From Candidatus Anaeroferrophillus wilburensis (lineage in GTDB: Bacteria > Desulfobacterota > Anaeroferrophillalia > Anaeroferrophillales > Anaeroferrophillaceae): a DNA stretch of 64,000 nucleotides. Below the pieces are notes generated by a model. It was not told the DNA's origin, searched no databases, and worked only from the letters and a program-made list of their open reading frames with translations. This document shows, piece by piece, positions 1 through 64,000 of this stretch (position 1 is the stretch's first letter; the number at the start of each line of letters is the position of its first letter). The stretch spans positions 4,361-68,360 of the forward strand of contig JAFGSY010000045.1 of NCBI GenBank assembly GCA_016934315.1. The letters are read 5' to 3'. Position numbers and translations under genes: made by a program.

Positions 1-853
1 ACTGACCAAGGTTATAATCATCGAGGTTGACCTGCCCATCTTCGATGGCGGTCAGGATATCCTGGGCCCAGGGAACCAGCAGCCAGACAATGGTGCCCTG
101 CTCCTGGGAAACCGCTTCGAGAATCCACTGGGGGCTGACCCCCTTGAGAATGACCGCCTTGGCCCCGACGATAAAGTTGCCGAACCAGTGCATTTTTGCC
201 CCGGTATGGTAGAGAGGCGGAATAAGGATGAAATTATCCTCGTGGGTCTGCAGGTGATGGCGGTTTTCAGTAATACAGGATGCTTCCAGGTTGCGCTGGG
301 TCAGGAGAATGGGTTTGGGCCGTCCGGTGGTACCCGAAGTGAAATAAAGCGCCGCCTCGTCGTTCAGTTCCAGGGGAACATCCAGGGGTTCGGCAGATTC
401 GCCGGCCAGCAGCTGCTCGTATATATCGGCATAGGCAGGACCCTCTCCTCCCACATAAACAAACTTTTTCACCGTCGGTAACTCATCCTTGATCTGCTCG
501 ATCCGTTCGGCGAACTCCGGTCCGAAAAAGAGCACGTCCCCTTCAGCCACCTCGATACAATATTTGATATCATCGGCGGTAAAACGGAAATTCAGCGGCA
601 CCACCCAGGCCCCGGAACGCAGAATGCCAAAGTAAAGCGGCAGCCATTCCAGGCTGTTCATCAGCAGATGAATGACCTTGCTCCCCTTGCCAATACCCAT
701 GCCCTGCAAAAGATTGGCAACCTGGTTAGCCTGGCGGTCAAATTCACTCCAGGTAATTTCACGTCTGGTTTGCTGGACCGGATCGCGTTCAATCAAAGCT
801 GTTTCAGCCGGATACATCCGGGCGTTACGGGCCAATATTTCAGTTATCAACAT
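1..853 (-). CDS. AMP-dependent acyl-CoA synthetase/ligase, N-terminal part (gene continues beyond window start)
   Basis: Reverse-complement translation from ATG at 853 reads MLITEILARNARMYPAETALIERDP...YFTSGTTGRPKPI...LYHTGAK. This is the AMP-binding motif of acyl-CoA synthetases. No stop codon before the window edge; absent from the ORF track because it is truncated. Confidence 0.7.
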   Translation of the reverse strand, partial: MLITEILARNARMYPAETALIERDPVQQTRREITWSEFDRQANQVANLLQGMGIGKGSKVIHLLMNSLEWLPLYFGILRSGAWVVPLNFRFTADDIKYCIEVAEGDVLFFGPEFAERIEQIKDELPTVKKFVYVGGEGPAYADIYEQLLAGESAEPLDVPLELNDEAALYFTSGTTGRPKPILLTQRNLEASCITENRHHLQTHEDNFILIPPLYHTGAKMHWFGNFIVGAKAVILKGVSPQWILEAVSQEQGTIVWLLVPWAQDILTAIEDGQVNLDDYNLGQ

Positions 854-1236
854 CGATTTCCCCCTCTGCGTCAACAGTTAACAATACTCGGTTGACACAG
901 TTAAGCAAATATCAATCCACCCGGAATTGATGGACAACCATTTCAATGCAAAAAAACATAGCACGGCATATCTGATAAAACAACGATTTATTCAACTTCA
1001 ACGGCTGGCCACCGGCAGCAATTATTCACCGGGAAACGGTTATATTTTGCCATTTATCCGGGTAACGCCACAATAATGGCCTTAGCCATCACCACGGGGA
1101 CCTTTGATTGACAATTTTTCCATATTGCTCCATAGTTGTTGGGTAAGCATGGGTGAAAAAGATGGGCCGGACCCCCATGACAAGACACTTTTTCCTGCCA
1201 TGAACCACGTCCGGACGGAAACCAGAAGGCAGACAA

Positions 1237-1650
1237 ATGATTGAAACTTATCGTGGCATCGTTTACCCTCATCAACTGGACCACATGGGGCATATGAACA
1301 TCCAGTGGTATGCGGCAAAATTCGACGAGGCAACCTGGCACTTTCTTTCAGCCATCGGCATTACTTCAGCCTATATCAAGGAACACCACCAGGGCATGGC
1401 GGCGCTAGAGCAAAAGACCCAGTTTAAATCGGAAGTCAACGTTGGCCAGCTGCTGCTGATCAGGACCAGACTGCTGGCGGTCAATGAAAAAACCGTCCGC
1501 TTTCTCCACATCATGTATGATGCGGAAACCATGGAGGAAGCGGCCCGCTGTGAATTGATGGGAATCCATTTTGACCGCCGACAACGGAAATCAACCCCCT
1601 TTCCCGCTGTCGTCAGGGAGCAATGCGCCTTATTAAAGCAGGATAGCTGA
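1237..1650 (+). CDS. acyl-CoA thioesterase, hot-dog fold (4HBT/YbgC-like)
   Basis: 137 aa with YPHQLDHMGHMNIQWY motif typical of the 4HBT thioesterase superfamily. Divergent from the acyl-CoA synthetase. Confidence 0.65.
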   Translation: MIETYRGIVYPHQLDHMGHMNIQWYAAKFDEATWHFLSAIGITSAYIKEHHQGMAALEQKTQFKSEVNVGQLLLIRTRLLAVNEKTVRFLHIMYDAETMEEAARCELMGIHFDRRQRKSTPFPAVVREQCALLKQDS

Positions 1651-1659
1651 AAGGAGAAC

Positions 1660-2847
1660 ATGGGCCACCATCTTGACGCTAAAAGCAATCTTGTACCGCT
1701 GATAGACCGGCTGAATAAGTATCCCATCGGCCTGGTTGACAGCGAAAAATTGCGGAAAATCCTCTCCTTCCTTTTTACGGAACAAGAAGCCATTATCGCC
1801 TCCAGCTTTCCCCTTGAGGAAACCACCCTGCCGGAGCTGGCCCGACTGACGTCCCTGAAGGAGGAAAAACTGCAGACCATCCTAGCATCCATGGCCGACA
1901 AGGGACTGGTCATGGATCTGCCCTATGGCAACACGACCTATTACCTCCTGGTGCCTGGGTTGATCGGTTTTTTTGAACTGACCTTCATGAAAAACCGCTC
2001 TGATCTGCCGATGACAGAACTGGCCCGGCTGATGGCTGATTATCTCCATGATCGTCCGCACAGCGGCGGTCAGGCAGACGAATTTTTTGGCAGCCGAACC
2101 CCCCTGACCAGATCTCTGGTCTACGAAGAGCACATTCCTGTATCCTCCCAGATCGCAACCTATGAACAGGCCCGTAAGATCATTACCTCTGCAGGTTATG
2201 GCGCCGCCGGCATGTGTTACTGCCGCCATGCCAAACAGCATCTTGGTGAAACCTGTAAAAAAGGGGCCCCGGTGGAAGGCATCTGCATCTCCCTGGGAGC
2301 GGGGGCAAAATTTCTCGTCAGGCGGGGTTTCGCCCACGAAAAAAGCACTGAGGAACTGCTGGCAATCCTCGATCAGGCACGACAGCTGAACCTCACCCAC
2401 GTGACGGACAACATCCGCCATAAGCCGTCGTTCATCTGCAACTGTTGCCAGTGCTGCTGTGAACTGATGGCTGGCGTCCAGGAGGGTTTTCACCAGGGAA
2501 TCGGCAAAACCGGCTTTCTGGCCACCATTGACGAAAGCCAGTGCGTTGGCTGCGGCCTCTGCTTTGCCGCCTGCAACGTCAAAGCAATCGGTCCGGCCGC
2601 CGGGCAGACTGCCGGCGACACCCCCATCGCCCAGGTCAACCGCGCCGTCTGCCTGGGCTGCGGGGCCTGCATCAGCGTCTGCCCCCACAATGCCATCTCC
2701 CTTGTTGAACTCGCAGAAAGACCGGTGCCACCCGCAAAGCGGCAGGAACTTTTTGTCCGCATCCTCAAGGAAAAGGGTCGGCTATTGCCGTTTGTGGTTG
2801 GCAGGATGAAGAAGAAAATCGGCAGTCTACTGCCATTCAAGAGATAA
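1660..2847 (+). CDS. Fe-S cluster-binding protein with two 4Fe-4S ferredoxin motifs and a Cys-rich CNCCQCCC segment
   Basis: 395 aa. Motifs CVGCGLCFAAC and CLGCGACISVCP (CX2CX2CX3C), plus unusual FICNCCQCCCELM. Coupled to thioesterase (10-bp gap). Confidence 0.6.
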   Translation: MGHHLDAKSNLVPLIDRLNKYPIGLVDSEKLRKILSFLFTEQEAIIASSFPLEETTLPELARLTSLKEEKLQTILASMADKGLVMDLPYGNTTYYLLVPGLIGFFELTFMKNRSDLPMTELARLMADYLHDRPHSGGQADEFFGSRTPLTRSLVYEEHIPVSSQIATYEQARKIITSAGYGAAGMCYCRHAKQHLGETCKKGAPVEGICISLGAGAKFLVRRGFAHEKSTEELLAILDQARQLNLTHVTDNIRHKPSFICNCCQCCCELMAGVQEGFHQGIGKTGFLATIDESQCVGCGLCFAACNVKAIGPAAGQTAGDTPIAQVNRAVCLGCGACISVCPHNAISLVELAERPVPPAKRQELFVRILKEKGRLLPFVVGRMKKKIGSLLPFKR

Positions 2848-2965
2848 TGATCTCAAAAAATAACTATCTTAAAACCATCACTGGTAACCATGATAAACGA
2901 TCAAGGGACGGTGAGGCTATACATCATCCACCCCGCACCACATACCCCATGGAAAAATCGACGAG

Positions 2966-4216
2966 ATGACCAGAAAAAAAATTGTGGTAATCGGCGGCGG
3001 ACCGGCCGGTCTGATGGCCGCCGGCCAGGCAGCTGCAGCGGGGGCTGACGTGTTGCTGCTGGAAAAGATGAACCGCCCCGGCCGCAAGCTCAGCATCACC
3101 GGCAAAGGTCGCTGCAATCTCACCAACACCGCCGAAATCACCGATTTCATCACCCATTTTGACACCACCGGCAGATTTCTCCACCAGGCTTTTGCCCGTT
3201 TTTTTACTGCTGATCTTATGATGTTCTTTCAGAATCATGGCCTGGAACTGGTAACTGAACGGGGTGGGCGGGTATTTCCCGCCAGCGGGCACGCCACCGA
3301 TGTGCTGCAAACCTTGCAGCGTTGGCTGAAAAAGTGCGGCGTCCAGAGCAGGAATTCTTCACCGGTGGAAAAACTACTGACCAACAAGGGACAGGTCACC
3401 GGTGTTGTTGCCGGTGGTCAGGAATATACCGCCGACGCCGTCATTCTTGCAACCGGCGGTGCCTCCTATCCGGCCACCGGATCAACGGGTGACGGCTACA
3501 CCCTGGCCACGGCAGTCGGGCATACCCTTATTCCCATACGGCCGGCCTTGGTTCCCTTGGAAACTGCCGGCAACACGGCTGGCCGGATGGCAGAGCTGAA
3601 TCTGCGAAACATCAGAGTCCGCATGCTGCTCGACGGCAAAAAAAGCAAGGAAGATTTCGGCGAACTGACCTTCACCCCTTTCGGGGTAAGCGGTCCGGTA
3701 ATCCTCACCCTCAGCGGCATAGCAGTGGATGCCCTGATCAAGAAACAGACGGTGGAATTCTGTCTTGATCTCAAACCGGCCCTTGACGAAAAAAAACTCG
3801 ACGCCCGGCTCTTGCGTGATATTGCCGCCCGGGGCAAGGAGCCTTTCAGCAGCCTGTTGCGGGGGCTACTACCACGCGAGATGGTCCCGGTCTGCGCTGA
3901 TGCCACCGGGATTCCGTCGGAACGTCTGGCCAGTAGCATCAATGCCAAGGAGCGGCGGCGCCTGCGGACCTGGCTCAAAAATTTCCGCCTGCAGGTAACC
4001 AAGGCCCGCCCACTTGACGAAGCGATTATCACCGCCGGCGGCATCGATACTAAAGAAATTGATCCCCGGACCATGGCATCCCGGAAAAGCAGGGGACTTT
4101 TCATGGCCGGTGAAATCCTTGACCTCCAGGCCGACACCGGCGGATATAACCTTCAGGCCGCTTTTTCCACCGGCTGGCTGGCCGGACGCTCAGCTGCCGA
4201 TCACAGCATCCCTTGA
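2966..4216 (+). CDS. HI0933-family NAD(P)/FAD-dependent flavoprotein (BaiN/aminoacetone oxidase family)
   Basis: 416 aa. N-terminal IVVIGGGPAGLMAA dinucleotide fold, KGRCNLTN motif and C-terminal GGYNLQAAFSTGWLAG are characteristic of HI0933-like proteins. Confidence 0.75.
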   Translation: MTRKKIVVIGGGPAGLMAAGQAAAAGADVLLLEKMNRPGRKLSITGKGRCNLTNTAEITDFITHFDTTGRFLHQAFARFFTADLMMFFQNHGLELVTERGGRVFPASGHATDVLQTLQRWLKKCGVQSRNSSPVEKLLTNKGQVTGVVAGGQEYTADAVILATGGASYPATGSTGDGYTLATAVGHTLIPIRPALVPLETAGNTAGRMAELNLRNIRVRMLLDGKKSKEDFGELTFTPFGVSGPVILTLSGIAVDALIKKQTVEFCLDLKPALDEKKLDARLLRDIAARGKEPFSSLLRGLLPREMVPVCADATGIPSERLASSINAKERRRLRTWLKNFRLQVTKARPLDEAIITAGGIDTKEIDPRTMASRKSRGLFMAGEILDLQADTGGYNLQAAFSTGWLAGRSAADHSIP

Positions 4217-4291
4217 GGATGCAGTGATCGCATAAACCTCCAGAGTCACCGAGCATGATGCTCTAAATAAGGTTACGACTCTGAAAAAATC

Positions 4292-5122
4292 ATGATGCAA
4301 AGGAACTACGTGAAAGACAAAGAAGATTACATGGAACTACTGTTACAAAAGACCTGCACCATTGCCAAGACAGCGGGAGCGGCCATCATGGCATACTACC
4401 GTTCAAACTATGAGGTTAAGAACAAGGCCCCTGACAACCCGGTCACCGATGCCGACTATGCCGCCGACCGCCTGCTTAAAGAACAACTCACCGCCCTGCT
4501 GCCAACTGCCGGCTGGCTCAGTGAGGAATCCGTTGATCAGCCGGAACGGCTCCAGAAGGAGCAGGTGTGGGTGGTGGACCCCCTCGACGGCACCAAAGAG
4601 TTCATCCTGGGCATCCCGGAATTCGCCGTCTCCATCGGCCTGGTCGACAACGGTCAGTCGGTACTGGGGGTCATCTACAATCCGGCAACCGATGAACTGT
4701 TCGCCGGCAGCCGCGGCAACGGCATTGTTCTCAACGGCAAGCCGATGCAAACCACTAGTCGAACTCTGTTGCCGGGAGCGGCCATCGATGCCAGCCGTTC
4801 CGAGTGCAACCGGGGTGAGTTCACACCATTCGAGGATCTGCTGCAAATCACCATTGTCGGCAGCACCGCCTACAAACTAGCCCGGGTGGCTGCCGGTCTT
4901 TGCGATGCCTCCTGGAGCCGCGGCCCCAAAAATGAATGGGATATCTGCGCCGGCGTCCTACTGATTGACGAGGCCGGTGGCAGCTGTGTCGATCTCAACA
5001 ATACTCCCTTTTCCTTTAACCGCCCCAAAACCCTGGTCAATGGCTTTATTGCCGATAACGGCCAGCTTCATGAACAGATCATCGCCGCCTTAGCGCCCCA
5101 CGGTGCCGCCAGAACAACGTAA
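4292..5122 (+). CDS. inositol monophosphatase-family phosphatase, CysQ-like 3'(2'),5'-bisphosphate nucleotidase
   Basis: WVVDPLDGTKEF metal-binding motif of the IMPase/CysQ family. Real start may be the internal MELLLQ (about 4331). Confidence 0.7.
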   Translation: MMQRNYVKDKEDYMELLLQKTCTIAKTAGAAIMAYYRSNYEVKNKAPDNPVTDADYAADRLLKEQLTALLPTAGWLSEESVDQPERLQKEQVWVVDPLDGTKEFILGIPEFAVSIGLVDNGQSVLGVIYNPATDELFAGSRGNGIVLNGKPMQTTSRTLLPGAAIDASRSECNRGEFTPFEDLLQITIVGSTAYKLARVAAGLCDASWSRGPKNEWDICAGVLLIDEAGGSCVDLNNTPFSFNRPKTLVNGFIADNGQLHEQIIAALAPHGAARTT

Positions 5123-5237
5123 CGTAACCACCAGACGGCTAATGCCGCAACCGTCAGAATGCTATTTGATGACTGTCTCCTTTGTCAAGCTGCACCATTG
5201 TTCTCCGGAATAACCAGAAAAACAGGAGGGAAACACC

Positions 5238-6017
5238 ATGAATATCAGTAAGAAGAAAGTCAGCCAACCACCTTTTCTGACCATCTTCATTTGGATCACC
5301 ATTATGATTGTCATTGGTACAGCAACCGCTTTCGGCGGCTGGCTGGACAAAGGCAAAGAGCTGCTGAACCAGGCGGTAACCAGCACCGGCACCGACAAAC
5401 CTGCTGTCCTGACCACTGATGAGATCGGCGCTGGGCTGAAGGAAGCCCTCAAGGTGGGGACCGAGCGGGTCGTCGCCCAGTTGGGACAGAACGACGGCTT
5501 CAACACCGACCCGGCTATTCACATTCCCCTGCCGGACAGCCTCACCAAAGTCCAATCCGCCCTGAATAAGATCGGCCTCTCCTCCATGCTTGACGATCTA
5601 GAACTGCGCCTCAACCGGGCGGCGGAAACGGCTACCCCGAAAGCCAAAACCCTTTTCTGGCAGTCGATCCAGGAGATGACCCTCGACGATGTCCAGGGCA
5701 TCTATAAGGGCCCCGACGATGCCGCCACCCGCTATTTCCAGGGCAAAATGTCAGCCCCCCTGGCCGAAGAGATGCGGCCGGTGGTGGAAGAAAGCCTGGC
5801 CCAGGTGGGGGCCATCCAATCCTATGACAACGTCATGGGAAAATACAGCGCCCTGCCCTTCGTTCCCGACGTCAAGGCCGACCTCACCACCCATGTGCTT
5901 GACAAGGGACTGGCGGGCATTTTCCACTATGTTGCCAAGGAGGAGGCAGCCATCCGCCAGAACCCGGTCAAACGAACAACGGAACTGCTCAAGCGGGTTT
6001 TCGGCACCGCCCCGTAA
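5238..6017 (+). CDS. DUF4197-family secreted protein
   Basis: 259 aa, N-terminal hydrophobic signal/anchor, overall resemblance to DUF4197 family. RBS GGAGG upstream. Confidence 0.55.
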   Translation: MNISKKKVSQPPFLTIFIWITIMIVIGTATAFGGWLDKGKELLNQAVTSTGTDKPAVLTTDEIGAGLKEALKVGTERVVAQLGQNDGFNTDPAIHIPLPDSLTKVQSALNKIGLSSMLDDLELRLNRAAETATPKAKTLFWQSIQEMTLDDVQGIYKGPDDAATRYFQGKMSAPLAEEMRPVVEESLAQVGAIQSYDNVMGKYSALPFVPDVKADLTTHVLDKGLAGIFHYVAKEEAAIRQNPVKRTTELLKRVFGTAP

Positions 6018-6098
6018 TCGACACTAGTTATGATGTTGCTACCTGCATTATTCGATTATGACTGCCTGAAGCCGCCTGGTCTTTACTGCAAGTGGTTT

Positions 6099-6143
6099 TG
6101 TCCGCCGGACGAATCACCTGGATGGTGATTCGTCCGGCGGACA
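6099..6143. repeat. perfect 20-bp inverted repeat (tgtccgccggacgaatcacc / ggtgattcgtccggcggaca) with 5-nt loop
   Basis: Read directly. Arms 6099-6118 and 6124-6143 are exact reverse complements. No flanking U-tract on either strand. Confidence 0.9.
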
Positions 6144-6296
6144 CCTCGGAGCCGGCCCCATAATCGTGCGGCACGCTCTTGCAAACAGAAAGGCCGGCGG
6201 GAATGAGCGGCAGCAAAGATCAGTCGGCTGGTTCACCAAGCACTATGCAAGGACGTCGAGTCACCCCGCTATCGACATTTCTGAGGAACGTACCCC

Positions 6297-6926
6297 ATGG
6301 ATCATACAACAACCCCATCGTCCCCCTTTGCCAACCAAACCCTGGAGACCATCAACCGGAGGCACAGCACCCGGGTGTTTGCCGACCAGCCGATCAGCGA
6401 AGCGGATCTGCTCACCATACTCCAGGCGGCCAACCGGGCACCCTCGGCCCATAACCAGCAGTCTTGGCGCTTCATCGTCATTCGGGGGGAGAAAAAACAT
6501 CAGCTGGTACAGCTGGTCAGTGCCCGGGCAGGCGATTTCCCCCGGGCATCACGGGCCCTGCTGCGAATGGCTTCCCGCAGTATTGCCAGTGCCCCGGTAG
6601 TCATCGCAGTGGCCAACACCGGCGAACTGATCGCCCACGGCATCGACCTGTTCAAAGTGGACAAGACCATTGCCCACGATTTTTTCCGCACCATGGAGAT
6701 CCAGAGCTCGGCCGCTGCCGTCCAAAACTTGCTGCTGGCGGCCACCGCCCTCGGTCTGTCATCCGTCTGGCTCGGCATCCTTTTTCTAATCAAAGACGAT
6801 ATTCTCCAGTTTCTCGGTGAACCGGCCGGCGAGTTCATGGCAGTAATTCCCATCGGCCATGCCGCCACTGCTGGCAAAAGCCCGAAAAAACGACCCTTGG
6901 AGATGATTGTTAAAACTCTGGACTAA
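6297..6926 (+). CDS. nitroreductase-family protein
   Basis: 209 aa. RHSTRVF, SAHNQQSWRFIV and LAATALGL motifs typical of NfnB/NfsA-like nitroreductase fold. Confidence 0.7.
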   Translation: MDHTTTPSSPFANQTLETINRRHSTRVFADQPISEADLLTILQAANRAPSAHNQQSWRFIVIRGEKKHQLVQLVSARAGDFPRASRALLRMASRSIASAPVVIAVANTGELIAHGIDLFKVDKTIAHDFFRTMEIQSSAAAVQNLLLAATALGLSSVWLGILFLIKDDILQFLGEPAGEFMAVIPIGHAATAGKSPKKRPLEMIVKTLD

Positions 6927-7398
6927 CCTTGGTAATCAACGTATGGCCGCTATGATAACCTGGTATCAGGCCCACTCAGCGCTCTTCTGGTGGCTAACCC
7001 TGGCGTCAGCCATCTCTTTTGTCGGCACCCTGATCATTGTTCCGGCCCTGCTGGTCCGCATGCCGGCCGATTACTTCGCCCGCCACCGTCCCTATTATCG
7101 CGGCCACCATCCAGTTGTCCACTGGGCCATCTTGATCGGTAAAAACCTGTTCGGCATCACCTTCCTGCTTGCCGGACTGGTGATGCTTTTTGTTCCCGGT
7201 CAAGGTATCCTCACCATTCTCATCGGCATCACCCTGCTCAATTTCCCCGGCAAACGCAGGCTGGAGCAGCGCTTCATCCGGCTGCCGAAAGTCCATTTGG
7301 CCATCAACCACCTGCGACAACGGGCTGGCAGGCCGCCGTTGCTCAGCCTATTGTCGGAAAACCATACTGACAACGGCAAAACAAGCAGTAACCTTTAA
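6907..7398 (+). CDS. small integral membrane protein (2-3 TM), function unknown
   Basis: 163 aa with hydrophobic helices (LTLASAISFVGTLIIVPALLV; ITFLLAGLVMLFVPGQGILTILIGITLL). Overlaps the nitroreductase stop; start could be 6943. Confidence 0.4.
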   Translation: MLKLWTNLGNQRMAAMITWYQAHSALFWWLTLASAISFVGTLIIVPALLVRMPADYFARHRPYYRGHHPVVHWAILIGKNLFGITFLLAGLVMLFVPGQGILTILIGITLLNFPGKRRLEQRFIRLPKVHLAINHLRQRAGRPPLLSLLSENHTDNGKTSSNL

Positions 7399-7439
7399 TA
7401 CCGGCAAGCAACCGTCTGCAACGTGAAGATTTCAGTGGC

Positions 7440-7820
7440 GGTCCATGTGACACCCTGGTTTTCACCAGCACATCAAGGCTACGATATCATTGCAAAAGAT
7501 ACTGTTTTGCATCATCTGCCAGCCCGGCTACCGGTAATAAAAAACACTACTAATAGCTAATTACAACCAATAAACAAGTTATTACAACCTATAAATGAGA
7601 TAATACTTTAAGTGTTAAAAAAGCTGCGGTCCAGAGAAATTCAAGCACTACTCAAAATAACATTTGAAAATGCAGAGGAAGTTGTAGAATTAGTGCTAAC
7701 ACCAGAACGGACAAAAAAACGGCATAATGAACCAACACACCCGCTTAGGACAACCTCCCCTTGACCTGAAGCCAGCCACTGATTACTGTAAGTAGATAAT
7801 CAGGTAAACCAGCACCAAGA
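7440..7820. promoter_or_regulatory. AT-rich (about 35% GC) intergenic island upstream of msrAB, containing tandem direct repeats attacaaccNataaa
   Basis: Composition drops sharply relative to flanks. Repeat attacaaccaataaac ... attacaacctataaat at about 7556-7600. Long non-coding gap before msrAB. Confidence 0.5.
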
Positions 7821-8918
7821 TTGGAGGCCCGGATGCTCACTAAATTTCTGTCCCTTATCCTCATCTCCCTGTTCATGGTCATCGCCCGACAGGCCGGTGC
7901 CCAACCTGCCACCGCAACCGCAACTTTTGCCGGCGGCTGTTTCTGGTGCATGGAACACCCCTTTGAGAAACTGGGAGGGGTTGATCAGGTCATCTCTGGC
8001 TATACCGGCGGCACCACCGCAGACCCCACCTATGAAGAGGTATCTTCAGGAACCTCAGGTCACCTTGAAGCAGTGCAGATCACCTATGATCCCGCAGTCA
8101 TCAGCTATGGTGAACTACTGGCAGTATTCTGGCGCCAGATCAATCCCACCGATGCCGGCGGCCAGTTTGTCGACCGGGGCAACCAGTATGCCTCGGCCAT
8201 CTATTATCATAGTGAAGAACAGCACCGGCTGGCGGAGCAATCCCGGCATGAGCTCAGCAGCTCCGGCCGCTATGACCAGCCGATCGTTACCCCCATTGTG
8301 CCGGCAACGACCTTCTACCCAGCAGAACCGTATCATCAGGACTACTATAAAAAGAATCCTCTGCGCTACCGATTCTACCGCTCCCGCTCTGGCCGGGATG
8401 CCTTTCTCGAGCGAATATGGAAAACCGAACCGAAAAAAACACCGGTGAGCAGCGGCCGGGAAGCTTACAGCCGGCCATCCCCTGAAGAACTTCGTCGCCT
8501 GCTAACCCCCCTGCAGTACCAAGTAACCCAGGAAGATGCCACGGAACGGCCATTCAATAATGAGTACTGGGACAATAAACGGGCGGGAATCTACGTCGAC
8601 ATCGTCTCCGGTGAACCTCTGTTCAGTTCACAGGATAAGTTCAAATCAGGAACCGGCTGGCCAAGCTTTACCCGGCCTTTAGAACCGGGCCATATTGTCA
8701 GGAAGGTGGACCGCACCCTGTTTGCAACCCGGACTGAAGTCCGCAGTCGCCAGGCCGATTCCCATTTAGGCCATGTGTTCGATGACGGTCCGGCACCCAC
8801 CGGCCTGCGTTACTGCATCAACTCTGCCGCCCTGCGGTTCATCCCCAAAGAAGAGCTGGAAACAAAGGGGTACGGCCGCTACAGCAAGCTTTTTGCCGCC
8901 GATGAAGCGGGTAACTAG
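7821..8918 (+). CDS. msrAB: bifunctional peptide-methionine sulfoxide reductase MsrA/MsrB, secreted (signal peptide)
   Basis: GGCFWC active-site motif of MsrA in N-terminal half. C-terminal MsrB domain with [10 protein letters not shown]-terminal signal peptide [18 protein letters not shown]. Confidence 0.85.
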
Positions 8919-8977
8919 GGGTGCCATCAACTTTTTTTAGCCTTTTATGATGCTTTATTTCCTGCTATGTAATCGGT

Positions 8978-9140
8978 GATGAACTCGTAACAATCGGCAA
9001 AACGCCTTGAAAACCGGATGGCACAGTAGTGGCTCCAGCAAGACCTGAAGAATGCTGCATACATGGGAGCACGCTGCACAGTTGGTTGATGAAGACTGCA
9101 GTTTAACGAACAGCGTGGAGTTGTTACAAAGCTATCATCA
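8978..9140 (+). repeat. copy A of a roughly 163-nt conserved intergenic element (candidate structured ncRNA / REP-like family)
   Basis: Starts tgatgaactcgtaacaatcggcaaaacgccttgaaaaccggatggca and ends gtggagttgttacaaagctatca. The 5' and 3' ends are mutually complementary (cgtaacaa/ttgttacg). About 70% identical over full length to copy at 39573-39736. Confidence 0.6.
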
Positions 9141-9154
9141 GGAAAGGAAGTATC

Positions 9155-9769
9155 ATGGACTTGGTGAATTCGCTTGGCATTCTCCTTGGCAGTTCCTGGG
9201 GTTCCGGGGTTAATCTCTACCTGACTACCGCTGCCCTCGGCATCGCCCACCGGCTGGAGTGGATAAGCCTGCCAGGCAACCTGGAAACGCTGTCTCAGCC
9301 GCCGGTCATTTTTCTCGCCATCATGCTCTATCTGGTTGAATTTATCGCCGATAAAATCCCCTACATTGACTCTCTCTGGGACAGTGTCCATACTCTGATC
9401 CGACCCATTGGCGGCGCTGTCCTGGGCTATCTGGCCATGGGCGACTATGGCCCCCTGGCCCAGATACCGGCCGCCCTGACCACCGGTTCCATCGCCCTTG
9501 ATTCACACCTGACCAAGGCCACAACCAGGGCTGCCATCAATACTTCACCAGAGCCTTTCACCAACGCCATTGCCAGTGTAGCAGAAGATGTCTCAGTGGG
9601 TGGCATTCTCTTTCTGATGGTCACCTACCCGGCTATCACCATTCTGCTGGTTGCCCTTTTCCTGCTTTTTTCCTTTTGGTTTCTGAAAAAGATGGTTCGC
9701 TTTATCAAAGCCGTGTTCCACCCCAGCAGAAAGAGGCCACCGGTTGATCTCCAGCTATCATCGAGTTGA
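9155..9769 (+). CDS. DUF4126-family membrane protein
   Basis: 204 aa, four hydrophobic helices. Conserved LVEFIADKIPYIDSLWD region typical of DUF4126. Confidence 0.55.
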   Translation: MDLVNSLGILLGSSWGSGVNLYLTTAALGIAHRLEWISLPGNLETLSQPPVIFLAIMLYLVEFIADKIPYIDSLWDSVHTLIRPIGGAVLGYLAMGDYGPLAQIPAALTTGSIALDSHLTKATTRAAINTSPEPFTNAIASVAEDVSVGGILFLMVTYPAITILLVALFLLFSFWFLKKMVRFIKAVFHPSRKRPPVDLQLSSS

Positions 9770-9826
9770 TCACCCCGGCTGCAACAGCGGTAAAAACCAT
9801 AAAAATCATACAACGGGGAACTATCC

Positions 9827-10648
9827 ATGAAAGAGGTACAACGCCGGCTGCAACTGGCCCTGATGCTGTTTTTACTGGTGACGGCCATTGGTACGGTTGG
9901 CTTTATGGTCCTCGAAGAGCTCTCTTTCATTGACGCTTTCTACTTCAACATCGTTACCATGTCGACGGTGGGCTTTGGTGATATTCATCCGACGTCGGAA
10001 GTCGGCCGCCTCTTTGCCGTTTTTCTGATTATCATGGGCGGCGCTGCCTTTCTCGGGGTCATTGCCAACGCTACCGAAATGATCATTTTGCGAAAAGAAG
10101 CAGAAATGAGGATGCGGAAAGTAAACATGGTTCTCGGCGTCTTTTTCGCCGAAGTGGGCAATACGCTCCTCGAAATTTTCACCCCCCATGACCAAGAACT
10201 CGACAAGATCAAAGAACATCTTCTGATCAGCGCCGGCTGGTCAGCAAAAAACTTTGCTGCCGCTCGCACCATACTTGATCATCACCGGATAGACATTGAT
10301 ATGGACAGGCTGGAACTGGCTGATTTACGGATATTTTTGCACAGTAAGCGGGATTTCCTCGTGGGCCTGATGGAAAATCCCGTCTTGGTTGAACATGAGG
10401 AGTTCAGTGAGCTTCTGCTGGCCGTTTTCCATTTGCTGGATGAAATGGACAGCCGGGAATCCCTCATCGGCCTGCCGGCAACCGACCTGAAACATCTTAA
10501 CATCGATATCAACCGCGCCTACGGCAAGCTTACGGTGCAGTGGCTTGCCTACCTGGGACATCTCCGACAACAATACCCCTATCTGTTTTCATTGGCAGTT
10601 CGTAAAAATCCTTTTGACCCCAAGGCAAACCCCATCGTTGATCATTGA
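9827..10648 (+). CDS. two-TM potassium channel with C-terminal cytoplasmic domain
   Basis: TVGFGD selectivity-filter signature between two TM helices (ion_trans_2 architecture). Confidence 0.7.
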   Translation: MKEVQRRLQLALMLFLLVTAIGTVGFMVLEELSFIDAFYFNIVTMSTVGFGDIHPTSEVGRLFAVFLIIMGGAAFLGVIANATEMIILRKEAEMRMRKVNMVLGVFFAEVGNTLLEIFTPHDQELDKIKEHLLISAGWSAKNFAAARTILDHHRIDIDMDRLELADLRIFLHSKRDFLVGLMENPVLVEHEEFSELLLAVFHLLDEMDSRESLIGLPATDLKHLNIDINRAYGKLTVQWLAYLGHLRQQYPYLFSLAVRKNPFDPKANPIVDH

Positions 10649-10779
10649 AACACTGATAGGCTGAAAAACGTCAAAAAAAATTTGCATATTGGCATTTCTC
10701 TGCCTATACTTTCTCTATGCTTGCAACCTTATGGTCACCCGCCTTAACAACCTAATAGTATCTGAATCCAGGAGGTAGC

Positions 10780-12147
10780 ATGAAAGCTGCAAAACTTTTT
10801 TTGAGCATAATTATTCTGTTACTCACTATACTGTTGATGCTGCCAACCTCTGGACAGGCACTGGATGAGCAGGACGCTGGAACCGCTGAACTATATACCA
10901 AAGAACAGCTTGCCCAGATGCTGGCGCCCATCGCCCTCTACCCCGACGCCCTGCTGTCCCAAGTTCTGATGGCCTCAACCTATCCCCTTGAAATCATTGA
11001 AGCAGACCGCTGGATCGGCAAAAACCAAAAACTGACCGGCGACGACCTTGATGCAAAACTGCAGGATAAGGATTGGGACCCAAGCGTCAAAGCTCTCTGC
11101 CATTTCCCGTCACTCCTGGCGCTGATGAGCGAAAAGATTACCGAAACCACCAACCTGGGGAATGCCTTCCTGGCCCAGGAAGACCAAGTCATTGACACCA
11201 TTCAGCAACTCAGGACAGAAGCTCACAAACAGGGGAACCTTACCTCCGATGAGAAACAGAAGGTGATAGTAAAAAAGGAAGTCATTGTCATCGAACCGGC
11301 AGACCCGGGAATTGTCTATGTCCCCTACTATAATTCCCTCCGCATCTACGGCAGCTGGTGGTACCCTTACTATCCGCCTTATTACTGGGGTCCGGGGGGG
11401 AGGCTGATCATCGGTGCCGGAATTTCCTTCTGGCCTGGACCCTTTATCAGTTTTTCCCTCATTTCATGGAGTACCATTGACTGGTATCGGCGGGTTATCT
11501 TCATCGACATCCACCAACGACCGCGATTTTTCAGGCATGATGAATGGCGAGCCAAACCGGGAATCTGGTATCATGCCCCTGTACACCGGCGGGGGGTAGC
11601 CTATCGCGACAAGCCAACCGCCCGCAAATATGGCAGACCAACCCTTCACCAGCAGGTTTTCAGACGGGATATCCGAGGCTTCCCCGAACCGGCGGCTAGT
11701 GCAAGACGCAATCCTCCTGACATCCGAAAAAGCACCCCCGTTATCAGTCGGAAAGAAGTGAGCAAAGACAAGGATAGCCGTAACCTGCAGGAAGAAAAGG
11801 TCAGGGAAAAAGAAAAACTTGACCTTGGACGAGTTAAAGAAAAACAAAGCCCTGCTAGCCAGGAAAAAAGAATCATGGAGAAGTTAAGCCGCAGCAGGCA
11901 GGAAGAGAAGCTCATGAAGGAGCAAAATCTTGACCTACGGAAAAGGAGACCTGCCATCCGTGACACTTCTCCCCCGAAAGTCAGACAAGGTGACCGGGAT
12001 GATGAACGCCCCTTCAGCATCATGGGTGACGGCCGTGATGAACGCCGGTCAAGCCAGCGGGGCAGCGTGAGCCGTAAAAGCCAGCGGAGTGTGACCCCCG
12101 GCGACGGCCGGACCGGTGGTCGCAACATGGGGCAGCGGAAACGATAA
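10780..12147 (+). CDS. DUF3300-family secreted protein with long basic low-complexity C-terminal tail
   Basis: Signal peptide. LLAPIALYPDALLSQVLMASTYPLEIIEADRW repeats typical of DUF3300. C-terminal third R/K/E/S-rich. Confidence 0.6.
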   Translation: MKAAKLFLSIIILLLTILLMLPTSGQALDEQDAGTAELYTKEQLAQMLAPIALYPDALLSQVLMASTYPLEIIEADRWIGKNQKLTGDDLDAKLQDKDWDPSVKALCHFPSLLALMSEKITETTNLGNAFLAQEDQVIDTIQQLRTEAHKQGNLTSDEKQKVIVKKEVIVIEPADPGIVYVPYYNSLRIYGSWWYPYYPPYYWGPGGRLIIGAGISFWPGPFISFSLISWSTIDWYRRVIFIDIHQRPRFFRHDEWRAKPGIWYHAPVHRRGVAYRDKPTARKYGRPTLHQQVFRRDIRGFPEPAASARRNPPDIRKSTPVISRKEVSKDKDSRNLQEEKVREKEKLDLGRVKEKQSPASQEKRIMEKLSRSRQEEKLMKEQNLDLRKRRPAIRDTSPPKVRQGDRDDERPFSIMGDGRDERRSSQRGSVSRKSQRSVTPGDGRTGGRNMGQRKR

Positions 12148-12195
12148 CTCCGGGAACAAGCTTCCTGAGGTTTTAGCATAAGGAGAAAAATAGCG

Positions 12196-13179
12196 ATGAT
12201 ACGACAAGGTCTATGCGAATCAAGGAAACGATGGTTTTTTCCTTATCCGACGGTAATTCTTCTGGTGGGGATCGTACTCACCTGCCTCATTGGGGCAACT
12301 CCCGCGGTAGCCACGGAGCAAAAAGTCTTCATCTCTCCACCGGAAGCAGTGCAGGCCCTTGTTAATGCGGTGAGTGATAATAATAATGTTGAGCTGCTTG
12401 CTATTCTAGGTCCTGAAGCCGAGGATTTGATATATTCCGGCGACCCGGTTGCCGACCAGAAGCGCAAAGCGCGTTTTCTCAGCGTATTCAACGAGCAACA
12501 TCACTTTGAACATGAAGGAGACACCAAGGCCATCCTCATTATAGGCAGCCAGAACTACCCGTTTCCCATCCCCATCACACAGCAGGGAAACGTCTGGATT
12601 TTCGACACTGCGGCCGGCAGGGAGGAGATTCTCAACCGCCGGATTGGCAGAAACGAGCTGTGCACCATCAAAGTACTCCAGGCCTATATTGACGCTCAGC
12701 GCGAATACGCCGCCGTGGATCGCAATTCCGACGGCTATCCCGAGTTCGCCCAACAGTTTGCCAGCAGCAAGGGCCGCAAAGACGGCCTCTACTGGGAAAC
12801 CGGCAAGGGAGAACAGGAAAGTCCTTTCGGCCCCTTGATTGCCCGGGCCACCCTTCAGGGCTATGCGGGCAGCTTCAAACAACATCAGCGTTCAGAACCA
12901 TTCCACGGCTATTATTACAAGATCCTCAAAGCCCAGGGCCCCCATGCCAACGGCGGCGCCTTTGATTATATCGTCAAAGGGAACATGATCCTCGGCTTTG
13001 CCCTAGTGGCCTACCCTGCCAAATACGGCTCATCGGGGATTATGACCTTTATGGTCAACCATGAGGGCGATATCTATGAAAAAGACCTCGGCATAAACTC
13101 TGCTGCTGTCGCCGGCGCAATGACTCTCTTTGACCCCGATGAAACCTGGCAGCGGTGTCAGGAAGTTGCCGAACGATAG
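12196..13179 (+). CDS. DUF2950-family secreted protein
   Basis: 327 aa with signal/anchor. Conserved pairing with DUF3300 genes in many genomes. GYYYKILKAQGPHANGGAFDY region. Confidence 0.6.
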   Translation: MIRQGLCESRKRWFFPYPTVILLVGIVLTCLIGATPAVATEQKVFISPPEAVQALVNAVSDNNNVELLAILGPEAEDLIYSGDPVADQKRKARFLSVFNEQHHFEHEGDTKAILIIGSQNYPFPIPITQQGNVWIFDTAAGREEILNRRIGRNELCTIKVLQAYIDAQREYAAVDRNSDGYPEFAQQFASSKGRKDGLYWETGKGEQESPFGPLIARATLQGYAGSFKQHQRSEPFHGYYYKILKAQGPHANGGAFDYIVKGNMILGFALVAYPAKYGSSGIMTFMVNHEGDIYEKDLGINSAAVAGAMTLFDPDETWQRCQEVAER

Positions 13180-13231
13180 AACGGTCAGACTTTTTTCAGC
13201 CACCAGGGTATGGCAGATTTTAGTCATGCAG

Positions 13232-13272
13232 CTTGTACGCCACCGGGAAAAATCCCACCGGTGGCGTACAAG
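13232..13272. repeat. perfect 15-bp inverted repeat (cttgtacgccaccgg / ccggtggcgtacaag) with 11-nt loop
   Basis: Read directly. Downstream of DUF2950 gene. No U-tract. Confidence 0.85.
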
Positions 13273-13450
13273 CGAGCGGCACTCACCCAACATGCCCCCT
13301 GGCAAACATCAAACCAACCGCCAACCGGCAATCAGTCGGTTTCATCCGCGAACTCCAAGATTCCTGGTCACTCATCAATCCTGATTATCTCCTTTTTTTA
13401 TATCACTGGCAACCCTTGCCAAACCGATACCTGACAATTATACTAAGATT

Positions 13451-14446
13451 ATGAAGACTGCCCTAGTTATGGTCATTATGATACTACCTGTGGGCAGCCT
13501 GGCTGAAGGTCTTCTCTACCGGGAGGTCAACCTACTGGCGGGCTACCGTCACGAAGAAAAGGTGATCTCCACGTTCAATGAGAGGATGAAAAACTCCATC
13601 GGCATGGAGTATTTCCATCCATTTGCCAATGATTATGGCGATTTTTTGACCGGCGACCTGCAGCTGCGGCTCTCCTACGACAGCACCACTGAGCGTCAGG
13701 ACGCTTGGGCCCTTGAGGTCCACAGCGCCTGGCTTGAGTACCGGCCCGGCTTGGGGAAAGCCTTCACGGTAGGCCATTTTACCCCGCCTTTCGGTCTTGA
13801 GACGGCGCTCGACACCCACAGCACCCTGCACCAGACCCTGGCAAGCCATGCCATCGGCTTCAAAAAAGACTGGGGCCTTGCCTACCGCTCTTTTGTGGGA
13901 CGCTATAACTGGCAGACGGCTGTCCAGCTAGGCTCGGGAATGGGCCTCGAGCATCGCCATGGCAGCTATCTGCTCAGCACGCGGATCAGCACCACCGTTG
14001 CTGACGCCGGCCGCTACGGCCTGTCACTGATGACCGGCAACACCCTGACGACGGAGCAGTTTCGCACCCTGCCTGCCCCTGAATGGGGAGTCAAAAGCGT
14101 TGAAAAAAAGGGGATTGCCCTGGATTGGGAGCAGACACTCGGCATTACCATCCTGCGGGGCGAACTCCATATGGGAAGACGGGAATCAGCCACCACCGCC
14201 GGCGTGATGACCGAGTGGCTGACGGCCATTCCGGATTTCCAGGAGATTACCTTGAAAATCCAGGGGTTCTACTGGACGGATGACTGGCAGAAAAAGGCCG
14301 GCCGAACCCTGACCCTGTTTCCGGTGGCTGAATACCGCCTGAGCAACACCACCACCATCCGCCTCGGTTATGCCCATGAATTCAGCTCAACGGCCCAGGA
14401 GAAAGACCGCCTGTTGCTGCTGCAACTGTATTACTACGGACAATAA
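13451..14446 (+). CDS. predicted outer-membrane beta-barrel protein
   Basis: Signal peptide. Alternating hydrophobic beta-strand pattern. C-terminal aromatic-rich end LLQLYYYGQ typical of OM beta-barrels. Confidence 0.45.
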   Translation: MKTALVMVIMILPVGSLAEGLLYREVNLLAGYRHEEKVISTFNERMKNSIGMEYFHPFANDYGDFLTGDLQLRLSYDSTTERQDAWALEVHSAWLEYRPGLGKAFTVGHFTPPFGLETALDTHSTLHQTLASHAIGFKKDWGLAYRSFVGRYNWQTAVQLGSGMGLEHRHGSYLLSTRISTTVADAGRYGLSLMTGNTLTTEQFRTLPAPEWGVKSVEKKGIALDWEQTLGITILRGELHMGRRESATTAGVMTEWLTAIPDFQEITLKIQGFYWTDDWQKKAGRTLTLFPVAEYRLSNTTTIRLGYAHEFSSTAQEKDRLLLLQLYYYGQ

Positions 14447-14459
14447 GGGGACAATCGCC

Positions 14460-15116
14460 ATGAGCAGTAGAATAAGAGCCTCACTCCTTCTGCCGGCAAT
14501 GGCCGGCTGGCTGCTGCTGAGCTGCCCGGCCCTGGCGGCGGTGGGCTGCACCCTGAACAATCCCGACCGGGATATCATCAGGATTTTTCCCGCCGCCACC
14601 AACTACCGCACCGAATTTATCTCTATCCAGGATCGGGGCGGGGCAATCCTGGCGGCCAAGATTGAAAAGAAGCTCGGCGACCGGCTTGATCCCCACTACG
14701 AAAGCCTTGATGTCCCCTATGCCTATTACACTGTTCTCCAGGGAGGAAAAACCATCGGCTATGTCCACGGGGTTAATCAAAAAGGCACCTATGGCGGCCT
14801 GCAGCTTATTCTGGCCACCGACCCGCAAGGGGTGATCAGGAATTTCTACTACCAGAAAATATCCTCGCCGGAGGCCAGGCTTTTCAGAGACCGGCATTTT
14901 ACCAGCCAGTTTCTCGGCCTGACCCTGGCTGACTTCTTTCAGGACAGGGCGGCAGCCATCATCAGGGATCCCAGCACCGCAAGCTCGGCAGATTTTGCGG
15001 CCACCATGAGAGGAATAATGAAAAATCTGATTCTCCTGGATGAATTCAAACTGCAGCATATCCATGACCAAAAAGCCAAAACTTCCCAGCCAGCCACTGG
15101 AGGACGCCATGAATAA
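14460..15116 (+). CDS. FMN-binding-domain (FMN_bind-like) lipoprotein/periplasmic protein
   Basis: Start chosen at MSSRIRASLLLPAMAGWLLLSC (signal with LLSC lipobox-like) to avoid overlap with the upstream gene. Central region resembles FMN_bind domains. Confidence 0.45.
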   Translation: MSSRIRASLLLPAMAGWLLLSCPALAAVGCTLNNPDRDIIRIFPAATNYRTEFISIQDRGGAILAAKIEKKLGDRLDPHYESLDVPYAYYTVLQGGKTIGYVHGVNQKGTYGGLQLILATDPQGVIRNFYYQKISSPEARLFRDRHFTSQFLGLTLADFFQDRAAAIIRDPSTASSADFAATMRGIMKNLILLDEFKLQHIHDQKAKTSQPATGGRHE

Positions 15117-15486
15117 AAAATCCCTGCTCACCATCATTCTTTTGCTTCTGGGCCTGTTGATTCTTTCCGCTGGCTGTGGGCAGCAAAGCGAAACCTTCGG
15201 GCAGCATAGCGACCGCACGGCAACAACGGTCTCCATCGGCGAGTTGTTGACCAATCCCGCCGGGCACCAGAACCAGACCGTGGTTATTGAGGGTAAAATT
15301 CTGCGGGAATGCCCAACCGGCTGCTGGTTTGACCTTGCCGAAGGCAATGCCGTCATCTATGTCGACATCGAGCCGTCGGGCCTGGCCATTCCCCAGCGGA
15401 TTGGCAAAACCGCCCAGGTTATCGGAACCGTGAAAAGCAACGGGCCGCAGGTTTCCATTATCGGCAAGGGAGTGAAAATCCGATGA
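15109..15486 (+). CDS. small lipoprotein with CPTGC motif
   Basis: Start MNKKSLLTIILLLLGLLILSAGC (lipobox LSAGC) preceded by GGAGGA RBS. 8-bp overlap with upstream gene. Conserved CPTGCWFDL. Confidence 0.45.
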   Translation: MNKKSLLTIILLLLGLLILSAGCGQQSETFGQHSDRTATTVSIGELLTNPAGHQNQTVVIEGKILRECPTGCWFDLAEGNAVIYVDIEPSGLAIPQRIGKTAQVIGTVKSNGPQVSIIGKGVKIR

Positions 15487-16667
15487 ACCTGTTCACCTTC
15501 GCCTGCCGCAACCTGGCCCGCAAGAAGATCCGTACCCTGCTAACCATGGGGGGGGGCTCCCTGGCGGTGGCCGTCCTGGTCAGCCTCATGGGCTTCGGCC
15601 GGGGCTACCGCCAATCGCTGTCAGCCACCATTGACCGCATGGGCTACCAGCTGCTGGTAACCGCCAAGGGCTGTCCCTACGAAGCGGCCACCCTGATGCT
15701 TAAAGGGGGCAGCGGTCTGCGTTACATGGATGCCGGCATCTACGAAAAAATCAGTCATGATGCCCGGGTCAAACATCTTTCCCCCCAGTTGGTGGCCACC
15801 GTTTATGATCCTGACCGGCTGGACGGCCAGGGTGGTTTTTCCCTGTATATGGGCATCACCGACGACTATCTGAAGCTGAAGCCCTGGTCGACCTTCCAGG
15901 ACGGTCAATGGTTTTCCCAGCCAAACGCCGAAGAGGTGATCATGGGCTACGAAGCTGCCGAAGTGGAACAACGGCTGGTGGGCGACCAGATCTTTATTCC
16001 AAAACTGGACCGGGTACTCCGGGTGGTGGGAATTTTTAAACGCACCGGCACCCAGGATGACGGGATCATTTTTCTGCCCCTGAAAACCGCCCAACAGCTT
16101 TTCGGCCTGCCGGACAAACTCACCGGGGTCGGCATCAAACTGAAAGAGCTCCAGGAGTTAACCGCCTTTGAAGAAGATCTCTACAACGAGCCTGGCATCC
16201 AGGTGATCAGCATGTCCCAGGTGCGCGGCACAATCCTCAACCTGATCTCCTCAGCCCGGGTAATGGCCAACTCGGTAGCCCTGGTCGCCATATTCATCGC
16301 CGCCATCGGGGTCATCAATACCATTCTCATGTCGGTTTTTGAAAGAACCCGGGAGATTGGCATCATCAAAGCCCTGGGGGCTTCGCGACTCGAGGTTTTT
16401 GAGCTTATCTGGGCCGAAACCATGCTGGTCTGCCTGATGGGCGGCCTGGGAGGAATGGTCATTGCATTGGCCGGTAGCCGCGGCATCGAGGGAATGATCA
16501 AGCGAATCCTGCCCTATACCCCACCAGGGAAGTTGGTAATGATCGAGCCTGTGGTTCTGATGCTTGCTTTTGCTGGCACCCTAATCCTGGGATTGCTGGC
16601 CGGCCTCTATCCAGCCTGGCGGGCTTCCTCCATGATGCCGGTCAAAGCCATCAGGTCAACGGAGTAA
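15483..16667 (+). CDS. ABC transporter permease, FtsX/MacB-like
   Basis: 394 aa. N-terminal TM, large periplasmic loop, C-terminal 3 TM with FERTREIGIIKALGA signature of FtsX-family permeases. Start overlaps upstream stop. Confidence 0.8.
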   Translation: MNLFTFACRNLARKKIRTLLTMGGGSLAVAVLVSLMGFGRGYRQSLSATIDRMGYQLLVTAKGCPYEAATLMLKGGSGLRYMDAGIYEKISHDARVKHLSPQLVATVYDPDRLDGQGGFSLYMGITDDYLKLKPWSTFQDGQWFSQPNAEEVIMGYEAAEVEQRLVGDQIFIPKLDRVLRVVGIFKRTGTQDDGIIFLPLKTAQQLFGLPDKLTGVGIKLKELQELTAFEEDLYNEPGIQVISMSQVRGTILNLISSARVMANSVALVAIFIAAIGVINTILMSVFERTREIGIIKALGASRLEVFELIWAETMLVCLMGGLGGMVIALAGSRGIEGMIKRILPYTPPGKLVMIEPVVLMLAFAGTLILGLLAGLYPAWRASSMMPVKAIRSTE

Positions 16668-16670
16668 CCC

Positions 16671-17345
16671 ATGTCGGAGATCCTGATCAGGACAGCAAAG
16701 CTGAAAAAAATCTTTCACTTGGCCGCCGAACAGGTTGCTGCGGTTGACGGCGTCGACCTGTTGGTCAACAAAGGGGATTTTGTTGCCCTTCTGGGTCCCT
16801 CAGGGTCAGGTAAAACAACCCTGCTGGACATGCTCGGCTGCCTCGACCAGCCCACCTCAGGCATCCTTGAGGTGCTGGGCACCAAGGTCACCGGACTGCC
16901 GGAACATGAGCTGGTCAACCTGCGCCGGGGGCGGATCGGCTTTGTCTTTCAGGATTTTTCCCTGGTACCGACCCTGACCGCCAGGGAAAACCTGCTGCTG
17001 GCCGCCCGTCTCAGCCGGAGAACAACCAATGGTAAAAAAATCGATAAAGCCCTCGCCATGGTCGGCCTGGCGGGCCGCGGCAGTCACCTGCCCCGCCAGC
17101 TTTCCGGCGGCGAAAAACAGCGGGTGGCCATCGCCCGGGCACTGCTGATCGAACCGGAAATCCTCATCGCTGACGAGCCCACCGGCCAGCTGGACTCGGA
17201 AAATTCCCGGATGATCTTCGCCCTCCTGCAGCAGTTGAACCACGATCAGATCCTCACTGTCATCGTTGCCACCCATGACCTGGCCCTGGGTGAATTAGCC
17301 GGGCAGCGCATGTTCCTCCGTGATGGCCGAATTATCAAAAGATAA
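16671..17345 (+). CDS. ABC transporter ATP-binding protein (MacB/LolD-like)
   Basis: Walker [10 protein letters not shown], signature [15 protein letters not shown], Walker B ILIADEPT. Confidence 0.85.
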
Positions 17346-17366
17346 CATGGTGTCAACCCTGCGGCA

Positions 17367-17403
17367 TAAAAAAGCGGTGCCTGTCGGGCACCGCTTTTTT
17401 ATT
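17367..17403. terminator. bidirectional rho-independent terminator between convergent ABC ATPase gene and sucD
   Basis: aaaaaagcggtgcc-tgtc-gggcaccgc-ttttttatt: GC stem flanked by an A-run and a T-run. Confidence 0.8.
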
Positions 17404-17419
17404 TCGGGAAAATAACAGC

Positions 17420-18292
17420 TCAGGGCTTCAGCACCTGAACCACCGCCTCTCCAATGTCGGCCGGGCTTTTCACCACTTCGATCCCGGCAGCGGTCATGGC
17501 GGCCATCTTTTCGGCCGCGGTGCCCTTGCCGCCGGCAATGATCGCTCCGGCATGGCCCATGCGCCGCCCCGGAGGCGCCGTCTGCCCGGCGATGAAGCCT
17601 ACCACCGGTTTGGTCATGCAGTTGCTGACAAAAGCAGCCGCTTCCTCCTCGGCGGAACCGCCGATTTCGCCAATCATCACCACCGCTTCGGTTTCCGGGT
17701 CCTCCTCAAACAGGGCCAGCAGATCGATAAACTGGCTGCCGATGATCGGGTCACCGCCGATGCCGATGCAGGTGGACTGCCCCAGACCCCGTTCGGTGAG
17801 CTGTTTCACCGCCTCATAGGTCAGGGTGCCGCTGCGGGAGATAAGACCAACTTTGCCCTTCAGGTGGATAAAGCCAGGCATGATGCCCACCTTGGCTTCA
17901 TCTGGGGTGATCACCCCTGGACAGTTGGGGCCGACCAGCCGGGTTTGGCCATCATCAAGGTAGGCTTTGGCCTTCACCATATCGACGGTGGGGATCCCTT
18001 CGGTGATGCAGACCACCAGGTCAACCCCGGCATCAGCAGCTTCCATGATCGCATCAGCAGCAAAGGGGGGCGGCACAAAAATCAGCGACACGTTGGCACC
18101 GGTCTGCTGGACGGCACTCTCAACGGTATTGAATACCGGAATACCATCCATATCCTGGCCGCCCTTTCCAGGGGTAACCCCGGCAACCACCTGGGTGCCA
18201 TAGGCTACACACTGGCGAGTATGGAACATCCCTTCCTGGCCGGTGATCCCCTGGACGAGAATTTTTGAATCTTTATTAACTAAGATGGACAT
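17420..18292 (-). CDS. sucD: succinyl-CoA synthetase subunit alpha
   Basis: 290 aa [27 protein letters not shown]... Canonical SucD N-terminus and CoA-binding/His-phosphorylation region. Confidence 0.9.
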
Positions 18293-18353
18293 GCTTTTCT
18301 ACCTCCTCATCAGACATTACGAGATCAGTACCAGCACCGTGCGGCAGCTGGAA

Positions 18354-19517
18354 CTACTGGATGGCGGCCACCACTTTCTGGGCCGCGTCCGCCAGGCCCC
18401 GGCCGACAATCATGTCGATACCGGATTCCTCGAGAATTTTTGAGGCCTCTTCGGCATTGGTGCCTTCCAAGCGCACCACCAGCGGTACTTTGATTTCCAC
18501 CTGCTTGGTCGCTTCGATAATACCGTTGGCAATCCGGTCACAGCGGACGATGCCACCGAAGATATTGATCAGCACCGCCTTGACATTGGGATCGGAGAGG
18601 ATAATACGAAAGGCGTTGGCCACCCCTTCGGCATTGGCGCCGCCCCCGACATCGAGGAAGTTCGCCGGCTCACCGCCGGCCAGCTTGATGATATCCATGG
18701 TCGCCATGGCCAGGCCGGCCCCATTGACCATGCAGCCCACATTGCCATCAAGCTTGATATAGTTGAGACCGAACTTGGATGCCTCGATCTCCAGAGGCTC
18801 CTCTTCGGAAAGATCCCTGAGTTCCGTCCAACTGTCCTTGTGCCGGTACTGGGCATTATCGTCAAAGTTTATTTTTGCATCAAGAGCCAGAACCCGGCCG
18901 TCACCGGTAACCACCAGCGGATTGATCTCCAGCAGCGAGCAGTCATTGGCTTCAAAGGCTTTGAAGAGATTGATGAACATCCGCGACGCCTGGCGCACCA
19001 GCTGGGCATCCAAGCCGAGTTTATAGGCAATTTTGGCCGCCTGGAACGGCCGCAGACCCAGGAGCGGATGAACATATTCCTTGACAATTTTTTCCGGGGT
19101 TTCGGCGGCCACCTTTTCGATCTCCATCCCCCCCTCGGTACTGGCCATGATCACCGGCTGATTGGTGGCCCGGTCAATGACAATCCCGAAGTAGTATTCC
19201 TTCTGGATATCCATCCCCTCTTCCACCAGCAGCCTTTTGACTTCCTTGCCTTCGGGACCGGTCTGGTGGGTCACCAGTTGCATGCCGAGAATCTGCTTGG
19301 CTGTTTCATGGGCTTCGTCGGGACCGTTGACCACCTTGACGCCGCCGCCCTTGCCCCGGCCGCCGGCATGAATCTGGGCCTTGACTACCACGGTGCCGCC
19401 GCCCAGATCGATCGCCGCCTGTTTAGCATCATCGACGGTGAAGACGGCAAATCCCCTCGGAACCTCAACCCCGAAGTCCCGCAACAGTGCCTTCGCCTGA
19501 TATTCATGAATTTTCAT
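18354..19517 (-). CDS. sucC: succinyl-CoA synthetase (ADP-forming) subunit beta
   Basis: 387 aa [22 protein letters not shown]... ATP-grasp N-terminus and C-terminal CoA-ligase domain. Confidence 0.9.
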
Positions 19518-19591
19518 ATATCCTCCCTTGTTAGCAGCAACGCGTGCCGTTGAAACACTGAGCTAGCAAACTCTGTACCGAATAGCAACAT

Positions 19592-19621
19592 AAAAGACGG
19601 GAGATACCACCCCGTCTTTTA
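19592..19621 (-). terminator. terminator-like hairpin between sdhA-like gene and sucC (possible attenuating read-through site)
   Basis: aaaagacggg-agataccacc-cccgtctttt. Stem with U-run on the minus strand directly after the sdhA stop. Confidence 0.4.
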
Positions 19622-19648
19622 TGCATCTGATCCTGCCCTTCAAGACCG

Positions 19649-21325
19649 TTAGCGCATCCCGCCCTGATAATGGGTGGTCAACTGTTTTTCCATGGTCTCT
19701 TCACGGGTATAGTTGGGCAGCACCAGCGGTGACACCCGGTTGGTTTCCACCCCGGCAGCCTGCAGTTCGGCATGGAACTGACGCACGTGATCCATGGTCA
19801 AAGTGCTCGACTGATTTTCCAGGCCCTTGACATATTCCGCCGCGCTCCGGCCGGCCCGCCGGCCGAAAACGGTGATATCCAGCAGGGAATTACCCATCAG
19901 CCGGTTTTCTCCATGGACGCCGCCCGAAGCTTCCCCGGCACCGAACAGACCAGGCACTCCGGTTTCAGTCAGGTTATTGATCTGCAGACCGCCATTCTGG
20001 TAGTGCAGGGTGGGATAGACCAGCATGGGCACCTTGCTGATATCGATATCATAGCGCATGAATTGGATATACTTGGCCGGCAGTTCCTGTTTCACTGCCC
20101 CGGGTCCCTCAAGCACCTCGATCATCGGCGAATCAAGCCAGACACCGATCCGGCCGGTGGGGGTGATAATCCCTTTATTCCGATCCAGGCATTCCTGGAT
20201 GATGCAGGCTGATTCCACATCCCGCGGCTCCCGCTCAAAGACAAACTGTTCACCATTGATATTCAGCAGGTTGGCCCCAAGCCCTCGGACCTTTTCCGTA
20301 ATCAGCAGACCGATATTCTGTTCCGGAAAGGCAACACCGGTGGGATGATACTGGGTTGAATGCATGAAGGCCAGCGGCACCCCGGCACGATAGCCGATTA
20401 CCAGCCCGTCAGCGGTGGCACCATAGTGGTTGGTGGTGGCAAACCCCTGGACATGCAGGCGGCCGTAACCGCCGGTGGCAACCACCGTCGCTTTTGCCCT
20501 GATGGCAAAGTATTCCTCGGTCTCCATATTGTAGAACAGTGCCCCGGCGCAGCGGCCCTGGGTATCCTTGAGGATCTCCACCGCCGCCGAGAATTCAAGA
20601 ATGGTAATCATATCCTGCCGGTTGCGAGCTTCATCCCGCAGCACCCGCATGATTTCCGAACCGGTCATATCGCCGGCTGAATGCATTCGTTTACGGCTGG
20701 TACCGCCGCCATGGCGGACCCGCAGACGACCATCGGCATTCTTGTCAAACATCATCCCCAGCCGTTCCAGCCATTCGATAACCAGGGGTGCATCATGGGT
20801 GAGAGCTTCCACCAATTCGGGAGTATTGGTAAAGTGCCCACCACCGATGACATCAAGATAATGGAAATAGGGAGAATCCACTTCCTGGGTCGCCCCCTGG
20901 ATGCCACCTTCAGCCATCACCGTATTGGCATCCCCGTGCCGCAGCTTGGTGGCCAGCACAACCTTGGCTCCATGTTCCGCCGCCAGCAGGGCGGCTGAAG
21001 TCCCGGCACCGCCACCGCCGATTACCAGCACATCGGTTTCATAAGCCACCAGATCCTGCAACGCGGCATCATCCACCAGCAGCCTGCTTTTGGATTCCAG
21101 CAGGTCGACAAACTCATCCGGATAGCTCTCACCTTTGCTGGGCCCCACTTTTACGGCCCGGCGTCCCTCTTTTTTGTAATCGGGATGGAATTTACCCAGA
21201 ACCTCTTCGCGACCGGCCAAGGTCAAGGGAGTAAAGTGCTCCCCCTTCTTGGCCCGTTCAATGCGTTCGGGCCGGCTTTTTTCCACCCGCTTAATCAATT
21301 CCAGCATTTCAGGAGTGTATCCCAT
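19649..21325 (-). CDS. succinate dehydrogenase/fumarate reductase flavoprotein subunit-like protein with about 95-aa N-terminal extension
   Basis: 558 aa. FAD fold DVLVIGGGGAGTSAALLAA. Active-site region HYGATADGLVIGYRAGVPLAFMHSTQYHPTG resembles SdhA/FrdA (His/Arg catalytic residues). No adjacent membrane-anchor genes. Confidence 0.8.
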   Translation of the reverse strand: MGYTPEMLELIKRVEKSRPERIERAKKGEHFTPLTLAGREEVLGKFHPDYKKEGRRAVKVGPSKGESYPDEFVDLLESKSRLLVDDAALQDLVAYETDVLVIGGGGAGTSAALLAAEHGAKVVLATKLRHGDANTVMAEGGIQGATQEVDSPYFHYLDVIGGGHFTNTPELVEALTHDAPLVIEWLERLGMMFDKNADGRLRVRHGGGTSRKRMHSAGDMTGSEIMRVLRDEARNRQDMITILEFSAAVEILKDTQGRCAGALFYNMETEEYFAIRAKATVVATGGYGRLHVQGFATTNHYGATADGLVIGYRAGVPLAFMHSTQYHPTGVAFPEQNIGLLITEKVRGLGANLLNINGEQFVFEREPRDVESACIIQECLDRNKGIITPTGRIGVWLDSPMIEVLEGPGAVKQELPAKYIQFMRYDIDISKVPMLVYPTLHYQNGGLQINNLTETGVPGLFGAGEASGGVHGENRLMGNSLLDITVFGRRAGRSAAEYVKGLENQSSTLTMDHVRQFHAELQAAGVETNRVSPLVLPNYTREETMEKQLTTHYQGGMR

Positions 21326-21389
21326 GCTTTACATCCTCCCTGTTGTATGACTTGAAAAAAAGTCCATCATCATTGGTTTGCAATTCAAC

Positions 21390-22187
21390 CTAAAGTTTTG
21401 TTTTGTCCTGGGGTTCCCAGCCGACACTGTCCTGGGGTTCCATTTCCCGGTCAACATACAGTTTCCGCAAGGTATCATGATCACTGCCCACCAGGTCAAG
21501 AAGCAGGGTATCATACTTATGCTCATTAATCTCCCCTACCCGGTTCTGAAGATGTTCCGCCTGGGGAACTTTATAGCGGGCGTACAGCCGGCGGCACATC
21601 TGTGCCAGGTGAAAGTGCTGGATCTGGGCCGGACAGCGGGACGAACACAAGCCGCACTGAATGCAGTCAAAAGAAAGCCGGGCAACCTTAGCCAGATCAC
21701 CGCGCATGGCAGCATTGACGTATTCCATCACTTCGATATCCATCGGACAGGCCTTGGTGCAGGTGTTGCAGGCCACGCACTTCATCACCTCCGGATAGAG
21801 TTTCATGATTGATTCCGCTGTTGCCGAAGTTTCCTCAATATTGTAGACTGCCCGGTTGGCGGGGAAAAACGGCACCTGGGTCAGGTACATATTCTCCTGA
21901 ACCACGGTTTGACAGGCCAGACCAAAGTGGAGATGATAATCTCCCAGTATCCGGTAGACCGTGCCGCAGGCACCACAGATGCCACCCCGGCAGCCGCAGG
22001 CCCGGATAAACTGATAACCGGCATATTCCGTCGCTTTCTGGATGGTCAGTGTTTCCGGCACCATGTACCGTTTACCCATAATGTAGATGGGCACCAGCCG
22101 GGTACCTTCAGGAAGTATGGCCCGATCACCGGTTGCAATCTTGAATTCTTTTTGTCCCTCACTCATATCCTTGTCCTCCTGCTTCAT
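21390..22187 (-). CDS. succinate dehydrogenase/fumarate reductase iron-sulfur subunit-like protein
   Basis: 265 aa. 2Fe-2S-like CGCRGGICGACG...C. Clusters CVACNTCTKACP and CIQCGLCSSRCP (both CX2CX2CX3CP). 64-bp gap to flavoprotein gene. Confidence 0.75.
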   Translation of the reverse strand: MKQEDKDMSEGQKEFKIATGDRAILPEGTRLVPIYIMGKRYMVPETLTIQKATEYAGYQFIRACGCRGGICGACGTVYRILGDYHLHFGLACQTVVQENMYLTQVPFFPANRAVYNIEETSATAESIMKLYPEVMKCVACNTCTKACPMDIEVMEYVNAAMRGDLAKVARLSFDCIQCGLCSSRCPAQIQHFHLAQMCRRLYARYKVPQAEHLQNRVGEINEHKYDTLLLDLVGSDHDTLRKLYVDREMEPQDSVGWEPQDKTKL

Positions 22188-22217
22188 ACGCTCATCATCG
22201 GGCTGAATTCCCCGGGC

Positions 22218-23363
22218 TTATCTGGCCCCGGACTCATCCTGCAGTTCATCTTCTTTATAGGTGGTTACCGGCGCCGGTTCATCATAGCTGCGGCCGGGGA
22301 GATACTCGATTGCCTGCTGAGCCCGCATACCCACGGTGCGGAACAGCGACATCACCGGGATATCACTGGGACAGGCGGTATCACAAAGGCCACAACCGAT
22401 GCAGGAGGTGACCATGTGGTTAAGGCGGGTAGTATGAAACATCAGGGTATTGGCCGGCATCCGCATGGCCCCCTTACGCTCCGCCCAGCTCAGATATTGA
22501 TCCGGGGTATGCTCAAAGGTAGGGGAACGGAAAACACATTCACGGCAATAGCAGATGGGACAGTTGATCATACAGTTGTGACATCGGATGCAGGTGGAAA
22601 GCAGCTCCTGCATCCCCTTGAGGGAGCCGATACGCTGACCAAACTCACCCAGAACAACATCACGGTTGGCTGTCCGTGCCTTGGCAAGCTGGTCGATACA
22701 TTCCTGACGGGTTGGCGCTTCCTGACCATTGATTGCCAAAATGTCTTTGGCCGCAAAGGCATCAGCCAACTCATCCCGGACTGCCAGACACAGCTGTTTA
22801 GCCGTATCCACCCCCCAAAGACCGATCACCACATCAACAACCTCCGGATTCGGTGCCGGAAACTCGCAGATATCACAGGCACTGCGGAAGGCATAGCCAT
22901 CCAAAGGGGCAAAGCTACCAGCCGCCGCTTTCTGCCGCAGATCAGCAGCCGGATGATGACCTGCCTTGACCATCGCCGAATAGACCTTCGGCTCATAGGT
23001 TCCCAGGCAGTCGACGGCAATAATCATGATTGCCGAACGAATGATCTGCTGAAACTTGACCAGCTCGACGATGGCCCGCACTTCACATGGTTTGACTACC
23101 ACCCCGATCACCTCACCGGGTTCCCGGACCGCCAGGTTAGCGATAATCCTTGCCGACTGGACCGGCATCACCGGCACCGTCACATCGGTATCAGCCAGCA
23201 TGGCCGGATCCTTGATCAGGGCCTGGACATAGTTGTCGCCGCCGGTGTTCTTTTTCGGCACCAACAGGCTGCCCACCAGGCCGCTTGCCAGCAACCGGCT
23301 GAGAAAGCCGCTGATTTCTTCATTGTAATTATCGCTTTTCAGGTCGATAAGCGTCGATTTCAT
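22218..23363 (-). CDS. FrhB/FdhB-like (coenzyme F420 hydrogenase/dehydrogenase beta-subunit family) protein fused to 4Fe-4S dicluster domain
   Basis: Start set at MKSTLIDL (RBS GGAGACAG upstream; the longer ORF would overlap mvhD). FrhB-like region KPCEVRAIVELVK...IAVDCLGTYE. C-terminal CIRCHNCMINCP and CIGCGLCDTACP. Confidence 0.65.
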   Translation of the reverse strand: MKSTLIDLKSDNYNEEISGFLSRLLASGLVGSLLVPKKNTGGDNYVQALIKDPAMLADTDVTVPVMPVQSARIIANLAVREPGEVIGVVVKPCEVRAIVELVKFQQIIRSAIMIIAVDCLGTYEPKVYSAMVKAGHHPAADLRQKAAAGSFAPLDGYAFRSACDICEFPAPNPEVVDVVIGLWGVDTAKQLCLAVRDELADAFAAKDILAINGQEAPTRQECIDQLAKARTANRDVVLGEFGQRIGSLKGMQELLSTCIRCHNCMINCPICYCRECVFRSPTFEHTPDQYLSWAERKGAMRMPANTLMFHTTRLNHMVTSCIGCGLCDTACPSDIPVMSLFRTVGMRAQQAIEYLPGRSYDEPAPVTTYKEDELQDESGAR

Positions 23364-23383
23364 CACGTTCTCTGTCTCCGTAA

Positions 23384-23821
23384 TTAGATATCCCATTCCT
23401 GGGCCAAAGGATTGGCCCCCTGCTCTTCCAGAGCGCCACTGAATTCCCGCACCGTTTCGACAAACAGGCGCCCCTCGCTGGCGCTGATCCACCGTAGCCA
23501 GACCCGGTCGGCATCCATCCCCAGGCAGGCCATGATTTCCCGCAAGAGCGCTATGCGGCGCCGGGCCTTGAAGTTGCCGCTCTGGTAGTGGCAGTCACCC
23601 GGATGACAACCGCCGATCATCACCCCGTCGGCACCTTCCAGGATGGCTTTCAAAACATAGACAACGTCGATGGCTCCCGAACACATCAGGTGAATCACCC
23701 TGATCCCGGATGGATACTGCTGCCGGGTGGTGCCGGCAAGATCGGCACCGGTATAGGTGCACCAGTGGCATAAGAATGCGACAATCCGCGGCTCAAAATT
23801 TTCCGACATAACTTCCCTCAC
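23384..23821 (-). CDS. mvhD: MvhD-like (methyl-viologen-reducing hydrogenase delta subunit family) protein
   Basis: 145 aa with FLCHWCTYTGADLAG ... CSGAIDVVYVLKAILEGADGVMIGGCHPGDCHY, the hallmark Cys pattern of MvhD/FlxD. Confidence 0.8.
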   Translation of the reverse strand: MREVMSENFEPRIVAFLCHWCTYTGADLAGTTRQQYPSGIRVIHLMCSGAIDVVYVLKAILEGADGVMIGGCHPGDCHYQSGNFKARRRIALLREIMACLGMDADRVWLRWISASEGRLFVETVREFSGALEEQGANPLAQEWDI

Positions 23822-23892
23822 TCATGCATATAAAGTATTAACGCTATAGATACAGCTCTTTACAGCGCCCTATTAAGGTTCTTGCTGAGCTA

Positions 23893-26800
23893 TTAAAACA
23901 GTCGATTGACCATCGCCATCACCTGGCCCTTGTCAAACCCGTACTGCTGGGTGGCCCCGTTGGGACAGACGGAAGCACAGCTTCCACAGCCATGACAGAG
24001 ATCATAGTGAACATCGGCAATCCTAGTCTCCTGGTTCAGTTCCCGGGCCCCGTAGGGGCAGGCTTCAACGCAGAGGCCGCAGCCGCTGCACAGGCGGGTG
24101 CTGACGGTCACCGCCGTTTTTTCACTGACCAGCTCGCCCTTGCCCAGCACCGTCGCCGCCCTCGCCGCCGCCGCCCGGGCCCGGATCAGCGTTTCATTGA
24201 TATGCAGCGGAGCGGATGCCAGACCGCAATGGTAGCGTCCTTCACCAACAAAATCAACCAGGGCTGCTTTGGCATTCGCTTCCTGGTAGAAGCCGAAATC
24301 ATCAAGGGGCAGACCCAGCAACCGGGAAAGCTCACCAACTTCATGAGGTTCGACCCCGGTGCTCAAGACCACGTAGTCGGCCGCCAGCGAAAGCTTCTGC
24401 TGGAGAATCTGATCATCATAGGTGACCTGCAGGCTATGACTGCCGATCTCGACAACCGGCTTCTGCTCCACGTCATAGGTGGTAAAGAGCACTCCGGCTT
24501 CACGGGCCCGGCGGTAATCATCCTCATAGAGGCCATAGGCGCGCAGATCACGGTAAAGAACCACAACTTCAAGGGTCGGGTTAAGTTCTTTCAACTTCAG
24601 GGAATTTTTCAGGGCATGGGTGCAGCAGACCCGACTGCAGTATTCCCGTTTTCCCCGCTCACGGGAACCGACACATTGGATCATCACCACCCGTTGAAGA
24701 TTTTTCAGGGCTTCACCATTCGTGGCAACCAGCGATTCCAGTTCAGACTGCGTCAAAACCCGCTCGTCCTGACCCCGGAGATACTCATCGGTTGACGCTT
24801 CCCGGCCACCGGTGGCCATCACCAGCACCCCGTGACGGATCAGATGATCAGTCTGATCGTCATCCAGGCGAAAGATGGTGGTATAGTTGCCGGTCCGCCC
24901 TTCATGATGGCTCACTGTCGCCCGGCAGTATACGTCCAGATTCTCCTGGGCCGCAACTGCCTGACGCAGCTTTTCAACCAGCTGCTTAGGCTCCCCTCCC
25001 CTGAGGGTGTAGTGGGAATCCTTGGCCAACCGGCCGCCCAGCTGTTCCTCTTTCTCCAGCAAGGTTACAGGATAACCGCGGCCGGCCAGGGAAAGGGCGG
25101 CCGTCATGCCGGCAACGCCACCGCCGATCACCAGGGCCCGCTGATCAACCGCAATGGTCTGTACAGCCATCGTCTGCCGACTGCCGAACACCTGGGTAAT
25201 GGCTGCCTGCAGCAACGCTCTGGCCTTCGCGGTCGCCGCCTGACGATTGTTGTCATGAACCAGGGAACACTGTTCCCGCAAATTAGCCAGGGCGAAAAAA
25301 GCGCTGTTGAACCCGGCCAGACGGGCAAATTCGTCGCACTGACGTTCCATCTCCCGCACGGAACAAGCACCCAGCACCATCCGGTTCAATGAATGCTTGC
25401 CGATGGCCTGCTGGACGATGGCAAAGCCACCGGTGATGCAGGCATTGTCGATAATTTCCACATGGGCCACATGGGGCTCGGTCCGCACAGCCGCCGCCAG
25501 TGACTCCAGATCCAGCTGCTCTTCCAGCAGACCGCTGCAGCGGCAGAGAAAAACACCAATCCGCGGCCTTTCCTCCCAAACCGCCCCTTCCCGGGGCATC
25601 TTCGGACACTGCTCAGCGGCCGGTTCCCGGCTTACGGCAGCGGCAATCAGATCGGCGGCACAGGCCGCTTCCATCACTGTTTCAGGAATATCTTTGGGGC
25701 CGGTAAATGCCCCGGCCGCATAGATCCCGGCAACCGATGTTGCGGCTGGAAAAAATTCATCGGGACGGCAGAAACCATAATCATCAAGAGCATCGGCCGG
25801 CAAACCGGTACAATCGAGGATCGGGGCATCAAAACCGAGGGAGAGAACCACCAGGTCAAACTCCTCCTCCCGCCGGCGGCCATGATCATCAGCAATCAGG
25901 CGTAACTTCCGGCTTTGGGGATCCTCCTTGACGGTGGAGATCATCGACCGCTGGTAGCGAATGCCGTAGTGCTCTTCGGCTTCCCAGAGATAGCGCTCGT
26001 ACTCCTTGCCCATGCCGCGGAGATCCATGTAATAGATGGTGACCTCGGTTTCCGGCAGCCGTTTTTTGAGAAACATGGCCTGCTTGGTGGCATACATGCA
26101 GCAGACACTGGAGCAGTAACCACGGCCGCAGGCAATGTCCCGGGAACCGGCACACTGGATAAAAGCCACCCGTTCAGGAGCGGAACCATCGGTCAGCAGC
26201 CGGGGAGCACCACCAGTCGGGCCAGAATAGCTGATCATCCTCTCCATCTGACGGCTGGTAATGACATTGGCATAGCGACCGAAGCCGAACTCCCCCTTCA
26301 ACGTGCCCTCAACCAGGGAAAAACCCGGGGTCAGCAGGATCGCCGCCACCTGTTCATCACGCTGTCCGGTTGGCATATCCAGGTCGATCGCCTTGGTGGG
26401 GCAGATGTCGACACAGGCGCCGCAGCGGTTGCAGGCGGCGGCATCAATACGGTAGCCCGCCTTCACCATTTTTGGATACTGTTTATAAATTGCCTTGCGC
26501 TCCTCCAGCCCGCCGCTGAATTCATCGGCAACGGCAACCGGACAGACGTCACTGCATTTGCCGCAGTCGATGCACTTGTCCTGATCGACACCATGGGGAT
26601 CGACAGCCAGGGTGACGATAAAATCGCCCTGCTCGCCGGCAATGGCCAGCGGCCTGGCATTAACCTGGATTTCAAGATTCTGGTGCAGGCGGCACTCAAC
26701 AAAGGGACAATAAGCCGGCTGGCGAGGCGATAAAAAGCAGACGCCGCAGGAGTTCGTCGGAAAGGTGTTGTCCAGCAGAGGGAAAAATCCGCCGATGGCC

Positions 26801-26937
26801 GCCTCTTTTTCCACCAGGCAGACGGCGTGACCTTGCTCCGCCAACAACAGAGATGCTGTCATGCCGGCAAAACCACCGCCGACCACCATAATTTTTTTCT
26901 TGTCCGCAGAGTTACTCATCACGCCTGTTACACCCAT
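23893..26937 (-). CDS. giant HdrA-like flavoprotein: tandem fusion of two HdrA modules (1014 aa)
   Basis: Two FAD folds (MVVGGGFAGMTASLL; LVIGGGVAGMTAALSL). Two HdrA Cys clusters (CAGSRDIACGRGYCSSVCCMY; CVGSRERGKREYCSRVCCTH). Three or more ferredoxin CX2CX2CX3CP motifs. Real start may be the internal MSNSADKKK. Confidence 0.8.
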   Translation of the reverse strand: MGVTGVMSNSADKKKIMVVGGGFAGMTASLLLAEQGHAVCLVEKEAAIGGFFPLLDNTFPTNSCGVCFLSPRQPAYCPFVECRLHQNLEIQVNARPLAIAGEQGDFIVTLAVDPHGVDQDKCIDCGKCSDVCPVAVADEFSGGLEERKAIYKQYPKMVKAGYRIDAAACNRCGACVDICPTKAIDLDMPTGQRDEQVAAILLTPGFSLVEGTLKGEFGFGRYANVITSRQMERMISYSGPTGGAPRLLTDGSAPERVAFIQCAGSRDIACGRGYCSSVCCMYATKQAMFLKKRLPETEVTIYYMDLRGMGKEYERYLWEAEEHYGIRYQRSMISTVKEDPQSRKLRLIADDHGRRREEEFDLVVLSLGFDAPILDCTGLPADALDDYGFCRPDEFFPAATSVAGIYAAGAFTGPKDIPETVMEAACAADLIAAAVSREPAAEQCPKMPREGAVWEERPRIGVFLCRCSGLLEEQLDLESLAAAVRTEPHVAHVEIIDNACITGGFAIVQQAIGKHSLNRMVLGACSVREMERQCDEFARLAGFNSAFFALANLREQCSLVHDNNRQAATAKARALLQAAITQVFGSRQTMAVQTIAVDQRALVIGGGVAGMTAALSLAGRGYPVTLLEKEEQLGGRLAKDSHYTLRGGEPKQLVEKLRQAVAAQENLDVYCRATVSHHEGRTGNYTTIFRLDDDQTDHLIRHGVLVMATGGREASTDEYLRGQDERVLTQSELESLVATNGEALKNLQRVVMIQCVGSRERGKREYCSRVCCTHALKNSLKLKELNPTLEVVVLYRDLRAYGLYEDDYRRAREAGVLFTTYDVEQKPVVEIGSHSLQVTYDDQILQQKLSLAADYVVLSTGVEPHEVGELSRLLGLPLDDFGFYQEANAKAALVDFVGEGRYHCGLASAPLHINETLIRARAAAARAATVLGKGELVSEKTAVTVSTRLCSGCGLCVEACPYGARELNQETRIADVHYDLCHGCGSCASVCPNGATQQYGFDKGQVMAMVNRLF

Positions 26938-26965
26938 AACTATACTCGATTACAGCTGCTGTGGT

Positions 26966-27787
26966 TTAAAACAGCCCCGAGGGATCATTGAAATGCTTCT
27001 TCCACCAGCGGGGACGATTGCCGATCTGGAACGCCTCAGCCATCATTTCAGTAAAATAGAGGATCGGCAACCGCTGCTGACGGATATCGACATTGGCCTG
27101 GCACAAAGCACAGGAGGTCACCATGCAATCCACCCCGGCAGCAACGGCATAATCAGTAATCCTGTTGACCAGTTTGGCCGCCTTATCGGGATGGGTCAAC
27201 CCCAGGTCACTGCCGCAGCAATCCACCTTGCAGGACCAGTCAACCACCTCCGCCCCCAGATCCGCCATCAAACGGTCAAGTCGCTGGGGGTTTTCCACAT
27301 CATCGGAACCGGTCACCTCCTGGGGACGGATAATGGCACAACCGTAGTAGCAGACCACTTTCAGACCGCTCAGGGGCTTTTTCACCAGCCCCTTGATCTG
27401 CTCCCGCCGCTGGTCATCGGCAAGGAGGTCGACGATGGACAGCATGCTGATCGTCCCGGAATAGGTAAAACCCAGCAGAGCTTCCAGCTCTTTTTTCTTT
27501 TCCGGATCGGTTTGCAGCACCCGCTGGGCCCGTGCCAGGTTATTGAAACAACCGGCACAGGGAATCACCAGATCTGCACCCTGCTTTTCAGCCTCGGCTA
27601 TATTAAAGGCCGACAGGCCAAGAGCCAGGGACTGGGAGAGATTATGGGCAGAGGCAGCCCCGCAGCAGGACCAATCGGGCAACTCTGCCAGCTCGATGCC
27701 CATTGCCGCCATCACCGCATGGCTGGCTTCGATATACTCAACCGCAGTGGAGTGATTGGTACAGCCTGGATAGTAGGAATATTTCAT
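26966..27787 (-). CDS. hdrB: heterodisulfide reductase subunit B-like protein (two CCG domains)
   Basis: MKYSYYPGCT...PDWSCCGA...VVCYYGCAIIRP...DWSCKVDCCGS... CCG-domain Cys patterns. Confidence 0.8.
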   Translation of the reverse strand: MKYSYYPGCTNHSTAVEYIEASHAVMAAMGIELAELPDWSCCGAASAHNLSQSLALGLSAFNIAEAEKQGADLVIPCAGCFNNLARAQRVLQTDPEKKKELEALLGFTYSGTISMLSIVDLLADDQRREQIKGLVKKPLSGLKVVCYYGCAIIRPQEVTGSDDVENPQRLDRLMADLGAEVVDWSCKVDCCGSDLGLTHPDKAAKLVNRITDYAVAAGVDCMVTSCALCQANVDIRQQRLPILYFTEMMAEAFQIGNRPRWWKKHFNDPSGLF

Positions 27788-27816
27788 AATATATCAGAAT
27801 ATCAAAGTGTTAATAA

Positions 27817-28347
27817 CTATTTTACACCTGACTTATCAAATATTTCTTTTATCTTCTTAATATTCTTTGATTTTTTTGGAAGAATGGGAATTTTTCCCTT
27901 AAGGAAGAGCTTTAGGCCCACATCGACATCGGTAGTAAAATTCCTGGTTTTCATTTTATACTGCATGAGCATGGTGGCTTCATGAATGCGGCCGAAAGTC
28001 CGGATGCTGCCGGTGAAAGCCCGGTGAAAATCCACCGTCACCTGATCCGCAGGCGCAATCCCCTCTTGCAGACACATCTCCCGCAGGACATCCATTACCG
28101 GTGCCGTTTTGATACCGTTTGGGCAGCGGGTGCCGCAGGTTTCACAGGAAACACACATCCAGATTGCTTTGCTGCGCAGCAGCTCATCCTTCATCCCCAA
28201 TTGAATCATCCGCATCACCATGTTGGGCGGATAATCAAAGTCATCCACCGTCGGACAGCCAAGGGTGCATTTGCGGCACTGGTAGCAGAGATTGACGGGT
28301 TGGCCGCTTCGGGCCACTACCTGCTCGAGAAAGGTTTGCTCAGCCAT
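27817..28347 (-). CDS. hdrC: heterodisulfide reductase subunit C-like protein
   Basis: 176 aa. CYQCRKCTLGCP and CVSCETCGTRCP ferredoxin motifs in HdrC arrangement. Confidence 0.8.
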   Translation of the reverse strand: MAEQTFLEQVVARSGQPVNLCYQCRKCTLGCPTVDDFDYPPNMVMRMIQLGMKDELLRSKAIWMCVSCETCGTRCPNGIKTAPVMDVLREMCLQEGIAPADQVTVDFHRAFTGSIRTFGRIHEATMLMQYKMKTRNFTTDVDVGLKLFLKGKIPILPKKSKNIKKIKEIFDKSGVK

Positions 28348-30332
28348 TACTCAGCTCCTTGCTCCACCAGCTCCAGAGCCGGGCTTTCCTGAACAAAATC
28401 ACCAATCATCCGGATAAATTGACAGGAGGTTGAATTCACCAGTTCACATGCTTTATTGGGGCAGGCGGAGATACAGGCGCCGCAGCCCTGGCAGACCGCT
28501 TGGTTGACCTCGGAAATTCGGCTGAAATCATTCATCACCCGTGCTCCGTAGGGACAGATTTCCACACAGATGCCGCAGCCGCTGCAGACATCGTCCTTGA
28601 CTTCGGCAATCAGCGGATCGGCAATCAGAGTTTCATTGGAAAACAGGGTCTGAATTTTTCCGGAAGTGGCTAAAGCCTGGGAAACCGTATCAGTTATATC
28701 TTTGGGTGACTGGCAACAACCAGCCAGGTAAACACCCTTGGTGGAGCTTTCCACCGGATAGAGCTTGATATGGGTTTCAGAGAAAAATCCCTCTTCGTCC
28801 ACCGTCACCCGCATCTTCTTGGCCAGCTCTTTGATGCCAGCCCGCGGCTCCATCGCCAGGGCGAGAACCACCAGATCGGCATCGATCTCAACTTTTCTGC
28901 CCGTCAGGGTGTCAGCGGTCCAGACTTTTAGACTCTGGTTTTCCGGAAAAATTTTAGCCACCCGGCCGCGAATATAGACCAGCCGGTCCTCCTCCATCCC
29001 CTGCTGGACAAACTCCTCAAAATCGCGGCTGTCGGAACGGATATCCATATAGGAGATATATGCCATCCCCTCCGCCACCTGCTGGCGGTACTGACGAGCC
29101 TGTTTGGCAACATACATGCAGCAGGCCCGGGAGCAGTAGGGCTTATGCCGTTCAGGGTCACGGGAACCGACGCACTGGACAAACACCACACTCCTGGGAA
29201 TCCGGCCGTCGGAAGGGCAGACAACTTTACCGCCGGTTGGCCCCAGGGGATCAAGCATCCGCTCCATGGCCAGACCATCTATTACATCAGGATAGCGGCC
29301 GCCGCCATATTCGGGAAACTGCCGCTGGTCATACAGGTCATAACCGGTGGCCATGATAATCGCACCAATCTTCTCCACCTCAGACTCCGGCTCAGCGGCA
29401 AAAGAGATCGCCGCTTCACTGCAAGCCTGGAAACATTTATCGCAACTGCCATCGGCAACGTGCAGGCAGGCATCCTGATCGACAACCGGCTTCAGCTCCT
29501 GACCACCATATCGGTAGATTGCGCCGCGGGTGGTCAGTCCGCGATCAAAAGCATTGGGCAGTTGAACCGGACAGACCTCCAGACAGGCACCGCAATTGGT
29601 ACAAAGCTCCTGGTTGACATAGGCAGCCTGGGTGGCAATGGTAACCTCAAAATTACCCACGTAGCCATCCAGGTCAGCTACTTCGGCATTGCAGTACACC
29701 TTGATGTTCGGGTGCGCCATCACCTCCTGCACCTTGCGGCCAAGCATGGCTGGCACATCCTGAAAATAGGGAAAGGTTTTTCCCAGCTGCCGCATATGGC
29801 CGCCGATGGCTGGCTGCTTTTCCACCATGGCCACGTCATAGCCGGCATCGGCAAGATCCAGGGCCGCCATGATTCCGGCAATACCGGCACCTACCACCAG
29901 TACCCGTTTATTAAGCGAGATGGTAATGGTTTCCAACGGGATATTGTCGCGCACCTTATCCAGGGTGGCCTCGATGATATTGATCGCTTTAGCAGTGGCC
30001 ACCGGCTTATTATTCTGATGGACCCAGCTGCACTGTTCGCGGATATTGGCGATTTCCACCAGGTAGGAATTCAGCCCCACGAGACCGGCTGCCTTGCGGA
30101 AGGTATTTTCGTGCATCCGGGGCGAGCAGCAGGCCACCACCACCCCGTTGAGCCCTTCTTTTTCAATGGTATCTTTCACCAACTGCTGGCCGGGATCAGA
30201 ACACATGTACATGTAGTTCTCGGCATGCTTGACATCCTTACATTTCCGGACCTCTGTCACCACCCGGTCGACATCAACACTACCGGCAATATTGGAACCG
30301 CACCAGCAGACAAAAACCCCTATTTTTTTCAT
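28347..30332 (-). CDS. hdrA: heterodisulfide reductase subunit A-like flavoprotein
   Basis: 661 aa. N-terminal Cys domain MKKIGVFVCWCGSNIAG. FAD fold VLVVGAGIAGIMAAL. CVGSRDPERHKPYCSRACCMY. Inserted and C-terminal ferredoxin domains (CTNCGACLEVCP, CSGCGICVEICP, CQGCGACISACP). Confidence 0.85.
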   Translation of the reverse strand: MKKIGVFVCWCGSNIAGSVDVDRVVTEVRKCKDVKHAENYMYMCSDPGQQLVKDTIEKEGLNGVVVACCSPRMHENTFRKAAGLVGLNSYLVEIANIREQCSWVHQNNKPVATAKAINIIEATLDKVRDNIPLETITISLNKRVLVVGAGIAGIMAALDLADAGYDVAMVEKQPAIGGHMRQLGKTFPYFQDVPAMLGRKVQEVMAHPNIKVYCNAEVADLDGYVGNFEVTIATQAAYVNQELCTNCGACLEVCPVQLPNAFDRGLTTRGAIYRYGGQELKPVVDQDACLHVADGSCDKCFQACSEAAISFAAEPESEVEKIGAIIMATGYDLYDQRQFPEYGGGRYPDVIDGLAMERMLDPLGPTGGKVVCPSDGRIPRSVVFVQCVGSRDPERHKPYCSRACCMYVAKQARQYRQQVAEGMAYISYMDIRSDSRDFEEFVQQGMEEDRLVYIRGRVAKIFPENQSLKVWTADTLTGRKVEIDADLVVLALAMEPRAGIKELAKKMRVTVDEEGFFSETHIKLYPVESSTKGVYLAGCCQSPKDITDTVSQALATSGKIQTLFSNETLIADPLIAEVKDDVCSGCGICVEICPYGARVMNDFSRISEVNQAVCQGCGACISACPNKACELVNSTSCQFIRMIGDFVQESPALELVEQGAE

Positions 30333-30353
30333 CGATGTTTTTCCCGTTATTCC

Positions 30354-31739
30354 CTATTCAGCAGCCGCCGACTGCCGGCCACGGCGCAAAGATGAGAGAA
30401 ATACCTGTACCTTGCTGGCCGCCGCGCTGCCCTGGGCAACACTGTCGGCAATATCCTTGGTCCCCTGACAGCAGCCGGCCAGGAAAATCCCTTGCTGCCC
30501 GCTGTCAATAGGAGCCAGCTTATAATCCTCTTCAACGAAGAAACCGTCCTTATTGCACCTGATGCCAAGGATATCAGCCAGTTTTTCCGCCCCTTCATTG
30601 GGAACCATGGCTGCGGCCACCACCACCAGATCAGCGGCGATCTCAACCTTTTTACCACTCAGGGTGTCAGCTCCCCAGACCATCACCTTATCACCCTGCT
30701 GAACCAACTTGGCAGCCCGACCCCGAAGATAGACCAGGTTTTCTTCAGAGGTTGACTGCTGGAGAAACTGCTCATAGCCCTTGCCGGTGGTTCGCAGGTC
30801 AATGTAAAAAATATAGGCTTGCCCGTCATGGACCTTATGCTTATAGAGTCGGGCATGCTTGGCGGTATACATGCAGCAGACCCGTGAGCAGTAGGATTTA
30901 TGCAGCTCCGGGTTCCGGGAACCGACACACTGGATGAACACCACATCCCGGGGCACCCGACCGTCCGACGGCCGAAGAACCTTGCCAGCGGTGGGCCCGG
31001 AGGCCGAGAGAAAACGCTCCATGGTCAGCCCGTCAATAACGTCGGGTATCATTCCGCCGCCCAGTTCCGGCATGTTACGTTTCCAGTCGTAGATATCAAA
31101 ACCGGTGGCCACCACAATGGCCCCCACCCGCTCCTCGAAAAAACTGTCCTGCTGCTCGAAATCAATCGCCCCCACCGGGCAGACCTTGGCACAGACACCG
31201 CACTTGCCCTTCGTAAGGTAGCGGCAGAACTCCTCGTTAATCACCGGCTTGTTGGGCACCGCCTGGGGAGACGGGGTATAGATTGCTTTCATTGTCCCGG
31301 CATCACGCTCGAAAAGGGAGAAATTCTTAGTCGGACACTTCTCCACACAAGTGCCGCAGCCGGTACACTTGCTCCAGTCAACATAGGCCCGCTTCTGGCG
31401 GATACTGACGGTGAAATCACCCGGCTGGCCACTGAGGCCTTCCACTTCACAGTAAACCTTCAGCTGGACATTGGGGTGCTGGCCCGTTTCCACCGTTCTG
31501 GGAGTCAGGGTACACTGGGCGCAATCAAGGGTGGGGAAAGTTTCGGACAGCTGCAGCATCCGGCCGCCAATCGCCGACAGCCGCTCCACCAGAACCACCT
31601 GGTACCCGGCGCTGCCGAGATCGATGGCGGTGGTAATCCCGGCAATGCCGCCGCCGATCACCATAACCCGTCGATCTACGGGTACAGTTGCTGCCGGTGC
31701 CTTTTGCTGCTCTTCACTCATCTGCACAACGTCTCCCAT
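30354..31739 (-). CDS. second HdrA-like flavoprotein (shorter, QmoA-like length)
   Basis: 461 aa. VMVIGGGIAGITTAI, CVGSRNPELHKSYCSRVCCMY, CTGCGTCVEKCP. Lacks the N-terminal Cys domain of the 661-aa paralog. Confidence 0.8.
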   Translation of the reverse strand: MGDVVQMSEEQQKAPAATVPVDRRVMVIGGGIAGITTAIDLGSAGYQVVLVERLSAIGGRMLQLSETFPTLDCAQCTLTPRTVETGQHPNVQLKVYCEVEGLSGQPGDFTVSIRQKRAYVDWSKCTGCGTCVEKCPTKNFSLFERDAGTMKAIYTPSPQAVPNKPVINEEFCRYLTKGKCGVCAKVCPVGAIDFEQQDSFFEERVGAIVVATGFDIYDWKRNMPELGGGMIPDVIDGLTMERFLSASGPTAGKVLRPSDGRVPRDVVFIQCVGSRNPELHKSYCSRVCCMYTAKHARLYKHKVHDGQAYIFYIDLRTTGKGYEQFLQQSTSEENLVYLRGRAAKLVQQGDKVMVWGADTLSGKKVEIAADLVVVAAAMVPNEGAEKLADILGIRCNKDGFFVEEDYKLAPIDSGQQGIFLAGCCQGTKDIADSVAQGSAAASKVQVFLSSLRRGRQSAAAE

Positions 31740-31751
31740 GCCTCGCGCCCC

Positions 31752-32630
31752 CTATTCGACTCCGATCCCTTTGGCCTGCAGCATGGGCAGCGGATCGATG
31801 AGATTACGTTCAAACCCGAGTTCAGCCACCGGTAATTCCAAGGCCAGGGCCAGCAGCTGGGTGAAATAGACCACGGGAATCTGCTCGAAGGAGGGGTCGG
31901 CTTTTTTTATCTCCGGCTGCCGGTCATCCAGATTGAACTGGCACAAGGGGCAGGTGGTGATCACCAGGTCGGCACCGCAGTTTCTGGCACTGTTGAGAAT
32001 ATCCCGTGAACAGCGGGTGGCCAGATCCATAGAATGGACGGTCTGGAAGGCGCTGCAGCATTCAATTTTAAAAGGGAAATCAACCGGCTCCGCTCCCAAA
32101 GCACGGACAAAATCCTCAAAGATGGTGGGATTTTCCATGCTGTCAAGGCCGATCTCCTTCACCGGCCGCAGCAGCAGACAACCATAGTAGCAGGCGACCT
32201 TCAGGCCTTCCAGTGGCTTGCTGATCTTCTCAGCCAGCTGGTCAAAACCCAGTTCATCACGCAGAACCTGAAGGTAATGCAGCACTTCGGTCTCACCATG
32301 ATAGTCCCGTTCAATAAAATCGGTAATCTTAGCCCGCCGTTCTTCATCGGTGCGCATGACGTGATTGGTGCGTTTGAGCACATTGTAGCAGACCGAGCAG
32401 AGCGCCACCAGCTTATCACTGCCCTGCTCCTTGGTGTCGGCAAGTATCCGGGTGGGGCCGGACATGGCGATATGATAATCATTCACCAGCGGAAAGGTTG
32501 CCCCGCAGCAGGTCCAGTCGGGAAGCTCATCCAGCTCAAACCCCAGGCGCCGGCTGCACTCACGACCGGCATCATCGAGCTTCTTGGCTTTGGTGTAGAG
32601 GGTACAGCCCGGGAAGTAGGTATAGTTCAT
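31752..32630 (-). CDS. second HdrB-like protein (CCG domains)
   Basis: MNYTYFPGCT...PDWTCCGA...VACYYGC...IECCSA...TTCPLCQFN. Confidence 0.8.
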   Translation of the reverse strand: MNYTYFPGCTLYTKAKKLDDAGRECSRRLGFELDELPDWTCCGATFPLVNDYHIAMSGPTRILADTKEQGSDKLVALCSVCYNVLKRTNHVMRTDEERRAKITDFIERDYHGETEVLHYLQVLRDELGFDQLAEKISKPLEGLKVACYYGCLLLRPVKEIGLDSMENPTIFEDFVRALGAEPVDFPFKIECCSAFQTVHSMDLATRCSRDILNSARNCGADLVITTCPLCQFNLDDRQPEIKKADPSFEQIPVVYFTQLLALALELPVAELGFERNLIDPLPMLQAKGIGVE

Positions 32631-32661
32631 CTGCTAACTCCAAAAAAAGTATGCCAATCTC

Positions 32662-33078
32662 TTACAGCGAGAGAAATTTGCGATAGCCGCTGATCATGGC
32701 TATCTGTGGTGCCCTCTCAAGATAATCATCATCGAAATCCGTAACATCAATCCGGGAATTATGCTCATCCTCCCGCAGGCGCAGCACCCGCAGGGCATCC
32801 ATAATCTTGGAAATATCCACCCCCTTGGGGCAGCGGGCATGACACATGAGGCAGGCGGCGCACACCCACATGGATTTACAGGTTTTCACCTCTTCCACCA
32901 GGCCAAGCTGCAGATAGCGGACCACCTGGCTGGGCAGCAGATCCATCTCTTCCACCGATGGGCAGCCAGCCGAACAGTTTCCGCACTGATAACAGTTAAA
33001 GAAATTCTCACCGCTGATTTCCGCCACTTTCTGGACAAAATCGGCGCGGACGGTATCCTGAGAAATCGTTGCTTTCAT
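32662..33078 (-). CDS. second HdrC-like protein
   Basis: Start set at MKATISQ (avoids large overlap with fumB). CYQCGNCSAGCP and CAACLMCHARCP. Confidence 0.7.
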   Translation of the reverse strand: MKATISQDTVRADFVQKVAEISGENFFNCYQCGNCSAGCPSVEEMDLLPSQVVRYLQLGLVEEVKTCKSMWVCAACLMCHARCPKGVDISKIMDALRVLRLREDEHNSRIDVTDFDDDYLERAPQIAMISGYRKFLSL

Positions 33079-33088
33079 GGCCTTTCCC

Positions 33089-33643
33089 CTATTTCTGGTA
33101 CTGGCTGACTCCCTGCTCATACAGGTCATTGCCGTAAATATCATTGACCACCACCACCGGAAAATCCTCTACCTCCAGACGGCGGATGGCCTCCGGCCCT
33201 AAATCCTCATAAGCAATCACTTCCGCCTTTTTGATCCGCTGGGCCAACAGGGCACCTGCTCCGCCCACTGCGGTGAAGTATATCCCCTTATAGGTCTTCA
33301 TGGCATCTTTTACCGCCTGACTGCGCCCCCCCTTGCCGATCATGCCCTTGAGTCCATGGGCCAGCAGGGTGGGAGAATAGGAATCCATGCGGTAGCTGGT
33401 CGTCGGTCCGGCAGCACCGATGGCATGCCCCGGCCGGGCCGGGGTCGGCCCGACAAAATAGATAATCTCCCCCTGCAACGGCAATGGCAGTTCTTTGCCC
33501 TGCTCCAGCAGATCCACCAGACGTTTATGGGCCGCATCCCGCCCGGTGTAGATCGTTCCACTGATCAAAACCCGATCGCCGCTGCGCAGGCGCTCCACAT
33601 CAGCATCGGTCAATGGCGGAGTCAGGCGAATAGCTTCACTCAT
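33089..33643 (-). CDS. fumB: class I fumarate hydratase (Fe-S hydro-lyase) beta subunit
   Basis: Start at MSEAIRLTPPLTDADVERLRSGDRVLISG. C-terminal catalytic domain of two-subunit class I fumarase/tartrate dehydratase family. Confidence 0.7.
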   Translation of the reverse strand: MSEAIRLTPPLTDADVERLRSGDRVLISGTIYTGRDAAHKRLVDLLEQGKELPLPLQGEIIYFVGPTPARPGHAIGAAGPTTSYRMDSYSPTLLAHGLKGMIGKGGRSQAVKDAMKTYKGIYFTAVGGAGALLAQRIKKAEVIAYEDLGPEAIRRLEVEDFPVVVVNDIYGNDLYEQGVSQYQK

Positions 33644-33656
33644 AGCAACCTCTTTA

Positions 33657-34496
33657 TTAAATGACAACCTCTTTATGCCGAGCGGCATGACATTGAATAT
33701 TGATGGCCAGCGGCAGACTGGCAATATGGCAGGGCAGCATCTTGACATGGACGGCAAAACTGGTCACCCGGCCGCCAAGCCCCTGGGGACCGATGCCAAG
33801 TTCATTAATCGCTGCCAGCAGATCCTTTTCCAGCAGGGCAAGTTCTGGGTCGGCACTGGGGTCCCCGGCCGGACGCAGCAACGCCTCTTTGGCCAGCAGG
33901 GCAGCCCGCTCAAAGGTACCGCCGATACCGACCCCGACAATGGTGGGCGGACAGGGATTGGCACCGGCCTGCTGCACCCAGGCAACCACCTCCCGCTTGA
34001 TCCCCTCAATGCCGTCAGCAGGTTTGAGCATCACCACTTTTGACATATTCTCACTGCCGCCGCCTTTGGGGGCAACAATGATTTTAACTTTGTCTCCGGG
34101 AACCAGGGAATAATGAATGATGGCCGGCGTATTGTCGCCGGTATTCTTGCGGGTAAAGGGATGGCAGGATGATTTTCGCAGAAAACCTTCCTGGTAGCCG
34201 CGTCGGACACCGTCGTTGATGGCGGCTGACAAATCACCACCAACCAGGTGAACCTCCTGGCCCACTTCAACAAAGACAACCGCCAGACCGGTATCCTGAC
34301 AGATGGCTACCCGATCATGGGCGGCAATAGCAGCATTTTCCTGCAGCTGTTTGAGGATATCAATACCGGTGGGCGACTCCTCGCGGTCGATGGCAGTGGC
34401 AATCACCGCCTGCATGTCATCACCAAGTTCGTAATTGGCCGCCATACAGAGACTGGCCACAGCATCACTGATACTACCTACTGCAATTTCCCGCAT
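33657..34496 (-). CDS. fumA: class I fumarate hydratase (Fe-S hydro-lyase) alpha subunit
   Basis: 279 aa MREIAVGSISDAVASLCMAANYELGDD ... CQDTG ... C. N-terminal domain of the Fe-S hydro-lyase family with Cys ligands. Confidence 0.7.
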   Translation of the reverse strand: MREIAVGSISDAVASLCMAANYELGDDMQAVIATAIDREESPTGIDILKQLQENAAIAAHDRVAICQDTGLAVVFVEVGQEVHLVGGDLSAAINDGVRRGYQEGFLRKSSCHPFTRKNTGDNTPAIIHYSLVPGDKVKIIVAPKGGGSENMSKVVMLKPADGIEGIKREVVAWVQQAGANPCPPTIVGVGIGGTFERAALLAKEALLRPAGDPSADPELALLEKDLLAAINELGIGPQGLGGRVTSFAVHVKMLPCHIASLPLAINIQCHAARHKEVVI

Positions 34497-34854
34497 AGTC
34501 TCACCTTTACCATCATGTCAAGAGCTGCAAAACGGGGTATACTGTATACATATGGTCCGGTGATGTCAAGTTGATTTTGCCGGTCTCTTTTCTTTTTTCG
34601 CAGGAGGCAACAGCTGAGGATCAAGCAAAAAAACAACGATCCTAAGACTGCTATTGGCACGCATCAAAACGGAGGAGATGAGGTGAAAAAGAGGGACTGT
34701 TCGAGCTGGTAATCCGGGATAGCCTACCACGACGGGCTGCCAATCAACCCAGAACCATCAGCCTGGCGATCAGCAGACGCCGGGAGGACTCAAGCTGAAA
34801 CAAAGGGACAATAATACCGTGTATGCAACTTCGATCAAGGAAGATTCGGCGGGC

Positions 34855-34908
34855 AGAAAAAACCCGGCTGCTGCACAGTGAAGGAGGGAAAGGGGCGCAG
34901 CAGCCGGG
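34855..34908 (-). terminator. rho-independent terminator of the upstream leucine-catabolism operon (minus strand)
   Basis: On minus strand: cccggctgctgc-N22-gcagcagccggg followed by ttttttct. Lies between the DRE-TIM gene stop (34955) and the fumA promoter region. Confidence 0.65.
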
Positions 34909-34954
34909 GTAGAAAAACCATTAGAAGCAGAGAATCTTCCGGTTTCAGAATAAC

Positions 34955-36127
34955 TTATTTGAGGCCGGAAATCTCCGGCGGTACAACGGCATTCTCAGGC
35001 CAGCCGTCAGGAATCAGCTGACCGGGTTTTTCACCGTTCTTCTCTTTTTGAATGGGCAGCTGCGGCCGTTTGAAATCAGTACGCACCTCTTTGGGAATCC
35101 GCCCGTTGAGGATCGATTCGGAACGCAGGCGGCGGCCGACGGTTCTTTCCATCATGGTCCCCAGTTCCAGAATACGGTCAATGTCGATGCCGGTTTCAAT
35201 CCCCATCTCATCCATCATCACCAGCATATCTTCCAATACCGAAAGGCCGACCACGTTGGGATCTTTGTAATAGTACTGCCCGGTACCCAGTCCCGGCACT
35301 CCATCGACGAAATTGGCCGGCTGGCCGCCGGTACCGCCGATGGTTGCCTCAAAATTGGTAATTCCAGCCTGCAGGGCAGCCAGGACATTGGCATTCCCCC
35401 AGCCCCGAGTAACATGGAAATGACCTATATGCAGGTCCGTATTGGGCAGGGCATCGAGAATCATGGAAAAATAACGGTAGACCTTGTCCGGCGGTGCCGA
35501 ACCATCATGGTCGGCATGTTCGATGTCATCAGCACCGATGCTCAGCCATCTCTTGGTAAACTCTACTGCGTCCTCAAATTTGGTCGGACCGGAAATGGGG
35601 CTGCCCCAGATGGTGCTCACCGTCCCGCACATCTTGATGCCGGCAGCATGGCACTTTTTAATGCAGCGTTCAGCCTCTTTCCAATACTGCGGCAAAGTGG
35701 TGCCGGAGTTGGCAAAATGGTGCTGTTCATCGGTGGATACCATCATCAGAATCCGATCCGGCCCATAGCCCTTTTCTTTCAACTCAATCGCCCGATCCAC
35801 CGCACTTTCACGAATCGTGATGCAGGTCCATTCAATATCGCTGGGATTGATGCCCCGTTTGGTCAGCCGCTTTTTGAAAATATCGCTGTGGACACTTTTC
35901 AGCAGCTCTTCTGCGTCGCTGAACTGGGGCATATTGCGGGGGTTGCCAAGGTTGGTCACCTCCATCCGTTTGATACCGGCAAAGGCCATTTCGTGCAGAT
36001 AAAAGATCTTGGCCCGAGTGGGAATAAAGTGTTCCTCGTGCTGAAAACCGTCTCTGACGGTAATATCACCAATATTGACCTTTTTCGGCATCCGCTTAAA
36101 CACGTCGAAGAGATCATGGTTTGACAT
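34955..36127 (-). CDS. DRE-TIM metallolyase family protein (HMG-CoA lyase-like / pyruvate carboxyltransferase domain), 390 aa
   Basis: ITVRDGFQHEE ... HFHVTRGWGNANVLAALQAG. DRE-TIM barrel signature (DG-Q ... H-H). Confidence 0.6.
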   Translation of the reverse strand: MSNHDLFDVFKRMPKKVNIGDITVRDGFQHEEHFIPTRAKIFYLHEMAFAGIKRMEVTNLGNPRNMPQFSDAEELLKSVHSDIFKKRLTKRGINPSDIEWTCITIRESAVDRAIELKEKGYGPDRILMMVSTDEQHHFANSGTTLPQYWKEAERCIKKCHAAGIKMCGTVSTIWGSPISGPTKFEDAVEFTKRWLSIGADDIEHADHDGSAPPDKVYRYFSMILDALPNTDLHIGHFHVTRGWGNANVLAALQAGITNFEATIGGTGGQPANFVDGVPGLGTGQYYYKDPNVVGLSVLEDMLVMMDEMGIETGIDIDRILELGTMMERTVGRRLRSESILNGRIPKEVRTDFKRPQLPIQKEKNGEKPGQLIPDGWPENAVVPPEISGLK

Positions 36128-36194
36128 CGCTTTTCCTCCAAAAAAATTAGGTTATGCTGCTGGTTATAGCCATTTCACCAGAAGGTGAAATAAT

Positions 36195-36974
36195 TTATTC
36201 GCCGATATATACCGGTTTCCGCTTTTCGCGAAAAGCCAGCAAGCCTTCCTGGCGGTCCTTGGTGGGGATGGTTACGGCGTAACAGTTGGATTCGAGCGCC
36301 AAGCCTGAAGCCAGATCAACCTCGCTGCCATGGTTGATGGCATACTTGGCCATTTCAAGGGCAATGGGGGCATTTTCATTAATTTTAGCCGCCATCTCCA
36401 GAGCCTCGTCGAGGAGCTTGCCCTCTGCTGCCACCCGGTTCACCAGACCGATTTCCAGCGCTTCAGAAGCTTTGAGCCGCTGGGCCAGAAAAACCAGCTC
36501 TTTAGCTTTCCCTTTACCCACCAGGCGGGCCAGCCGCTGGGTGCCGCCGGCCCCGGGAATGATCCCCAGGCTGGTTTCCGTCAACCCCATGACCGCATTG
36601 GGCGCGGCAATCCGGATATCCGCCGCCATAGCCAGTTCCGTACCGCCGCCAAAAGCAAAACCATTGATCGCCGCAATCACCGGTTTGGGCAGATTTTCCA
36701 CCATAGTGAAGGTATTTCTGATGTTGTAGATATACTGCTTGACTTCAGCGGGGCTCATGGTCGCCCGTTCTTTCAGATCGGCACCGGAGCAAAAGGATTT
36801 CTCGCCGGCACCGGTAATCACCACTACCCGAACATCGCGGTCAAAAGCGATCTCTTTCACCACGTCGGCCAAGGAACCAAGCAGCTCGCGGTTAAGTGAG
36901 TTCATACTCTCCGGACGGTTCAAGGTAATCAGAAGCACACCGTCACGGTTATCAGTCAGAATTGTCTCTGCCAT
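36195..36974 (-). CDS. enoyl-CoA hydratase/isomerase (crotonase family; methylglutaconyl-CoA hydratase-like)
   Basis: 259 aa. ITGAGEKSFCSGADLKE and FGGGTELAMAADIRIA crotonase motifs. Confidence 0.8.
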   Translation of the reverse strand: MAETILTDNRDGVLLITLNRPESMNSLNRELLGSLADVVKEIAFDRDVRVVVITGAGEKSFCSGADLKERATMSPAEVKQYIYNIRNTFTMVENLPKPVIAAINGFAFGGGTELAMAADIRIAAPNAVMGLTETSLGIIPGAGGTQRLARLVGKGKAKELVFLAQRLKASEALEIGLVNRVAAEGKLLDEALEMAAKINENAPIALEMAKYAINHGSEVDLASGLALESNCYAVTIPTKDRQEGLLAFREKRKPVYIGE

Positions 36975-37026
36975 TACACACCTCTTTTTAAGTCTTTCCT
37001 GTTATCTGCAATGGGCAGCTATCCCA

Positions 37027-37962
37027 TCAAGATGCAGTTGATTCCTTCGCCATCTCACACCCTTTGAGAAATCCCAGCATATGACTGTTTGCCTGGGGGA
37101 TGGTGCGGGCAAACAGTTCTGCCGCCTGCACCAGGGCTTCAGGTTTAATTCCTGTGGCAAGGCCCATATCCTCAAGGCAGAAAACCAAGTCCTCGGTTGC
37201 CAGGTTGCCGGCGGCACCGGGAGCATAGGGACAGCCACCCAGTCCACCCACGGCACTGTCAAAGCGGGTTATGCCCATCTGCAGGCCGGCGACAACTCCA
37301 GCCAGGGCCCGACCACAGGTATCATGGAGATGGAGACCAAAATCGGCCTGCAGTCCGGCGGTTGCCAGGTGTTCCAGCACCACCGCCACGTGTAGCGGCG
37401 TTGCTACCCCCAAAGTATCACACAAAGTTATTTCGTTGATCCCCAAAGAGATCAACTCACTGACCAGCCCCGCCACCCCGGCAACCGGAACCCGGCCTTC
37501 ATAGGGACAGCCGAACACGTTGGAGATGGAAGCCCGGACACTCATGGTTGTTGGCACCCGGGTGGTCATTCTGCCAATAACCGCTCTGGTCTCAGCAATC
37601 GTCTGGCCGATATTGTGCCGGTTATGGGTTTCACTGGCGGAGATGAAAAAGCCCACTTTGTCAACTCCGGCATCAATGGCCTGCTCCAATCCCCGCTCAT
37701 TAGGCACCAAGGCCGAATAGACGGTACCAGCAACCCGGTCAATGGCAGCAAAAACATCAGCCGCATCGCGAAGCTGGGGAATGGCCCGGGGGCTGACGAA
37801 GGAACTGACCTCTATTTCAGCAAAGCCACAGGCTGAAAGGGCATTAATCAAAGAAATTTTCTGCTCGGTCGCCAAAAATTCCGGCAGATTCTGCCAGCCG
37901 TCCCGGGGGCCGACTTCAACAACCCTGACCGTGGCCGGCAGTGCATTGTACGGGTGAACCAT
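37027..37962 (-). CDS. hydroxymethylglutaryl-CoA lyase
   Basis: VRVVEVGPRDGWQN, CDTLGVATP, LHLHDTCGRALAGVVAG, GLGGCPYAPGAAGNLATEDLV. Classic HMGL signature. Confidence 0.75.
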   Translation of the reverse strand: MVHPYNALPATVRVVEVGPRDGWQNLPEFLATEQKISLINALSACGFAEIEVSSFVSPRAIPQLRDAADVFAAIDRVAGTVYSALVPNERGLEQAIDAGVDKVGFFISASETHNRHNIGQTIAETRAVIGRMTTRVPTTMSVRASISNVFGCPYEGRVPVAGVAGLVSELISLGINEITLCDTLGVATPLHVAVVLEHLATAGLQADFGLHLHDTCGRALAGVVAGLQMGITRFDSAVGGLGGCPYAPGAAGNLATEDLVFCLEDMGLATGIKPEALVQAAELFARTIPQANSHMLGFLKGCEMAKESTAS

Positions 37963-39113
37963 TATCTGATCAAACGGGAAACAACAATCCGCTGGACTTC
38001 TGATGTTCCCTCACCGATATCAAGCAGCTTCTGATCCCGGTAGAATCGCTCCACATCGTACTCTTTCATCAGACCATAGCCGCCGTGAATCTGCACTGCG
38101 TGATTCACCACCCGGCCCATGGTTTCGGAACAGTACAATTTGGCCATCGCCGCTTCCTTGGAGAACGGCCGCTTATTATCCCGCAACCAGCAGGCCTTAT
38201 AGAGCAGATTCCTGGCCAGTTCAATTTCCATGGCCATATCGGCCAGCTTGAACTGGGTTACCTGGAAATCAAGCAGCGGCCGGCCGAACTGATTGCGCTC
38301 GCCGGCATAGCGCAACGCCTTTTCAAAGGCCCCCTGGGCGCCGCCCAGCCCCATGGAGCCGATACTGAGACGACCGCCGTCAAGGGTGGAAAGCATCATA
38401 TGAAAGCCGTCACCCCGCTTACCCAGCAGGTTTTCTTTGGGGACCCGGCAATCATCAAAATAGATTTCGGTGGTATTGGAAGCCCGCCACATCATCTTCT
38501 TATGCATGACCCGACAGTCAAGACCTGCAGAGCCAGCCGGCACCAGGATACAACTCATTTCCGGCCGGCCGTCAGGCCGGGTTCCGGTCACCGCCTGCAC
38601 GACAATAACCCCGGTTATGGGCGTCGAGGCATTGGTAATAAAAATCTTTGAGCCGTTGATTACCCACTCATCACCATCGAGAACGGCATTGGTTTTGGAG
38701 TTGCCGGCATCCGAGCCAGCATTGGCTTCGGTCAACCCAAAGGCAGCCAACATCTCACCGGAACACAGTGGAGGCAGCCACTTTTTCTTCTGCTCTTCCG
38801 AACCAAAATAATAGATCGGTCCGATACCTAAAGAGTTGCCGGCGGCAACCGTTGCCGCCTGCGAACCATCCACCCGGGCAATTTCCTCCACTGCGATAAT
38901 GTAAGAAACATAATCAAGTCCGGAACCGCCATACTCAGGTGAAACAAACATGCCAAAAAGCCCCAGGTCCGCCATCTTCCTGGTCACTTCCAGTGAGAAT
39001 TCCTCCCGCTCATCGAGCTCCTGCGCTACCGGAGCTATCTCCTTCTCAGCAAAGGATCGTACACTTTTGCGGAGAATCTCCTGTTCTTCAGTCAGATCAA
39101 AATTCAAAGCCAT
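37962..39113 (-). CDS. acyl-CoA dehydrogenase (isovaleryl-CoA dehydrogenase-like)
   Basis: 383 aa. GLTEANAGSDAG; C-terminal QIHGGYGLMKEYDVERFYRDQKLLDIGEGTSEVQR. Confidence 0.85.
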   Translation of the reverse strand: MALNFDLTEEQEILRKSVRSFAEKEIAPVAQELDEREEFSLEVTRKMADLGLFGMFVSPEYGGSGLDYVSYIIAVEEIARVDGSQAATVAAGNSLGIGPIYYFGSEEQKKKWLPPLCSGEMLAAFGLTEANAGSDAGNSKTNAVLDGDEWVINGSKIFITNASTPITGVIVVQAVTGTRPDGRPEMSCILVPAGSAGLDCRVMHKKMMWRASNTTEIYFDDCRVPKENLLGKRGDGFHMMLSTLDGGRLSIGSMGLGGAQGAFEKALRYAGERNQFGRPLLDFQVTQFKLADMAMEIELARNLLYKACWLRDNKRPFSKEAAMAKLYCSETMGRVVNHAVQIHGGYGLMKEYDVERFYRDQKLLDIGEGTSEVQRIVVSRLIR

Positions 39114-39379
39114 CGGGCAACCCCCTCTTTCCTTTTTATCACTTTACGTTAACTGTTAAGTTGTGGATAAAAAAAAATGCGCGTGAAGCTCTTTTTCGTT
39201 AGCGCATTTCCCCCCTCATGTCAATGAAAAAGAACAATAATTTGCATCTTGATTATTGGGAAACCACTGTGCTAGTCTACAATTTGTCGTCGTGAGACCT
39301 AAGCCATCAATCAGGCATGGCACCGGAACACCGTACCATTTACCCATGCCGAATCTGAACAAAACAGCTGGAGGATTCA

Positions 39380-39574
39380 ATGTGTCAATCTAATGCTTTT
39401 TTAATCAAGGAAAACGGAACCGAAGAGATGGTCATGGAAAATGTCTCCCTGATCACCCCTTTGGAAGACGGTTCGCTCGAACTGACGGGCCTGTTTGGTG
39501 AACGTTTGAACGTCAAAGCTACCATCAAGGAGATGGATCTGCTGAAGCATCGGATCCTGATCCAGGAAGATTGA
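39380..39574 (+). CDS. cooT: CooT-family small nickel-binding protein (64 aa, N-terminal Met-Cys)
   Basis: MCQSNAFLIKENGTEEMVMENVSLI...LTGLFGE. MC start and size or pattern match CooT family. Orphan (no cooS/cooC adjacent). Confidence 0.5.
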   Translation: MCQSNAFLIKENGTEEMVMENVSLITPLEDGSLELTGLFGERLNVKATIKEMDLLKHRILIQED

Positions 39575-39736
39575 TGAACTCGTAACAACTGGCAATAAGC
39601 CTTGGAAACCGGATGGCATAGTAACAGCTCCAGATTTGAGGCAAGCAAAACCTGATGAATGGGTTGACCATACAGTACGCCGCAGTGACGAAGGTTGCTG
39701 CTTGAAGAAGAAGGTGGAGTTGTTACGAAGCCATCA
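39573..39736 (+). repeat. copy B of the roughly 163-nt conserved intergenic element
   Basis: Begins at the cooT stop codon (tgatgaactcgtaacaactggcaataagccttggaaaccggatggca...) and ends gtggagttgttacgaagccatca. Lies between convergent cooT and nfi. Confidence 0.6.
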
Positions 39737-39743
39737 AGATTGA

Positions 39744-40610
39744 TCAGCCCTGCCTGAAGGGATGCGCAGCCAGCCAATCCTGCCTCATCCGGTTGACATG
39801 ATGATGAGCCTGGCGGGTGACCTCAGGCAATCGGTAGCACCCGGTCAACTGTAGTATCAGTGCTGCAGCTGTTGCAACGCTGATCCGGTGACCGGGAGAA
39901 ACAAAAACCGGTTTAACCCGGTCCCGCGTCCTGACAACCATGCCAATCTGCCTGTTGTCTACCCCCATCAACGGTACCATGCTGCCTTTCTTTTCCCCCG
40001 GCATCCTATACGTTCCCACCAGCCTTTTTTTGGCGCAACCTATTGTCGGCAGATCAAAAAGGATTCCCAGATGGGAAGCCAGCCCCAGACCACGGGGATG
40101 GGCAATTCCCTGGCCATCACTGACCAGCAGATCAGGAAGGACAGAAAGCCGACTGAGAATTGCTGCCAGCAACGGTCCTTCACGAAAGGATAACAACCCC
40201 GGAAGATAAGGAAACTGCGACTTGGCCTGATGCTGGCACACCGACAAAAGGGTCAATCCAGGATAACTGAAGGTCAAAACGGCAGCAAAAAGCATTCCGG
40301 TACGCTGATCATAGGAGATATCAGCCCCGGCAACCGTTCCCAGCGGCCACGGAAACCGGTCGGCAATGACAACCTGCTCTCGCAGATGACGCTGAACCTC
40401 CACCGCTTCGGTAGGTGAAAGCTGCCAGGAATGGGATTCCAACATATCATTCATACCGTCACCTGGCACATGTACGGGCTTGGCAATTGCAACGCTGCCA
40501 GCAGTGGGAAAACACCGGGTAAAAGTTCCCGAAACAGCATATTCAGCTTTTTCCCATTTCTGCCATGCAGAGATCCGCTTGTCAAGAGAAGGGAGAACTG
40601 CTATAGCCAA
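39744..40610 (-). CDS. nfi: endonuclease V (deoxyinosine 3' endonuclease)
   Basis: GADISYD ... GIAHPRGLGLASHLG motifs of the endonuclease V family. Confidence 0.75.
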   Translation of the reverse strand: MAIAVLPSLDKRISAWQKWEKAEYAVSGTFTRCFPTAGSVAIAKPVHVPGDGMNDMLESHSWQLSPTEAVEVQRHLREQVVIADRFPWPLGTVAGADISYDQRTGMLFAAVLTFSYPGLTLLSVCQHQAKSQFPYLPGLLSFREGPLLAAILSRLSVLPDLLVSDGQGIAHPRGLGLASHLGILFDLPTIGCAKKRLVGTYRMPGEKKGSMVPLMGVDNRQIGMVVRTRDRVKPVFVSPGHRISVATAAALILQLTGCYRLPEVTRQAHHHVNRMRQDWLAAHPFRQG

Positions 40611-40665
40611 AAAACATTGTCTACCATCGTCTTACAACCCTCTGCCGGCCAACGTTGATATCCAG

Positions 40666-42030
40666 ATGCCAGAACCACTGCCGATTACCGCGCTGGTCAC
40701 CCTGGGGTGCCCGAAAAATCAGGTTGATGCTGAACAGCTCCTCCAGCTGCTGACGGCCGCCCGGTTTCCCCTGACGGCCCGACCGGAAGAGGCCGGCATT
40801 ATTATCGTCAACACCTGCGCTTTTATCCAGCCGGCAGTCGAAGAATCGCTGGAGACAATCCTGGAGCTGGCGGAATTGAAAAATACCGGCTCCTGCCGTT
40901 ACCTGGCGGTCGCCGGCTGCCTGCCCCAACGATACGGCAAAAAACTCCTTGAGGAAGTTCCGGAAATTGACCTGGCTGTGGGGACTTCATCGTTTCCCCT
41001 GCTCCCTGCCCTGCTGGAAAAACTCCATGCCGGCATTCCGGTCGCCAGATTTCATGCCGGCACCACCAATTATGCCGACTTGACGGCCATCCCGCAGATA
41101 TGCAGTCAGCCATACACCGCCTATCTTAAAATTGCCGAGGGCTGCAACAACCATTGCAGTTACTGCTTCATACCGCAGATTAAAGGACCACAAACCAGTT
41201 TTGCCCCGTCGCTGCTGCTGGATAAAGCCCGCCGGATGGCAGATTACGGCATCAGGGAATTAAATATTATTGCCCAGGATATTACCGCCTACGGCCGGGA
41301 ACGCCCCGGACAGTCAACCCTGGTACCCCTGCTGGAACAACTGGCAGCCATTGACGGGCTCAGCTGGCTGCGGTTGCTCTATGCCTATCCGGGCAAGATA
41401 ACTGATGAACTGATCACGCTGCTGGGAAAAGAAGAGAAAATCTGTCCCTACCTTGACCTGCCGATCCAGCATATCAGTGGGCATATCCTGCAGCGGATGA
41501 ACCGCCATGATCAACCGGAAACAATCAGACAGACGATCCACAAACTGCAGTCGCTAGGGCGCACCATACACCTGAGGAGCACGGTCATTGTCGGTTTCCC
41601 CGGTGAAACCGATCACGATTTTCAGCTTCTGCTTGATTTTATTGCTGAAGGCCACTTCACCTATCTCGGCTGTTTTCCCTATTGGCCGGAAACCGGAACC
41701 CGGGCTGCTTCCCTTGATCAACAAGTGGAGGACCGGGTGAAGGAAGAGCGTTGCCGGGCGATCATGACCTGCCAGCAGGAAGTAACCAGCCGGCAGCTGG
41801 CGGTCTACCGGGGCAAAAGCATTCCTTTGCTGGTTGAAGGGGTAAGCAGCGAAACCGAACTGCTGCTCCAGAGCAGAACCTCTTTCCAGGCTCCTGATAT
41901 TGATGGGGTTACCTATATCACTGATGGTTTTGCCACTCCGGGAACCATCATCAACGGCAAGATTCACGAGGCCCATGAGTATGACCTTTTTGCCGAACTC
42001 CCCGAAGCACACCCCCTGGATCACGACTGA
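40666..42030 (+). CDS. rimO: ribosomal protein S12 methylthiotransferase RimO (radical SAM MTTase)
   Basis: Start at MPEPLPITALVTLGCPKNQVDAE (MTTase N-terminal domain; the longer ORF from 40480 overlaps nfi). Radical-SAM CNNHCSYC. TRAM-like C-terminus. Confidence 0.8.
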   Translation: MPEPLPITALVTLGCPKNQVDAEQLLQLLTAARFPLTARPEEAGIIIVNTCAFIQPAVEESLETILELAELKNTGSCRYLAVAGCLPQRYGKKLLEEVPEIDLAVGTSSFPLLPALLEKLHAGIPVARFHAGTTNYADLTAIPQICSQPYTAYLKIAEGCNNHCSYCFIPQIKGPQTSFAPSLLLDKARRMADYGIRELNIIAQDITAYGRERPGQSTLVPLLEQLAAIDGLSWLRLLYAYPGKITDELITLLGKEEKICPYLDLPIQHISGHILQRMNRHDQPETIRQTIHKLQSLGRTIHLRSTVIVGFPGETDHDFQLLLDFIAEGHFTYLGCFPYWPETGTRAASLDQQVEDRVKEERCRAIMTCQQEVTSRQLAVYRGKSIPLLVEGVSSETELLLQSRTSFQAPDIDGVTYITDGFATPGTIINGKIHEAHEYDLFAELPEAHPLDHD

Positions 42031-42803
42031 TGGCCAACTTCAGTTTTACCAGCCGGATTACGGCATCAACCGCCTGTTTTGACCAGCAGGAATACTATCA
42101 CACCGTCAAAGTACTGCGCCAGAAAGTTGGTTCAACCATTCGCTTCCTCGACGGTTGCGGCGGCGTCTACCGGGGCACCATCAGCTGCATTGATCCCGGC
42201 AAGCAGACTTTTGAGGCAACCATCGAGGAAACCCGCCAGTCGCCGCCGCCCAGACCGGCAGTCACCCTGGCAATAGCTCTGCCAAAGGGAAAAAAATTTG
42301 ATATCATCGTCCAGAAGGCGGTGGAACTTGGCATTCAGCGCATCATACCCCTGGTGAGCCGTTATTCGATGGTCAAACCTGGCAACGACCGGGAGGTAGC
42401 CCGCAAACACGCACAACGGCAGAAAACCGCTCTAGAAGCGCTCAAACAATGCGGCAACCCCTTTCTGCCTGAGCTGTGCCTGCCTCTTGCCCTCACCTCC
42501 CTGCCAGCCCTGGCCGACCACCGGAAAATCGCCCTGGTATTTGACAACCATGCAACCACGGGCATCTCGTCATGTACCACGCTCCTGGCCGCTGCTGATG
42601 AGATCATCATTATCATCGGCCCGGAAGGCGGTTTCGCCCGCGAGGAAATCATCTGGTTGAACAGCCGGGGATACCGGCCGGTGAGCCTTGGCAGCCCCAT
42701 TCTCCGCCTTGAAACCGCAGCCATCGCTGCCATGGCCATCATCCAGTATCTGAACAATTATTTTCAGCCGGTAAAAAACCTTCAAGAAATTGACCTGAAA
42801 TGA
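42030..42803 (+). CDS. rsmE: 16S rRNA (uracil1498-N3)-methyltransferase
   Basis: 257 aa. SPOUT fold with IIIGPEGGF and C-terminal LGSPILRLETAAIAA typical of RsmE. Start overlaps rimO stop. Confidence 0.8.
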   Translation: MANFSFTSRITASTACFDQQEYYHTVKVLRQKVGSTIRFLDGCGGVYRGTISCIDPGKQTFEATIEETRQSPPPRPAVTLAIALPKGKKFDIIVQKAVELGIQRIIPLVSRYSMVKPGNDREVARKHAQRQKTALEALKQCGNPFLPELCLPLALTSLPALADHRKIALVFDNHATTGISSCTTLLAAADEIIIIIGPEGGFAREEIIWLNSRGYRPVSLGSPILRLETAAIAAMAIIQYLNNYFQPVKNLQEIDLK

Positions 42804-42863
42804 CGATCATACCCCAAACTGAAAAATCTGTTCGGAAAAACGTATCGATTTATCATTTTAGCA

Positions 42864-43526
42864 ATGTTGCGAGGTTTACCCATGAAATGTCCCAAATGTG
42901 GTTTTACCAGCTTTGATTACCTCACAGAATGCATCAAATGCGGCCACCAGCTGGAAGAGGCAAGAAAACAGCTGAATCTCCTGAACAGCAAGCCGGTCCT
43001 TTTCGTTGAAGAACCGCCGATCGAGGAATCCGCAGAGATTGAAATGGTGGCAGAGGAAGACACCGAGGACGTTGTCGAACAGCCGGAAAACAAGGATGAT
43101 GATCAGGATGTCGAAAGGATTATTCTGGCAAGCAGCACCACCGATACTCCACTGCCCCTGGAAGGCTTGGGCACGATGGACAGCCTGGGTTCCATGGAAG
43201 ATATCCAGCCGGAGGCGGTGGTTGTAGGAAACGACTTTACCACCATGGATAAATCGCAGACAACAGCAGATACGGACGACATGCTCACCAACGGAGAATC
43301 ATTGGCTGATCTGGAAATCCTGGGAGAGGCCAGCCAGGAAGAAGATGAAGAATTTCTAGATCTTGATGATGCCATCTCAGAAGTGGACAGCAAGAGTGGC
43401 ACAACGCGTTCAGAAGGCGGCAAAGTGATCGAATTAAACGATGACGATCAGATTTTTGATCTCGAACTTGACCTGAATGACCCTGACAACCTGGAACACA
43501 TTCTGGCGGTGGATAAAAACGACTGA
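42864..43526 (+). CDS. zinc-ribbon protein with long acidic disordered tail
   Basis: MKCPKCGFTSFDYLTECIKCGH (CxxC...CxxC), then about 180 aa of D/E-rich low complexity. Probable start 42882. Confidence 0.45.
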   Translation: MLRGLPMKCPKCGFTSFDYLTECIKCGHQLEEARKQLNLLNSKPVLFVEEPPIEESAEIEMVAEEDTEDVVEQPENKDDDQDVERIILASSTTDTPLPLEGLGTMDSLGSMEDIQPEAVVVGNDFTTMDKSQTTADTDDMLTNGESLADLEILGEASQEEDEEFLDLDDAISEVDSKSGTTRSEGGKVIELNDDDQIFDLELDLNDPDNLEHILAVDKND

Positions 43527-43552
43527 CCGACCACCGATTGACTCGCGAGTAT

Positions 43553-43585
43553 AAAAAAACGGCGCCTGAAGGCGCCGTTTTTTTT
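43553..43585. terminator. bidirectional rho-independent terminator
   Basis: aaaaaaacggcgcc-tgaa-ggcgccgttttttttt between convergent genes. Confidence 0.85.
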
Positions 43586-43589
43586 ACGA

Positions 43590-44663
43590 CTACTTTTTCT
43601 TGCCGGTCGCAGCCGGCAGACCGACGTTGATAGCTTTTTCAAAACTTTCGGCAACGGCGGTAATACTCATGTTCTCCGGCACAATCTCCCAGCTGCCAAT
43701 CCCCTTCCCCAGCGATTCGGCAATCCGGACCCGCATATAGCGCTCACCGCCGTCACCTTCATAGGCTTCCGCTTCCCAGCGTTTGGATGCGGCCTCGGCT
43801 TTACCAAGAGCCATAATCCCCTCGGACTCCATTTTAGCCGCCTCCATGGCATTCTTTGCCTCCACCATCTGAGCTTCCGAAGCCAGAACAATACGGCGCT
43901 TTGCAGCTTCCGCTTTCTGGATTTCGGCCAGCTTAAAGCCATTGGCCTCTTCTTCCATCCTCTTGGATGCTTCGATAGCGGCCAGCGTTTTATTCTTGTT
44001 GATTTCGATATCTTTTGCCGACAGGGTTTTTTCCGTCAGCTTCGTAACAATCTCTTCACTGAACAACAATTTTTTAAATTCAATCGAACTAACCTCCAGT
44101 CCCCGAGGCTTCAACTCTTCGTTCATGCCATCTTTCGAAATGGCAATGATCTGTTCTTTTACTTCACCTTTGAAAATAGATTCAACCTCATAGTAGCCGG
44201 ACTTGTTGCGGATAACCGATCTAGCTGTGTTGCGAATCAGACTGACCACATCATCGGCGGCCAGCGAAGTGACAAAGACATCAGCCATTTCAGGAATAAC
44301 CCGATACCAGATGCTAACGTCAGCTTTGATAATTTCACTATCCATAGTTTCCAGGTTGACGCTGCCTGTTTCATTAGCCAGCTTGTTTTCAGCACAGCCG
44401 CCATTTACCAATTCCAGGTTGGACTCGGAGATATCGACAATAATAACCCGTTGGGCCAGAGGATTAAAGCCGGAGAGAAACCAGACGTATTTACCAGGCT
44501 GCAGCTCCTTCTCCTGGACCCCGCGGTGCTCGCCATACAGGTTAACCAGCACACCACGCTGATGCGCCCTTATCTCCGGCGAAAGATAGACGGCGACATT
44601 GCCCGCTATAAAAAGCAGGACACCGACAGCAACCAGAACGGTCATTTTGGTTATATACTTCAT
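43590..44663 (-). CDS. SPFH/Band-7 (prohibitin/flotillin-like) domain membrane protein
   Basis: N-terminal TM. SPFH core, then alanine/glutamate-rich coiled coil (EASKRMEEEANGFKLAEIQKAEAAKRR...). Confidence 0.7.
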   Translation of the reverse strand: MKYITKMTVLVAVGVLLFIAGNVAVYLSPEIRAHQRGVLVNLYGEHRGVQEKELQPGKYVWFLSGFNPLAQRVIIVDISESNLELVNGGCAENKLANETGSVNLETMDSEIIKADVSIWYRVIPEMADVFVTSLAADDVVSLIRNTARSVIRNKSGYYEVESIFKGEVKEQIIAISKDGMNEELKPRGLEVSSIEFKKLLFSEEIVTKLTEKTLSAKDIEINKNKTLAAIEASKRMEEEANGFKLAEIQKAEAAKRRIVLASEAQMVEAKNAMEAAKMESEGIMALGKAEAASKRWEAEAYEGDGGERYMRVRIAESLGKGIGSWEIVPENMSITAVAESFEKAINVGLPAATGKKK

Positions 44664-44811
44664 CTATGTTCAGCTCCTTACCATAATAAAAACCTTGCAA
44701 AAGCGACCGGCTATCAGCCAGACCCTCCCGGGAAAAGGTAACGTATTGGGAAGCTTAACAAAACCAGTTACTCCCCGTCAATAAAAAACTCCCCGGCCAC
44801 ACTTCAACCAG

Positions 44812-45423
44812 CTACAGGTAATCGACCTGCCCCTTACCCTCCCGAATAATTTCAGGCGCCGTGGTGGTAAGGTCGATAATGGTTGATGACTCGGAAACGA
44901 TATCCCCAGCATCCAGCAGATAGTCAACCACATGGGAAAACCGGTCAACAAGGCCGGCAACGGAGCCAACAACCTGGCCCTGATCGTCTCTGGCACTGAC
45001 GGCAAGCAGGGCGCTGCCAAGTCCGGCAAGCAATGCCTGGCAGGCTGGACGGTCAGGAACCCGGACGCCAACGGTTCTCCGCTTGGTCATGACCATCTTG
45101 GGCACCTGCCGGGAAGCCGGCAAAATAAAGGTATAAGGACCGGGAATCAATCCTTTCATACAGCGATAGGCCTGTTTACTGACGACTGCATAACGACTGA
45201 TATCGGTCAAATCTGCACACACAAGAGTAAACTGTTTCTGCTTCTTGCCGGTTTTCAACGCATACAGCCGCTGAACACCCTGTCTGGCATCGATGGAACA
45301 GACAGCGGCATAGTTGGTATCAGTGGGAACAATAGCCAAGCCGCCATCGCTCAACTGATCCACCACCTGATTGAGCAGCCGATCCTTGGGGACATCATCA
45401 TAGAGGGATAACACGGTGAGCAT
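44812..45423 (-). CDS. tsaC: L-threonylcarbamoyladenylate synthase (YrdC/TsaC family)
   Basis: 203 aa. AIVPTDTNYAAVC ... GPYTFIL ... VGVRVPD. YrdC domain signature. Confidence 0.8.
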   Translation of the reverse strand: MLTVLSLYDDVPKDRLLNQVVDQLSDGGLAIVPTDTNYAAVCSIDARQGVQRLYALKTGKKQKQFTLVCADLTDISRYAVVSKQAYRCMKGLIPGPYTFILPASRQVPKMVMTKRRTVGVRVPDRPACQALLAGLGSALLAVSARDDQGQVVGSVAGLVDRFSHVVDYLLDAGDIVSESSTIIDLTTTAPEIIREGKGQVDYL

Positions 45424-45594
45424 GAGGCGATCCTGGATACCATTGACGTATGCTGAGCAAGTACGGCTTGATCGTTATGAATCTATTCACGGTGGAACAA
45501 CCTGTCAGAGTCAGGGACGCCGGCATTCGCTCGCCCGCACGTCGGTCGGATGACGCATGGGCTTACCGAACATGCAAAAAGTTCCCCTGTCCGG

Positions 45595-46299
45595 CTATAA
45601 CTTCTCTCTTTCCACCGGGGGGGTCGGTTTCTCCGGCAAAGGTTCTTCAGTAGATAATTGGAATTGCTGTTTCAATTCTTCTATCCGTCGCTGCAACTCC
45701 GGAAGAATTTCCTGTTGGACCTTCTCCTTGTAATGCTCCCCCTCCTGGAGAAGCTGCTCCAGGGTTTCCCGCAGGGAGCGCTGCAGATCACGATACTCAA
45801 CTGACTGCGGCACATCCTTCAAGTCATTAAGGAACTCCTCAAACGTTTTACTCATGACCTCGGAAGTTTCCTCCAGAGTTTCCCGGTTTCTTTGCAGGTA
45901 GTAGGCCAAGCTTGTGCAGCCGGCAATCGTTTCATTGTCTCGGATGGGCACCAGAGAGGCTTTCCTGCCCTTTTTAATCATGATCGCTTTTTTGCCTACC
46001 ACTACCGGATCATTATCAAGAACAAACACATTATTCCGTGAGGCTACGGCCCGCTGGGCATCCTGGATACGTACCTGAACGAGAAACATGCCGTCCTCAT
46101 GGACGCGAATCATACCAATGGTACCAACGGGATACTCTTTAAAATAAACCCGATCACCTTCGCTGAGTCCCTGCAGCTGGTCAAACTCCAGGTTGAATTT
46201 CAGGTCATTGTCCATCCCCATACAGGCACTGCAGATCAGCACACCAACCAGCAGCAGCAGCCCGAGAACATACTTATAGCGTTTCCCTGTCATGCTCAC
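45595..46299 (-). CDS. lipoprotein with MlaD/MCE-like domain and C-terminal coiled coil
   Basis: Lipobox LICSAC. VYFKEYPVGTIGMIRVHEDGMFLVQVRI resembles MlaD domain. Confidence 0.45.
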   Translation of the reverse strand: MSMTGKRYKYVLGLLLLVGVLICSACMGMDNDLKFNLEFDQLQGLSEGDRVYFKEYPVGTIGMIRVHEDGMFLVQVRIQDAQRAVASRNNVFVLDNDPVVVGKKAIMIKKGRKASLVPIRDNETIAGCTSLAYYLQRNRETLEETSEVMSKTFEEFLNDLKDVPQSVEYRDLQRSLRETLEQLLQEGEHYKEKVQQEILPELQRRIEELKQQFQLSTEEPLPEKPTPPVEREKL

Positions 46300-47087
46300 C
46301 CCCTTGTTTCAGGCAGATCATCAGTACCCGCAGTTTCATCAGCTTTCTCTTTTTTACCGAAAATCCGGGCGACAATGATGCTGATTTCATAGAGAATCAT
46401 CAGCGGACCCGCCATCATCAGCTGACTGAGAACATCCGGTGGCGTCAAAATAGCAGAAATAACAAAAACGCCGAGGAAAGCATATTTGCGCTGGCGAACC
46501 AGCATGGCAGCATTGATTACCCCGATACGGGCCAGAAAGAGACTGAAAACCGGCAGCTCAAAAACCACTCCGAAGGCAAAGAGCATTCGGGTGGCAAAGG
46601 CAAAATACTCTTTTACCGAGGGTAGCGGCCTGATAAAGTCGGTGGCAAAACCGACAAAAAAGCGAAAACCAAAAGGGAAAACTACATAGTAGCCGAACAT
46701 GGCACCGCCGGCAAAAAAAACCGTCGAGAAAAAAACGAAGGGCAAGATGTATTTTTTTTCTTCGGAATAGAGCCCGGGGGCAACAAACTTCCAGATCTCA
46801 TAGAGAATAACCGGCGCCGCGATAAAAAAGGCAGCAACCAGGGCTACCTTAAGATAGGTAAAGAATGCTTCCGGCAAACCGGTAAAAATAAGCCCCTGGT
46901 CCGGCGGCATGACCGCCAACAAGGGAGCCATCAACAACTGGAAAAGATCCTTGGCAAAATAATAGGTGCCGCAAAATGCCAGTCCGACTGCAACAAAACA
47001 AGCTATCAGCCGCCGGCGCAATTCTTCCAGGTGTTCTGTCAGGGTCAATCCCTGCTCTTTAGCTTCCTGCTTCTGCGCCTTGCTCAT
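46296..47087 (-). CDS. tatC: twin-arginine translocase subunit TatC
   Basis: Start at [28 protein letters not shown] (TatC N-terminus). Six TM helices. PPD motif. Overlaps tatA 3' end by about 28 bp in a different frame. Confidence 0.85.
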
Positions 47088-47358
47088 CGGCTTGATCTTC
47101 CGTCTTATCAGTTTCATCGAGGCCGATGGTCGGCGGTACTTTTGCCACTTCCTGTTTGGCCACCGCCTGCTGCACATCAGTCTCCGTTGGTTTTTTATCC
47201 TCTGCGTAGATGGAATCTTTCAGGTCATCTGTTGCCCGCCGGAATTCCGCCATACCACGACCAAGTGACTTTGCCAGATCCGGCAGTTTCTTCGGTCCGA
47301 TAACCACCAACGCCACCACCAGTATCAAGATCAATTCAGGCATTCCTATGCCAAACAT
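47059..47358 (-). CDS. tatA: twin-arginine translocase TatA/E
   Basis: Start [40 protein letters not shown]. Canonical TatA TM plus amphipathic helix. Confidence 0.8.
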
Positions 47359-47753
47359 GGAACAACCCCTCCCCCGAGCAGCACTCTCAAACTGTTCCCA
47401 TGGCAGGATGCCAATTCCTCCTGCCGACATATACGTCTATAATAAGTACCATCATGAATGTCAAACACTATCCCCATGCTTGGCAGAGGGAAGGCGCTCA
47501 ATGAACATCAAAAGCCCTCGGCAACGGGGCATTATTGGAAAATCGACGGCTCAGCTTTTCATCCCCTTCCAACGGTCATGTTCTCAGCAGCCAAACATCA
47601 TATTGATCAGGACCGGCTGCAGGGGAAGAATTGGCAATCGTTTGGCGTGACAAGTAATCTATTTGACAAGATTTCACGGTTTCAGTTATAGAGGTATACG
47701 GTAAACCATGGCCGCTCCCTGCCACTTAATCCTCTGAAAACTCAACTTAATCC

Positions 47754-48605
47754 ATGTCAGATCTGCAAAACAACGAGGGCATCATCGGGACAACCGGAGC
47801 CGCAACAATGGTTCGCAAAATTCCCCTTGTGCTGTCAGCTGGCACCCTCTTCCACCTGAAGCTGTCGGAAGCTTTTGCCATTGCCAAAGAATGCCAGTTC
47901 GACGGGGTGGAACTGATTATCAATGAGGTTTTTGAACGGCTTGACCCACGTACGATCATTGAAACCCTGATAAAAATCTGCCCGATCGCCTCGATTCACG
48001 CCCCTTTTTTTAAGATTTCCGGGTGGGGAAACCAGGTTAAAACCCTGCTCAGAACCATTGACCTTGCGAATGAATTTCAGATACCCCTGGTCAATTTCCA
48101 TCCACCGCTATGGCTGCCACCGGAATTTACTTTCTGGCGCTGGTTTCGTCAGGTAAAAGATTTCCAGCAGTTGACACCTGACAACCAGACCATAATCACC
48201 ATTGAAAATATGCCCTACGTCGGCAACCGAATCCGCTTCAATCCCAACATGCTGCGCAAGACCGAGGATATGGTCAGGTTTATCGAAAAGCACAATCTGT
48301 ACATGACTTTCGACACCACCCATCTCGGCTCTCACAACCCTAACTTTCTCAACGGCTTTAAGGAATTCTACCAAACCGGACGCATTCGCAACATTCATTT
48401 CAGCGACTACGGTCATGGCCGGGAACACCTGTTCCCCGGTCGCGGCCTCCTGCCCCTCACCCGCTTCCTTTACCTGCTAAAACGACTGAACTATGAGGGC
48501 GCCATAACGGTTGAACTGAGTCCGGCAGAACTGCCTCCCACCACCAAAATGATTATTACCAGCCTGCGGGACCTGCGGGAATATCTGGTGGTCGAAACCA
48601 GCTGA
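47754..48605 (+). CDS. sugar-phosphate isomerase/epimerase (xylose-isomerase-like TIM barrel) family protein
   Basis: 283 aa. AP-endonuclease-2/TIM-barrel-like pattern (FDGVELI...HAPF...TFDTTHLG...EL). Probable start MVRKIPL at 47808. Confidence 0.55.
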   Translation: MSDLQNNEGIIGTTGAATMVRKIPLVLSAGTLFHLKLSEAFAIAKECQFDGVELIINEVFERLDPRTIIETLIKICPIASIHAPFFKISGWGNQVKTLLRTIDLANEFQIPLVNFHPPLWLPPEFTFWRWFRQVKDFQQLTPDNQTIITIENMPYVGNRIRFNPNMLRKTEDMVRFIEKHNLYMTFDTTHLGSHNPNFLNGFKEFYQTGRIRNIHFSDYGHGREHLFPGRGLLPLTRFLYLLKRLNYEGAITVELSPAELPPTTKMIITSLRDLREYLVVETS

Positions 48606-48700
48606 CACCGTAACGGCTCCAGATTCGAAGCAGGCTTATGCCCCTGAGAGTGCAAAACCTGAGTAATCGATTGCACAATCAAAAAGATGGCATTGTCACC
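48606..48700 (+). repeat. partial diverged copy (D) of the 163-nt element (central/3' portion)
   Basis: ccgtaacggctccagattcgaagcaggc ... gcaaaacctgagtaatcg aligns with copy B agtaacagctccagatttgaggcaagcaaaacctgatgaatgg (22/25 in the core). Confidence 0.5.
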
Positions 48701-48706
48701 AGGCCA

Positions 48707-49459
48707 TCAGTCCTGCCAGTTGATCAAGCCGGCCAGATATCCGGCCCCAAAACCGTTGTCGATATTCACTACACCAACACCGCCAGCACAGGAATTCAGC
48801 ATGCCGAGCAACGCCGCCATACCGCCGAAAGAGGCGCCGTAGCCGATGCTGGTGGGCACCGCAATAACTGGGCTGTCCACCAGGCCGGCAACCACACTGG
48901 GCAGCGCCCCCTCCATGCCGGCAATAACAATAATCACCGCAGCCTGACCCAGCTTTTCCCGATAAGCCAACAACCGGTGCAGGCCGGCAACCCCCACATC
49001 GATCAGCACTTCGGGTTCCTGACCCATCAGTTCAAGGGTTACCGCCGCCTCCCTGGCAGTTTTGAGATCGGAAGTCCCGGCCGTTACAATCAGCACCGTT
49101 CCCCGACCGGAAGGCTTCACCTCATGCCTCTTCAGGAGCAGAAACTCCCCCTCCTCATCATAGGTAAAACCGGGAAACAGGGGCTGCAACGCCGCTGCTT
49201 TTTCCGCTGACAGGCGGGTAACCAGAATATTGCCGGGCAAGCCCACCATATACTGAAGAATGGTGGTCAACTGGCTCACGGATTTCCCCTGGGCAAAGAC
49301 CACCTCACCGACTTTGCCGCGCAAGCCCCGATGGGTATCAAGATGAGCGACCCCCACATCCCGGTAAGGCATCTCCTTCAGGACATCCATCACCTGATCC
49401 AGGCTGATCTTCCCCTCCTGGTACTTTTCAAGCAGATCCCGCATATATCTTGTATCCAT
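48707..49459 (-). CDS. larB: nickel-pincer cofactor biosynthesis protein LarB (PurE-like carboxylase/hydrolase)
   Basis: Start at MDTRYMRDLLEKYQEG. C-terminal PurE-like fold (LIVTAGTSDL ... AGMEGALPSVVAGLVDSPVIAVPTS). Adjacent larE. Confidence 0.65.
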   Translation of the reverse strand: MDTRYMRDLLEKYQEGKISLDQVMDVLKEMPYRDVGVAHLDTHRGLRGKVGEVVFAQGKSVSQLTTILQYMVGLPGNILVTRLSAEKAAALQPLFPGFTYDEEGEFLLLKRHEVKPSGRGTVLIVTAGTSDLKTAREAAVTLELMGQEPEVLIDVGVAGLHRLLAYREKLGQAAVIIVIAGMEGALPSVVAGLVDSPVIAVPTSIGYGASFGGMAALLGMLNSCAGGVGVVNIDNGFGAGYLAGLINWQD

Positions 49460-49608
49460 GGCATGTACCTGTGAAAATACCAGCACTCAGCTGGCAGACA
49501 TTATCGCTGGCACGGGAGTGCCAGCGCCATCTTCATTTGTAAGAATAGTCCCTGATGGATATGGAAACAGGTTTCCGAACAGCACCGTCGGTCATGTCCA
49601 GTGGAATA

Positions 49609-50382
49609 TTACCGCCTTGCTCCGCCGGTCAGCGACTCAATGACAACCTGCATAAACCCCATCGACCGGATCAGCGCCTGAAATTCATCCCCCGCCACCA
49701 GCCTCCTGACCTGTTGATGGTGGTGGTCCATTGCCCGAAGAATCAGCTGCTGATCATCGATGCAGAAACGCACCGGAATGGCAAGGGCATGCGAAGTAAA
49801 CGTTTCAAGGAGGGTAAGGTGTTGCAGGAGATTCCCGGTAACTGGACCCTTAACAGCAACAGCGAGACAGGCACGGGCCGGTCGGTCCCAGCATGACAAT
49901 CCCATAATCCTGGCCTGGTGACGAATCATCTCCTTTGTCCACCCGGTGAGCCGTAATGGACTCATGATCCCCAGCTCTTCAAGGGCTTTCATTCCCGGCC
50001 GCCGGGCGGGATCATCCTGGGCATGGGTACCATCACAGACAACAGCCAGCTGCAGATCATCAGCCAAGCGCAACAGCCGGCTGAAAAACAGGTGTTTGCA
50101 GTAATAGCAGCGCTCCGACTGCCGGCCGCTCCAGACCTTCTCCATCTCCTGCAGGGAAAGGGTTTCCACCAGGCCGCCAACCGCCTGGATGACGGATAAT
50201 GCCGCCTGCCGTTCTCCATCAAGCAATCCTGGATGATCTATAAAAACCGCCCTGAAAGGGATATCAGCCTCGGTCCGCAGCACTTCAAGGAGCAGTGAGC
50301 TATCAACTCCTCCAGAGTAGGCAAGGAGCAGCGAAGGAAAAGAACGGAGGCAGGCAGTCAGCTGTTCAAGGGGAAAGGTCAT
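49609..50382 (-). CDS. larE: PP-loop ATP pyrophosphatase LarE-like (sulfur transferase of NPN cofactor pathway)
   Basis: LLAYSGGVDSSLL PP-loop. Cys residues CYYCKH and downstream Cys suggest Fe-S-dependent LarE subtype. QueC is an alternative, but adjacency to larB favours LarE. Confidence 0.6.
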   Translation of the reverse strand: MTFPLEQLTACLRSFPSLLLAYSGGVDSSLLLEVLRTEADIPFRAVFIDHPGLLDGERQAALSVIQAVGGLVETLSLQEMEKVWSGRQSERCYYCKHLFFSRLLRLADDLQLAVVCDGTHAQDDPARRPGMKALEELGIMSPLRLTGWTKEMIRHQARIMGLSCWDRPARACLAVAVKGPVTGNLLQHLTLLETFTSHALAIPVRFCIDDQQLILRAMDHHHQQVRRLVAGDEFQALIRSMGFMQVVIESLTGGARR

Positions 50383-50397
50383 GACAAGGCAAAAGAG

Positions 50398-51123
50398 CTA
50401 ATGAATCAGCAGGTTTTCCAAATCGATCCTGTCCGGCTGAAGATTCCACTGTTCCAGCACGGCAATCAGGGTTTCCCAAATCAACCCGTCAAACAACTTC
50501 TCGGGTTGATCGCCCAGTTCATCCAGCAAGCGGCCGTCAACCTTGGCAGCCAGAGCCCCGTGAATCTCCTGTTTCAACTGCTTGACTTGCTCAGGAGAGG
50601 GAAGCACCGTCTCGCCGGCAACATAGCATAGTTTGACATCAACTCCCAACACTTGAAGGCCATGGAGGGAATAGAGGGGATAATGAAATCGAAAGGCAAC
50701 AATCTCAGGCGGAAGTACTTCAGCCGGCAGTTCTTCATCTTCTAATTCGCTCAGTTGCCGGGTAATAATATCAGCGATGGCAATCTCGCGCGGCCCTGTC
50801 CTGATGATTGGCTGGTGCCGGAAGACCCCGAGGGCCAGATAAAACTGCAGGATGAGCAGCAGCCCACCCGCTCCCACTGCAAGGAGAAAAAACAATGGTT
50901 GCAGAACAGCCAGCCGGCCACCCTGCTCGCCACCTCCCGGTTCAACCGCAACAGGTTCGTTGGTGACCGGTGTACCAACAGTTCTCTCCACTTCAGGAAC
51001 CGGTTCCTCTTCCTGTTCCTGAAGGTTGTCCGAGAGGTCGTCAAAATCGAAATCCTCCAGGAAGTCATCATCCTCAAGCAATTTATCGAGCTCAAGATCG
51101 TCAAGTTCGGTTTCCCGGCTCAT
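50398..51123 (-). CDS. hypothetical protein with acidic N-terminus and one TM helix
   Basis: 241 aa. D/E-rich N-terminal 50 aa, then hydrophobic segment LAVLQPLFFLLAVGAGGLLLILQFYLALG. No recognisable family. Confidence 0.3.
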   Translation of the reverse strand: MSRETELDDLELDKLLEDDDFLEDFDFDDLSDNLQEQEEEPVPEVERTVGTPVTNEPVAVEPGGGEQGGRLAVLQPLFFLLAVGAGGLLLILQFYLALGVFRHQPIIRTGPREIAIADIITRQLSELEDEELPAEVLPPEIVAFRFHYPLYSLHGLQVLGVDVKLCYVAGETVLPSPEQVKQLKQEIHGALAAKVDGRLLDELGDQPEKLFDGLIWETLIAVLEQWNLQPDRIDLENLLIH

Positions 51124-51163
51124 GGGCGGTACTGTCCCTCAGAAAGTTTCTATTCTTTACTGA

Positions 51164-52324
51164 TTACAAGACTCGCTCAAAAAGGGCATTGACAAAATCA
51201 TCCGCCTTAAATGGTCGGAGATCATCGAGCTGTTCACCAATCCCGATATAACGGACCGGCAGTTTCAATTCATCACAGACACCGACAATAACCCCACCTT
51301 TCGCCGTGCCGTCAAGCTTGGTCATCACCAGTCCCGTTATCCCCAGGGCTTCGTGAAACATGCGTGCCTGATTGATGGCATTCTGCCCGGTGTTGGCATC
51401 AAGAACCAGCAGAATCTCATGGGGAGCCCCGGGAAGCGCCTTGCCAACCACCCGCTTCATTTTCTTCAACTCGTCCATGAGATTCACTTTGGTATGCAGA
51501 CGGCCGGCGGTATCAATGATAACCACATCGACCTCTTTGGTCATTGCTGATGTGACCGTATCAAACGAAACGGCCGCCGGATCAGCTCCCATCTTCTGGC
51601 GGATCAGGGGCACCCCTGCCCTTTCAGACCAGACCTCCAGCTGTTCAATGGCTGCCGCCCGAAAGGTATCTGCCGCCCCGAGCATCACCTTTTTCCCCTG
51701 GGAGGCAAAGATGGCAGCCAGCTTGCCGATGGTTGTCGTTTTACCGACGCCGTTCACACCGACCGCCATGATCACGTATGGTTTTGCCGTAATCTCCCAA
51801 GGCTGCTCGGCCGTCTGGAGAATTCTGCCAATCTCCTGCTGCAAAAATCTGCGCAACTGAACCGGGTCCTCCAGCAGTTGGTGGCTGACCTGTTCCTCCA
51901 CCTCGGCAAACAAACGATAACTGGTCTGCACTCCAAGATCGGACGTCAGCAGAATCTCCTCCAGCTGCTCAAGGAACTCCTCATCAATCTCCTTCTTGCC
52001 ATAAAAAAGCGTATCCAGGGTCCCGACAAAACGTTTGCGGGTTTTCTGCAAACCGTTTTTCAACCGGGAGAACAGACCGGTCGCTCCCGCTTCCGACTCC
52101 TGTTGCGGTTGCGGAACATCCCCTCCGCCACCGTCAGCCACCGCGGTTTCTTCCTCCACCACAGGAGACTCTACGGTTGCCGAGGCCGACCCGCCTGCGG
52201 TTTCAGGCTCCACCGGCAGTTCATCCCCAGCGGCCGCCTCCTCTCCACTTTCAGCGAAGGGCTCATCCTCCTGCCGGCGCGAAAACAAGCGCCCGATAAA
52301 ACCCTTTTTTCTTGTATCCGTCAT
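51164..52324 (-). CDS. ftsY: signal recognition particle receptor FtsY
   Basis: Start at MTDTRKKGFIGRLF. Acidic A domain. NG domain with GVNGVGKTTTIGKLA and DTAGR. Confidence 0.85.
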   Translation of the reverse strand: MTDTRKKGFIGRLFSRRQEDEPFAESGEEAAAGDELPVEPETAGGSASATVESPVVEEETAVADGGGGDVPQPQQESEAGATGLFSRLKNGLQKTRKRFVGTLDTLFYGKKEIDEEFLEQLEEILLTSDLGVQTSYRLFAEVEEQVSHQLLEDPVQLRRFLQQEIGRILQTAEQPWEITAKPYVIMAVGVNGVGKTTTIGKLAAIFASQGKKVMLGAADTFRAAAIEQLEVWSERAGVPLIRQKMGADPAAVSFDTVTSAMTKEVDVVIIDTAGRLHTKVNLMDELKKMKRVVGKALPGAPHEILLVLDANTGQNAINQARMFHEALGITGLVMTKLDGTAKGGVIVGVCDELKLPVRYIGIGEQLDDLRPFKADDFVNALFERVL

Positions 52325-52358
52325 AATGCTATTCGCTCTCCGCCCTATCCTGCCGCCA

Positions 52359-55300
52359 TCATCCAGCCAACTCTTCGGCGGCCGGCAGGGGCTGCTCGGT
52401 TGTACGGTCATAGTCAGCAAGTTGTACCGACACCGCTTTGGAAACCCCATCCTCTTCCATGGTTACCCCGTAGAGAAAATCACCGATGGTCATGGTCCGC
52501 CGGTTATGGGTAATAATGAGAAACTGGCTGTGGGCGGCAAACTTTTTCACCAGCTGGTTGAAGCGGCCGATATTGGCATCATCGAGGGGGGCATCCACCT
52601 CATCAAGGACGCAAAACGGCGCCGGATTAACTTTGAAAAAGGCAAAAATCAGGGCGATGGCCAACAGGGCTTTTTCACCACCGGAAAAGAGTCGCAGATT
52701 CTGCATCCGCTTGCCCGGTGGCGCTGCCGTAATTTCGATTCCTGCTTCCCAGAGGTTGTCCTCATCGGTAATATTCAACGACGCCCGGCCGCCATCAAAC
52801 AATTCGCTGAACAATTGGGAAAAATGGTCCCGCACCTGAAAAAAGGTGGCAAGAAACTTTTCCCTGGAGGTTTTTTCCATTTTCTCGATAGCTTCACGAA
52901 CTGCCTGAATGGAAGAAAGCAGATCAGCCTCCTGCTCTTTGAGGAAATCGTAGCGTTGCTGCACCTCCTCCTCCTCTTCCAGGGCCAACAGGTTAACCTG
53001 CCCGAAATTAGCGATCCAGGAGCGAATATTTTTCAGCTTAGCAACCGCTTCATCCTCTTTGAACTCCTGCTGGGCAACCCCTGTCTCCCGCAGATGATCA
53101 GGCAGGGAAAAACCGTAGCGCTGAACAAAGGAGTCCATCAGTTGGCGCTGGCGATGTTCACTGTCCTGCAGGGCAAGCCGGGCATCAAGCAACCGGGGGC
53201 GCCAGTCAGCCAGCAACGATTCCAGTTCTCGCATATGCGCCTGCTGGCTGCCCAGCTTTTCCTCCAGGAATTCTCTTTCCCGCACCCTGCCAGCCAGCCG
53301 CTGTTCATGATCAGCGACAACCTTTTCCAAGGCCGCAATTCCCTCCCTCGTTTCATTGAGACCGGCCACCGACCCTTCAAGTTTCGCGGAATCGGCGCTG
53401 ATGTCCCGGGTCAGGGCGGCATACTGGCGATCAAGCTGTTCCCCTTCGACGGCAAACCGGTCGATCTCGCGTTTCACCTGAGCCTGCTCGGCATTCAAGG
53501 AGGCCAGAATGACCTTTTTATCAGCCAGCATTTCCTGAGCAGCAAGCATCTGCCGCTCCCCTTCCTGGTGGAGAGCGACCAGTTTGGTCAATTGCCGTTC
53601 CTGCGCTGCCCTGAGATCAGCGGCGGCGCCAATCTCTTCACTTCCGGCGGCAACTGCTTCCGCGAGATCCGCTTCCTGAACCCGCAATTGGGTCATCTCA
53701 AGATCAGCATGTCGAGCTGACGTCACGAGACGATTCTGCTCATGCAGGCTGTCGTGCAACTGGCGTTTACCCTGCCGGATAGCCTCATCAAGCGGCTCCA
53801 ATTCCTGTAGACAGGCATGATACTTTGCGCTAATAGCCGCGCCCCCGGCCTGCAGATCCTCCAACACCCGGTCCTGATCTGCAAGCTGCTGCCGGGCAAT
53901 TTCCCGATCCTGCTCAGCCTCATCCTGCTGGCGCCGCAGGGATAGCAGCTCATTGCTGCTGGTTTTTTTACTATTGCCGACCCAGAACCAGCCGTTACCA
54001 GCGTAGATTTCACCAGTTTTACTAAGGACATAGGAATCAACCGGCAATTCATCCAGCAGGGCCAGGGCGGCATCACCATCAGCAACTGCGTAGGTACGTT
54101 TGAGCAATGGCAAAACCACATCCTGAAATTCTTCTTTAACGGCGACTATATCGGCCAACGTGGGAATCACCTGAGACAGGATGGCGCAACCATCCACCGA
54201 CAAAAGGTTTTGGCGCGGCTGGAGAACAGCCACTCGATCCCGCTGCCGTTGACGGCCAATGAAAGCATGGACCACGCTCTGGTCGGCAATCACCAGTCCT
54301 TCACAAAGTTGGCGGATAAACAGTTCCAGCGGCTGTTCCCATTCAGTGGGCACCTCGGCAAAGACATCCCAGAACGAATGGAGGATACGATCGCCGGACT
54401 CGGCCCGCAAAGCCTCCTTCATCCCCTCGGTAAAACCAAAACCTTCGGAAACCTTGATATGCAGCTGATGCCACTGCCGGTCGCAAGCGGTTAACCTGTC
54501 GGCAACGTTCTGCCGTTCCTGTTCCGCCTTGCCATACTTCTCCTTCTGCGTTGCAAGATCGGCCGTCAGCTGCTCTTTCTGCCGCTGCAGCTGCTGCTGG
54601 TTTGCCTGCTGTTCAGCCAGCTCTTTTTCGAGTTTTTCCACCAGCAGCCGGCGAGCCGCCAACTCCCCTGATGCCTGCTGGCTGATATCTTCCAACTGGG
54701 AACGACGCTGCTTAAGATGCTTTATCTTCTCCTGATTGAGCAGCTGTTCATTCTTTGTCCGACTTTCCCTGGTCATCAGTTGAAAGAGCTCTTCCCGGGC
54801 GGCAGCCTGCTCACTGGCCAAACGGGCAACGGTCTGTTTTTCCGTCTCATAGGCCTCTTCACAGCTCTGACGTTCCTCATTATGCTTTTGCAGACGCGCT
54901 ACAACCTCTGACAAGAGACCTGCATGTTCCCCGGCTGTCTTCTGCAATTCGGTTTTTCTGCGCTGCAGGCGCTGCTGTCGATCACTGGCCTCTTTTAGGC
55001 GGCGCCGGACAGTTTCCTGCTCCTGGAGAAGGAACGTAATCCGGGAATGGGCGGCAACCAGCTCCTCTTTACGGCTGCTCAGCTGTTCCCGGGTCTCGTC
55101 CAGCTGCAGAGTCAGTTGACGCCCCTTGGCAGTCAAGTTATCCAACTCAGCACCAACTGACGAACGCTCCTGTTCTTTGGCTTCCACCTCGCGCTGCCAG
55201 CGTCGCACTTCCTCCCTCAAGGGACCCAGATCATCCTCCACCTGACGGTAGCGATAAACATAGAGCTGCTGATCCAGAGTTTTTTCATCCTCCTGGAGGC

Positions 55301-55958
55301 GGCGGTACTTTTTTGCCTGGCGGGCCTGTTTCTGCAGATTCTTGAGATTTTTAGCCACTTCATGGATGATATCATGGAGCCGGTCGAGATTCTCCTCACT
55401 CTCCCTGATTTTACGATAACTTTCCTGCCGCTGAATCTGGAAATTGGAAACGCCGGCCGCCTCTTCAAACATAAAGCGAATCTCGGTCGGCTTGGCGGTA
55501 ATAATGTGCGAAATCTGTCCTTGTTCGATGAAAGCATAGCCCTTGGCGCCAATGCCTGTATCACGAAAAAGCGCAGCAACATCTTTCAGGCGGCAGGGAA
55601 CTTTGGCCAGAAAGTATTCCGAATCCCCCTGACGGAACATCCGGCGGGAAATCATCAATTCCGCATACTGCTCATAGGGCGGGGGCAATGGCTGGCCACG
55701 GCCGGTCATGGTCAGATGCACCTCAGCCAGACCAGCGGGCTTGAGGCGGTTGGTTCCGTTGAAAACCATATCCCCCATCGCTTTGCCTCGCAACTGCAAA
55801 GGCCGCTGCTCCCCCATAACCCAGCGAAGAGCATCAAGGATATTGCTTTTGCCGCAGCCATTTGGCCCGACAACCACCGTAATCCCGGCATGCAACGGTA
55901 TACGGGTCCGATGGACAAAGGATTTAAACCCCTGTATGGTCAGTTCTTTGACTTTCAT
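52359..55958 (-). CDS. smc: chromosome partition protein Smc
   Basis: 1199 aa. MKVKELTIQGFKSF...GPNGCGKSNILDA Walker A. Long coiled coils. Hinge. C-terminal LSGGEKALLAIALIFA signature and DEVDAPLD. Confidence 0.9.
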   Translation of the reverse strand: MKVKELTIQGFKSFVHRTRIPLHAGITVVVGPNGCGKSNILDALRWVMGEQRPLQLRGKAMGDMVFNGTNRLKPAGLAEVHLTMTGRGQPLPPPYEQYAELMISRRMFRQGDSEYFLAKVPCRLKDVAALFRDTGIGAKGYAFIEQGQISHIITAKPTEIRFMFEEAAGVSNFQIQRQESYRKIRESEENLDRLHDIIHEVAKNLKNLQKQARQAKKYRRLQEDEKTLDQQLYVYRYRQVEDDLGPLREEVRRWQREVEAKEQERSSVGAELDNLTAKGRQLTLQLDETREQLSSRKEELVAAHSRITFLLQEQETVRRRLKEASDRQQRLQRRKTELQKTAGEHAGLLSEVVARLQKHNEERQSCEEAYETEKQTVARLASEQAAAREELFQLMTRESRTKNEQLLNQEKIKHLKQRRSQLEDISQQASGELAARRLLVEKLEKELAEQQANQQQLQRQKEQLTADLATQKEKYGKAEQERQNVADRLTACDRQWHQLHIKVSEGFGFTEGMKEALRAESGDRILHSFWDVFAEVPTEWEQPLELFIRQLCEGLVIADQSVVHAFIGRQRQRDRVAVLQPRQNLLSVDGCAILSQVIPTLADIVAVKEEFQDVVLPLLKRTYAVADGDAALALLDELPVDSYVLSKTGEIYAGNGWFWVGNSKKTSSNELLSLRRQQDEAEQDREIARQQLADQDRVLEDLQAGGAAISAKYHACLQELEPLDEAIRQGKRQLHDSLHEQNRLVTSARHADLEMTQLRVQEADLAEAVAAGSEEIGAAADLRAAQERQLTKLVALHQEGERQMLAAQEMLADKKVILASLNAEQAQVKREIDRFAVEGEQLDRQYAALTRDISADSAKLEGSVAGLNETREGIAALEKVVADHEQRLAGRVREREFLEEKLGSQQAHMRELESLLADWRPRLLDARLALQDSEHRQRQLMDSFVQRYGFSLPDHLRETGVAQQEFKEDEAVAKLKNIRSWIANFGQVNLLALEEEEEVQQRYDFLKEQEADLLSSIQAVREAIEKMEKTSREKFLATFFQVRDHFSQLFSELFDGGRASLNITDEDNLWEAGIEITAAPPGKRMQNLRLFSGGEKALLAIALIFAFFKVNPAPFCVLDEVDAPLDDANIGRFNQLVKKFAAHSQFLIITHNRRTMTIGDFLYGVTMEEDGVSKAVSVQLADYDRTTEQPLPAAEELAG

Positions 55959-56013
55959 TCTTTTCGTTTAGTCAGGCAATAGTTGACAGACATACTACTC
56001 TTAACTATACTTT

Positions 56014-56102
56014 GATGAACTCGCAACAGCTGGCAAAACCCCGCGAAAACCACATGGCAGGATAACTGTTCCAGCTTCGCGGCACGCAAAAGTTGTTAAA
56101 TC
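56014..56102 (+). repeat. short copy C (about 89 nt) of the conserved element, immediately upstream of the CNNM/CorC transporter gene
   Basis: gatgaactcgcaacagctggcaaaaccccgcgaaaaccacatggcaggataactgttccagcttcgcggcacgcaaaagttgttaaatc. Retains the 5' and 3' ends but lacks the central 75 nt. Internal ccgcgaa/ttcgcgg stem. Confidence 0.55.
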
Positions 56103-56144
56103 TAAAAGATAATTCCATTTTTGTAAAGAGAATAATCCGTCGCC

Positions 56145-57416
56145 ATGGACAGTGCCACCATTGCTCTGCTGACCGCCCTCTTCCTGCTGTTAGTACTCCT
56201 GTCAGCTTTTTTCTCCGGCACTGAAACCGCCCTGCTCACCTTTCGCCGTTACCGCCTCCGCTACTATAGCAAAAAATATGAAGGCCAGGCCAGACAACTG
56301 AAAAAAACGCTCAAGAGCCCCCAGGAATTCATCGCCACGGTCCTGGTATGCAACAATTTTGTCAATGTGGCGGCCTCGGCTCTGGCCACTTATCTGTGCG
56401 TCTATTTCTTTGGCAATAAGGGGGTGGTAATCTCTACGGTAGTCGTTACGGCAATTCTGTTAATTTTTGCCGAGATCACCCCAAAAACCTACGCAGCCTC
56501 GCGCTCTGACACCATTGCTCTGAAAATAGCCGGCCTGTTTAACCTGATTATCCGCCTGATGAGACCGATGACCCGACTAATGAACATCTTTACCAACCAG
56601 ATGATCAAGGTCCTGGACGTTGCCAGGACCGGCCACACTGAGCCCCTGTTTGATGAGGAGATCAAATCCTTCATTCTCAGCGGCCGGGAAAAAGGAGCTT
56701 TGAATCACCATGAATCGCTGATGATGCATAATATCCTGGAAATTGAAAAGGCCACTGTCAAGGAAATCATGGTTCCCCGCCAGGAAGTAACCATGATCCA
56801 CATGAACACCCCTTACGCGGAAATCCAGCGTCTGGTTAGAGATGCAGGCTATTCCCGCTATCCGGTGTTCAGCAAAAGCCAGGAAGATATTGTCGGCATC
56901 ATCCACATCAAAGACCTGCTGACCCATCAGTTCGGCAAAACCTTTTCTCTGGCCCAGATCATCAGGCCGGTACTTTTCATTCCGGAAATCATGCCCCTTG
57001 ATACCCTGCTGGAGACTTTCCGGCAGCATAAAACGCACATGGCGATTGTTGTCGATGAGTATGGCGGCATGGAAGGCCTGGTAACCGTTGAAGACCTCAT
57101 CGAAGAGATTGTCGGCGAATTAAAAGATGAGATGGATGAAGGATCTGAAGCGGAAATCATTGCCCTGAAAAATGGCACCTATCTGGTCCGGGCGGACATC
57201 TCCATCCGCCGCTTCAACCTTGAAATACCCTCCGTGCAGATTCCCGAAGAAGACCGCTACCTGCACCTGTCAGGCTTCATCCTCTCCCAGTTGGGCAGAA
57301 TCCCCGTTGCCGGCGATATCATCGAGATTGATGCCGCCAGGCTATCGGTCATCCGGGTGGCCGCAAACAAGGTTCTCCTGGTAAAGGTCATCCCCCATCC
57401 CCCAATCTCTTCTTGA
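56145..57416 (+). CDS. CNNM/HlyC/CorC-family transporter (DUF21 TM domain + CBS pair + CorC_HlyC)
   Basis: N-terminal 4-TM DUF21 with GTETAL motif. Tandem CBS. C-terminal transporter-associated domain. Confidence 0.8.
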
Positions 57417-57506
57417 CAGCATTCCTAAAAGGGATTACAAATAAGCGATTTCAACCTTATTACTATATTGCTATACATTGACTTTAATCAAGGGAGGAGT
57501 TTTCCG

Positions 57507-58898
57507 ATGAAAACAGCAGATGTGGCAATTATTGGTGGTTCGGCCGCCGGGCTGATGGCGGCAATCACCTTAAGAAAACGCTATCCGGGAAAAAAGGTTT
57601 TACTGGTCCGCGACGTGACACAGACGCCGGTTCCCTGTGGCATCCCCTATATCTATGGTACGTTGGGTGCCGTACAGAAAGACATTATTGCTGATGATAA
57701 GTTTCTAGAAATGGGGATTGAGATTATTCATGATACGGTCACCGCTATTCAGCGCGATAAAAAAACCGTCACTTTCGCAGCACATGACACCTTGGCCTAC
57801 GACAAACTAATTCTGGCTTCCGGATCAAAACCTCTCCTGCCCCCCATGCCCGGCATTGACCTGGGCAACGTTTTTACCATTAAAAAAGATCCCGAACATC
57901 TGCAGCTCATTTATACCCGTTTACAGAAAGCGAAAAATGTCGTGGTCATCGGCGGTGGCTTCATCGGCGTTGAGATGGCTGAACAGATTGCCAAAATGGG
58001 CGGCGCCACCTGCAAAGATTATTTCTGCACCGCCGAAGAAAGTGGTTCATCTCTGCAGGTAACCATCATCGAGATGCTGCCCCACTGCCTGATGCTGGCC
58101 TGCGAAGAAGAGTTCTGCCTGCAGGCGGAAAACGAACTGCGGAAAATGGGAATCAACGTGCTGACCAACAGCCGTGTTGAAGCCCTGGAAGGTAATGGCA
58201 CCGTATCCGCTGTCAAACTGGCTAACGGTAAAAGCATTCCAGCCGACATCGTTATTATCGGCATCGGGGCAATCCCCAACATCGACCTTGCCCAACAGGG
58301 TGATATTGATGCCGATCCCAGGAGCGGGGTTGTGGTTAATGAATTTATGCAGACCAATGACCCTGACATCTATGCAGCCGGCGACTGCGCCAGTAAATTT
58401 TCCCTGATTACCGGCAAACCGACCGGCATCCGTCTGGCTTCGGTTGCCTGTTCTGAAGGCATGATTGCGGCCAGCAACCTTTACGGTATTCCAAGAAAAA
58501 CCATGGGTGCTTTGGGGGCCTTTGGCACCACGGTGGGGAATCGGAGTATTGCCGCCGCCGGCCTGACCACCAAAGCGGCGGCTGATGAAGGAATTGAAGT
58601 GGTCATCGGCGAAGCACAGGCACCAAACCGTCATCCCGGCGGATTGCCCGGCTGCATTCCCGACATGAAAGCCAAACTCCTGTTCCGCAAGAGTGACGGC
58701 GTTATTGTAGGCGGCCATATAAGCGGTGGTGAGGCCTCTGCCGACATGGTCAACATCATTGCCGTTGCCATCCAGGGGGAAATGACGGCTGAACAGCTGG
58801 CCACCATGCAGTATGCCACCCATCCGCTGCTTACCGCCTCGCCCTTGGCATACCAGGTGATGCTGGCCGCGGAAAATGCTGCAGTTGCCCTGGGCTAG
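57507..58898 (+). CDS. FAD-dependent pyridine nucleotide-disulfide oxidoreductase (NADH oxidase / CoA-disulfide reductase family)
   Basis: Start MKTADVAIIGGSAAGLMAAI. Second dinucleotide fold VVVIGGGFIGVEMAE. AAGDCAS. Unusual insert containing CKDYFC. Confidence 0.7.
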   Translation: MKTADVAIIGGSAAGLMAAITLRKRYPGKKVLLVRDVTQTPVPCGIPYIYGTLGAVQKDIIADDKFLEMGIEIIHDTVTAIQRDKKTVTFAAHDTLAYDKLILASGSKPLLPPMPGIDLGNVFTIKKDPEHLQLIYTRLQKAKNVVVIGGGFIGVEMAEQIAKMGGATCKDYFCTAEESGSSLQVTIIEMLPHCLMLACEEEFCLQAENELRKMGINVLTNSRVEALEGNGTVSAVKLANGKSIPADIVIIGIGAIPNIDLAQQGDIDADPRSGVVVNEFMQTNDPDIYAAGDCASKFSLITGKPTGIRLASVACSEGMIAASNLYGIPRKTMGALGAFGTTVGNRSIAAAGLTTKAAADEGIEVVIGEAQAPNRHPGGLPGCIPDMKAKLLFRKSDGVIVGGHISGGEASADMVNIIAVAIQGEMTAEQLATMQYATHPLLTASPLAYQVMLAAENAAVALG

Positions 58899-58978
58899 CA
58901 GGATGTGACCAGATTTAATACCTTCAGCCTCGGAAACCCGCAATGACAAAGTAATGAAAAAAATGGGGTATTACCAAG

Positions 58979-59020
58979 AAAAAAAGCCGGGAGGAACAGA
59001 TGTTCCTCCCGGCTTTTTTT
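58979..59020. terminator. bidirectional rho-independent terminator
   Basis: aaaaaagccgggaggaaca-gat-tgttcctcccggcttttttt. Confidence 0.85.
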
Positions 59021-59050
59021 GCAGCACACGTTCAAATCCACGGACCGTTG

Positions 59051-59233
59051 TCAGTCCTCGTAGTAGCCGACGATAAATCTCTCTGCCAGCATACCGATGA
59101 TAATCATCACCCCGCCAACCCCGATTGCCACCGTAGCAATGGTATACATCTCGTGCAATATCCAGACGGCAATGCCGCAGATACCGATAAAAAAACCCAA
59201 TAACTCCACCAGGGGAATCCATAATTTCGACAT
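59051..59233 (-). CDS. small two-TM membrane protein (60 aa)
   Basis: MSKLWIPLVELLGFFIGICGIAVWILHEMYTIATVAIGVGGVMIIIGMLAERF. Tightly linked upstream of ccdA (8-bp gap). Confidence 0.3.
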   Translation of the reverse strand: MSKLWIPLVELLGFFIGICGIAVWILHEMYTIATVAIGVGGVMIIIGMLAERFIVGYYED

Positions 59234-59240
59234 AGTTTAC

Positions 59241-59975
59241 TCAACCTCCTGCTTGGGGTATAACGATGGTAATATACTGGGAAAGCGCGGATAAATAGTT
59301 GAAAAAGAGTAGCAAACCAATAATAATCAGGAATATGCCGCTGACCATGCTGATTATGCGCAGGTAACGGTTCAACCGGGCGAAATAGGCCAGGAATGAG
59401 TTGAATGCCAGCGCAGCAATGAGGAAGGGAAGCCCCAGACCGAGGGAATAGAAGACCAGCAGGATGATGCCGGTGGCCATCTGCTGCGACGTACTGGCAT
59501 AGAGCAGAATGCTGGCCAGGATGGGACCGATGCAGGGTGTCCAACCGGCGGCAAAGGCGATTCCCACCAGCACCGAGCCCACATAACCCACCGGTTTGTT
59601 TTTGAATTCCACCCTTCGTTCCCGCTCAAGAAACTTCAGTTTAAAAGCACCGGTGATATGAATACCGAGCAGGATGACCACCAGGCCGCCAATTTTCCTG
59701 ATCAGCGCCTGATTCTGCTGAAAAAAGTTCCCGAGATACGTGGCCGAGGCTCCCATAGCCACAAACACCAGGCTGAAGCCCAGAATAAAGAGCAGGGAAT
59801 GGATAAGCGTCTGTCGGCGGACCGATCGCTTTTTTGATTCCACCAGATCGTCAAAAGACATCCCGGTAATATAGGTCAGATACGACGGAATCAGGGGCAG
59901 TACACAGGGTGAAACAAAAGAAAGTAAACCGGCGGTAAAAGCAATAAAAATTGAGATATTGGACGTTGAAGACAT
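59241..59975 (-). CDS. ccdA: cytochrome c-type biogenesis / thiol-disulfide transporter CcdA (DsbD core domain)
   Basis: Start MSSTSNISIFIAFTAGLLSFVSPCVLPLIP. Second conserved Cys GWTPCIGPIL. Six TM. Confidence 0.75.
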   Translation of the reverse strand: MSSTSNISIFIAFTAGLLSFVSPCVLPLIPSYLTYITGMSFDDLVESKKRSVRRQTLIHSLLFILGFSLVFVAMGASATYLGNFFQQNQALIRKIGGLVVILLGIHITGAFKLKFLERERRVEFKNKPVGYVGSVLVGIAFAAGWTPCIGPILASILLYASTSQQMATGIILLVFYSLGLGLPFLIAALAFNSFLAYFARLNRYLRIISMVSGIFLIIIGLLLFFNYLSALSQYITIVIPQAGG

Positions 59976-59986
59976 AACGAAATATC

Positions 59987-60994
59987 CTAAGGAAAATAAA
60001 GGTGACAGGCTACCCTGTGCTGTGTGCCATTGGCCTGCTGCAACTGCGGCATCTCCACGGCACACCGGGGCAGACGTTCATGGCAACGGGCATAAAAAGG
60101 GCAGCCGGTTCCCATCGCTGCCCGACTGCTGCCGGCCGGCGCCGTGACTTTTTTTCGCCGCTGACGGGGATCAGGCAAAGGAATTGACTGCAGCAGCAAG
60201 CGGGTATAGGGATGCAAAGGCTCCCGATACAGAACATCACCAGCCGCTTCTTCGACAATCCTGCCCAGGTACATTACCAGAATTCGATCACTAACCAGTT
60301 TCACCACACTGAGATCATGGGAAATAAACAGCATGGTCAGCTGAAACTGCTCTTTCAGATCCAGCAGCAGATTAAGAATCTGGGCCTGGATGGAAACATC
60401 AAGAGCCGATACCGGCTCATCGGCAACCACAAACTCAGGGTTCAGGCACAAAGCCCTGGCGATGCCGACCCGCTGGCGCTGACCACCACTGAACTCATGG
60501 GGATAACGGTTGCCCACTTCGGCATCCAGGCCGACAACATCGAGCAGTTCATCGACCCGCTGGCGCCGCCAGGCCGCCTTACCCTGACGGTGAATAATCA
60601 GGGGTTCTTCAATGATCTTCCGCACTCTCATCCTCGGGTTCAGGGATGAGTAGGGATCCTGAAAAATCATTTGAAACCGGCGGCGATAAGGCCGCAGCTG
60701 TCGTTCAGTCAATCTCCCTATGGAAATATCATGAAAAAAGATTTCCCCCCGGTCAAGGGTTTCCAAACGAAGCAGCAACTTCCCCAAGGTTGATTTGCCG
60801 CAGCCGGACTCCCCCACCAAACCGACCGTTTCACCCGGTTGGATGCTCAGGCTCACCCCATCAACAGCGGTCAGCGTCCCCTGCGGGGCAAACAACCCTC
60901 CACCCCGTACGGGAAATTTTTTCTGCAGATCCTTAACGGTCAGCAAAGGCTGTGATTCCTGGCCGCTAGGCACGGTCCTGTTCACCTTCATGGC
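59987..60994 (-). CDS. ABC transporter ATP-binding protein, oligopeptide/dipeptide (DppF/OppF-like) type with C-terminal Cys-rich extension
   Basis: Start at MKVNRTV...LLTVKDLQKKF. GESGCGKSTLG, LSGGQRQRVGIARAL, FISHDLSVV. C-terminal YTRLLLQSIP ... CPFYARC. No cognate permease adjacent. Confidence 0.75.
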   Translation of the reverse strand, partial: AMKVNRTVPSGQESQPLLTVKDLQKKFPVRGGGLFAPQGTLTAVDGVSLSIQPGETVGLVGESGCGKSTLGKLLLRLETLDRGEIFFHDISIGRLTERQLRPYRRRFQMIFQDPYSSLNPRMRVRKIIEEPLIIHRQGKAAWRRQRVDELLDVVGLDAEVGNRYPHEFSGGQRQRVGIARALCLNPEFVVADEPVSALDVSIQAQILNLLLDLKEQFQLTMLFISHDLSVVKLVSDRILVMYLGRIVEEAAGDVLYREPLHPYTRLLLQSIPLPDPRQRRKKVTAPAGSSRAAMGTGCPFYARCHERLPRCAVEMPQLQQANGTQHRVACHLYFP

Positions 60995-62099
60995 CCAGAG
61001 GCTGCCGGCATTTTTCCAGAGCAGCCAGTAGATGCTCACGGCTGATGTTGCTCTGGACGAAGGGTTGGCCGATATTACGCAAAAGAACCATGTTGAGCTT
61101 GCCGTTGGCAACTTTTTTGTCGCGCTCCATAACCGCCAGCAGTTCGTCGGCACTCACATCATCGGGAGCAATACCCTGAAGACCAAAAAGCTCGAGCAAC
61201 GCGGTAATCCGCCGCAGTTCCTCTTTTGCCAGAAAGCCAGCCTCAACAGACAGATACGCCACGTATGCCAGACCGATGGCCACCGCAGCACCATGCTTGA
61301 TCCCCCGGTATGCGCCGGCCTTTTCAAGGGCGTGAGCCATGGTATGACCAAGATTCAAAATAGCCCGTACACCCAGCTGCTCAAGTTCATCCCGGGCAAC
61401 AAAATCAGCTTTAATCCGTGAACAGTAGTGCAGCATGCTGGCAAGAATTTTAGGATTTTTGGCCAAGATGCCCTGATGATTCATCTCCAGAAAGGAAACA
61501 AAATCTTCACCGGCAATCAAGGCATATTTGACGACCTCTCCCAAGCCGCTGTAGAACTCTTCCTCCGGCAGGGTGGTCAGGAGATCAACATCAGAAATGA
61601 CCGCCCGCGGCTGATAGAACGTACCCACCAGATTTTTGCCCACCGGCAGATTGATGCCGTTTTTGCCGCCGATGGCACTGTCAACCTGGGCCAGCAGGGT
61701 GGTTGGTACCTGCAGCAGATCAATGCCCCGCATATAGGTGGCCGCAGCAAAGCCGGCCAGATCACCGATAACCCCGCCGCCGAATGCACAGACGAACCCA
61801 TCCCGTTGCAGGCCGGCATCATACATGCTCCGGTAGAGGGAAAAAAGGGTTTCCTGGTTTTTGTACTGTTCCCCGTCAGAAATAACAATCGGCGCGACAT
61901 CGTACTCGGTACGGGCAAAAAGATCGAGCAACTGGTTCAGATGCAGGGCCGCCACCGTTTCGTTGGTGATAATAACACCACGTTTGCCGCGAAAATGGGG
62001 CAGGTGCATCTCATCATTGACGCCGGCAAGCATACCTGAACCAATCATTATCGGGTAGCTTTTCCCCGCCAACTGCACGGAAATTTTATGTATTGCCAT
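60966..62099 (-). CDS. aroB: 3-dehydroquinate synthase
   Basis: 377 aa. GGGVIGDLAGFAAATYMRGI NAD site. LNLGHTMAHALE metal-binding motif. Confidence 0.85.
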   Translation of the reverse strand: MAIHKISVQLAGKSYPIMIGSGMLAGVNDEMHLPHFRGKRGVIITNETVAALHLNQLLDLFARTEYDVAPIVISDGEQYKNQETLFSLYRSMYDAGLQRDGFVCAFGGGVIGDLAGFAAATYMRGIDLLQVPTTLLAQVDSAIGGKNGINLPVGKNLVGTFYQPRAVISDVDLLTTLPEEEFYSGLGEVVKYALIAGEDFVSFLEMNHQGILAKNPKILASMLHYCSRIKADFVARDELEQLGVRAILNLGHTMAHALEKAGAYRGIKHGAAVAIGLAYVAYLSVEAGFLAKEELRRITALLELFGLQGIAPDDVSADELLAVMERDKKVANGKLNMVLLRNIGQPFVQSNISREHLLAALEKCRQPLGHEGEQDRA

Positions 62100-62113
62100 C
62101 TCTCACCTAGAGC

Positions 62114-62824
62114 TCAGACAGGCTCACATACCCGCCGGCTGACCTCAAGATAGGCTTCCTCTATCTTGCCAAGATCACGGCGAAAGCGGTCTTTATCCAT
62201 TTTTTCCAGACTGCGGGCATCCCACAACCGGCAGGTATCCGGACAGATCTCATCCGCCAGCAGCACCTGATCGTGAAAGACACCAAACTCCAGCTTGAAA
62301 TCCACCAGCAGAATCTCCCGATCGGCAAAAAACTGCCGCAGGATATCGTTGATTTTCAGCGCCAGCTCCCGGGCCTGATCAATCTGGACCGCGGTTGCCA
62401 GGGAAAAGGCCAGCACATGGTCCCGATTGATCATCGGATCATGCAGGGAATCATCCTTGTAGTAATATTCGACAATCGGAAACGGCAGGGACTCGCCCTC
62501 AGGCTTACCCATGCGCTTGGCCAGGCTACCGGCAATGGTGTTGCGGACCACCACTTCCACCGGCATAATTCTGACACTTTTAACCAGCACTTCACGATCC
62601 GAGAGTTTCTTCACCAGGTGGGTCGCAATCCCCTTGGATTCCAGCATCTCAAACAGATGGGTGGAGATGCGGTTGTTGAGGACGCCCTTTTCGACAATCG
62701 TCCCCTTCTTGGTCCCGTCAAAGGCGGTGGCATCATCCTTGAAATAGAGGATATGGTGATCAGCATCATCGGTGGCATAAATTATTTTAGCCTTGCCTTC
62801 GTACAGTTTTTCCCCTCTGGTCAT
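62114..62824 (-). CDS. purC: phosphoribosylaminoimidazole-succinocarboxamide synthase
   Basis: Start MTRGEKLYEGKAKIIY. SAICAR synthetase N-terminus. 237 aa. Confidence 0.85.
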   Translation of the reverse strand: MTRGEKLYEGKAKIIYATDDADHHILYFKDDATAFDGTKKGTIVEKGVLNNRISTHLFEMLESKGIATHLVKKLSDREVLVKSVRIMPVEVVVRNTIAGSLAKRMGKPEGESLPFPIVEYYYKDDSLHDPMINRDHVLAFSLATAVQIDQARELALKINDILRQFFADREILLVDFKLEFGVFHDQVLLADEICPDTCRLWDARSLEKMDKDRFRRDLGKIEEAYLEVSRRVCEPV

Positions 62825-64000
62825 CACTCAACTCCTTTGGTGCCGAAAACCCGGTCAAAAATAACCGGTATCTGGCGTAAATGATGTTCGACAGAAAAAA
62901 GATTTTCCACTTCATCCGGTTGCAGCACAGCCATAACCTCACCATCTTCCAGTAGATTTTCCTTGAAAGACGTACCGGATTCAAATGATTTCATGGCATT
63001 TCTCTGAACCCAACGGTAGGCCTGCTCACGACTGATACCCCGGCGGGCTAAAGCCAGCAGAATACCCTGGGAAAAGAAGGTTCCGCCGGTCAACTGCAGA
63101 TTCTCCTGCATGCGTTCGGGATAGACAACCAGTTTATCAATCACCCCGGTTACCCGGTGAAGCATGAAATCAATCAAAATAGTGGAGTCCGGGGCAATGA
63201 CCCGCTCCACTGACGAATGGCTGATATCACGTTCGTGCCACAAGGACATATTTTCCATCGCCGCCAGGGCGTTTGCCCGAACCAGACGGGCCAGGCCGCA
63301 GAGGTTCTCCGAAAGAATCGGATTCCTTTTATGGGGCATGGCGGAAGACCCCTTCTGGCCGGCATGGAAAAACTCCTCTGCCTCGCCCACCTCGGTCCGC
63401 TGGAGATGACGAATCTCGGTTGCAAACTTTTCAATGGAGCCAGCCAGCAGGGCAAGGACGGTAAAAAACGAAGCATGACGGTCGCGCTGCACGATCTGGC
63501 TCGAAGCCGGCGCCGGCTTTAATCCCAACTTGCGGCATACCGATTCTTCAACCACCGGGGCAATATTGGCAAAGGTACCCACCGCCCCGGAGATTTTACC
63601 AACGGAGATATCTTCGAGCGCCTGGAGAAAACGGCAACGCTGCCGCCTGATTTCATCATACCAGATAGCCAGCTTGAGGCCAAAGGTGATCGGTTCTGCA
63701 TGAATGCCATGGGACCGGCCGATCATCACACAATCACGATGTTGGTGCGCCTTGTTCTCCAGTACGGTCAGCAACCGGTCTATGCCGTCAAGGATCAGCT
63801 CTCCCGCTTCTTTCAGCTGCAAAGCCAGGGCAGTATCAAGAACATCCGAGGAGGTCATCCCCAAATGGATAAAACGGGAATCAGGCCCGACAAACTCGCC
63901 CACCGAGGTCAGAAAGGCAATAACATCATGGCGGACTTCCTGCTCAATTTCATCAATCCGGGCAACGGAAAAATCAGCCTTTTCACTGATGGTCCGCGCG
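62824..64000 (-). CDS. purB: adenylosuccinate lyase (C-terminal 390 aa; N-terminus beyond window end)
   Basis: Frame stays open to window end (…ISEKADFSVARIDEIEQEVRHDVIAFLTSVGEFVGPD…). GMTSSDVLDTA, SSAMPHKRNP fumarate-lyase signature. Confidence 0.85.
   Translation of the reverse strand, partial: ARTISEKADFSVARIDEIEQEVRHDVIAFLTSVGEFVGPDSRFIHLGMTSSDVLDTALALQLKEAGELILDGIDRLLTVLENKAHQHRDCVMIGRSHGIHAEPITFGLKLAIWYDEIRRQRCRFLQALEDISVGKISGAVGTFANIAPVVEESVCRKLGLKPAPASSQIVQRDRHASFFTVLALLAGSIEKFATEIRHLQRTEVGEAEEFFHAGQKGSSAMPHKRNPILSENLCGLARLVRANALAAMENMSLWHERDISHSSVERVIAPDSTILIDFMLHRVTGVIDKLVVYPERMQENLQLTGGTFFSQGILLALARRGISREQAYRWVQRNAMKSFESGTSFKENLLEDGEVMAVLQPDEVENLFSVEHHLRQIPVIFDRVFGTKGVE

Follow-up and report, generated by a model that had tools for sequence, protein, structure and literature searches.

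Four related elements in the 64-kb window (the whole stretch of DNA that was analysed), each on the + strand, are very probably copies of a non-autonomous DNA transposon, a MITE. We favor this reading because of terminal inverted repeats, 6-bp duplications that vary from site to site, an empty site, insertion at unrelated loci, bursts of near-identical copies and subfamilies that have only their ends in common. The defining features of prokaryotic MITEs match those seen here (PMC10969869, PMC3184786). The family is probably an undescribed one of a well-known kind; no description of it was found in Rfam or in the searchable literature, including searches with the terminal sequences and with ISDol1. 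It is otherwise an ordinary kind of bacterial repeat.

Table 1. Positions in the window of the four MITE copies (A to D) and of the parts of copy B.
Feature	Position	Strand	Remarks
Copy A, full-length decayed MITE, 159 bp	8978..9136	+	between MsrAB (+) and DUF4126 gene (+); covariance model 60.1 bits
Copy B, intact 163-bp MITE	39573..39735	+	between stop codons of CooT (+) and endonuclease V (-); covariance model 126.6 bits
Copy C, 5' fragment (5' repeat, inner repeat and left arm)	56014..56102	+	nhmmer E 4.5e-9 vs. B
Copy D, decayed copy between convergent genes	48579..48708	+	covariance model 17.1 bits, E 0.05
Left target-site duplication of B, AAGATT	39567..39572	.	6/6 match to 39736-39741
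5' terminal inverted repeat of B (GATGAACTCGTAACAACTG)	39573..39591	+	
Inner repeat of B (GATGGCATAGTAACAGCTCC)	39612..39631	+	further copy of the terminal repeat, pairing with that at the 3' end
3' terminal inverted repeat of B (GGAGTTGTTACGAAGCCATC)	39716..39735	+	conservation across 89 metagenome loci
Right target-site duplication of B, AAGATT	39736..39741	.	removal together with B restores the ...GAT TGA TCA G... junction of relatives

As shown in Table 1, the copies lie at the four places where the original prediction had put a single diverged repeat family, and their relationship was confirmed by sequence comparison. Copies A and B are 69.3% identical from end to end (166 columns, blastn E 1e-18), and B and C are 73.9% identical over 88 nt. 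Using B as a single-sequence query, nhmmer detected D at E 4.9e-5, which is support independent of D itself; the E value of 2.4e-31 obtained for D with a four-copy profile comes from a profile that includes D. A 28-nt core pattern common to all four copies (AAACCNNNTGNCANNRTARYNGYTCCAG) occurs 4 times in the window vs. 0.02 occurrences expected from shuffles. A covariance model was built from 20 family members and run on the window with filters off; it revealed no further copies there, and copy C was missed by this full-length model. A fifth weak match (6862-6918) lies inside a coding region/ORF and is probably due to chance. No ORF is conserved through the elements, so the family is non-coding, as had been proposed.

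The copies differ in their state of preservation. Copy B is an intact, fairly recent insertion located exactly between two abutting stop codons. Copy A is old and still full-length; its fold is gone, and against the covariance model it shows a 12-nt deletion and numerous disrupted pairs. Copy C is a truncated remnant devoid of the right half and of the true 3' terminus; it had been thought to keep both termini, yet after the 5' repeat, the inner repeat and the left arm only ~8 nt (AGTTGTTA) resemble the 3' repeat. Copy D, taken earlier for a central fragment at 48606-48700, is a decayed, internally shortened copy of near full length. The divergence among the copies had been regarded as unlike MITEs; it shows only that the window copies are old.

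The elements are bounded by terminal inverted repeats of ~20 bp, of the form GATGAACTCGTAA[A/C]AA... at the left and ...GGAGTT[T/G]TTACGAAGCCATC at the right end. The 5' end reads GATGAACTCGTAAAAAGTC and the reverse complement of the 3' end reads GATGGCTTCGTAAAAACTCC, and both are kept across subfamilies with unrelated interiors. In the main subfamily an extra internal copy of the repeat is present near the left end, and RNAalifold pairs this inner repeat (columns 53-72) with columns 194-212. Two features in the original prediction have a different nature: the pairing termini, described as a closing helix, are the terminal inverted repeats, and in the conserved internal core (..GATGGCACAGTAAAAGCTCC..) the terminal repeat occurs a third time. 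An apparent 125-bp form starting at the inner repeat and flanked by an AAAACT duplication (L027/L042) was also considered; a degenerate outer repeat is present upstream of it, and the inner repeat was therefore not counted as an active end.

To define target sites, the element boundaries were set at GATG...CATC and the hexamers on either side were compared, with shifted hexamers serving as controls. Among 29 distinct full-length metagenomic insertions, the flanking hexamers were identical at 6/6 positions in 15 and at 5/6 positions in 5, vs. 0% and 0.5%, respectively, in the controls. The duplicated hexamers vary by site (AAAATT, AGGTAT, ACTATT, AACTTT, ATGATT, AATATT, ATTGTT, AAAGTT and others) and follow the consensus A-NNNN-T, with A at position 1 in 20/20 and T at position 6 in 18/20. 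Where the hexamer starts with A and ends with T, a 4-bp duplication next to TG...CA ends gives identical strings. This condition fails in two events, which favor 6 bp over 4 bp: the L019-type insertion (AATGAA/AGTGAA) and that in L092 (AATGAA/AACGAA), the latter being a weak witness since it sits inside another MITE copy. A duplication length of 6 bp, rather than 4 bp with TG...CA termini, is likely.

Of the window copies only B retains an intact duplication; the flanks of A, ATCGGT (8972-8977) and ATCAGG (9137-9142), match at 4/6 positions and form a degraded pair, and no duplication is left at C and D. The empty counterpart of the B site was found in two relatives, L105 (GCA_034660915.1) and L107, in which no spacer separates the CooT and endonuclease V genes (TGA|TCA) and the junction reads ...GGAAAC TGA TCA CGC... 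and ...GAAAAC TGA TCA CCC..., respectively. Subtraction of B and one AAGATT from the window yields CAGGAAGATTGATCAGCC (...CAG GAA GAT TGA TCA GCC...), with back-to-back stops as in the relatives. Correspondingly, the 169 nt that run between the window stop codons (39572-39574 and 39744-39746) equal the 163-nt element plus the 6-nt duplication, and the CooT stop codon has been rebuilt from the last T of the left AAGATT and the first GA of the element. Copy B thus shows an insertion supplying or preserving stop codons at tightly packed convergent genes. Target-site duplications had been named as a test for a MITE, and this test was positive, both at B with its empty site in relatives and at the 15 metagenomic insertions with complete matches. 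We also observed that the stops of CooT and endonuclease V form a palindrome, TGATCA (L105:4715-4720, L107:1014-1019), an unusually tight arrangement that is split by B in the window.

The genes adjoining the four window copies have nothing in common. The CooT gene next to B encodes 64 AA. Copy C has SMC (-) on one side and a CNNM/CorC transporter gene (+) on the other, and occupies the 5' leader of the latter; copy D is flanked by a xylose-isomerase-like gene (+) and a LarB-like gene (-). The xylose-isomerase-like ORF (47754-48605) ends inside D, whose first 27 nt supply its final 9 codons counting the stop, and the terminal ..ATCA of D overlaps the stop codon (48707-48709) of the convergent LarB-like ORF (-). 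Two of the four copies, B and D, are therefore found in convergent intergenic regions, where a 5' leader is impossible. A near-consensus sigma-70 promoter (TTGACA, 17 nt, TATACT; 11/12) at 55983-56011 of the window ends 2 nt before C, so the transcript of the CNNM/CorC gene (56145) would probably have a leader whose first ~90 nt are the MITE remnant.

The nearest sampled relatives of the window organism show ~75% protein identity. Copy A is absent from the syntenic locus and from upstream of the DUF4126 orthologues in these relatives; in L009 and L012, MsrAB and DUF4126 are separated by a Mem_trans gene, and in the window by element A alone. No MITE copies were found in L009, and L012 contains only a 40-nt 3' fragment at another site and on the opposite strand. 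It was from this fragment that the 3' end was first seen to be the best-conserved part. In the representative-genome collection, the 28-nt core pattern gave 7 matches in unrelated taxa, without further similarity, and we ascribe these to chance.

A metagenome scan with the 3'-end pattern GGAGTTNTTACRAAGCYATCA recovered 89 loci. Across these, similarity is confined exactly to GATG...CATC: at the 3' end it breaks off after ...GCCATC, where an A usually follows as the initial base of the duplicated target, and the flanks farther out are unrelated. The whole element is present in most of the loci, with the consensus GATGAACTCGTAAAAAGTC..GATGGCACAGTAAAAGCTTCATATTCGAGGCAGGCAAAACCTGAG..GCGTACTTACAGTACGTTGCAATGACGAAGGTTGCAGCATAACGAAGAAGATGGAGTTTTTACGAAGCCATC. 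Element sizes range from 125 to 206 bp, and at least four subfamilies have unrelated interiors and the same two ends; the groups other than the main one include a 142-bp AT-rich type and types of 133 bp, 125 bp and ~205 bp. The genes beside the metagenome insertions are ordinary housekeeping genes, with no transposases among them. In metagenome Ga0164318, copies at six different sites are 92-100% identical to each other; near-identical copies with target-site duplications are what the original prediction had put forward as favoring a MITE. Metagenomes Ga0307990 and Ga0307991 are likewise rich in copies. The Ga0164318 copies represent the same GTTGTTAC variant as the window copies, and are 78-84% identical to B and 63-70% identical to A. 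The family is widespread in sediment and marine metagenomes, and it can serve as a marker of both recent and ancient insertion events. It also explains contig breaks in short-read assemblies: as expected at a repeat, a short-read contig of the source population breaks off inside B.

The interior hairpin was analyzed in a structure alignment of 20 full-length copies of the main subfamily. The consensus fold, one long irregular hairpin plus the extra left-end repeat, comprises 37 pairs, with 92.4% of cells paired and 18 pairs changed on both sides. None of 500 column shuffles matched the observed covariation, and structures slid by 1-3 columns gave at most 18 double-change cells vs. 53 observed. 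Clear compensatory sets are ACGC/GCGT, AGGC/GCCT, ATGC/GCAT and GCGC/GCGC, as well as AACC/GGTT, AGCC/GGCT, ATCC/GGAT and ATTC/GAAT. The interior hairpin of the main subfamily is real and covarying. Many copies at separate sites have the compensatory variants in common, which places the origin of these variants in the lineage of the active element and not at single host loci. Among the window copies, B still folds (z-score -3.95), and the fold of A is lost (+0.5), which argues against host selection on structure at A. The element had been predicted to be structured; this is borne out for the family by strong covariation and fails for copy A, and the structure belongs to the mobile element as such. 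We infer that the hairpin serves the element's own propagation, not the regulation of host genes.

The two strands of the main subfamily are not equivalent in folding. The RNAalifold energy was -27.2 kcal/mol for the given strand vs. -12.1 kcal/mol for its complement, the mean MFE -48.4 vs. -40.2 kcal/mol (Wilcoxon p 3e-4) and the mean z-score -4.75 vs. -3.5. By hand count, G-U pairs occupy ~87 and A-C pairs ~8 cells on the given strand; this strand is G-rich, and G-richness alone helps G-U pairing. In the other subfamilies the strand asymmetry is inconsistent.

We considered whether the elements could instead be cis-regulatory structured RNAs, i.e., riboswitch-like leaders or UTR elements maintained by host selection at each locus. 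The well-paired hairpin (92% of cells), with doubly changed pairs that no shuffle equaled, the better folding of the + strand, and the location of A and C 5' of membrane-protein genes, with a strong promoter just upstream of C, agree with such a role. Yet B and D lie between convergent genes, the neighboring genes are functionally unrelated, and the elements are not conserved at orthologous loci, neither at DUF4126 nor at the CooT/endonuclease V junction. In tandem gene contexts, the orientation was sense in 11 and antisense in 13 cases, as judged by crude ORF calling. Of the two supposed leaders one, copy A, has no fold, and the target-site duplications show that the elements arrived by insertion. 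Searches of Rfam 15 gave nothing for the window at the gathering score, for copy A at E 10 or for ten metagenome loci at E 0.1. A host-selected regulatory RNA is accordingly very improbable, and the earlier suggestion of a riboswitch-like leader or discrete ncRNA is not supported given the convergent-gene sites, the lack of orthologous conservation, the unbiased orientation and the Rfam result. In annotation, it is advisable to mask these four sites as mobile repeats, together with their counterparts in related Desulfobacterota-like genomes and metagenomes, and to keep them out of lists of candidate riboswitches or small RNA genes.

Elements of the IS200/IS605 type are not known to make a target duplication or to have terminal inverted repeats, and are characterized by a fixed 4-5 nt target and a link to tnpA/tnpB. 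A remnant of this type, either a palindrome-associated mini-element or a TnpB guide-RNA scaffold, could account for the left flanks of B and C, which both read TTGAT|GAAC, and for the abrupt stop of 3' conservation followed by variable sequence. It is refuted by the variable 6-bp direct duplications and the terminal inverted repeats; moreover, tnpA/tnpB was upstream in 0/89 loci, where the neighbors are housekeeping genes, and we regard this explanation as almost certainly wrong. REP/BIME elements are G+C-rich imperfect palindromes of ~20-40 nt, without terminal inverted repeats or target duplications (PMC3184786). The REP-type element suggested earlier does not fit, as the present elements are 125-206 bp long and A-rich (34% A, 43% G+C) and have terminal inverted repeats and 6-bp duplications.

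The compensatory changes in the interior hairpin and the G-U bias on one strand are not required by plain cut-and-paste of double-stranded DNA. Since subfamily-defining substitutions are compensatory and G-U but not A-C is tolerated on one strand, the main subfamily might need a folded single-stranded form (RNA or one-strand ssDNA) for its propagation, or might deliver a functional structured RNA, and its transposase, with its unusual 6-bp duplications at A-NNNN-T and its recognition of two left repeats, might belong to an IS group not yet linked to MITEs. We put this joint reading forward tentatively, as an unlikely one. One alternative within it, a structured RNA expressed by the element for its own spread, is improbable when taken by itself. 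Such an RNA would fit the subfamily-defining compensatory changes (ACGC/GCGT, AGGC/GCCT, ATGC/GCAT, GCGC/GCGC), the excess of G-U over A-C (roughly 87 vs. 8 cells), the better fold of the forward strand (p 3e-4) and the position of B and D exactly between convergent stop codons, and it has a precedent in bcr1, which is transcribed and shows compensatory changes (PMC3184786). Against it, there is no orientation bias with respect to host transcription, the other subfamilies show no consistent strand asymmetry, the G-rich forward strand alone favors G-U, and no terminator-type T run follows the hairpin.

For the MITE, the following mechanism is proposed. A putative transposase encoded elsewhere would bind the terminal repeats and act in trans, and the element would be cut and pasted, presumably by DDE-type chemistry. 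The insertion sites would be A-NNNN-T hexamers, either in AT-rich DNA between genes or at the ends of genes, and staggered cuts there would lead to duplication of the 6-bp target. Candidate groups for this transposase, with duplications of ~6 bp, are IS481, IS1634, ISDol1-type and IS21. No autonomous insertion sequence bounded by these repeats was found in ~0.7 Mb of fetched loci, among plasmids or among viral contigs. All fetched loci were searched for inverted repeats paired at a distance of 600-3500 bp and having matching flanks; the only one to qualify, a 1,850-bp candidate in L093, turned out to be a MITE carrying a nested IS110-family insertion. Plasmids gave no blastn match. The viral-contig scans gave one match each: that to the 3' end is due to chance, and that to the core pattern (L102) is without similarity to the model. 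The covariance model, together with the terminal-repeat pattern (GGAGTTNTTACRAAGCYATC), provides the means to catalogue the family and to seek its transposase.

At L093:791-2640, the MITE is flanked by AAAGTT on both sides and contains a nested element of ~1.7 kb with an IS110-family transposase (DEDD_Tnp_IS110 + Transposase_20), which sits between ...CATAACGAAG and AGAAGATGGAGTT of the MITE. The family is thus itself a target for an IS110-family element, and elements of the IS110 type may use the MITE as a target.

The closest described relatives in kind are Chunjie from Geobacter and bcr1 from Bacillus. Chunjie of G. uraniireducens Rf4 (Chen et al. 2008, as summarized in PMC3184786 and PMC10969869) is likewise a MITE of a deltaproteobacterial lineage. 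According to these summaries, it has ~20-bp (21-bp) terminal inverted repeats, flanking direct repeats and a stable predicted hairpin, and is found mainly between genes; its copies may be full-length, shortened or partial, and some overlap gene ends (PMC3184786, PMC10969869). It differs in its length of 178-235 bp and 9-bp direct repeats vs. 125-206 bp and 6-bp duplications in the window family, a comparison made by description only (PMC3184786). As outlined in PMC3184786, bcr1 of the Bacillus cereus group (Klevan et al. 2007) is a mobile repeat of ~155 bp with short flanking direct repeats and a non-conserved genomic distribution, whose structure is kept by compensatory changes; with time this structure disappears from some copies, which parallels copy A. 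In the same outline, bcr1 has 5-bp direct repeats, a two-stem-loop cruciform and demonstrated transcription, whereas the window family has 6-bp duplications and one long irregular hairpin. The host phylum is also different.

Correia/nemis of Neisseria and ERIC of Enterobacteriaceae resemble the window family in size (100-200 bp), terminal inverted repeats and long hairpins, as well as in insertion between genes or at gene ends, where they can join UTRs (PMC3184786, PMC10969869). Their effects on mRNA have been shown experimentally (PMC3184786, PMC10969869). Their terminal sequences and target preference are other than those described here, and sequence similarity is not expected.

Several further observations were made at the metagenome loci. 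One genomic site is represented in three metagenomes, with a full-length element in two (L027:3312-3459 and L042:8091-8238) vs. the last ~50 nt in the third (L068:92-140), so that an old insertion can be seen decaying step by step in related populations. Adjacent MITE pairs with a single shared hexamer were seen in tandem at L090:1918-2255 (AATTTT) and head-to-head at L098:1123-1441 (AAAGTT/AACTTT), suggesting that the same target was reused or that sites beside an existing copy are preferred. A palindromic insert of another kind, ~110 nt long (GGGGGACACCAT...ATGGTGTCCCCC), splits a MITE copy at L086:4200-4421 and L096:1-110 and is probably a further small mobile element nested in it. Finally, the 133-bp subfamily (L016:1046-1179, L031:2437-2570) has an interior hairpin motif, GTCATTCCCGCGAAAGCGGGAATCCAG, that occurs also in the flanks of L017, L029 and L059, among others, and possibly represents a small repeat family of its own in these marine genomes.

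Follow-up and report, generated by a model that had tools for sequence, protein, structure and literature searches.

The operon described here appears to join a membrane-free fumarate reductase to electron-splitting proteins of the heterodisulfide reductase (Hdr) type, in an uncultured anaerobe, and the link is common to many phyla. Our reading, which we hold with somewhat more confidence than doubt, is that a cytoplasmic fumarate reductase acts as the high-potential outlet of HdrA electron bifurcation, on a route from malate to succinyl-CoA. Gene content, motifs, conserved synteny and the replacement of a flavin-linking histidine are seen directly in the sequences; a physical complex, bifurcation, the direction and the donor are inferred.

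The operon and its boundaries

By the window we mean the whole stretch of DNA analysed, 64,000 nucleotides (64 kb). Fifteen open reading frames, all on the minus strand and with coordinates checked in the sequence, span positions 17420-34496 (Table 1). They follow the order fumAB, hdrC2B2A2, hdrA1C1B1, hdrL, mvhD, an FdhB/FrhB-like gene, an sdhB-like gene, an sdhA-like gene and sucCD. With start codons revised for three genes (fumB at 33643, hdrC2 at 33078, and the FrhB-like gene at 23363), the junctions measure -1 to 131 nt. The original prediction of 15 co-directional genes with short or overlapping junctions agrees with these frames, and its upstream terminator at 34.5-34.9 kb and its terminator at 17.4 kb are both visible in the sequence as clean hairpins; the promoter region of that prediction holds one promoter-like site. 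The terminator at ~17365-17395 reads aaaaaaGCGGTGCCcgacaGGCACCGCtttttt. The family assignments of the operon ORFs stand, and fumA, fumB, sucC and sucD all exceed their NCBIfam equivalog cut-offs.

Table 1. Features of the operon and its borders, in the order of transcription
Feature	Position	Strand	Evidence and remarks
Intrinsic terminator of upstream acyl-CoA operon	34863..34908	-	12-bp perfect stem, then T-run; sets the 5' boundary of the operon
Sigma-70-like promoter candidate, TTGACA-17-TACAGT	34541..34569	-	~45 nt upstream of fumA ATG; 10/12 match, best in region; candidate by consensus match only
fumA, class I fumarate hydratase alpha subunit	33657..34496	-	NF004885 404.9 bits vs cut-off 276; PF05681
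fumB, class I fumarate hydratase beta subunit	33089..33643	-	NF005310 279.8 vs 238; start is Met39 of listed ORF
hdrC2, HdrC-like, 2x[4Fe-4S] motifs	32662..33078	-	TIGR03290 E 7e-19, below cut-off; start probably Met23
hdrB2, HdrB/SdhE-like, two CCG domains, all 10 ligand Cys	31752..32630	-	PF02754; TIGR03288 180.5 bits, below cut-off
hdrA2, truncated HdrA	30354..31739	-	N- and C-terminal domains absent; keeps the TrxR-like core and the inserted ferredoxin domain
hdrA1, full-length HdrA, candidate bifurcating flavoprotein	28347..30332	-	5odc_A/8rvu_a E about 1e-172, residues 3-644
hdrC1, HdrC-like, 2x[4Fe-4S] motifs	27817..28347	-	Profile matches and motifs
hdrB1, HdrB-like, two CCG domains, all 10 ligand Cys	26966..27787	-	Profile matches and alignment
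hdrL, fused HdrA pair	23893..26937	-	Core-only unit and near-full unit without inserted ferredoxin domain
mvhD, [2Fe-2S] adaptor	23384..23821	-	PF02662 161 bits
FdhB/FrhB-like flavo-Fe-S protein (P0121), 381 aa	22218..23363	-	PF04432 24.5 bits, just above cut-off
SdhB/TfrB-N-like Fe-S subunit	21390..22187	-	Lacks a CCG domain; carries a [2Fe-2S] motif and two 4-Cys [4Fe-4S] motifs
Short-form SdhA/FrdA/TfrA-like flavoprotein, 558 aa	19649..21325	-	Asn134 at flavinylation-His site; catalytic H327/T343/E344/R368/H441/R475
sucC, succinyl-CoA synthetase beta subunit	18354..19517	-	NF001913 588.7 vs 370
sucD, succinyl-CoA synthetase alpha subunit	17420..18292	-	NF004230 475.1 vs 336
Bidirectional intrinsic terminator, sucD / convergent ABC ATPase gene	17365..17395	.	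A-run, GCGGTGCC/GGCACCGC stem, T-run

The reductase pair

The fold and the nearest PDB sequences of the SdhA-like protein are those of SdhA/FrdA. It is not, however, an ordinary SdhA: it belongs to a distinct short family with a conserved ~95-aa N-terminal extension and no C-terminal PF02910 domain, and it falls under every NCBIfam cut-off, TfrA being the best family match (NadB models give 270 bits, Frd models 278-334). At the position of the flavin-linking histidine, set by alignment to the 'AHT'/'SHT' of solved SdhA chains, this family has an asparagine in 75/75 relatives, and we propose from the sequence that its FAD would be bound non-covalently. The catalytic or dicarboxylate-binding residues H327, T343, E344, R347, R368 and H441 occur in all 75 relatives, and R475 in 74 of them. 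Since the AF2 model is moderate (pLDDT 63), it offers no structural argument.

The SdhB-like gene lies directly upstream of its partner in 72/72 loci, and 12 ligand cysteines of the protein are kept in 72-73 of 73 relatives. In methanogens, TfrB consists of SdhB-like, HdrC and HdrB parts fused in one chain, whereas the window encodes them as separate subunits, which cover the 488 positions of the TfrB model piecewise (SdhB-like 21-175, HdrC 110-238, HdrB 264-484). The idea of a TfrAB-like enzyme made from separate subunits finds support in this.

The pair had also been said to lack an anchor, with a check for SdhC/D or FrdC/D nearby. Among the multi-TM frames of the 64-kb window there is no Sdh/Frd anchor; all are of unrelated families (TatC, DsbD, CNNM, DUF4126, PGPGW, FtsX-type permease), and a hydrophobic-segment scan finds more than one such segment in no operon protein. 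A margin of 2.5 kb around the sdhBA pair is free of multi-TM frames in 73 of 80 related loci, and in the seven others the frames found there are of unrelated families.

The Hdr genes and the donor side

The two HdrBC sets are 34-40% identical to each other. When HdrB1 and HdrB2 are aligned, all 10 ligand cysteines are in register and each copy keeps both 5-Cys non-cubane motifs; HdrC1 and HdrC2 carry two CxxCxxCxxxC motifs apiece. HdrA1 matches the methanogen HdrA 5odc_A over its full length (E 1.6e-172), and HdrA2, which covers positions 128-561 of the HdrA model, is 48% identical to HdrA1 137-566. HdrL is a true tandem HdrA, its residues 13-438, 459-685 and 701-1010 corresponding to HdrA1 141-567, 3-228 and 321-643; BamE of class II benzoyl-CoA reductase is likewise a fused HdrA dimer (preprint 10.64898/2026.04.10.717634). 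In every HdrA unit of the operon, the second Rossmann region reads CVGSRD/E and not GxGxxG. The operon holds bifurcation-competent parts, namely the full-length HdrA1 and the intact non-cubane motifs of both HdrB.

The FdhB/FrhB-like protein is probably a donor-side adaptor. Its description as FrhB-like stands as far as the PF04432 match goes, but its homologues carry the name 'formate dehydrogenase subunit beta'. None of the operon's 15 genes encodes a recognisable catalytic subunit for NAD(P)H, H2 or formate, and the operon contains no donor-oxidising FlxA, NuoF, GltD-type, MvhAG or FdhA; donor modules differ between related loci (Flx, Mvh hydrogenase, GltD-like, HdrL).

Conservation across related loci

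We compared 80 related loci from several phyla, in bins labelled Desulfobacterota, Deferrisomatales, Nitrospirales, Aminicenantes, Cloacimonadota, Sumerlaeota, Anaerolineae and others. Hdr linkage was scored where the upstream flank reaches 9 kb or more, in 39 loci: co-directional Hdr genes accompany sdhBA in 37 (HdrB in 37, HdrA-type in 36, MvhD in 33). The full 13-gene array is kept even at 49% identity of the FdhB-like protein. In most lineages, one HdrBC set stands beside HdrA and the SdhBA pair; locus L080, and also L045, have a four-gene hdrC-hdrB-sdhB-sdhA unit without HdrA. Genes for 2-oxoacid:ferredoxin oxidoreductase (OFOR) are co-located in Aminicenantes (L059), Celaenobacter (L067) and Desulfofervidaceae (L069), with a malate dehydrogenase (MDH) gene at L069 and an Mvh [NiFe] hydrogenase at L067.

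The same arrangement recurs in dozens of independent contigs, and consequently is not due to chance. The gene order of the operon bears out the claim that an SdhAB-like pair is embedded in an Hdr/MvhD module, and the adjacency, which was to be given up if it proved strain-specific, is found far beyond one strain.

A bifurcation model and a carrier alternative

From gene order, we infer that the SdhAB-like pair is coupled to the Hdr proteins, with bifurcation and ferredoxin reduction as part of this coupling. Fumarase, fumarate reductase and succinyl-CoA synthetase would lead from malate to succinyl-CoA in the cytoplasm, the reductase being a soluble Fe-S flavoprotein, composed of the SdhA-like and SdhB-like proteins, that has no quinone-binding anchor and would be wired to HdrBC. 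Electrons from a mid-potential donor would enter at the FdhB-like protein and reach the HdrA flavin by way of MvhD and HdrL, the pair being split at this flavin. The high-potential electron would then travel from the HdrC [4Fe-4S] clusters to the non-cubane clusters of HdrB, the SdhB-like clusters, the SdhA-like FAD and finally fumarate, whose E0' is about +30 mV; the low-potential electron would leave HdrA by its inserted ferredoxin domain, to reduce ferredoxin. Fumarate reduction would thus pay for ferredoxin reduction, and fumarate would take the role of CoM-S-S-CoB in methanogens. Class II benzoyl-CoA reductase offers a precedent for a link between HdrB and a flavoprotein: there an ETF at ~+16 mV receives the high-potential electron from BamD, an HdrBC-like protein (preprint 10.64898/2026.04.10.717634). 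NADH-driven fumarate reduction amounts to -58 kJ/mol (PMC13147460); if the model is true, the ~58 kJ/mol lost in reduction of this type would be partly recovered as reduced ferredoxin.

Several observations count against this model. Among them are the lack of a recognisable donor-oxidising subunit in the operon and the CVGSRD/E reading of the second Rossmann region in its HdrA units. A simple single bifurcation does not account for two sets of HdrBC and as many as four units of HdrA, and the 64-kb window holds no OGOR or ACL gene. According to its description, the host MAG uses the Wood-Ljungdahl pathway rather than the rTCA cycle (preprint 10.1101/2021.03.22.436540), and in Endoriftia the expression pattern of tfrAB is unlike that of the Hdr-Flx genes (PMC11636981). 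Because the unit of L080 stands alone without HdrA, the reductase can evidently work without bifurcation.

It is possible, if rather unlikely, that two enzymes are linked by a diffusible thiol/disulfide carrier instead of forming one wired complex. One of them, a split thiol:fumarate reductase made of HdrC2B2 and the SdhAB-like pair, would oxidise a dithiol. The other, a bifurcating disulfide reductase that comprises HdrA1C1B1, HdrL, MvhD and the FdhB-like protein, would re-reduce the carrier, which would be DsrC-like or a thiol of low molecular weight. Fumarate would still drive ferredoxin reduction, via a methanogen-like thiol cycle. The composition of TfrB, the presence of two complete HdrBC sets, each with all CCG ligand cysteines, and the units without HdrA are consistent with such a cycle, as is the HdrABC/HdrL/MvhD/Fe-S module of S. 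fumaroxidans, which has been linked to DsrC and has no Frd (PMC5947623). However, a carrier gene is absent from the operon, the single HdrB of most lineages would need to serve for reduction as well as oxidation of the carrier, and BamD shows that HdrB-type clusters can act as a plain electron relay (preprint 10.64898/2026.04.10.717634).

Direction, quinones and substrate

Fumarate reduction is favoured over succinate oxidation, because the flavinylation histidine is replaced throughout the family, because the protein of the window has Glu at the FrdA-E49/SdhA-Q50 position (E139), as do 58/75 relatives, and because other lineages co-locate MDH, OFOR and Mvh hydrogenase genes. Of the 'succinate-to-fumarate (or reverse)' step first proposed, it is thus the reverse that we retain, and the same histidine replacement and neighbours speak against placing the operon in propionate (methylmalonyl-CoA) catabolism. 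NADH-driven fumarate reduction, at -58 kJ/mol (PMC13147460), fits the reductive direction too. The rule on the E49/Q50 position is cited in PMC10308238. The same source reports, for the soluble fraction of P. thermopropionicum, whose anchor-less SDH2 adjoins an FrhB-like gene, 35.7 mU/mg of NADH:fumarate activity against 3.7 mU/mg of succinate oxidation.

We regard as improbable the oxidative direction, which was among the options first put forward. Cells oxidising acetate or propionate would then oxidise succinate in the cytoplasm with these same proteins, with confurcation of reduced ferredoxin to a carrier near -200 mV and menaquinone bypassed. Fumarase and succinyl-CoA synthetase are reversible, and the Desulfobacterota hosts are anaerobic. 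Succinate and reduced ferredoxin average ~-210 mV, as calculated from standard potentials, and could reduce a disulfide-type acceptor. Position 139 has Gln, the SQR-type residue, in 17/75 relatives, which counts against the reductive reading. On the other hand, with NAD+ as acceptor, confurcation would be uphill by ~110 mV, methylmalonyl-CoA pathway genes were not found in the 64-kb window, and the Mvh hydrogenase that clusters with relatives, together with MDH and OFOR, is of the uptake type. The missing histidine weighs in the same sense: His44 variants of E. coli FrdA, with non-covalent FAD, lose succinate oxidation and keep fumarate reduction. Moreover, SDH2 of P. thermopropionicum is not the propionate-oxidation enzyme (PMC10308238).

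Less probable still is a type-E (SdhABEF/MfrABE-like) quinol:fumarate reductase, in which HdrB2 would be an SdhE-type monotopic membrane subunit, so that the quinone pool would not be bypassed, and HdrA and HdrL would serve another process. HdrB2 and HdrB1 match the MFR SdhE model (184.7 and 157.9 bits) as well as they match HdrB, and S. fumaroxidans frdABEF has been so classified (PMC3570798), but the cut-off for SdhE is 500, far above these scores. HdrC, the partner here, is soluble, SdhF was not seen, linkage to HdrA and MvhD holds in 33-36 of the 39 loci across phyla, and the flavoprotein, apparently without covalent FAD, has no C-terminal domain of the respiratory SdhA/MfrA kind.

Finally, the sub-threshold profile scores, a NadB match close to that of Frd, and the PGAP label 'FAD-binding protein' would fit an aspartate-oxidase-like enzyme or one acting on another enoate or dicarboxylate, fumAB and sucCD lying nearby by coincidence, but this is very improbable, given the obligatory Fe-S partner (unlike NadB), the TfrA match, and the position of sucCD directly downstream of sdhBA in 22/60 loci and of fumAB upstream of the pair, both in the window and in L069 and L079, which are distant lineages.

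Relation to earlier proposals

Hdr-linked 'tfrAB' clusters and a bifurcating role have already been proposed (PMC6315080, PMC8542988, PMC11636981), as has an FrhB-linked cytoplasmic FRD (PMC10308238). Earlier publications apply the idea of a bifurcating fumarate reductase to Pelotomaculum SDH2 and to Flx and Mvh variants, in tubeworm symbionts and Ca. Celaenobacter. The novelty first claimed for the operon must be reduced by that much; the statement that no enzyme of this composition is characterised still stands, since the full-text literature searched on fumarate reductase, Hdr and bifurcation yielded no report of a purified one. The operon's double-Hdr architecture with HdrL is a new variant.

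Gene content and boundaries of the operon

The operon consists of 15 minus-strand open reading frames that fill its whole interval (see the table). Searches of these frames with Pfam and NCBIfam models bear out the order in which the original prediction had placed 15 co-directional genes: fumA-fumB-hdrC2-hdrB2-hdrA2-hdrA1-hdrC1-hdrB1-hdrL (1014 aa)-mvhD-fdhB-like (first called FrhB-like)-sdhB-like-sdhA-like-sucC-sucD. The products of fumAB and sucCD pass the NCBIfam equivalog cut-offs. For the Hdr proteins, MvhD and the Sdh-like proteins the family assignment holds, with scores below these cut-offs, as expected for bacterial homologues. Once the starts of three genes are corrected, the junctions range from a 1-nt overlap to 131 nt, in agreement with the short or overlapping junctions first described.

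Hairpin terminators of the textbook type lie on both sides of the operon, and the best promoter-like site of the region is found about 45 nt upstream of fumA. This agrees with the terminator at 17.4 kb and the promoter region with an upstream terminator at 34.5-34.9 kb that were first described. An Rfam scan of the operon and its leader gave no match, and the 460-nt region upstream of the operon has no notable repeats except the terminator stem.

The operon is flanked by an unrelated acyl-CoA operon and an ABC transporter, and the remainder of the window is housekeeping. The acyl-CoA operon, which has its own terminator, encodes an acyl-CoA dehydrogenase, an HMG-CoA lyase, an enoyl-CoA hydratase and a second, atypical HMG-CoA-lyase-like protein (390 aa, 146.7 bits against a cut-off of 246); its content resembles a leucine/isovalerate-type branch. 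Three antisense frames of 374-492 aa, one with three TM-like segments, run over the operon genes and are best treated as shadow ORFs, being without independent support. The describers of Ca. Anaeroferrophillus wilburensis predict an anaerobic fermenter and sulfur-compound respirer with a Wood-Ljungdahl pathway (preprint 10.1101/2021.03.22.436540); their description of the MAG does not mention the cluster.

Coordinates of features in the window and in the loci of relatives
Sequence	Feature	Position	Strand	Remark
window	hairpin terminator	~17365-17395
window	15-gene operon	17420-34496	minus	fumA to sucD
window	antisense ORF	21909-23387	plus
window	fdhB-like gene, corrected start	23363	minus	381 aa, identical to database protein P0121
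window	hdrL	23893-26937	minus	1014 aa
window	antisense ORF	26861-27985	plus
window	hdrA2-hdrA1	28347-31739	minus
window	antisense ORF	29145-30395	plus
window	hdrC2, corrected start	33078	minus
window	fumB, corrected start	33643	minus
window	hairpin terminator	34863-34908
window	acyl-CoA operon	34955-39113	minus	upstream of the 15 genes
window	disulfide oxidoreductase and DsbD-type genes	57468-60065
L047	membrane/cytochrome genes	6237-7187		downstream of sdhBA
L049	second SdhB-like ORF	11657-12319		example from the Nitrospirales
L058	membrane/cytochrome genes	3272-5525		downstream of sdhBA
L067	HdrA-MvhD fusion region	4154-6538		upstream of sdhBA
L083/L084	36-aa ORF	5432-5542		between hdrC and hdrB

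A short flavoprotein family and its iron-sulfur partner

The only Pfam match of the SdhA-like flavoprotein (558 aa) is PF00890; the C-terminal domain PF02910 has no match, and homology stops near residue 505-520. At the other end, the first 95 residues or so form an extension that is conserved among relatives. The best NCBIfam match is archaeal TfrA, the flavoprotein of thiol:fumarate reductase (NF004900; 334 bits against a cut-off of 718, over model positions 6-426 of 546 only), with generic Frd/Sdh and NadB models next in rank, and the nearest solved chain is the SdhA of M. smegmatis Sdh1. An AF2 model built on a 19-sequence alignment is of moderate quality (pLDDT 63, pTM 0.71); Foldseek retrieves SdhA, FrdA and flavocytochrome c3 with it, and is uninformative on the N-terminal extension.

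At the place of the R-S-H-T flavinylation motif (PS00504, covalent 8-alpha-N3-histidyl FAD), the window protein reads D-A-N-T-V-M-A-E-G-G, and its Asn134 aligns to the flavinylation His of solved SdhA chains. This Asn is kept in all 75 full-length relatives found in 80 genome loci (54-87% identity), as are the catalytic residues H327, T343, E344, R347, R368 and H441; R475 is kept in 74. By sequence, the His/Thr/Glu/Arg/His/Arg set of an FrdA-type, fumarate-reducing active site is present. Lengths in the family run from 536 to 561 aa, with one outlier at 645. The position of FrdA-E49/SdhA-Q50, residue 139 here, is Glu in 58 relatives and in the window, and Gln in 17, a difference that may separate functional subtypes.

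In the SdhB-like protein (265 aa), one [2Fe-2S] motif (C-x4-C-x2-C...C) is accompanied by two complete CxxCxxCxxxCP motifs, with all 12 ligand cysteines kept in 72-73 of 73 relatives. Because both ferredoxin-type motifs are complete, it bears no [3Fe-4S] signature; it has no CCG domain either. No Sdh/Frd anchor (SdhC/D or FrdC/D) was detected in the operon, elsewhere in the 64-kb window, or beside the pair in the 80 related loci, so that the claim of a missing membrane-anchor partner holds over this whole range; operon proteins have at most one hydrophobic stretch each, and all multi-TM frames of the window belong to unrelated families. The flavoprotein misses the TfrA equivalog score, and the traits of respiratory complex II types A-D are missing by sequence: anchor, flavinylation His, PF02910 and [3Fe-4S] third cluster. 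On these features we assign the pair to a distinct, anchor-less family with predicted non-covalent FAD.

Conservation of the Hdr linkage

The genome scan took one genome per species and returned 139 relatives, 80 of which were kept. No contig matched the window's own protein in a search for identical sequence. All are MAGs, with labels, some doubtful, that include Desulfobacterota, Deferrisomatales, Nitrospirales, Aminicenantes, Cloacimonadota, Sumerlaeota, Coatesbacteria and Anaerolineae. When the 15 window proteins are mapped onto the kept loci, an SdhB-like gene directly precedes the flavoprotein gene in 72/72. The original prediction depended on the adjacency of sdhAB, hdrABC and mvhD extending beyond one strain: it extends over several phyla, with co-directional Hdr genes in 37 of the 39 loci that have at least 9 kb upstream (HdrB 37, HdrA-type 36, MvhD 33, HdrL 20). 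The flanking genes are less constant: sucCD lies downstream of the pair in 22/60 loci, and fumAB ahead of hdrC in two distant lineages, L069 and L079.

The full array hdrC-hdrB-hdrA-hdrA-hdrC-hdrB-hdrL-mvhD-fdhB-like-sdhB-sdhA-sucC-sucD recurs where the FdhB-like protein is only 49% identical, and the same 13 genes are also found in an 82%-identical relative. Other lineages retain hdrC-hdrB-hdrA and sdhB-sdhA and exchange the donor side: it is Flx-type in Nitrospirales and Aminicenantes (an MvhD fusion, a Fer4_22 protein and an FlxA-like protein with NAD_binding_1 and [2Fe-2S] domains), MvhG, MvhA and HycI in Ca. Celaenobacter (L067), and a GltD-like Fe-S flavoprotein in Desulfofervidaceae. 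Several donor-swapped loci also have inserted genes for a 2-oxoacid:ferredoxin oxidoreductase (OFOR). From its gene order, mdh-fumA-fumB-hdrCBA-OFOR-sdhBA-sucCD, locus L069 is predicted to encode a full reductive branch from oxaloacetate to 2-oxoglutarate. Locus L080, considered as an Endoriftia-type cluster and rejected as such, is a minimal stand-alone hdrC-hdrB-sdhB-sdhA unit.

Some loci have further peculiarities. In all Nitrospirales loci (L049-L054) the SdhA-like gene is immediately followed by another SdhB-like ORF, which has about 220 aa and is divergent: it is 32-36% identical to that of the window and has no Pfam match at 1e-6. Membrane or cytochrome genes follow sdhBA in two loci, L058 and L047: in one of them, a distant locus, a bc1/b6-type cytochrome b and a multihaem cytochrome c about 0.9 kb downstream, in the other an NrfD-type membrane protein about 1.3 kb downstream. 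The genes may point to rare variants linked to quinone, or simply belong to neighbouring operons. In L083/L084, where the FdhB-like protein is 49% identical to that of the window, hdrC and hdrB are separated, in the second Hdr set, by a called ORF of 36 aa; the matching junction of the window is a 29-nt gap only.

The Hdr proteins and the donor side

HdrA1 is of full length and shows every HdrA domain: N-terminal, TrxR-like, inserted-ferredoxin and C-terminal ferredoxin. It aligns to 5odc_A over 5-647 (E 1.6e-172), and its matches to methanogen structures lie at E ~1e-172. The other units are partial: HdrA2 is a core-only form, and in HdrL two HdrA units are truly fused, the first with core and inserted ferredoxin domain, the second near-complete, with N- and C-terminal domains and without the inserted one. 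HdrB1 and HdrB2 each have two 5-Cys CCG motifs, retaining the ten cysteines of both non-cubane clusters, and each HdrC has two [4Fe-4S] motifs.

The hdrA2-hdrA1 genes, core-only then full-length, mirror as two polypeptides the order of the HdrL halves. HdrL may therefore have originated when two such genes fused, or the pair may derive from HdrL. The shared order also suggests that the HdrA2-HdrA1 pair and the HdrL halves both form pseudo-heterodimers. Another lineage with duplicated HdrA units is Ca. Celaenobacter, where an HdrA-MvhD fusion (794 aa) is followed by a second HdrA and a separate MvhD.

The classical glycine motif of NAD(P)H binding is absent from the second Rossmann region of HdrL and of the other HdrA units, so that the label "NADH-binding HdrL" of the literature is unsupported here. 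The related annotation of a GltD-type NAD(P)H domain in HdrL, to which weak NCBIfam matches exist, was rejected: the second half aligns to HdrA itself. We also rejected the Lys of the CSRxCCMYxxK motif, which we take to be the N5-contacting Lys of HdrA, as a marker of bifurcating versus non-bifurcating forms, for it is found in all four HdrA units. On the donor side the operon has MvhD and the FdhB-like protein, whose homologues are named "formate dehydrogenase subunit beta" in databases; no catalytic subunit of a donor module (MvhAG, FdhAB, FlxABC or F420H2 site) was recognised among the operon genes. In Desulfobacterium autotrophicum, FdhB-like genes lie beside hdrL/hdrA and mvhD, sometimes with fdhA (PMC2702500).

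Mechanism and direction

The TfrB model of methanogens is covered piecewise by the SdhB-like protein (21-175), HdrC (110-238) and HdrB (264-484), so that HdrBC and the SdhAB-like pair can be read as a split Tfr. Full-length HdrA and MvhD nearly always accompany these genes. On the simplest reading, fumarate takes the place of the heterodisulfide as high-potential acceptor of HdrA-type bifurcation: fumarate (~+30 mV) would accept the high-potential electron, and the low-potential one would go to ferredoxin. The energetics fit, because NADH-driven fumarate reduction releases ~58 kJ/mol (PMC13147460), enough to raise a second electron pair to ferredoxin. Class II benzoyl-CoA reductase offers a structural precedent for a direct Fe-S route from HdrB to a flavoprotein: there the HdrBC-like BamD delivers to an ETF of ~+16 mV and BamE is a fused HdrA dimer (preprint 10.64898/2026.04.10.717634). 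The physical complex, the bifurcation and the donor are steps that we infer.

A rival to such direct coupling is a thiol shuttle, that is, two enzymes linked by a carrier; both the two intact HdrBC sets and the four-gene unit without HdrA speak for it. The window also encodes a 476-aa pyridine-nucleotide-disulfide oxidoreductase with dimerisation domain, adjoining a DsbD-type membrane protein, a pair that may matter here should the Hdr system work with a thiol/disulfide carrier.

Against the reverse direction, that of an oxidative and confurcating succinate dehydrogenase, speak the flavin site, the gene context and the thermodynamics towards NAD+. We conclude that the pair probably works in the fumarate-reducing direction, as suggested by the missing flavinylation His, Glu139, the MDH, OFOR and Mvh contexts, and data on Pelotomaculum, which has an anchor-less, FrhB-linked SDH2 and a soluble NADH:fumarate activity of 35.7 mU/mg against 3.7 mU/mg for succinate oxidation (PMC10308238). 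That the flavoprotein acts on a substrate other than fumarate is unlikely, as fumarase and succinyl-CoA synthetase genes flank the pair and the Fe-S partner is obligatory. A type-E quinol:fumarate reductase, to which the HdrB proteins are similar at the level of SdhE (HdrB2 184.7 and HdrB1 157.9 bits, equal to their HdrB scores, against an SdhE cut-off of 500), is made less likely by the HdrA/MvhD linkage; no SdhF-like gene was recognised, and an HdrC stands in its place.

Fumarate-driven bifurcation could be taken further, to one soluble megacomplex of four HdrA units (HdrA2, HdrA1 and the HdrL halves), two HdrBC pairs, MvhD, the FdhB-like protein and the SdhAB-like pair, with fumarate reduction as the high-potential sink of two coupled bifurcation/confurcation modules in series, much as class II benzoyl-CoA reductase has recently been described. 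We consider this assembly improbable. If true, it would be a new class of electron-bifurcating enzyme, conserving the energy of fumarate reduction without quinones or membrane, with donor modules (Flx, Mvh, GltD-like, HdrL) exchanged between phyla.

Novelty and significance

The original prediction is supported in part: it was right in its logic of coupling the pair to Hdr, and its open direction is now narrowed to a probably reductive one; its claim of novelty went too far. The association of Hdr with fumarate reductase is already known as an idea from tubeworm symbionts, Thioflavicoccus and Ca. Celaenobacter, and Hdr-linked Tfr/Frd clusters were proposed earlier (PMC6315080; PMC11636981; PMC8542988). 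The operon is a variant of a predicted but uncharacterised enzyme type: in agreement with the statement that no characterised enzyme of this composition was known to the author, the literature searched contained no purification or structure report, nor a purified bifurcating enzyme with fumarate as high-potential acceptor. Three elements appear to be new: the definition of the flavoprotein family (short form, Asn134, N-terminal extension); its near-obligatory Hdr linkage across phyla, with interchangeable donors; and a double-Hdr operon of the HdrL type whose single transcription unit takes in fumAB and sucCD.

A 2026 survey of the reductive TCA cycle flagged AB-only fumarate reductases as incomplete and unexplained (PMC13147460). 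If the complex works as proposed, it would offer an explanation: fumarate reduction in many uncultured anaerobes would be neither quinone-linked respiration nor a wasteful NADH reaction, but energy-conserving, ferredoxin-generating and membrane-free. The ATP and ferredoxin balances of reductive TCA branches, and of fermentations of fumarate or malate, would shift accordingly. An enzyme whose bifurcation is driven by fumarate would represent a new class, and a sharply testable one. The comparative result supplies a concrete family marker, the short Asn134-type flavoprotein, almost always Hdr-linked and with interchangeable donor modules, and a list of cultured or enrichable organisms for testing.

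Comparison with known systems

Methanothermobacter TfrAB is likewise a soluble fumarate reductase without anchor, TfrA is the top-scoring family of the flavoprotein, and TfrB combines SdhB-like Fe-S, HdrC-like and HdrB-type CCG parts, all three encoded in the window. However, the window splits the functions of TfrB over three polypeptides and links HdrA, MvhD and HdrL to them, and its flavoprotein scores far below the TfrA cut-off, lacks about 120 C-terminal model positions and has the conserved 95-aa extension. CoM and CoB thiols are not expected in this bacterium, contrary to Methanothermobacter.

In the reductive TCA clusters of tubeworm symbionts and Thioflavicoccus, tfrAB is interspersed with flxABCD-hdrABC and korABCD, and a complex feeding 2-oxoglutarate:ferredoxin oxidoreductase (OGOR) and Tfr was proposed, with partial support from co-expression (PMC6315080; PMC11636981). 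A TFR-OGOR-fumarase-SCS-Mvh-Hdr cluster of Ca. Celaenobacter was described in 2021 (PMC8542988); since Ca. Celaenobacter antarcticus is our L067, the published cluster carries the same SdhA-like family (55% identity). These clusters share with the window an AB-type soluble fumarate reductase beside HdrABC, with electrons proposed to come from a bifurcating complex. In contrast to them, the window cluster has HdrL, MvhD and the FdhB-like protein as donor module where the others have FlxABCD or MvhAG; it contains two sets of HdrBC along with four HdrA units, lacks OGOR, and keeps fumAB and sucCD within one transcription unit.

The order hdrA1-hdrC1-hdrB1-hdrL-mvhD-fdhB-like fits the HdrABC/HdrL module of Desulfobacterota, with hdrABC, a large HdrL, MvhD and an FdhB-like Fe-S protein, as in S. 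fumaroxidans (Sfum_0819-0824, compared by description) and at the HdrL loci of Db. autotrophicum (PMC5947623, PMC2702500). These modules have no Frd/Sdh genes, as already noted for S. fumaroxidans (PMC5947623), and their proposed partner is DsrC or sulfite reduction, whereas in the window the module sits between hdrC2B2A2 and sdhBA. In Pelotomaculum thermopropionicum SDH2 (PTH_1490-1492), an anchor-less SdhAB adjoins an FrhB-like multi-domain Fe-S protein; NADH:fumarate activity was measured in the cytoplasm, in crude fractions only, and the enzyme was renamed FRD (PMC10308238). In contrast to the window, no Hdr genes are reported for this cluster.

Class II benzoyl-CoA reductase, BamB-I, resembles the window in its fused HdrA dimer (BamE, similar to HdrL), its MvhD-type adaptor (BamF), and an HdrBC-like subunit that passes the high-potential electron to a flavoprotein near 0 mV. 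It differs in that it uses the low-potential branch to reduce an aromatic ring at a tungsten cofactor, its high-potential acceptor is ETF and not a fumarate reductase, and its donor is a HydBC-like NADH/ferredoxin module.

The C, D and E subunits of the fumarate reductase of Hydrogenobacter thermophilus reportedly include Hdr-like and GltD-like proteins. As summarised in PMC13147460, this five-subunit, soluble, NADH-dependent enzyme (Miura et al. 2008) is NADH-linked and non-bifurcating; it resembles the window system as a soluble fumarate reductase of the reductive TCA cycle, with A and B homologous to FrdAB and extra subunits for electron input.

Follow-up and report, generated by a model that had tools for sequence, protein, structure and literature searches.

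Textbook organisms reduce fumarate at the membrane and need quinone to do so. The stretch of DNA analysed here (64,000 nucleotides; "the window" means this whole stretch and not just the feature under study) encodes an SdhB-like Fe-S protein next to an SdhA-like flavoprotein, in an operon that encodes no membrane anchor. This raises the question of which reaction such a pair catalyses, and with what it exchanges electrons.

Layout of the operon

The open reading frames and translations of the pair agree with the description given in the first-pass annotation. The operon runs from fumAB through the Hdr, HdrL and MvhD genes to the Fe-S gene, the flavoprotein gene and sucCD, and the same order is found in a homologue that is 73% identical:

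33657-34496, minus strand: class I fumarase alpha, at the head of the operon
33089-33757, minus strand: class I fumarase beta, also at the head (fumarase block 33089..34496)
32662-33144, minus strand: HdrC-like protein of the pair adjoining fumarase
31752-32630, minus strand: HdrB/SdhE-like CCG protein of the pair adjoining fumarase (HdrCB block 31752..33144)
30354-31739, minus strand: short HdrA-like protein, 461 aa
28347-30332, minus strand: HdrA, 661 aa (HdrA block 28347..31739)
27817-28347, minus strand: HdrC-like protein of the second HdrCB pair
26966-27787, minus strand: HdrB-like CCG protein of the second HdrCB pair (pair block 26966..28347)
23893..26937, minus strand: HdrL-like protein, 1014 aa, containing ferredoxin domains and two flavoprotein modules of the HdrA/NAD(P)-binding type
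23384..23821, minus strand: MvhD/FlpD-type [2Fe-2S] protein
22218..23360, minus strand: protein of ~380 aa with FrhB_FdhB_C and two [4Fe-4S], in a FlxC-like position
21390..22187, minus strand: open reading frame of the Fe-S subunit, 265 aa
19649..21325, minus strand: flavoprotein subunit, 558 aa, fumarate reductase-like, FAD_binding_2
18354-19517, minus strand: succinyl-CoA synthetase beta, directly 3' of the flavoprotein
17420-18292, minus strand: succinyl-CoA synthetase alpha (block 17420..19517)

The HdrL concept is that of PMC2702500. The window holds two separate HdrCB pairs, one adjoining fumarase and the other within the HdrA/HdrL block. The start of the FrhB_FdhB_C protein is uncertain, the listed open reading frame beginning at GTG 23492 and the conserved 380-aa form suggesting ATG at 23360.

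The flavoprotein and its N-terminal extension

The flavoprotein and its start region are divided as follows:

21335..21340, minus strand: Shine-Dalgarno GGGAGG, 9 nt 5' of the flavoprotein ATG
21041..21325, minus strand: N-terminal extension, residues 1-95
19883..21034, minus strand: FAD-binding and capping core, residues 98-481
19652..19882, minus strand: short C-terminal tail, residues 482-558, where canonical enzymes have a helical/C-terminal domain of ~130 residues

Pfam FAD_binding_2 (PF00890, E 6e-73) spans residues 98-481, with the first GxGxxG (GGGGAG) at residues 103-108; the top match in a PDB sequence search is 7d6v_A (E 1e-70), and Foldseek ranks E. coli FrdA (1kf6_A) first for the model of a homologous fusion. 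In alignment, H327, T343/E344, R368, H441 and R475 correspond to FrdA H232, T244/E245, R287, H355 and R390, and the fumarate-binding and catalytic residues of FrdA are thus all retained. The likeness to E. coli SdhAB/FrdAB in fold and in substrate and catalytic residues extends to the order of the cluster motifs in the Fe-S subunit. However, the window system has no membrane subunits, its gene order is Fe-S then flavoprotein, and its flavoprotein carries the N-terminal extension, has Asn134 where the covalent-FAD His sits (FrdA His44, SdhA His45) and shows no Succ_DH_flav_C in a Pfam search. Asn134 is invariant in a 14-sequence alignment (41-87% identity), the chain stops near the position of FrdA residue 470, and in some relatives it stops immediately behind the FAD domain. 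Inspection of the N-terminal sequence found no twin-arginine-type signal. The exchange of His for Asn at the covalent-FAD site and the loss of the C-terminal domain are the more telling departures, and neither these nor the intact fumarate-binding residues were mentioned in the first-pass annotation.

Every curated NCBIfam model falls below its cutoff for the flavoprotein, the best-scoring being TfrA (334 bits, cutoff 718); sdhA_frdA_Gneg reaches 278 (cutoff 567), NadB TIGR00551 270 (cutoff 452) and the SdhA model of methylmenaquinol:fumarate reductase (MFR) 219 (cutoff 1100). Taken with the near equality of the NadB and Sdh/Frd models (270 versus 278-334 bits) and the public name, merely 'FAD-binding protein', this would agree with an enzyme that does not act on fumarate, either L-aspartate oxidase-like or another FAD_binding_2 enoate/dicarboxylate reductase with a ferredoxin-like partner. 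Such an enzyme is hardly probable at all, however: NadB Glu121, which binds the substrate amino group, aligns to Gly in the flavoprotein, NadB is not known to have an Fe-S partner, and the flanking fumarase and succinyl-CoA synthetase genes, with pyruvate carboxylase beside the pair in Megasphaera, point to the reductive branch of C4-dicarboxylate metabolism. The Fe-S protein is likewise recorded under a generic name ('4Fe-4S dicluster protein'), and metabolic reconstructions therefore probably miss the family.

As had been claimed, about 95 residues precede the FAD fold, and canonical enzymes do begin at that fold, E. coli FrdA, SdhA and NadB starting 8-12 residues before the same motif. We consider the start codon sound because it has a good ribosome-binding site, no internal Met lies between residues 7 and 137, the N-terminus M[GPA]YTPE[ML]KELIK is kept from residue 1 in ~75 loci of many phyla, the Fe-S stop lies 4-170 nt 5' of the flavoprotein in most loci, and residues 1-80 align without gaps at a mean identity to the query of 0.54-0.83, comparable to the core, in the 120 homologues listed (which include P0001, the window's own protein). 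Invariant within the extension are Y3, R18, L43, H47-P48-D49 and G61; no Pfam or PDB relative of it was found. Moreover, in five natural fusions a single chain comprises the Fe-S protein, the extension (its conserved part retained) and the flavoprotein, and in a structure model of a fusion (pLDDT 82) the stretch matching residues ~35-95 stands at pLDDT 80-95. The possibility of a mis-called start, which the first-pass annotation had named as its own refutation, is thus rejected by the GGGAGG site, by conservation matching the core and by the fusions. By its sequence the extension belongs to the translated protein and is conserved, and it would seem to be an integral, ordered part of the enzyme. 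Most likely the extension and the conserved C-terminal tail of the Fe-S subunit serve to tie the two subunits together, and the extension may either stand in for the lost C-terminal domain or give a docking surface.

The Fe-S subunit and its third cluster

The Fe-S subunit more likely starts at Met8 (ATG at 22166, with AGGAGG 8 nt upstream) than at the 22187 start of the open reading frame; the Met8 start gives 258 aa and matches the public record. Its features are:

21912..21992, minus strand: [2Fe-2S]-type ligands C66, C71, C74 and C92, aligning to cluster 1 of FrdB/SdhB
21744..21779, minus strand: CVACNTCTKACP, first [4Fe-4S] motif, C137/140/143/147
21630..21665, minus strand: CIQCGLCSSRCP, second full four-Cys motif, C175/178/181/185, at the canonical [3Fe-4S] site
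21393..21629, minus strand: family-specific C-terminal tail of ~80 residues, ending in the conserved GWEPQDKxxL

Aligned to E. coli FrdB and SdhB, the three Cys groups follow the same order ([2Fe-2S], CxxCxxCxxxCP, third group), the latter two reading C137-x2-C140-x2-C143-x3-C147-P and C175-x2-C178-x2-C181-x3-C185-P, and none of the twelve Cys varies among 121 sequences, which bears out the motif set first proposed, a 2Fe-2S-like site and two CxxCxxCxxxCP motifs. The claim that the third motif has four Cys and not the usual three also stands: it overlies the [3Fe-4S] site, Cys178 falls where FrdB has Val207 and SdhB the equivalent Ile, and the four Cys remain after correct gapping. A canonical three-Cys [3Fe-4S] site, the outcome that would have overturned this claim, is ruled out by the position of Cys178. 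The subunit differs from its E. coli counterparts not only in this cluster but also in its 80-residue C-terminal tail and in two shorter loops, one the linker that separates the [2Fe-2S] domain from the ferredoxin domain and the other between the second and third Cys motifs; in FrdB the latter loop lies close to the quinone site. It scores 30 bits with TIGR00384 dhsB (cutoff 88) and 25 with the TfrB model (cutoff 385). Pfam finds no CCG domain in it, and the CCG proteins are separate genes of the operon.

A four-Cys third cluster is already known from type E succinate:quinone reductases and is not diagnostic alone, because these enzymes have it and yet reduce quinone (PMC2754724). Similar to the window system, the type E enzymes of Sulfolobus/Acidianus (SdhABEF) and the MFR of Campylobacter/Wolinella (SdhABE) have as third cluster a second [4Fe-4S] with four Cys; their partner is a protein of two CCG domains, and the combination defines type E (PMC2754724). 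HdrB1, a candidate for such a partner, gives a full-length match to MFR SdhE (184.7 bits, cutoff 500; 180.5 bits with HdrB, cutoff 345) and has a hydrophobic C-terminal helix (Kyte-Doolittle hydropathy 1.69). These observations would suit a peripheral membrane quinol:fumarate reductase or succinate dehydrogenase whose HdrB-like CCG protein acts, like SdhE, as monotopic anchor and quinone site. We nevertheless judge it very improbable. Type E SdhA carries covalent FAD (PMC2754724), whereas the window flavoprotein has Asn, lacks the C-terminal domain of canonical SdhA/FrdA and has the 95-residue extension and no Tat signal. The SdhE score of HdrB1 lies far under its cutoff, the Fe-S subunit lies under that of dhsB, and the soluble bifurcation components HdrA and MvhD co-occur in most loci. 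The family is also present in Clostridia and Megasphaera, which are usually without quinones. We note separately that HdrB1 scores almost equally as SdhE or HdrB, and that peripheral membrane attachment and quinone use are compatible with this.

Distribution, electron donor and direction

Relatives of the pair occur in at least 599 species genomes, among them Desulfobacterota, Chloroflexota, Aminicenantes, Cloacimonadota, Clostridia and gut Megasphaera. Neighbourhoods were counted in 61 informative loci with at least 6 kb upstream, drawn from many phyla. The Fe-S gene lies directly upstream of the flavoprotein in 60/61, and the companions are HdrB-like (51), HdrC-like (43), HdrA-like (42) and MvhD (35), with the HdrB/SdhE-like plus HdrC-like type of pair (31752..33144) the most constant and HdrC, HdrB, Fe-S and flavoprotein forming the minimal module. 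An HdrL-like gene is found within ~10 kb in 16/61 loci, and the HdrL-type block ends straight into the fumarate reductase-like pair in the window, L001, L008, L026 and similar loci. The proposal that electrons are handed to a protein partner (Hdr) and not to quinone is supported by these neighbours, HdrB, HdrC, HdrA and MvhD being near the pair in most loci, and by the finding of transmembrane segments in 0/15 operon proteins. In six of the 61 loci no Hdr gene is nearby, and in Megasphaera the pair stands beside pyruvate carboxylase without one; this means that the pair does not require Hdr coupling and that ferredoxin may donate directly.

A link between Hdr/Flx and fumarate reduction has been proposed before, and the family has been noted in two genomic/transcriptomic papers: Flx-Hdr bifurcation coupled to fumarate reduction was suggested for Pseudoclostridium thermosuccinogenes (PMC7282089) and the same link for tubeworm symbionts (PMC6315080). 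Likened by gene order, the window shares with these reductases a two-gene unit whose operon also holds genes for a Flx/Hdr complex and for fumarase and/or the rTCA cycle, an arrangement proposed to couple fumarate reduction to ferredoxin reduction. The window operon fits this arrangement of frdB-frdA with hdr/flx and fumarase/rTCA genes (PMC7282089, PMC6315080), and an HdrB-like gene accompanies the pair in 51/61 loci. In locus L074, where the flavoprotein is 55% identical to that of the window, extension included, the order frdB, frdA, hdrC, hdrB, kor genes, hdrA, flxD, flxC, flxB is that published for the symbionts. The window differs in having an HdrL-type module and three HdrA-like proteins, not FlxABCD, two HdrCB pairs, and the addition of sucCD. 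Its upstream block (HdrA, HdrC, HdrB, HdrL, MvhD and an FdhB/FrhB-like Fe-S protein) is equal in composition to the HdrABC/HdrL-MvhD clusters of Desulfobacterium autotrophicum (PMC2702500) and Syntrophobacter fumaroxidans (Sfum_0819-0824, PMC5947623); however, no substrate module is assigned there, whereas the window block ends in the fumarate reductase-like pair. A biochemical study of any family member was not found in the literature searched.

From the domains and motifs present, together with sequence conservation, synteny and the fusions, we infer substrate, direction, donor and the roles of the partners and extension, and we think it rather probable that the two proteins form the catalytic core of a fumarate reductase that is located in the cytoplasm, does not depend on quinone and receives its electrons from Hdr-type modules, possibly with bifurcation. 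The flavoprotein would hold non-covalent FAD and a complete fumarate/succinate site, most likely working towards succinate, and the Fe-S subunit would conduct electrons through one [2Fe-2S] cluster and two [4Fe-4S] clusters, the distal of which, with its full four Cys, would accept them from a protein partner, not quinol. Candidate partners are encoded in the same operon, namely the HdrC/HdrB-like proteins, three HdrA-type flavoproteins including the NAD(P)H-type HdrL, MvhD and the FlxC-like Fe-S protein. NAD(P)H would be oxidised by the HdrL/Flx-type module, and the HdrA flavin would split the electron pair, so that ferredoxin receives one electron while the second runs downhill through HdrC/HdrB to the Fe-S subunit, FAD and fumarate. 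Transfer from HdrC/HdrB could be direct, or by a thiol/disulfide carrier as in the thiol:fumarate reductase of methanogens, while fumarase would provide the substrate and succinyl-CoA synthetase consume the product. Bifurcation appears feasible because of the redox span from NADH (-320 mV) to fumarate (+33 mV; PMC5861303).

One of the closest known systems is the TfrAB enzyme of Methanothermobacter (Heim et al. 1998, cited in PMC2754724 and PMC6315080), a soluble fumarate reductase without membrane anchor, in which a flavoprotein is combined with an SdhB-like Fe-S module with HdrB-type CCG domains. The flavoprotein matches positions 6-426 of the 546 of the TfrA model; therefore TfrA is without the N-terminal extension, and ~120 C-terminal TfrA residues are missing in the flavoprotein. 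The systems differ further in that the window has its CCG domains on an HdrB-like protein of their own where TfrB has them fused to the Fe-S subunit, in the extra HdrC-like protein, and in the hosts of the window family, which are bacteria. These hosts are not known to have CoM or CoB. A split version of this enzyme is conceivable, in which the HdrC/HdrB-like proteins, Fe-S subunit and flavoprotein oxidise a dithiol that is either diffusible or a protein (e.g. DsrC-like), and a separate Flx/HdrL-HdrABC enzyme re-reduces the disulfide and reduces ferredoxin, without hard-wiring to the bifurcating flavin. Tfr itself combines a fumarate reductase module with a CCG thiol dehydrogenase module (PMC2754724), the option is raised in PMC6315080, and TfrA is the best-scoring model; moreover, the window holds two HdrCB pairs, and the four-gene module exists without HdrA (in 12/61 loci an HdrB-like gene is present but neither HdrA-like nor MvhD genes lie nearby). 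We regard it as unlikely, as no thiol carrier was identified, both TfrA and TfrB scores are far under cutoff, and CCG proteins are not always disulfide-active, SdhE being an example (PMC2754724).

The reverse direction, a succinate dehydrogenase for syntrophic propionate oxidation with Hdr confurcation pushing electrons to a lower-potential acceptor, is suggested by the presence of the family in Syntrophobacteraceae, Syntrophobacterales, Syntrophaceae, Syntrophorhabdus and Cloacimonadota MAGs, by a methylmalonyl-CoA mutase near the L001 cluster, and by succinate oxidation being a recognised bottleneck in these organisms (PMC5947623). We find this very improbable, given that succinate (+33 mV) is too positive as donor to the bifurcating flavin of HdrA, that fumarase and succinyl-CoA synthetase frame the window operon, and that rTCA clusters (PMC6315080) and a succinate producer (PMC7282089) contain the pair as well. 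The FAD, with Asn134 at its site, would moreover be non-covalent. His44 variants of E. coli FrdA are reported to keep fumarate reduction and lose succinate oxidation. For the syntroph lineages themselves (Syntrophobacterales, Syntrophorhabdus, Cloacimonadota), succinate oxidation would be the relevant direction.

Returning to a fumarate reductase fed by Hdr modules, we tentatively suggest a stronger form of it, which is possible but doubtful: the operon might encode one hard-wired bifurcating NAD(P)H:ferredoxin/fumarate oxidoreductase, in which the pair replaces heterodisulfide as the high-potential outlet of the HdrA flavin without a diffusible thiol, and the N-terminal extension and Fe-S tail plug the pair into HdrB/HdrC or MvhD. 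If so, this would be a new type of flavin-based enzyme, conserving energy from fumarate reduction in quinone-free anaerobes of many phyla and feeding the reductive TCA branch. Even the more general reading, if true, would give anaerobes that lack quinones a cytoplasmic route of fumarate reduction, and the drop from NADH to fumarate could possibly also yield reduced ferredoxin. As cultured Megasphaera and a succinate-producing thermophile both carry the family, the hypothesis is directly testable, and the window adds one more well-preserved example with an unusually rich Hdr/HdrL context.

Flavoprotein, its extension and the fused forms

The two genes lie in tandem within a long minus-strand operon:

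21390-22187, minus strand: Fe-S subunit ORF, 265 aa, directly ahead of the flavoprotein ORF
19649-21325, minus strand: flavoprotein ORF, 558 aa, starting 64 nt after the end of the Fe-S ORF

Taken together, the evidence best supports a reading of the pair as a cytoplasmic fumarate reductase whose Fe-S subunit would be fed by protein partners. FAD_binding_2 (residues 98-481) is the sole Pfam domain of the flavoprotein, with no Pfam match to residues 1-97 or to Succ_DH_flav_C, and every NCBIfam model falls far below its cutoff, the top one being the thiol:fumarate reductase flavoprotein TfrA (334 bits vs 718, spanning model positions 6-426 of 546). In an alignment to E. coli FrdA, SdhA and NadB, residues H327, T343, E344, R368, H441 and R475 coincide with FrdA H232, T244, E245, R287, H355 and R390. 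Because the chain stops at approximately FrdA residue 470, it lacks the helical and C-terminal domains, and some relatives terminate directly behind the FAD domain. At the position of the covalent-FAD His we find Asn134, a swap that the PDB alignment to Mycobacterium Sdh1 shows as well, and this Asn is invariant in an alignment of 14 flavoproteins (41-87% identity). Non-covalent FAD accompanies fumarate reduction, not succinate oxidation, as in the soluble flavocytochrome fumarate reductases and E. coli FrdA His44 variants. An aspartate oxidase identity was weighed and dropped; the NadB Glu121 position is Gly in our protein.

The first-pass annotation, whose cited sequences for the pair match exactly, had described an extension of about 95 residues ahead of the FAD fold. 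We considered a mis-called start as its possible source and ruled this out: the gene has a ribosome-binding site, conservation begins at residue 1, upstream spacers are short and natural fusions exist. The extension is real. GGGAGG lies 9 nt 5' of the flavoprotein ATG, and in about 75 loci from many phyla the protein begins M[GPA]YTPE[ML]KELIK from residue 1, usually with the Fe-S stop codon 4-170 nt 5' of the flavoprotein start. The listed homologues number 120 (551-561 aa), one being the window's own protein and 119 relatives with 66-87% identity. They align over 97-100% of the query, and across them residues 1-80 are gapless and conserved like the core (mean identity to the query 0.54-0.83). 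Among 50%-identity cluster representatives, searched exhaustively, homologues down to 41% identity retain the extension from about residue 30-58, and matches below 41% start at about residue 95. Y3, R18, L43, H47-P48-D49 and G61 are invariant in an alignment of 31 diverse extensions, and a profile search detected no relative of the extension among PDB sequences, only noise (best E 0.047). A public record from a Deltaproteobacteria MAG holds an identical flavoprotein.

Five single-chain proteins of 709-737 aa consist of Fe-S subunit, extension and flavoprotein, and therefore the two subunits are parts of one enzyme. From the last Cys motif to GxGxxG there are 138-150 residues in these fusions vs 182 (80 + 102) in the split form; the fusions lack the conserved C-terminus of the Fe-S protein and ~30 residues from the start of the extension, which suggests that these two stretches hold the subunits together where they are separate chains. 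For the natural fusion P0243, AlphaFold without an alignment gave a pLDDT of 33, and a 56-row alignment was used instead (mean pLDDT 82, pTM 0.70). In two mixed MAFFT alignments of fusions, flavoproteins and Fe-S proteins (A2 and A3) the Fe-S rows were misplaced onto the flavoprotein region at 12-17% identity, which fewer flavoprotein rows corrected. The conserved part of the extension (pLDDT 80-95) is modelled as a helix, the HPD turn, a beta-hairpin and a second helix, behind a linker with pLDDT below 60. E. coli FrdA is the top PDB fold match, and Foldseek on the whole model returned flavoproteins only.

The Fe-S subunit and its third cluster site

The Fe-S subunit matches only generic 4Fe-4S dicluster models plus, weakly, Fer2, and scores 30 bits with the SdhB model dhsB against a cutoff of 88. 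Two in-frame ATGs lie within 22164-22187 (minus strand), and from the sequence the second (22166, Met8) would be a better start than the listed one, with AGGAGG 8 nt 5' of it and a public annotation of 258 aa. Twelve Cys residues are invariant across 121 Fe-S sequences (66/71/74/92, 137/140/143/147 and 175/178/181/185), and each of these three groups aligns to a cluster site of E. coli FrdB and SdhB. Since Cys178 occupies the position of FrdB Val207, the third site is a complete four-Cys site even with correct gapping, as had been proposed, and a mis-gapped three-Cys site is excluded. Compared with FrdB, the [2Fe-2S]-ferredoxin linker and the loop leading from the second Cys motif to the third are ~22 residues shorter, and a family-specific tail of ~80 residues ends in a conserved GWEPQDKxxL. 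A second [4Fe-4S] at the third site has precedent in the type E succinate:quinone reductases (PMC2754724), so the four-Cys motif by itself is neither new nor exclusive of quinone.

Operon and gene neighbourhoods

Operon order in the window, 5' to 3', all minus strand
1. fumarase alpha, fumarase beta
2. HdrC-like, HdrB-like
3. HdrA-like, 461 aa
4. HdrA, 661 aa
5. HdrC, HdrB
6. 23893-26937: HdrL-like double flavoprotein, 1014 aa
7. MvhD
8. FrhB_C/4Fe-4S protein
9. Fe-S subunit
10. flavoprotein
11. SucC, SucD

In the HdrL-like protein several 4Fe-4S domains accompany two flavoprotein modules of the HdrA/NAD(P)-binding type. The operon contains three more HdrA/HdrB/HdrC sets besides, and such a dense Hdr (heterodisulfide reductase-type) cluster is unusual; it resembles the unassigned HdrABC/HdrL cluster of Syntrophobacter fumaroxidans (Sfum_0819-0824, PMC5947623). 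The FrhB_C/4Fe-4S ORF (22218-23492, minus strand) is listed from a GTG overlapping the MvhD gene; because its homologues are 380 aa long, translation more likely begins with the ATG at 23360. Ahead of the fumarase genes (34955-39113, minus strand) lie two HMGL-like proteins, an enoyl-CoA hydratase and an acyl-CoA dehydrogenase, which look like a leucine/isovalerate-type degradation set. Unrelated housekeeping genes encode a DUF3300 protein (10780-12147, plus strand), SMC (52359-55958, minus strand) and an FtsY-type SRP receptor (51164-52450, minus strand).

At least 599 relatives turned up in a scan of a single genome for each species. The best 80 are all from MAGs, essentially full length and 54-74% identical, with labels that include Desulfobacterota, Chloroflexota, Aminicenantes, Cloacimonadota, Fermentibacteria, Zixibacteria, Nitrospirales, Gallionellales, Gemmatimonadota, Spirochaetes, Bacillota and Marinimicrobia. 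Neighbours were counted by tblastn with the window proteins.

Same-strand neighbours within ~10 kb, in 61 loci with at least 6 kb upstream of the flavoprotein gene
Fe-S gene directly upstream of the flavoprotein gene: 60
HdrB-like: 51
HdrC-like: 43
HdrA-like: 42
MvhD: 35
FrhB/FlxC-like: 21
HdrL: 16
sucC: 11
fumarase: 10

Recurrent layouts are a minimal HdrC, HdrB, Fe-S, flavoprotein; HdrC, HdrB, HdrA, MvhD, Fe-S, flavoprotein; and, shared by the window and a 73%-identical homologous cluster, HdrA, HdrC, HdrB, HdrL, MvhD, FlxC-like, Fe-S, flavoprotein.

Electron supply and earlier descriptions

The proposed hand-off of electrons to an Hdr-type protein partner gains support from the HdrB-like neighbour in 51/61 loci and from the finding of no transmembrane segment in any operon protein of the window. 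The HdrB-like protein beside fumarase fits the HdrB model and that of SdhE, a subunit of methylmenaquinol:fumarate reductase, with equally good scores, neither reaching its cutoff, and may instead be a type E-like quinone module; HdrB-type CCG domains connect the type E enzymes, thiol:fumarate reductase and Hdr (PMC2754724). In the favoured cytoplasmic fumarate reductase, electrons would enter the Fe-S subunit from protein partners and pass to fumarate, either directly through HdrB/HdrC or, as it may be, via a thiol carrier as in methanogens. In this organism the partners would be Hdr-type modules that include an HdrL of the NAD(P)H type, which makes flavin-based bifurcation plausible, with NAD(P)H reducing both ferredoxin and fumarate (fumarate +33 mV, NADH -320 mV; PMC5861303). 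In syntrophs the enzyme may run in reverse.

This arrangement has been noticed by others, and the pair adds a member to a widespread family that had been flagged earlier. The 'succinate operon' of Pseudoclostridium thermosuccinogenes combines fumarase, Flx-Hdr and a two-gene fumarate reductase (PMC7282089), and tubeworm symbionts and Thioflavicoccus have putative frdB, frdA, hdrC, hdrB, korDABC, hdrA and flxDCBA, for which a complex bifurcating electrons to fumarate reductase and 2-oxoglutarate synthase was proposed (PMC6315080). The symbiont gene order recurs in our homologous locus L074, where the flavoprotein, together with its extension, shares 55% identity with that of the window. In the literature searched we found no biochemical characterisation of the family, no description of the extension, Asn substitution or domain loss, and, in work on HdrL/MvhD/fumarate, TfrAB and rTCA/Hdr, context but no description of the family. 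The enzyme class would matter if bifurcation were shown; the window adds one more example and no new idea.

Megasphaera elsdenii and M. massiliensis carry the pair beside pyruvate carboxylase with no Hdr gene there, and therefore the pair can also use another donor, probably ferredoxin. At one such Megasphaera locus (L088, 4729-10611, plus strand) the pair directly follows pyruvate carboxylase, no Hdr gene is nearby, and the Fe-S protein is shorter (223 aa). The cluster of L074 is Gallionella-like and rTCA-type, with a 177-aa ORF lacking a Pfam match between the flavoprotein gene and hdrC (11732-12265, plus strand). In a 73%-identical homologous cluster (L001, 13938-17103, plus strand), an NADH-dependent module of NuoE-like, NuoF-like and Fer2_4 proteins comes after sucCD, and methylmalonyl-CoA mutase lies on the opposite strand. 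In several Desulfobacterota loci (L010-L012, L016 and L017), another flavoprotein gene comes after sucCD, ~7 kb 3' of the pair; it is a distant paralogue (30-34% identical) accompanied by HdrB/HdrC-like genes of its own.
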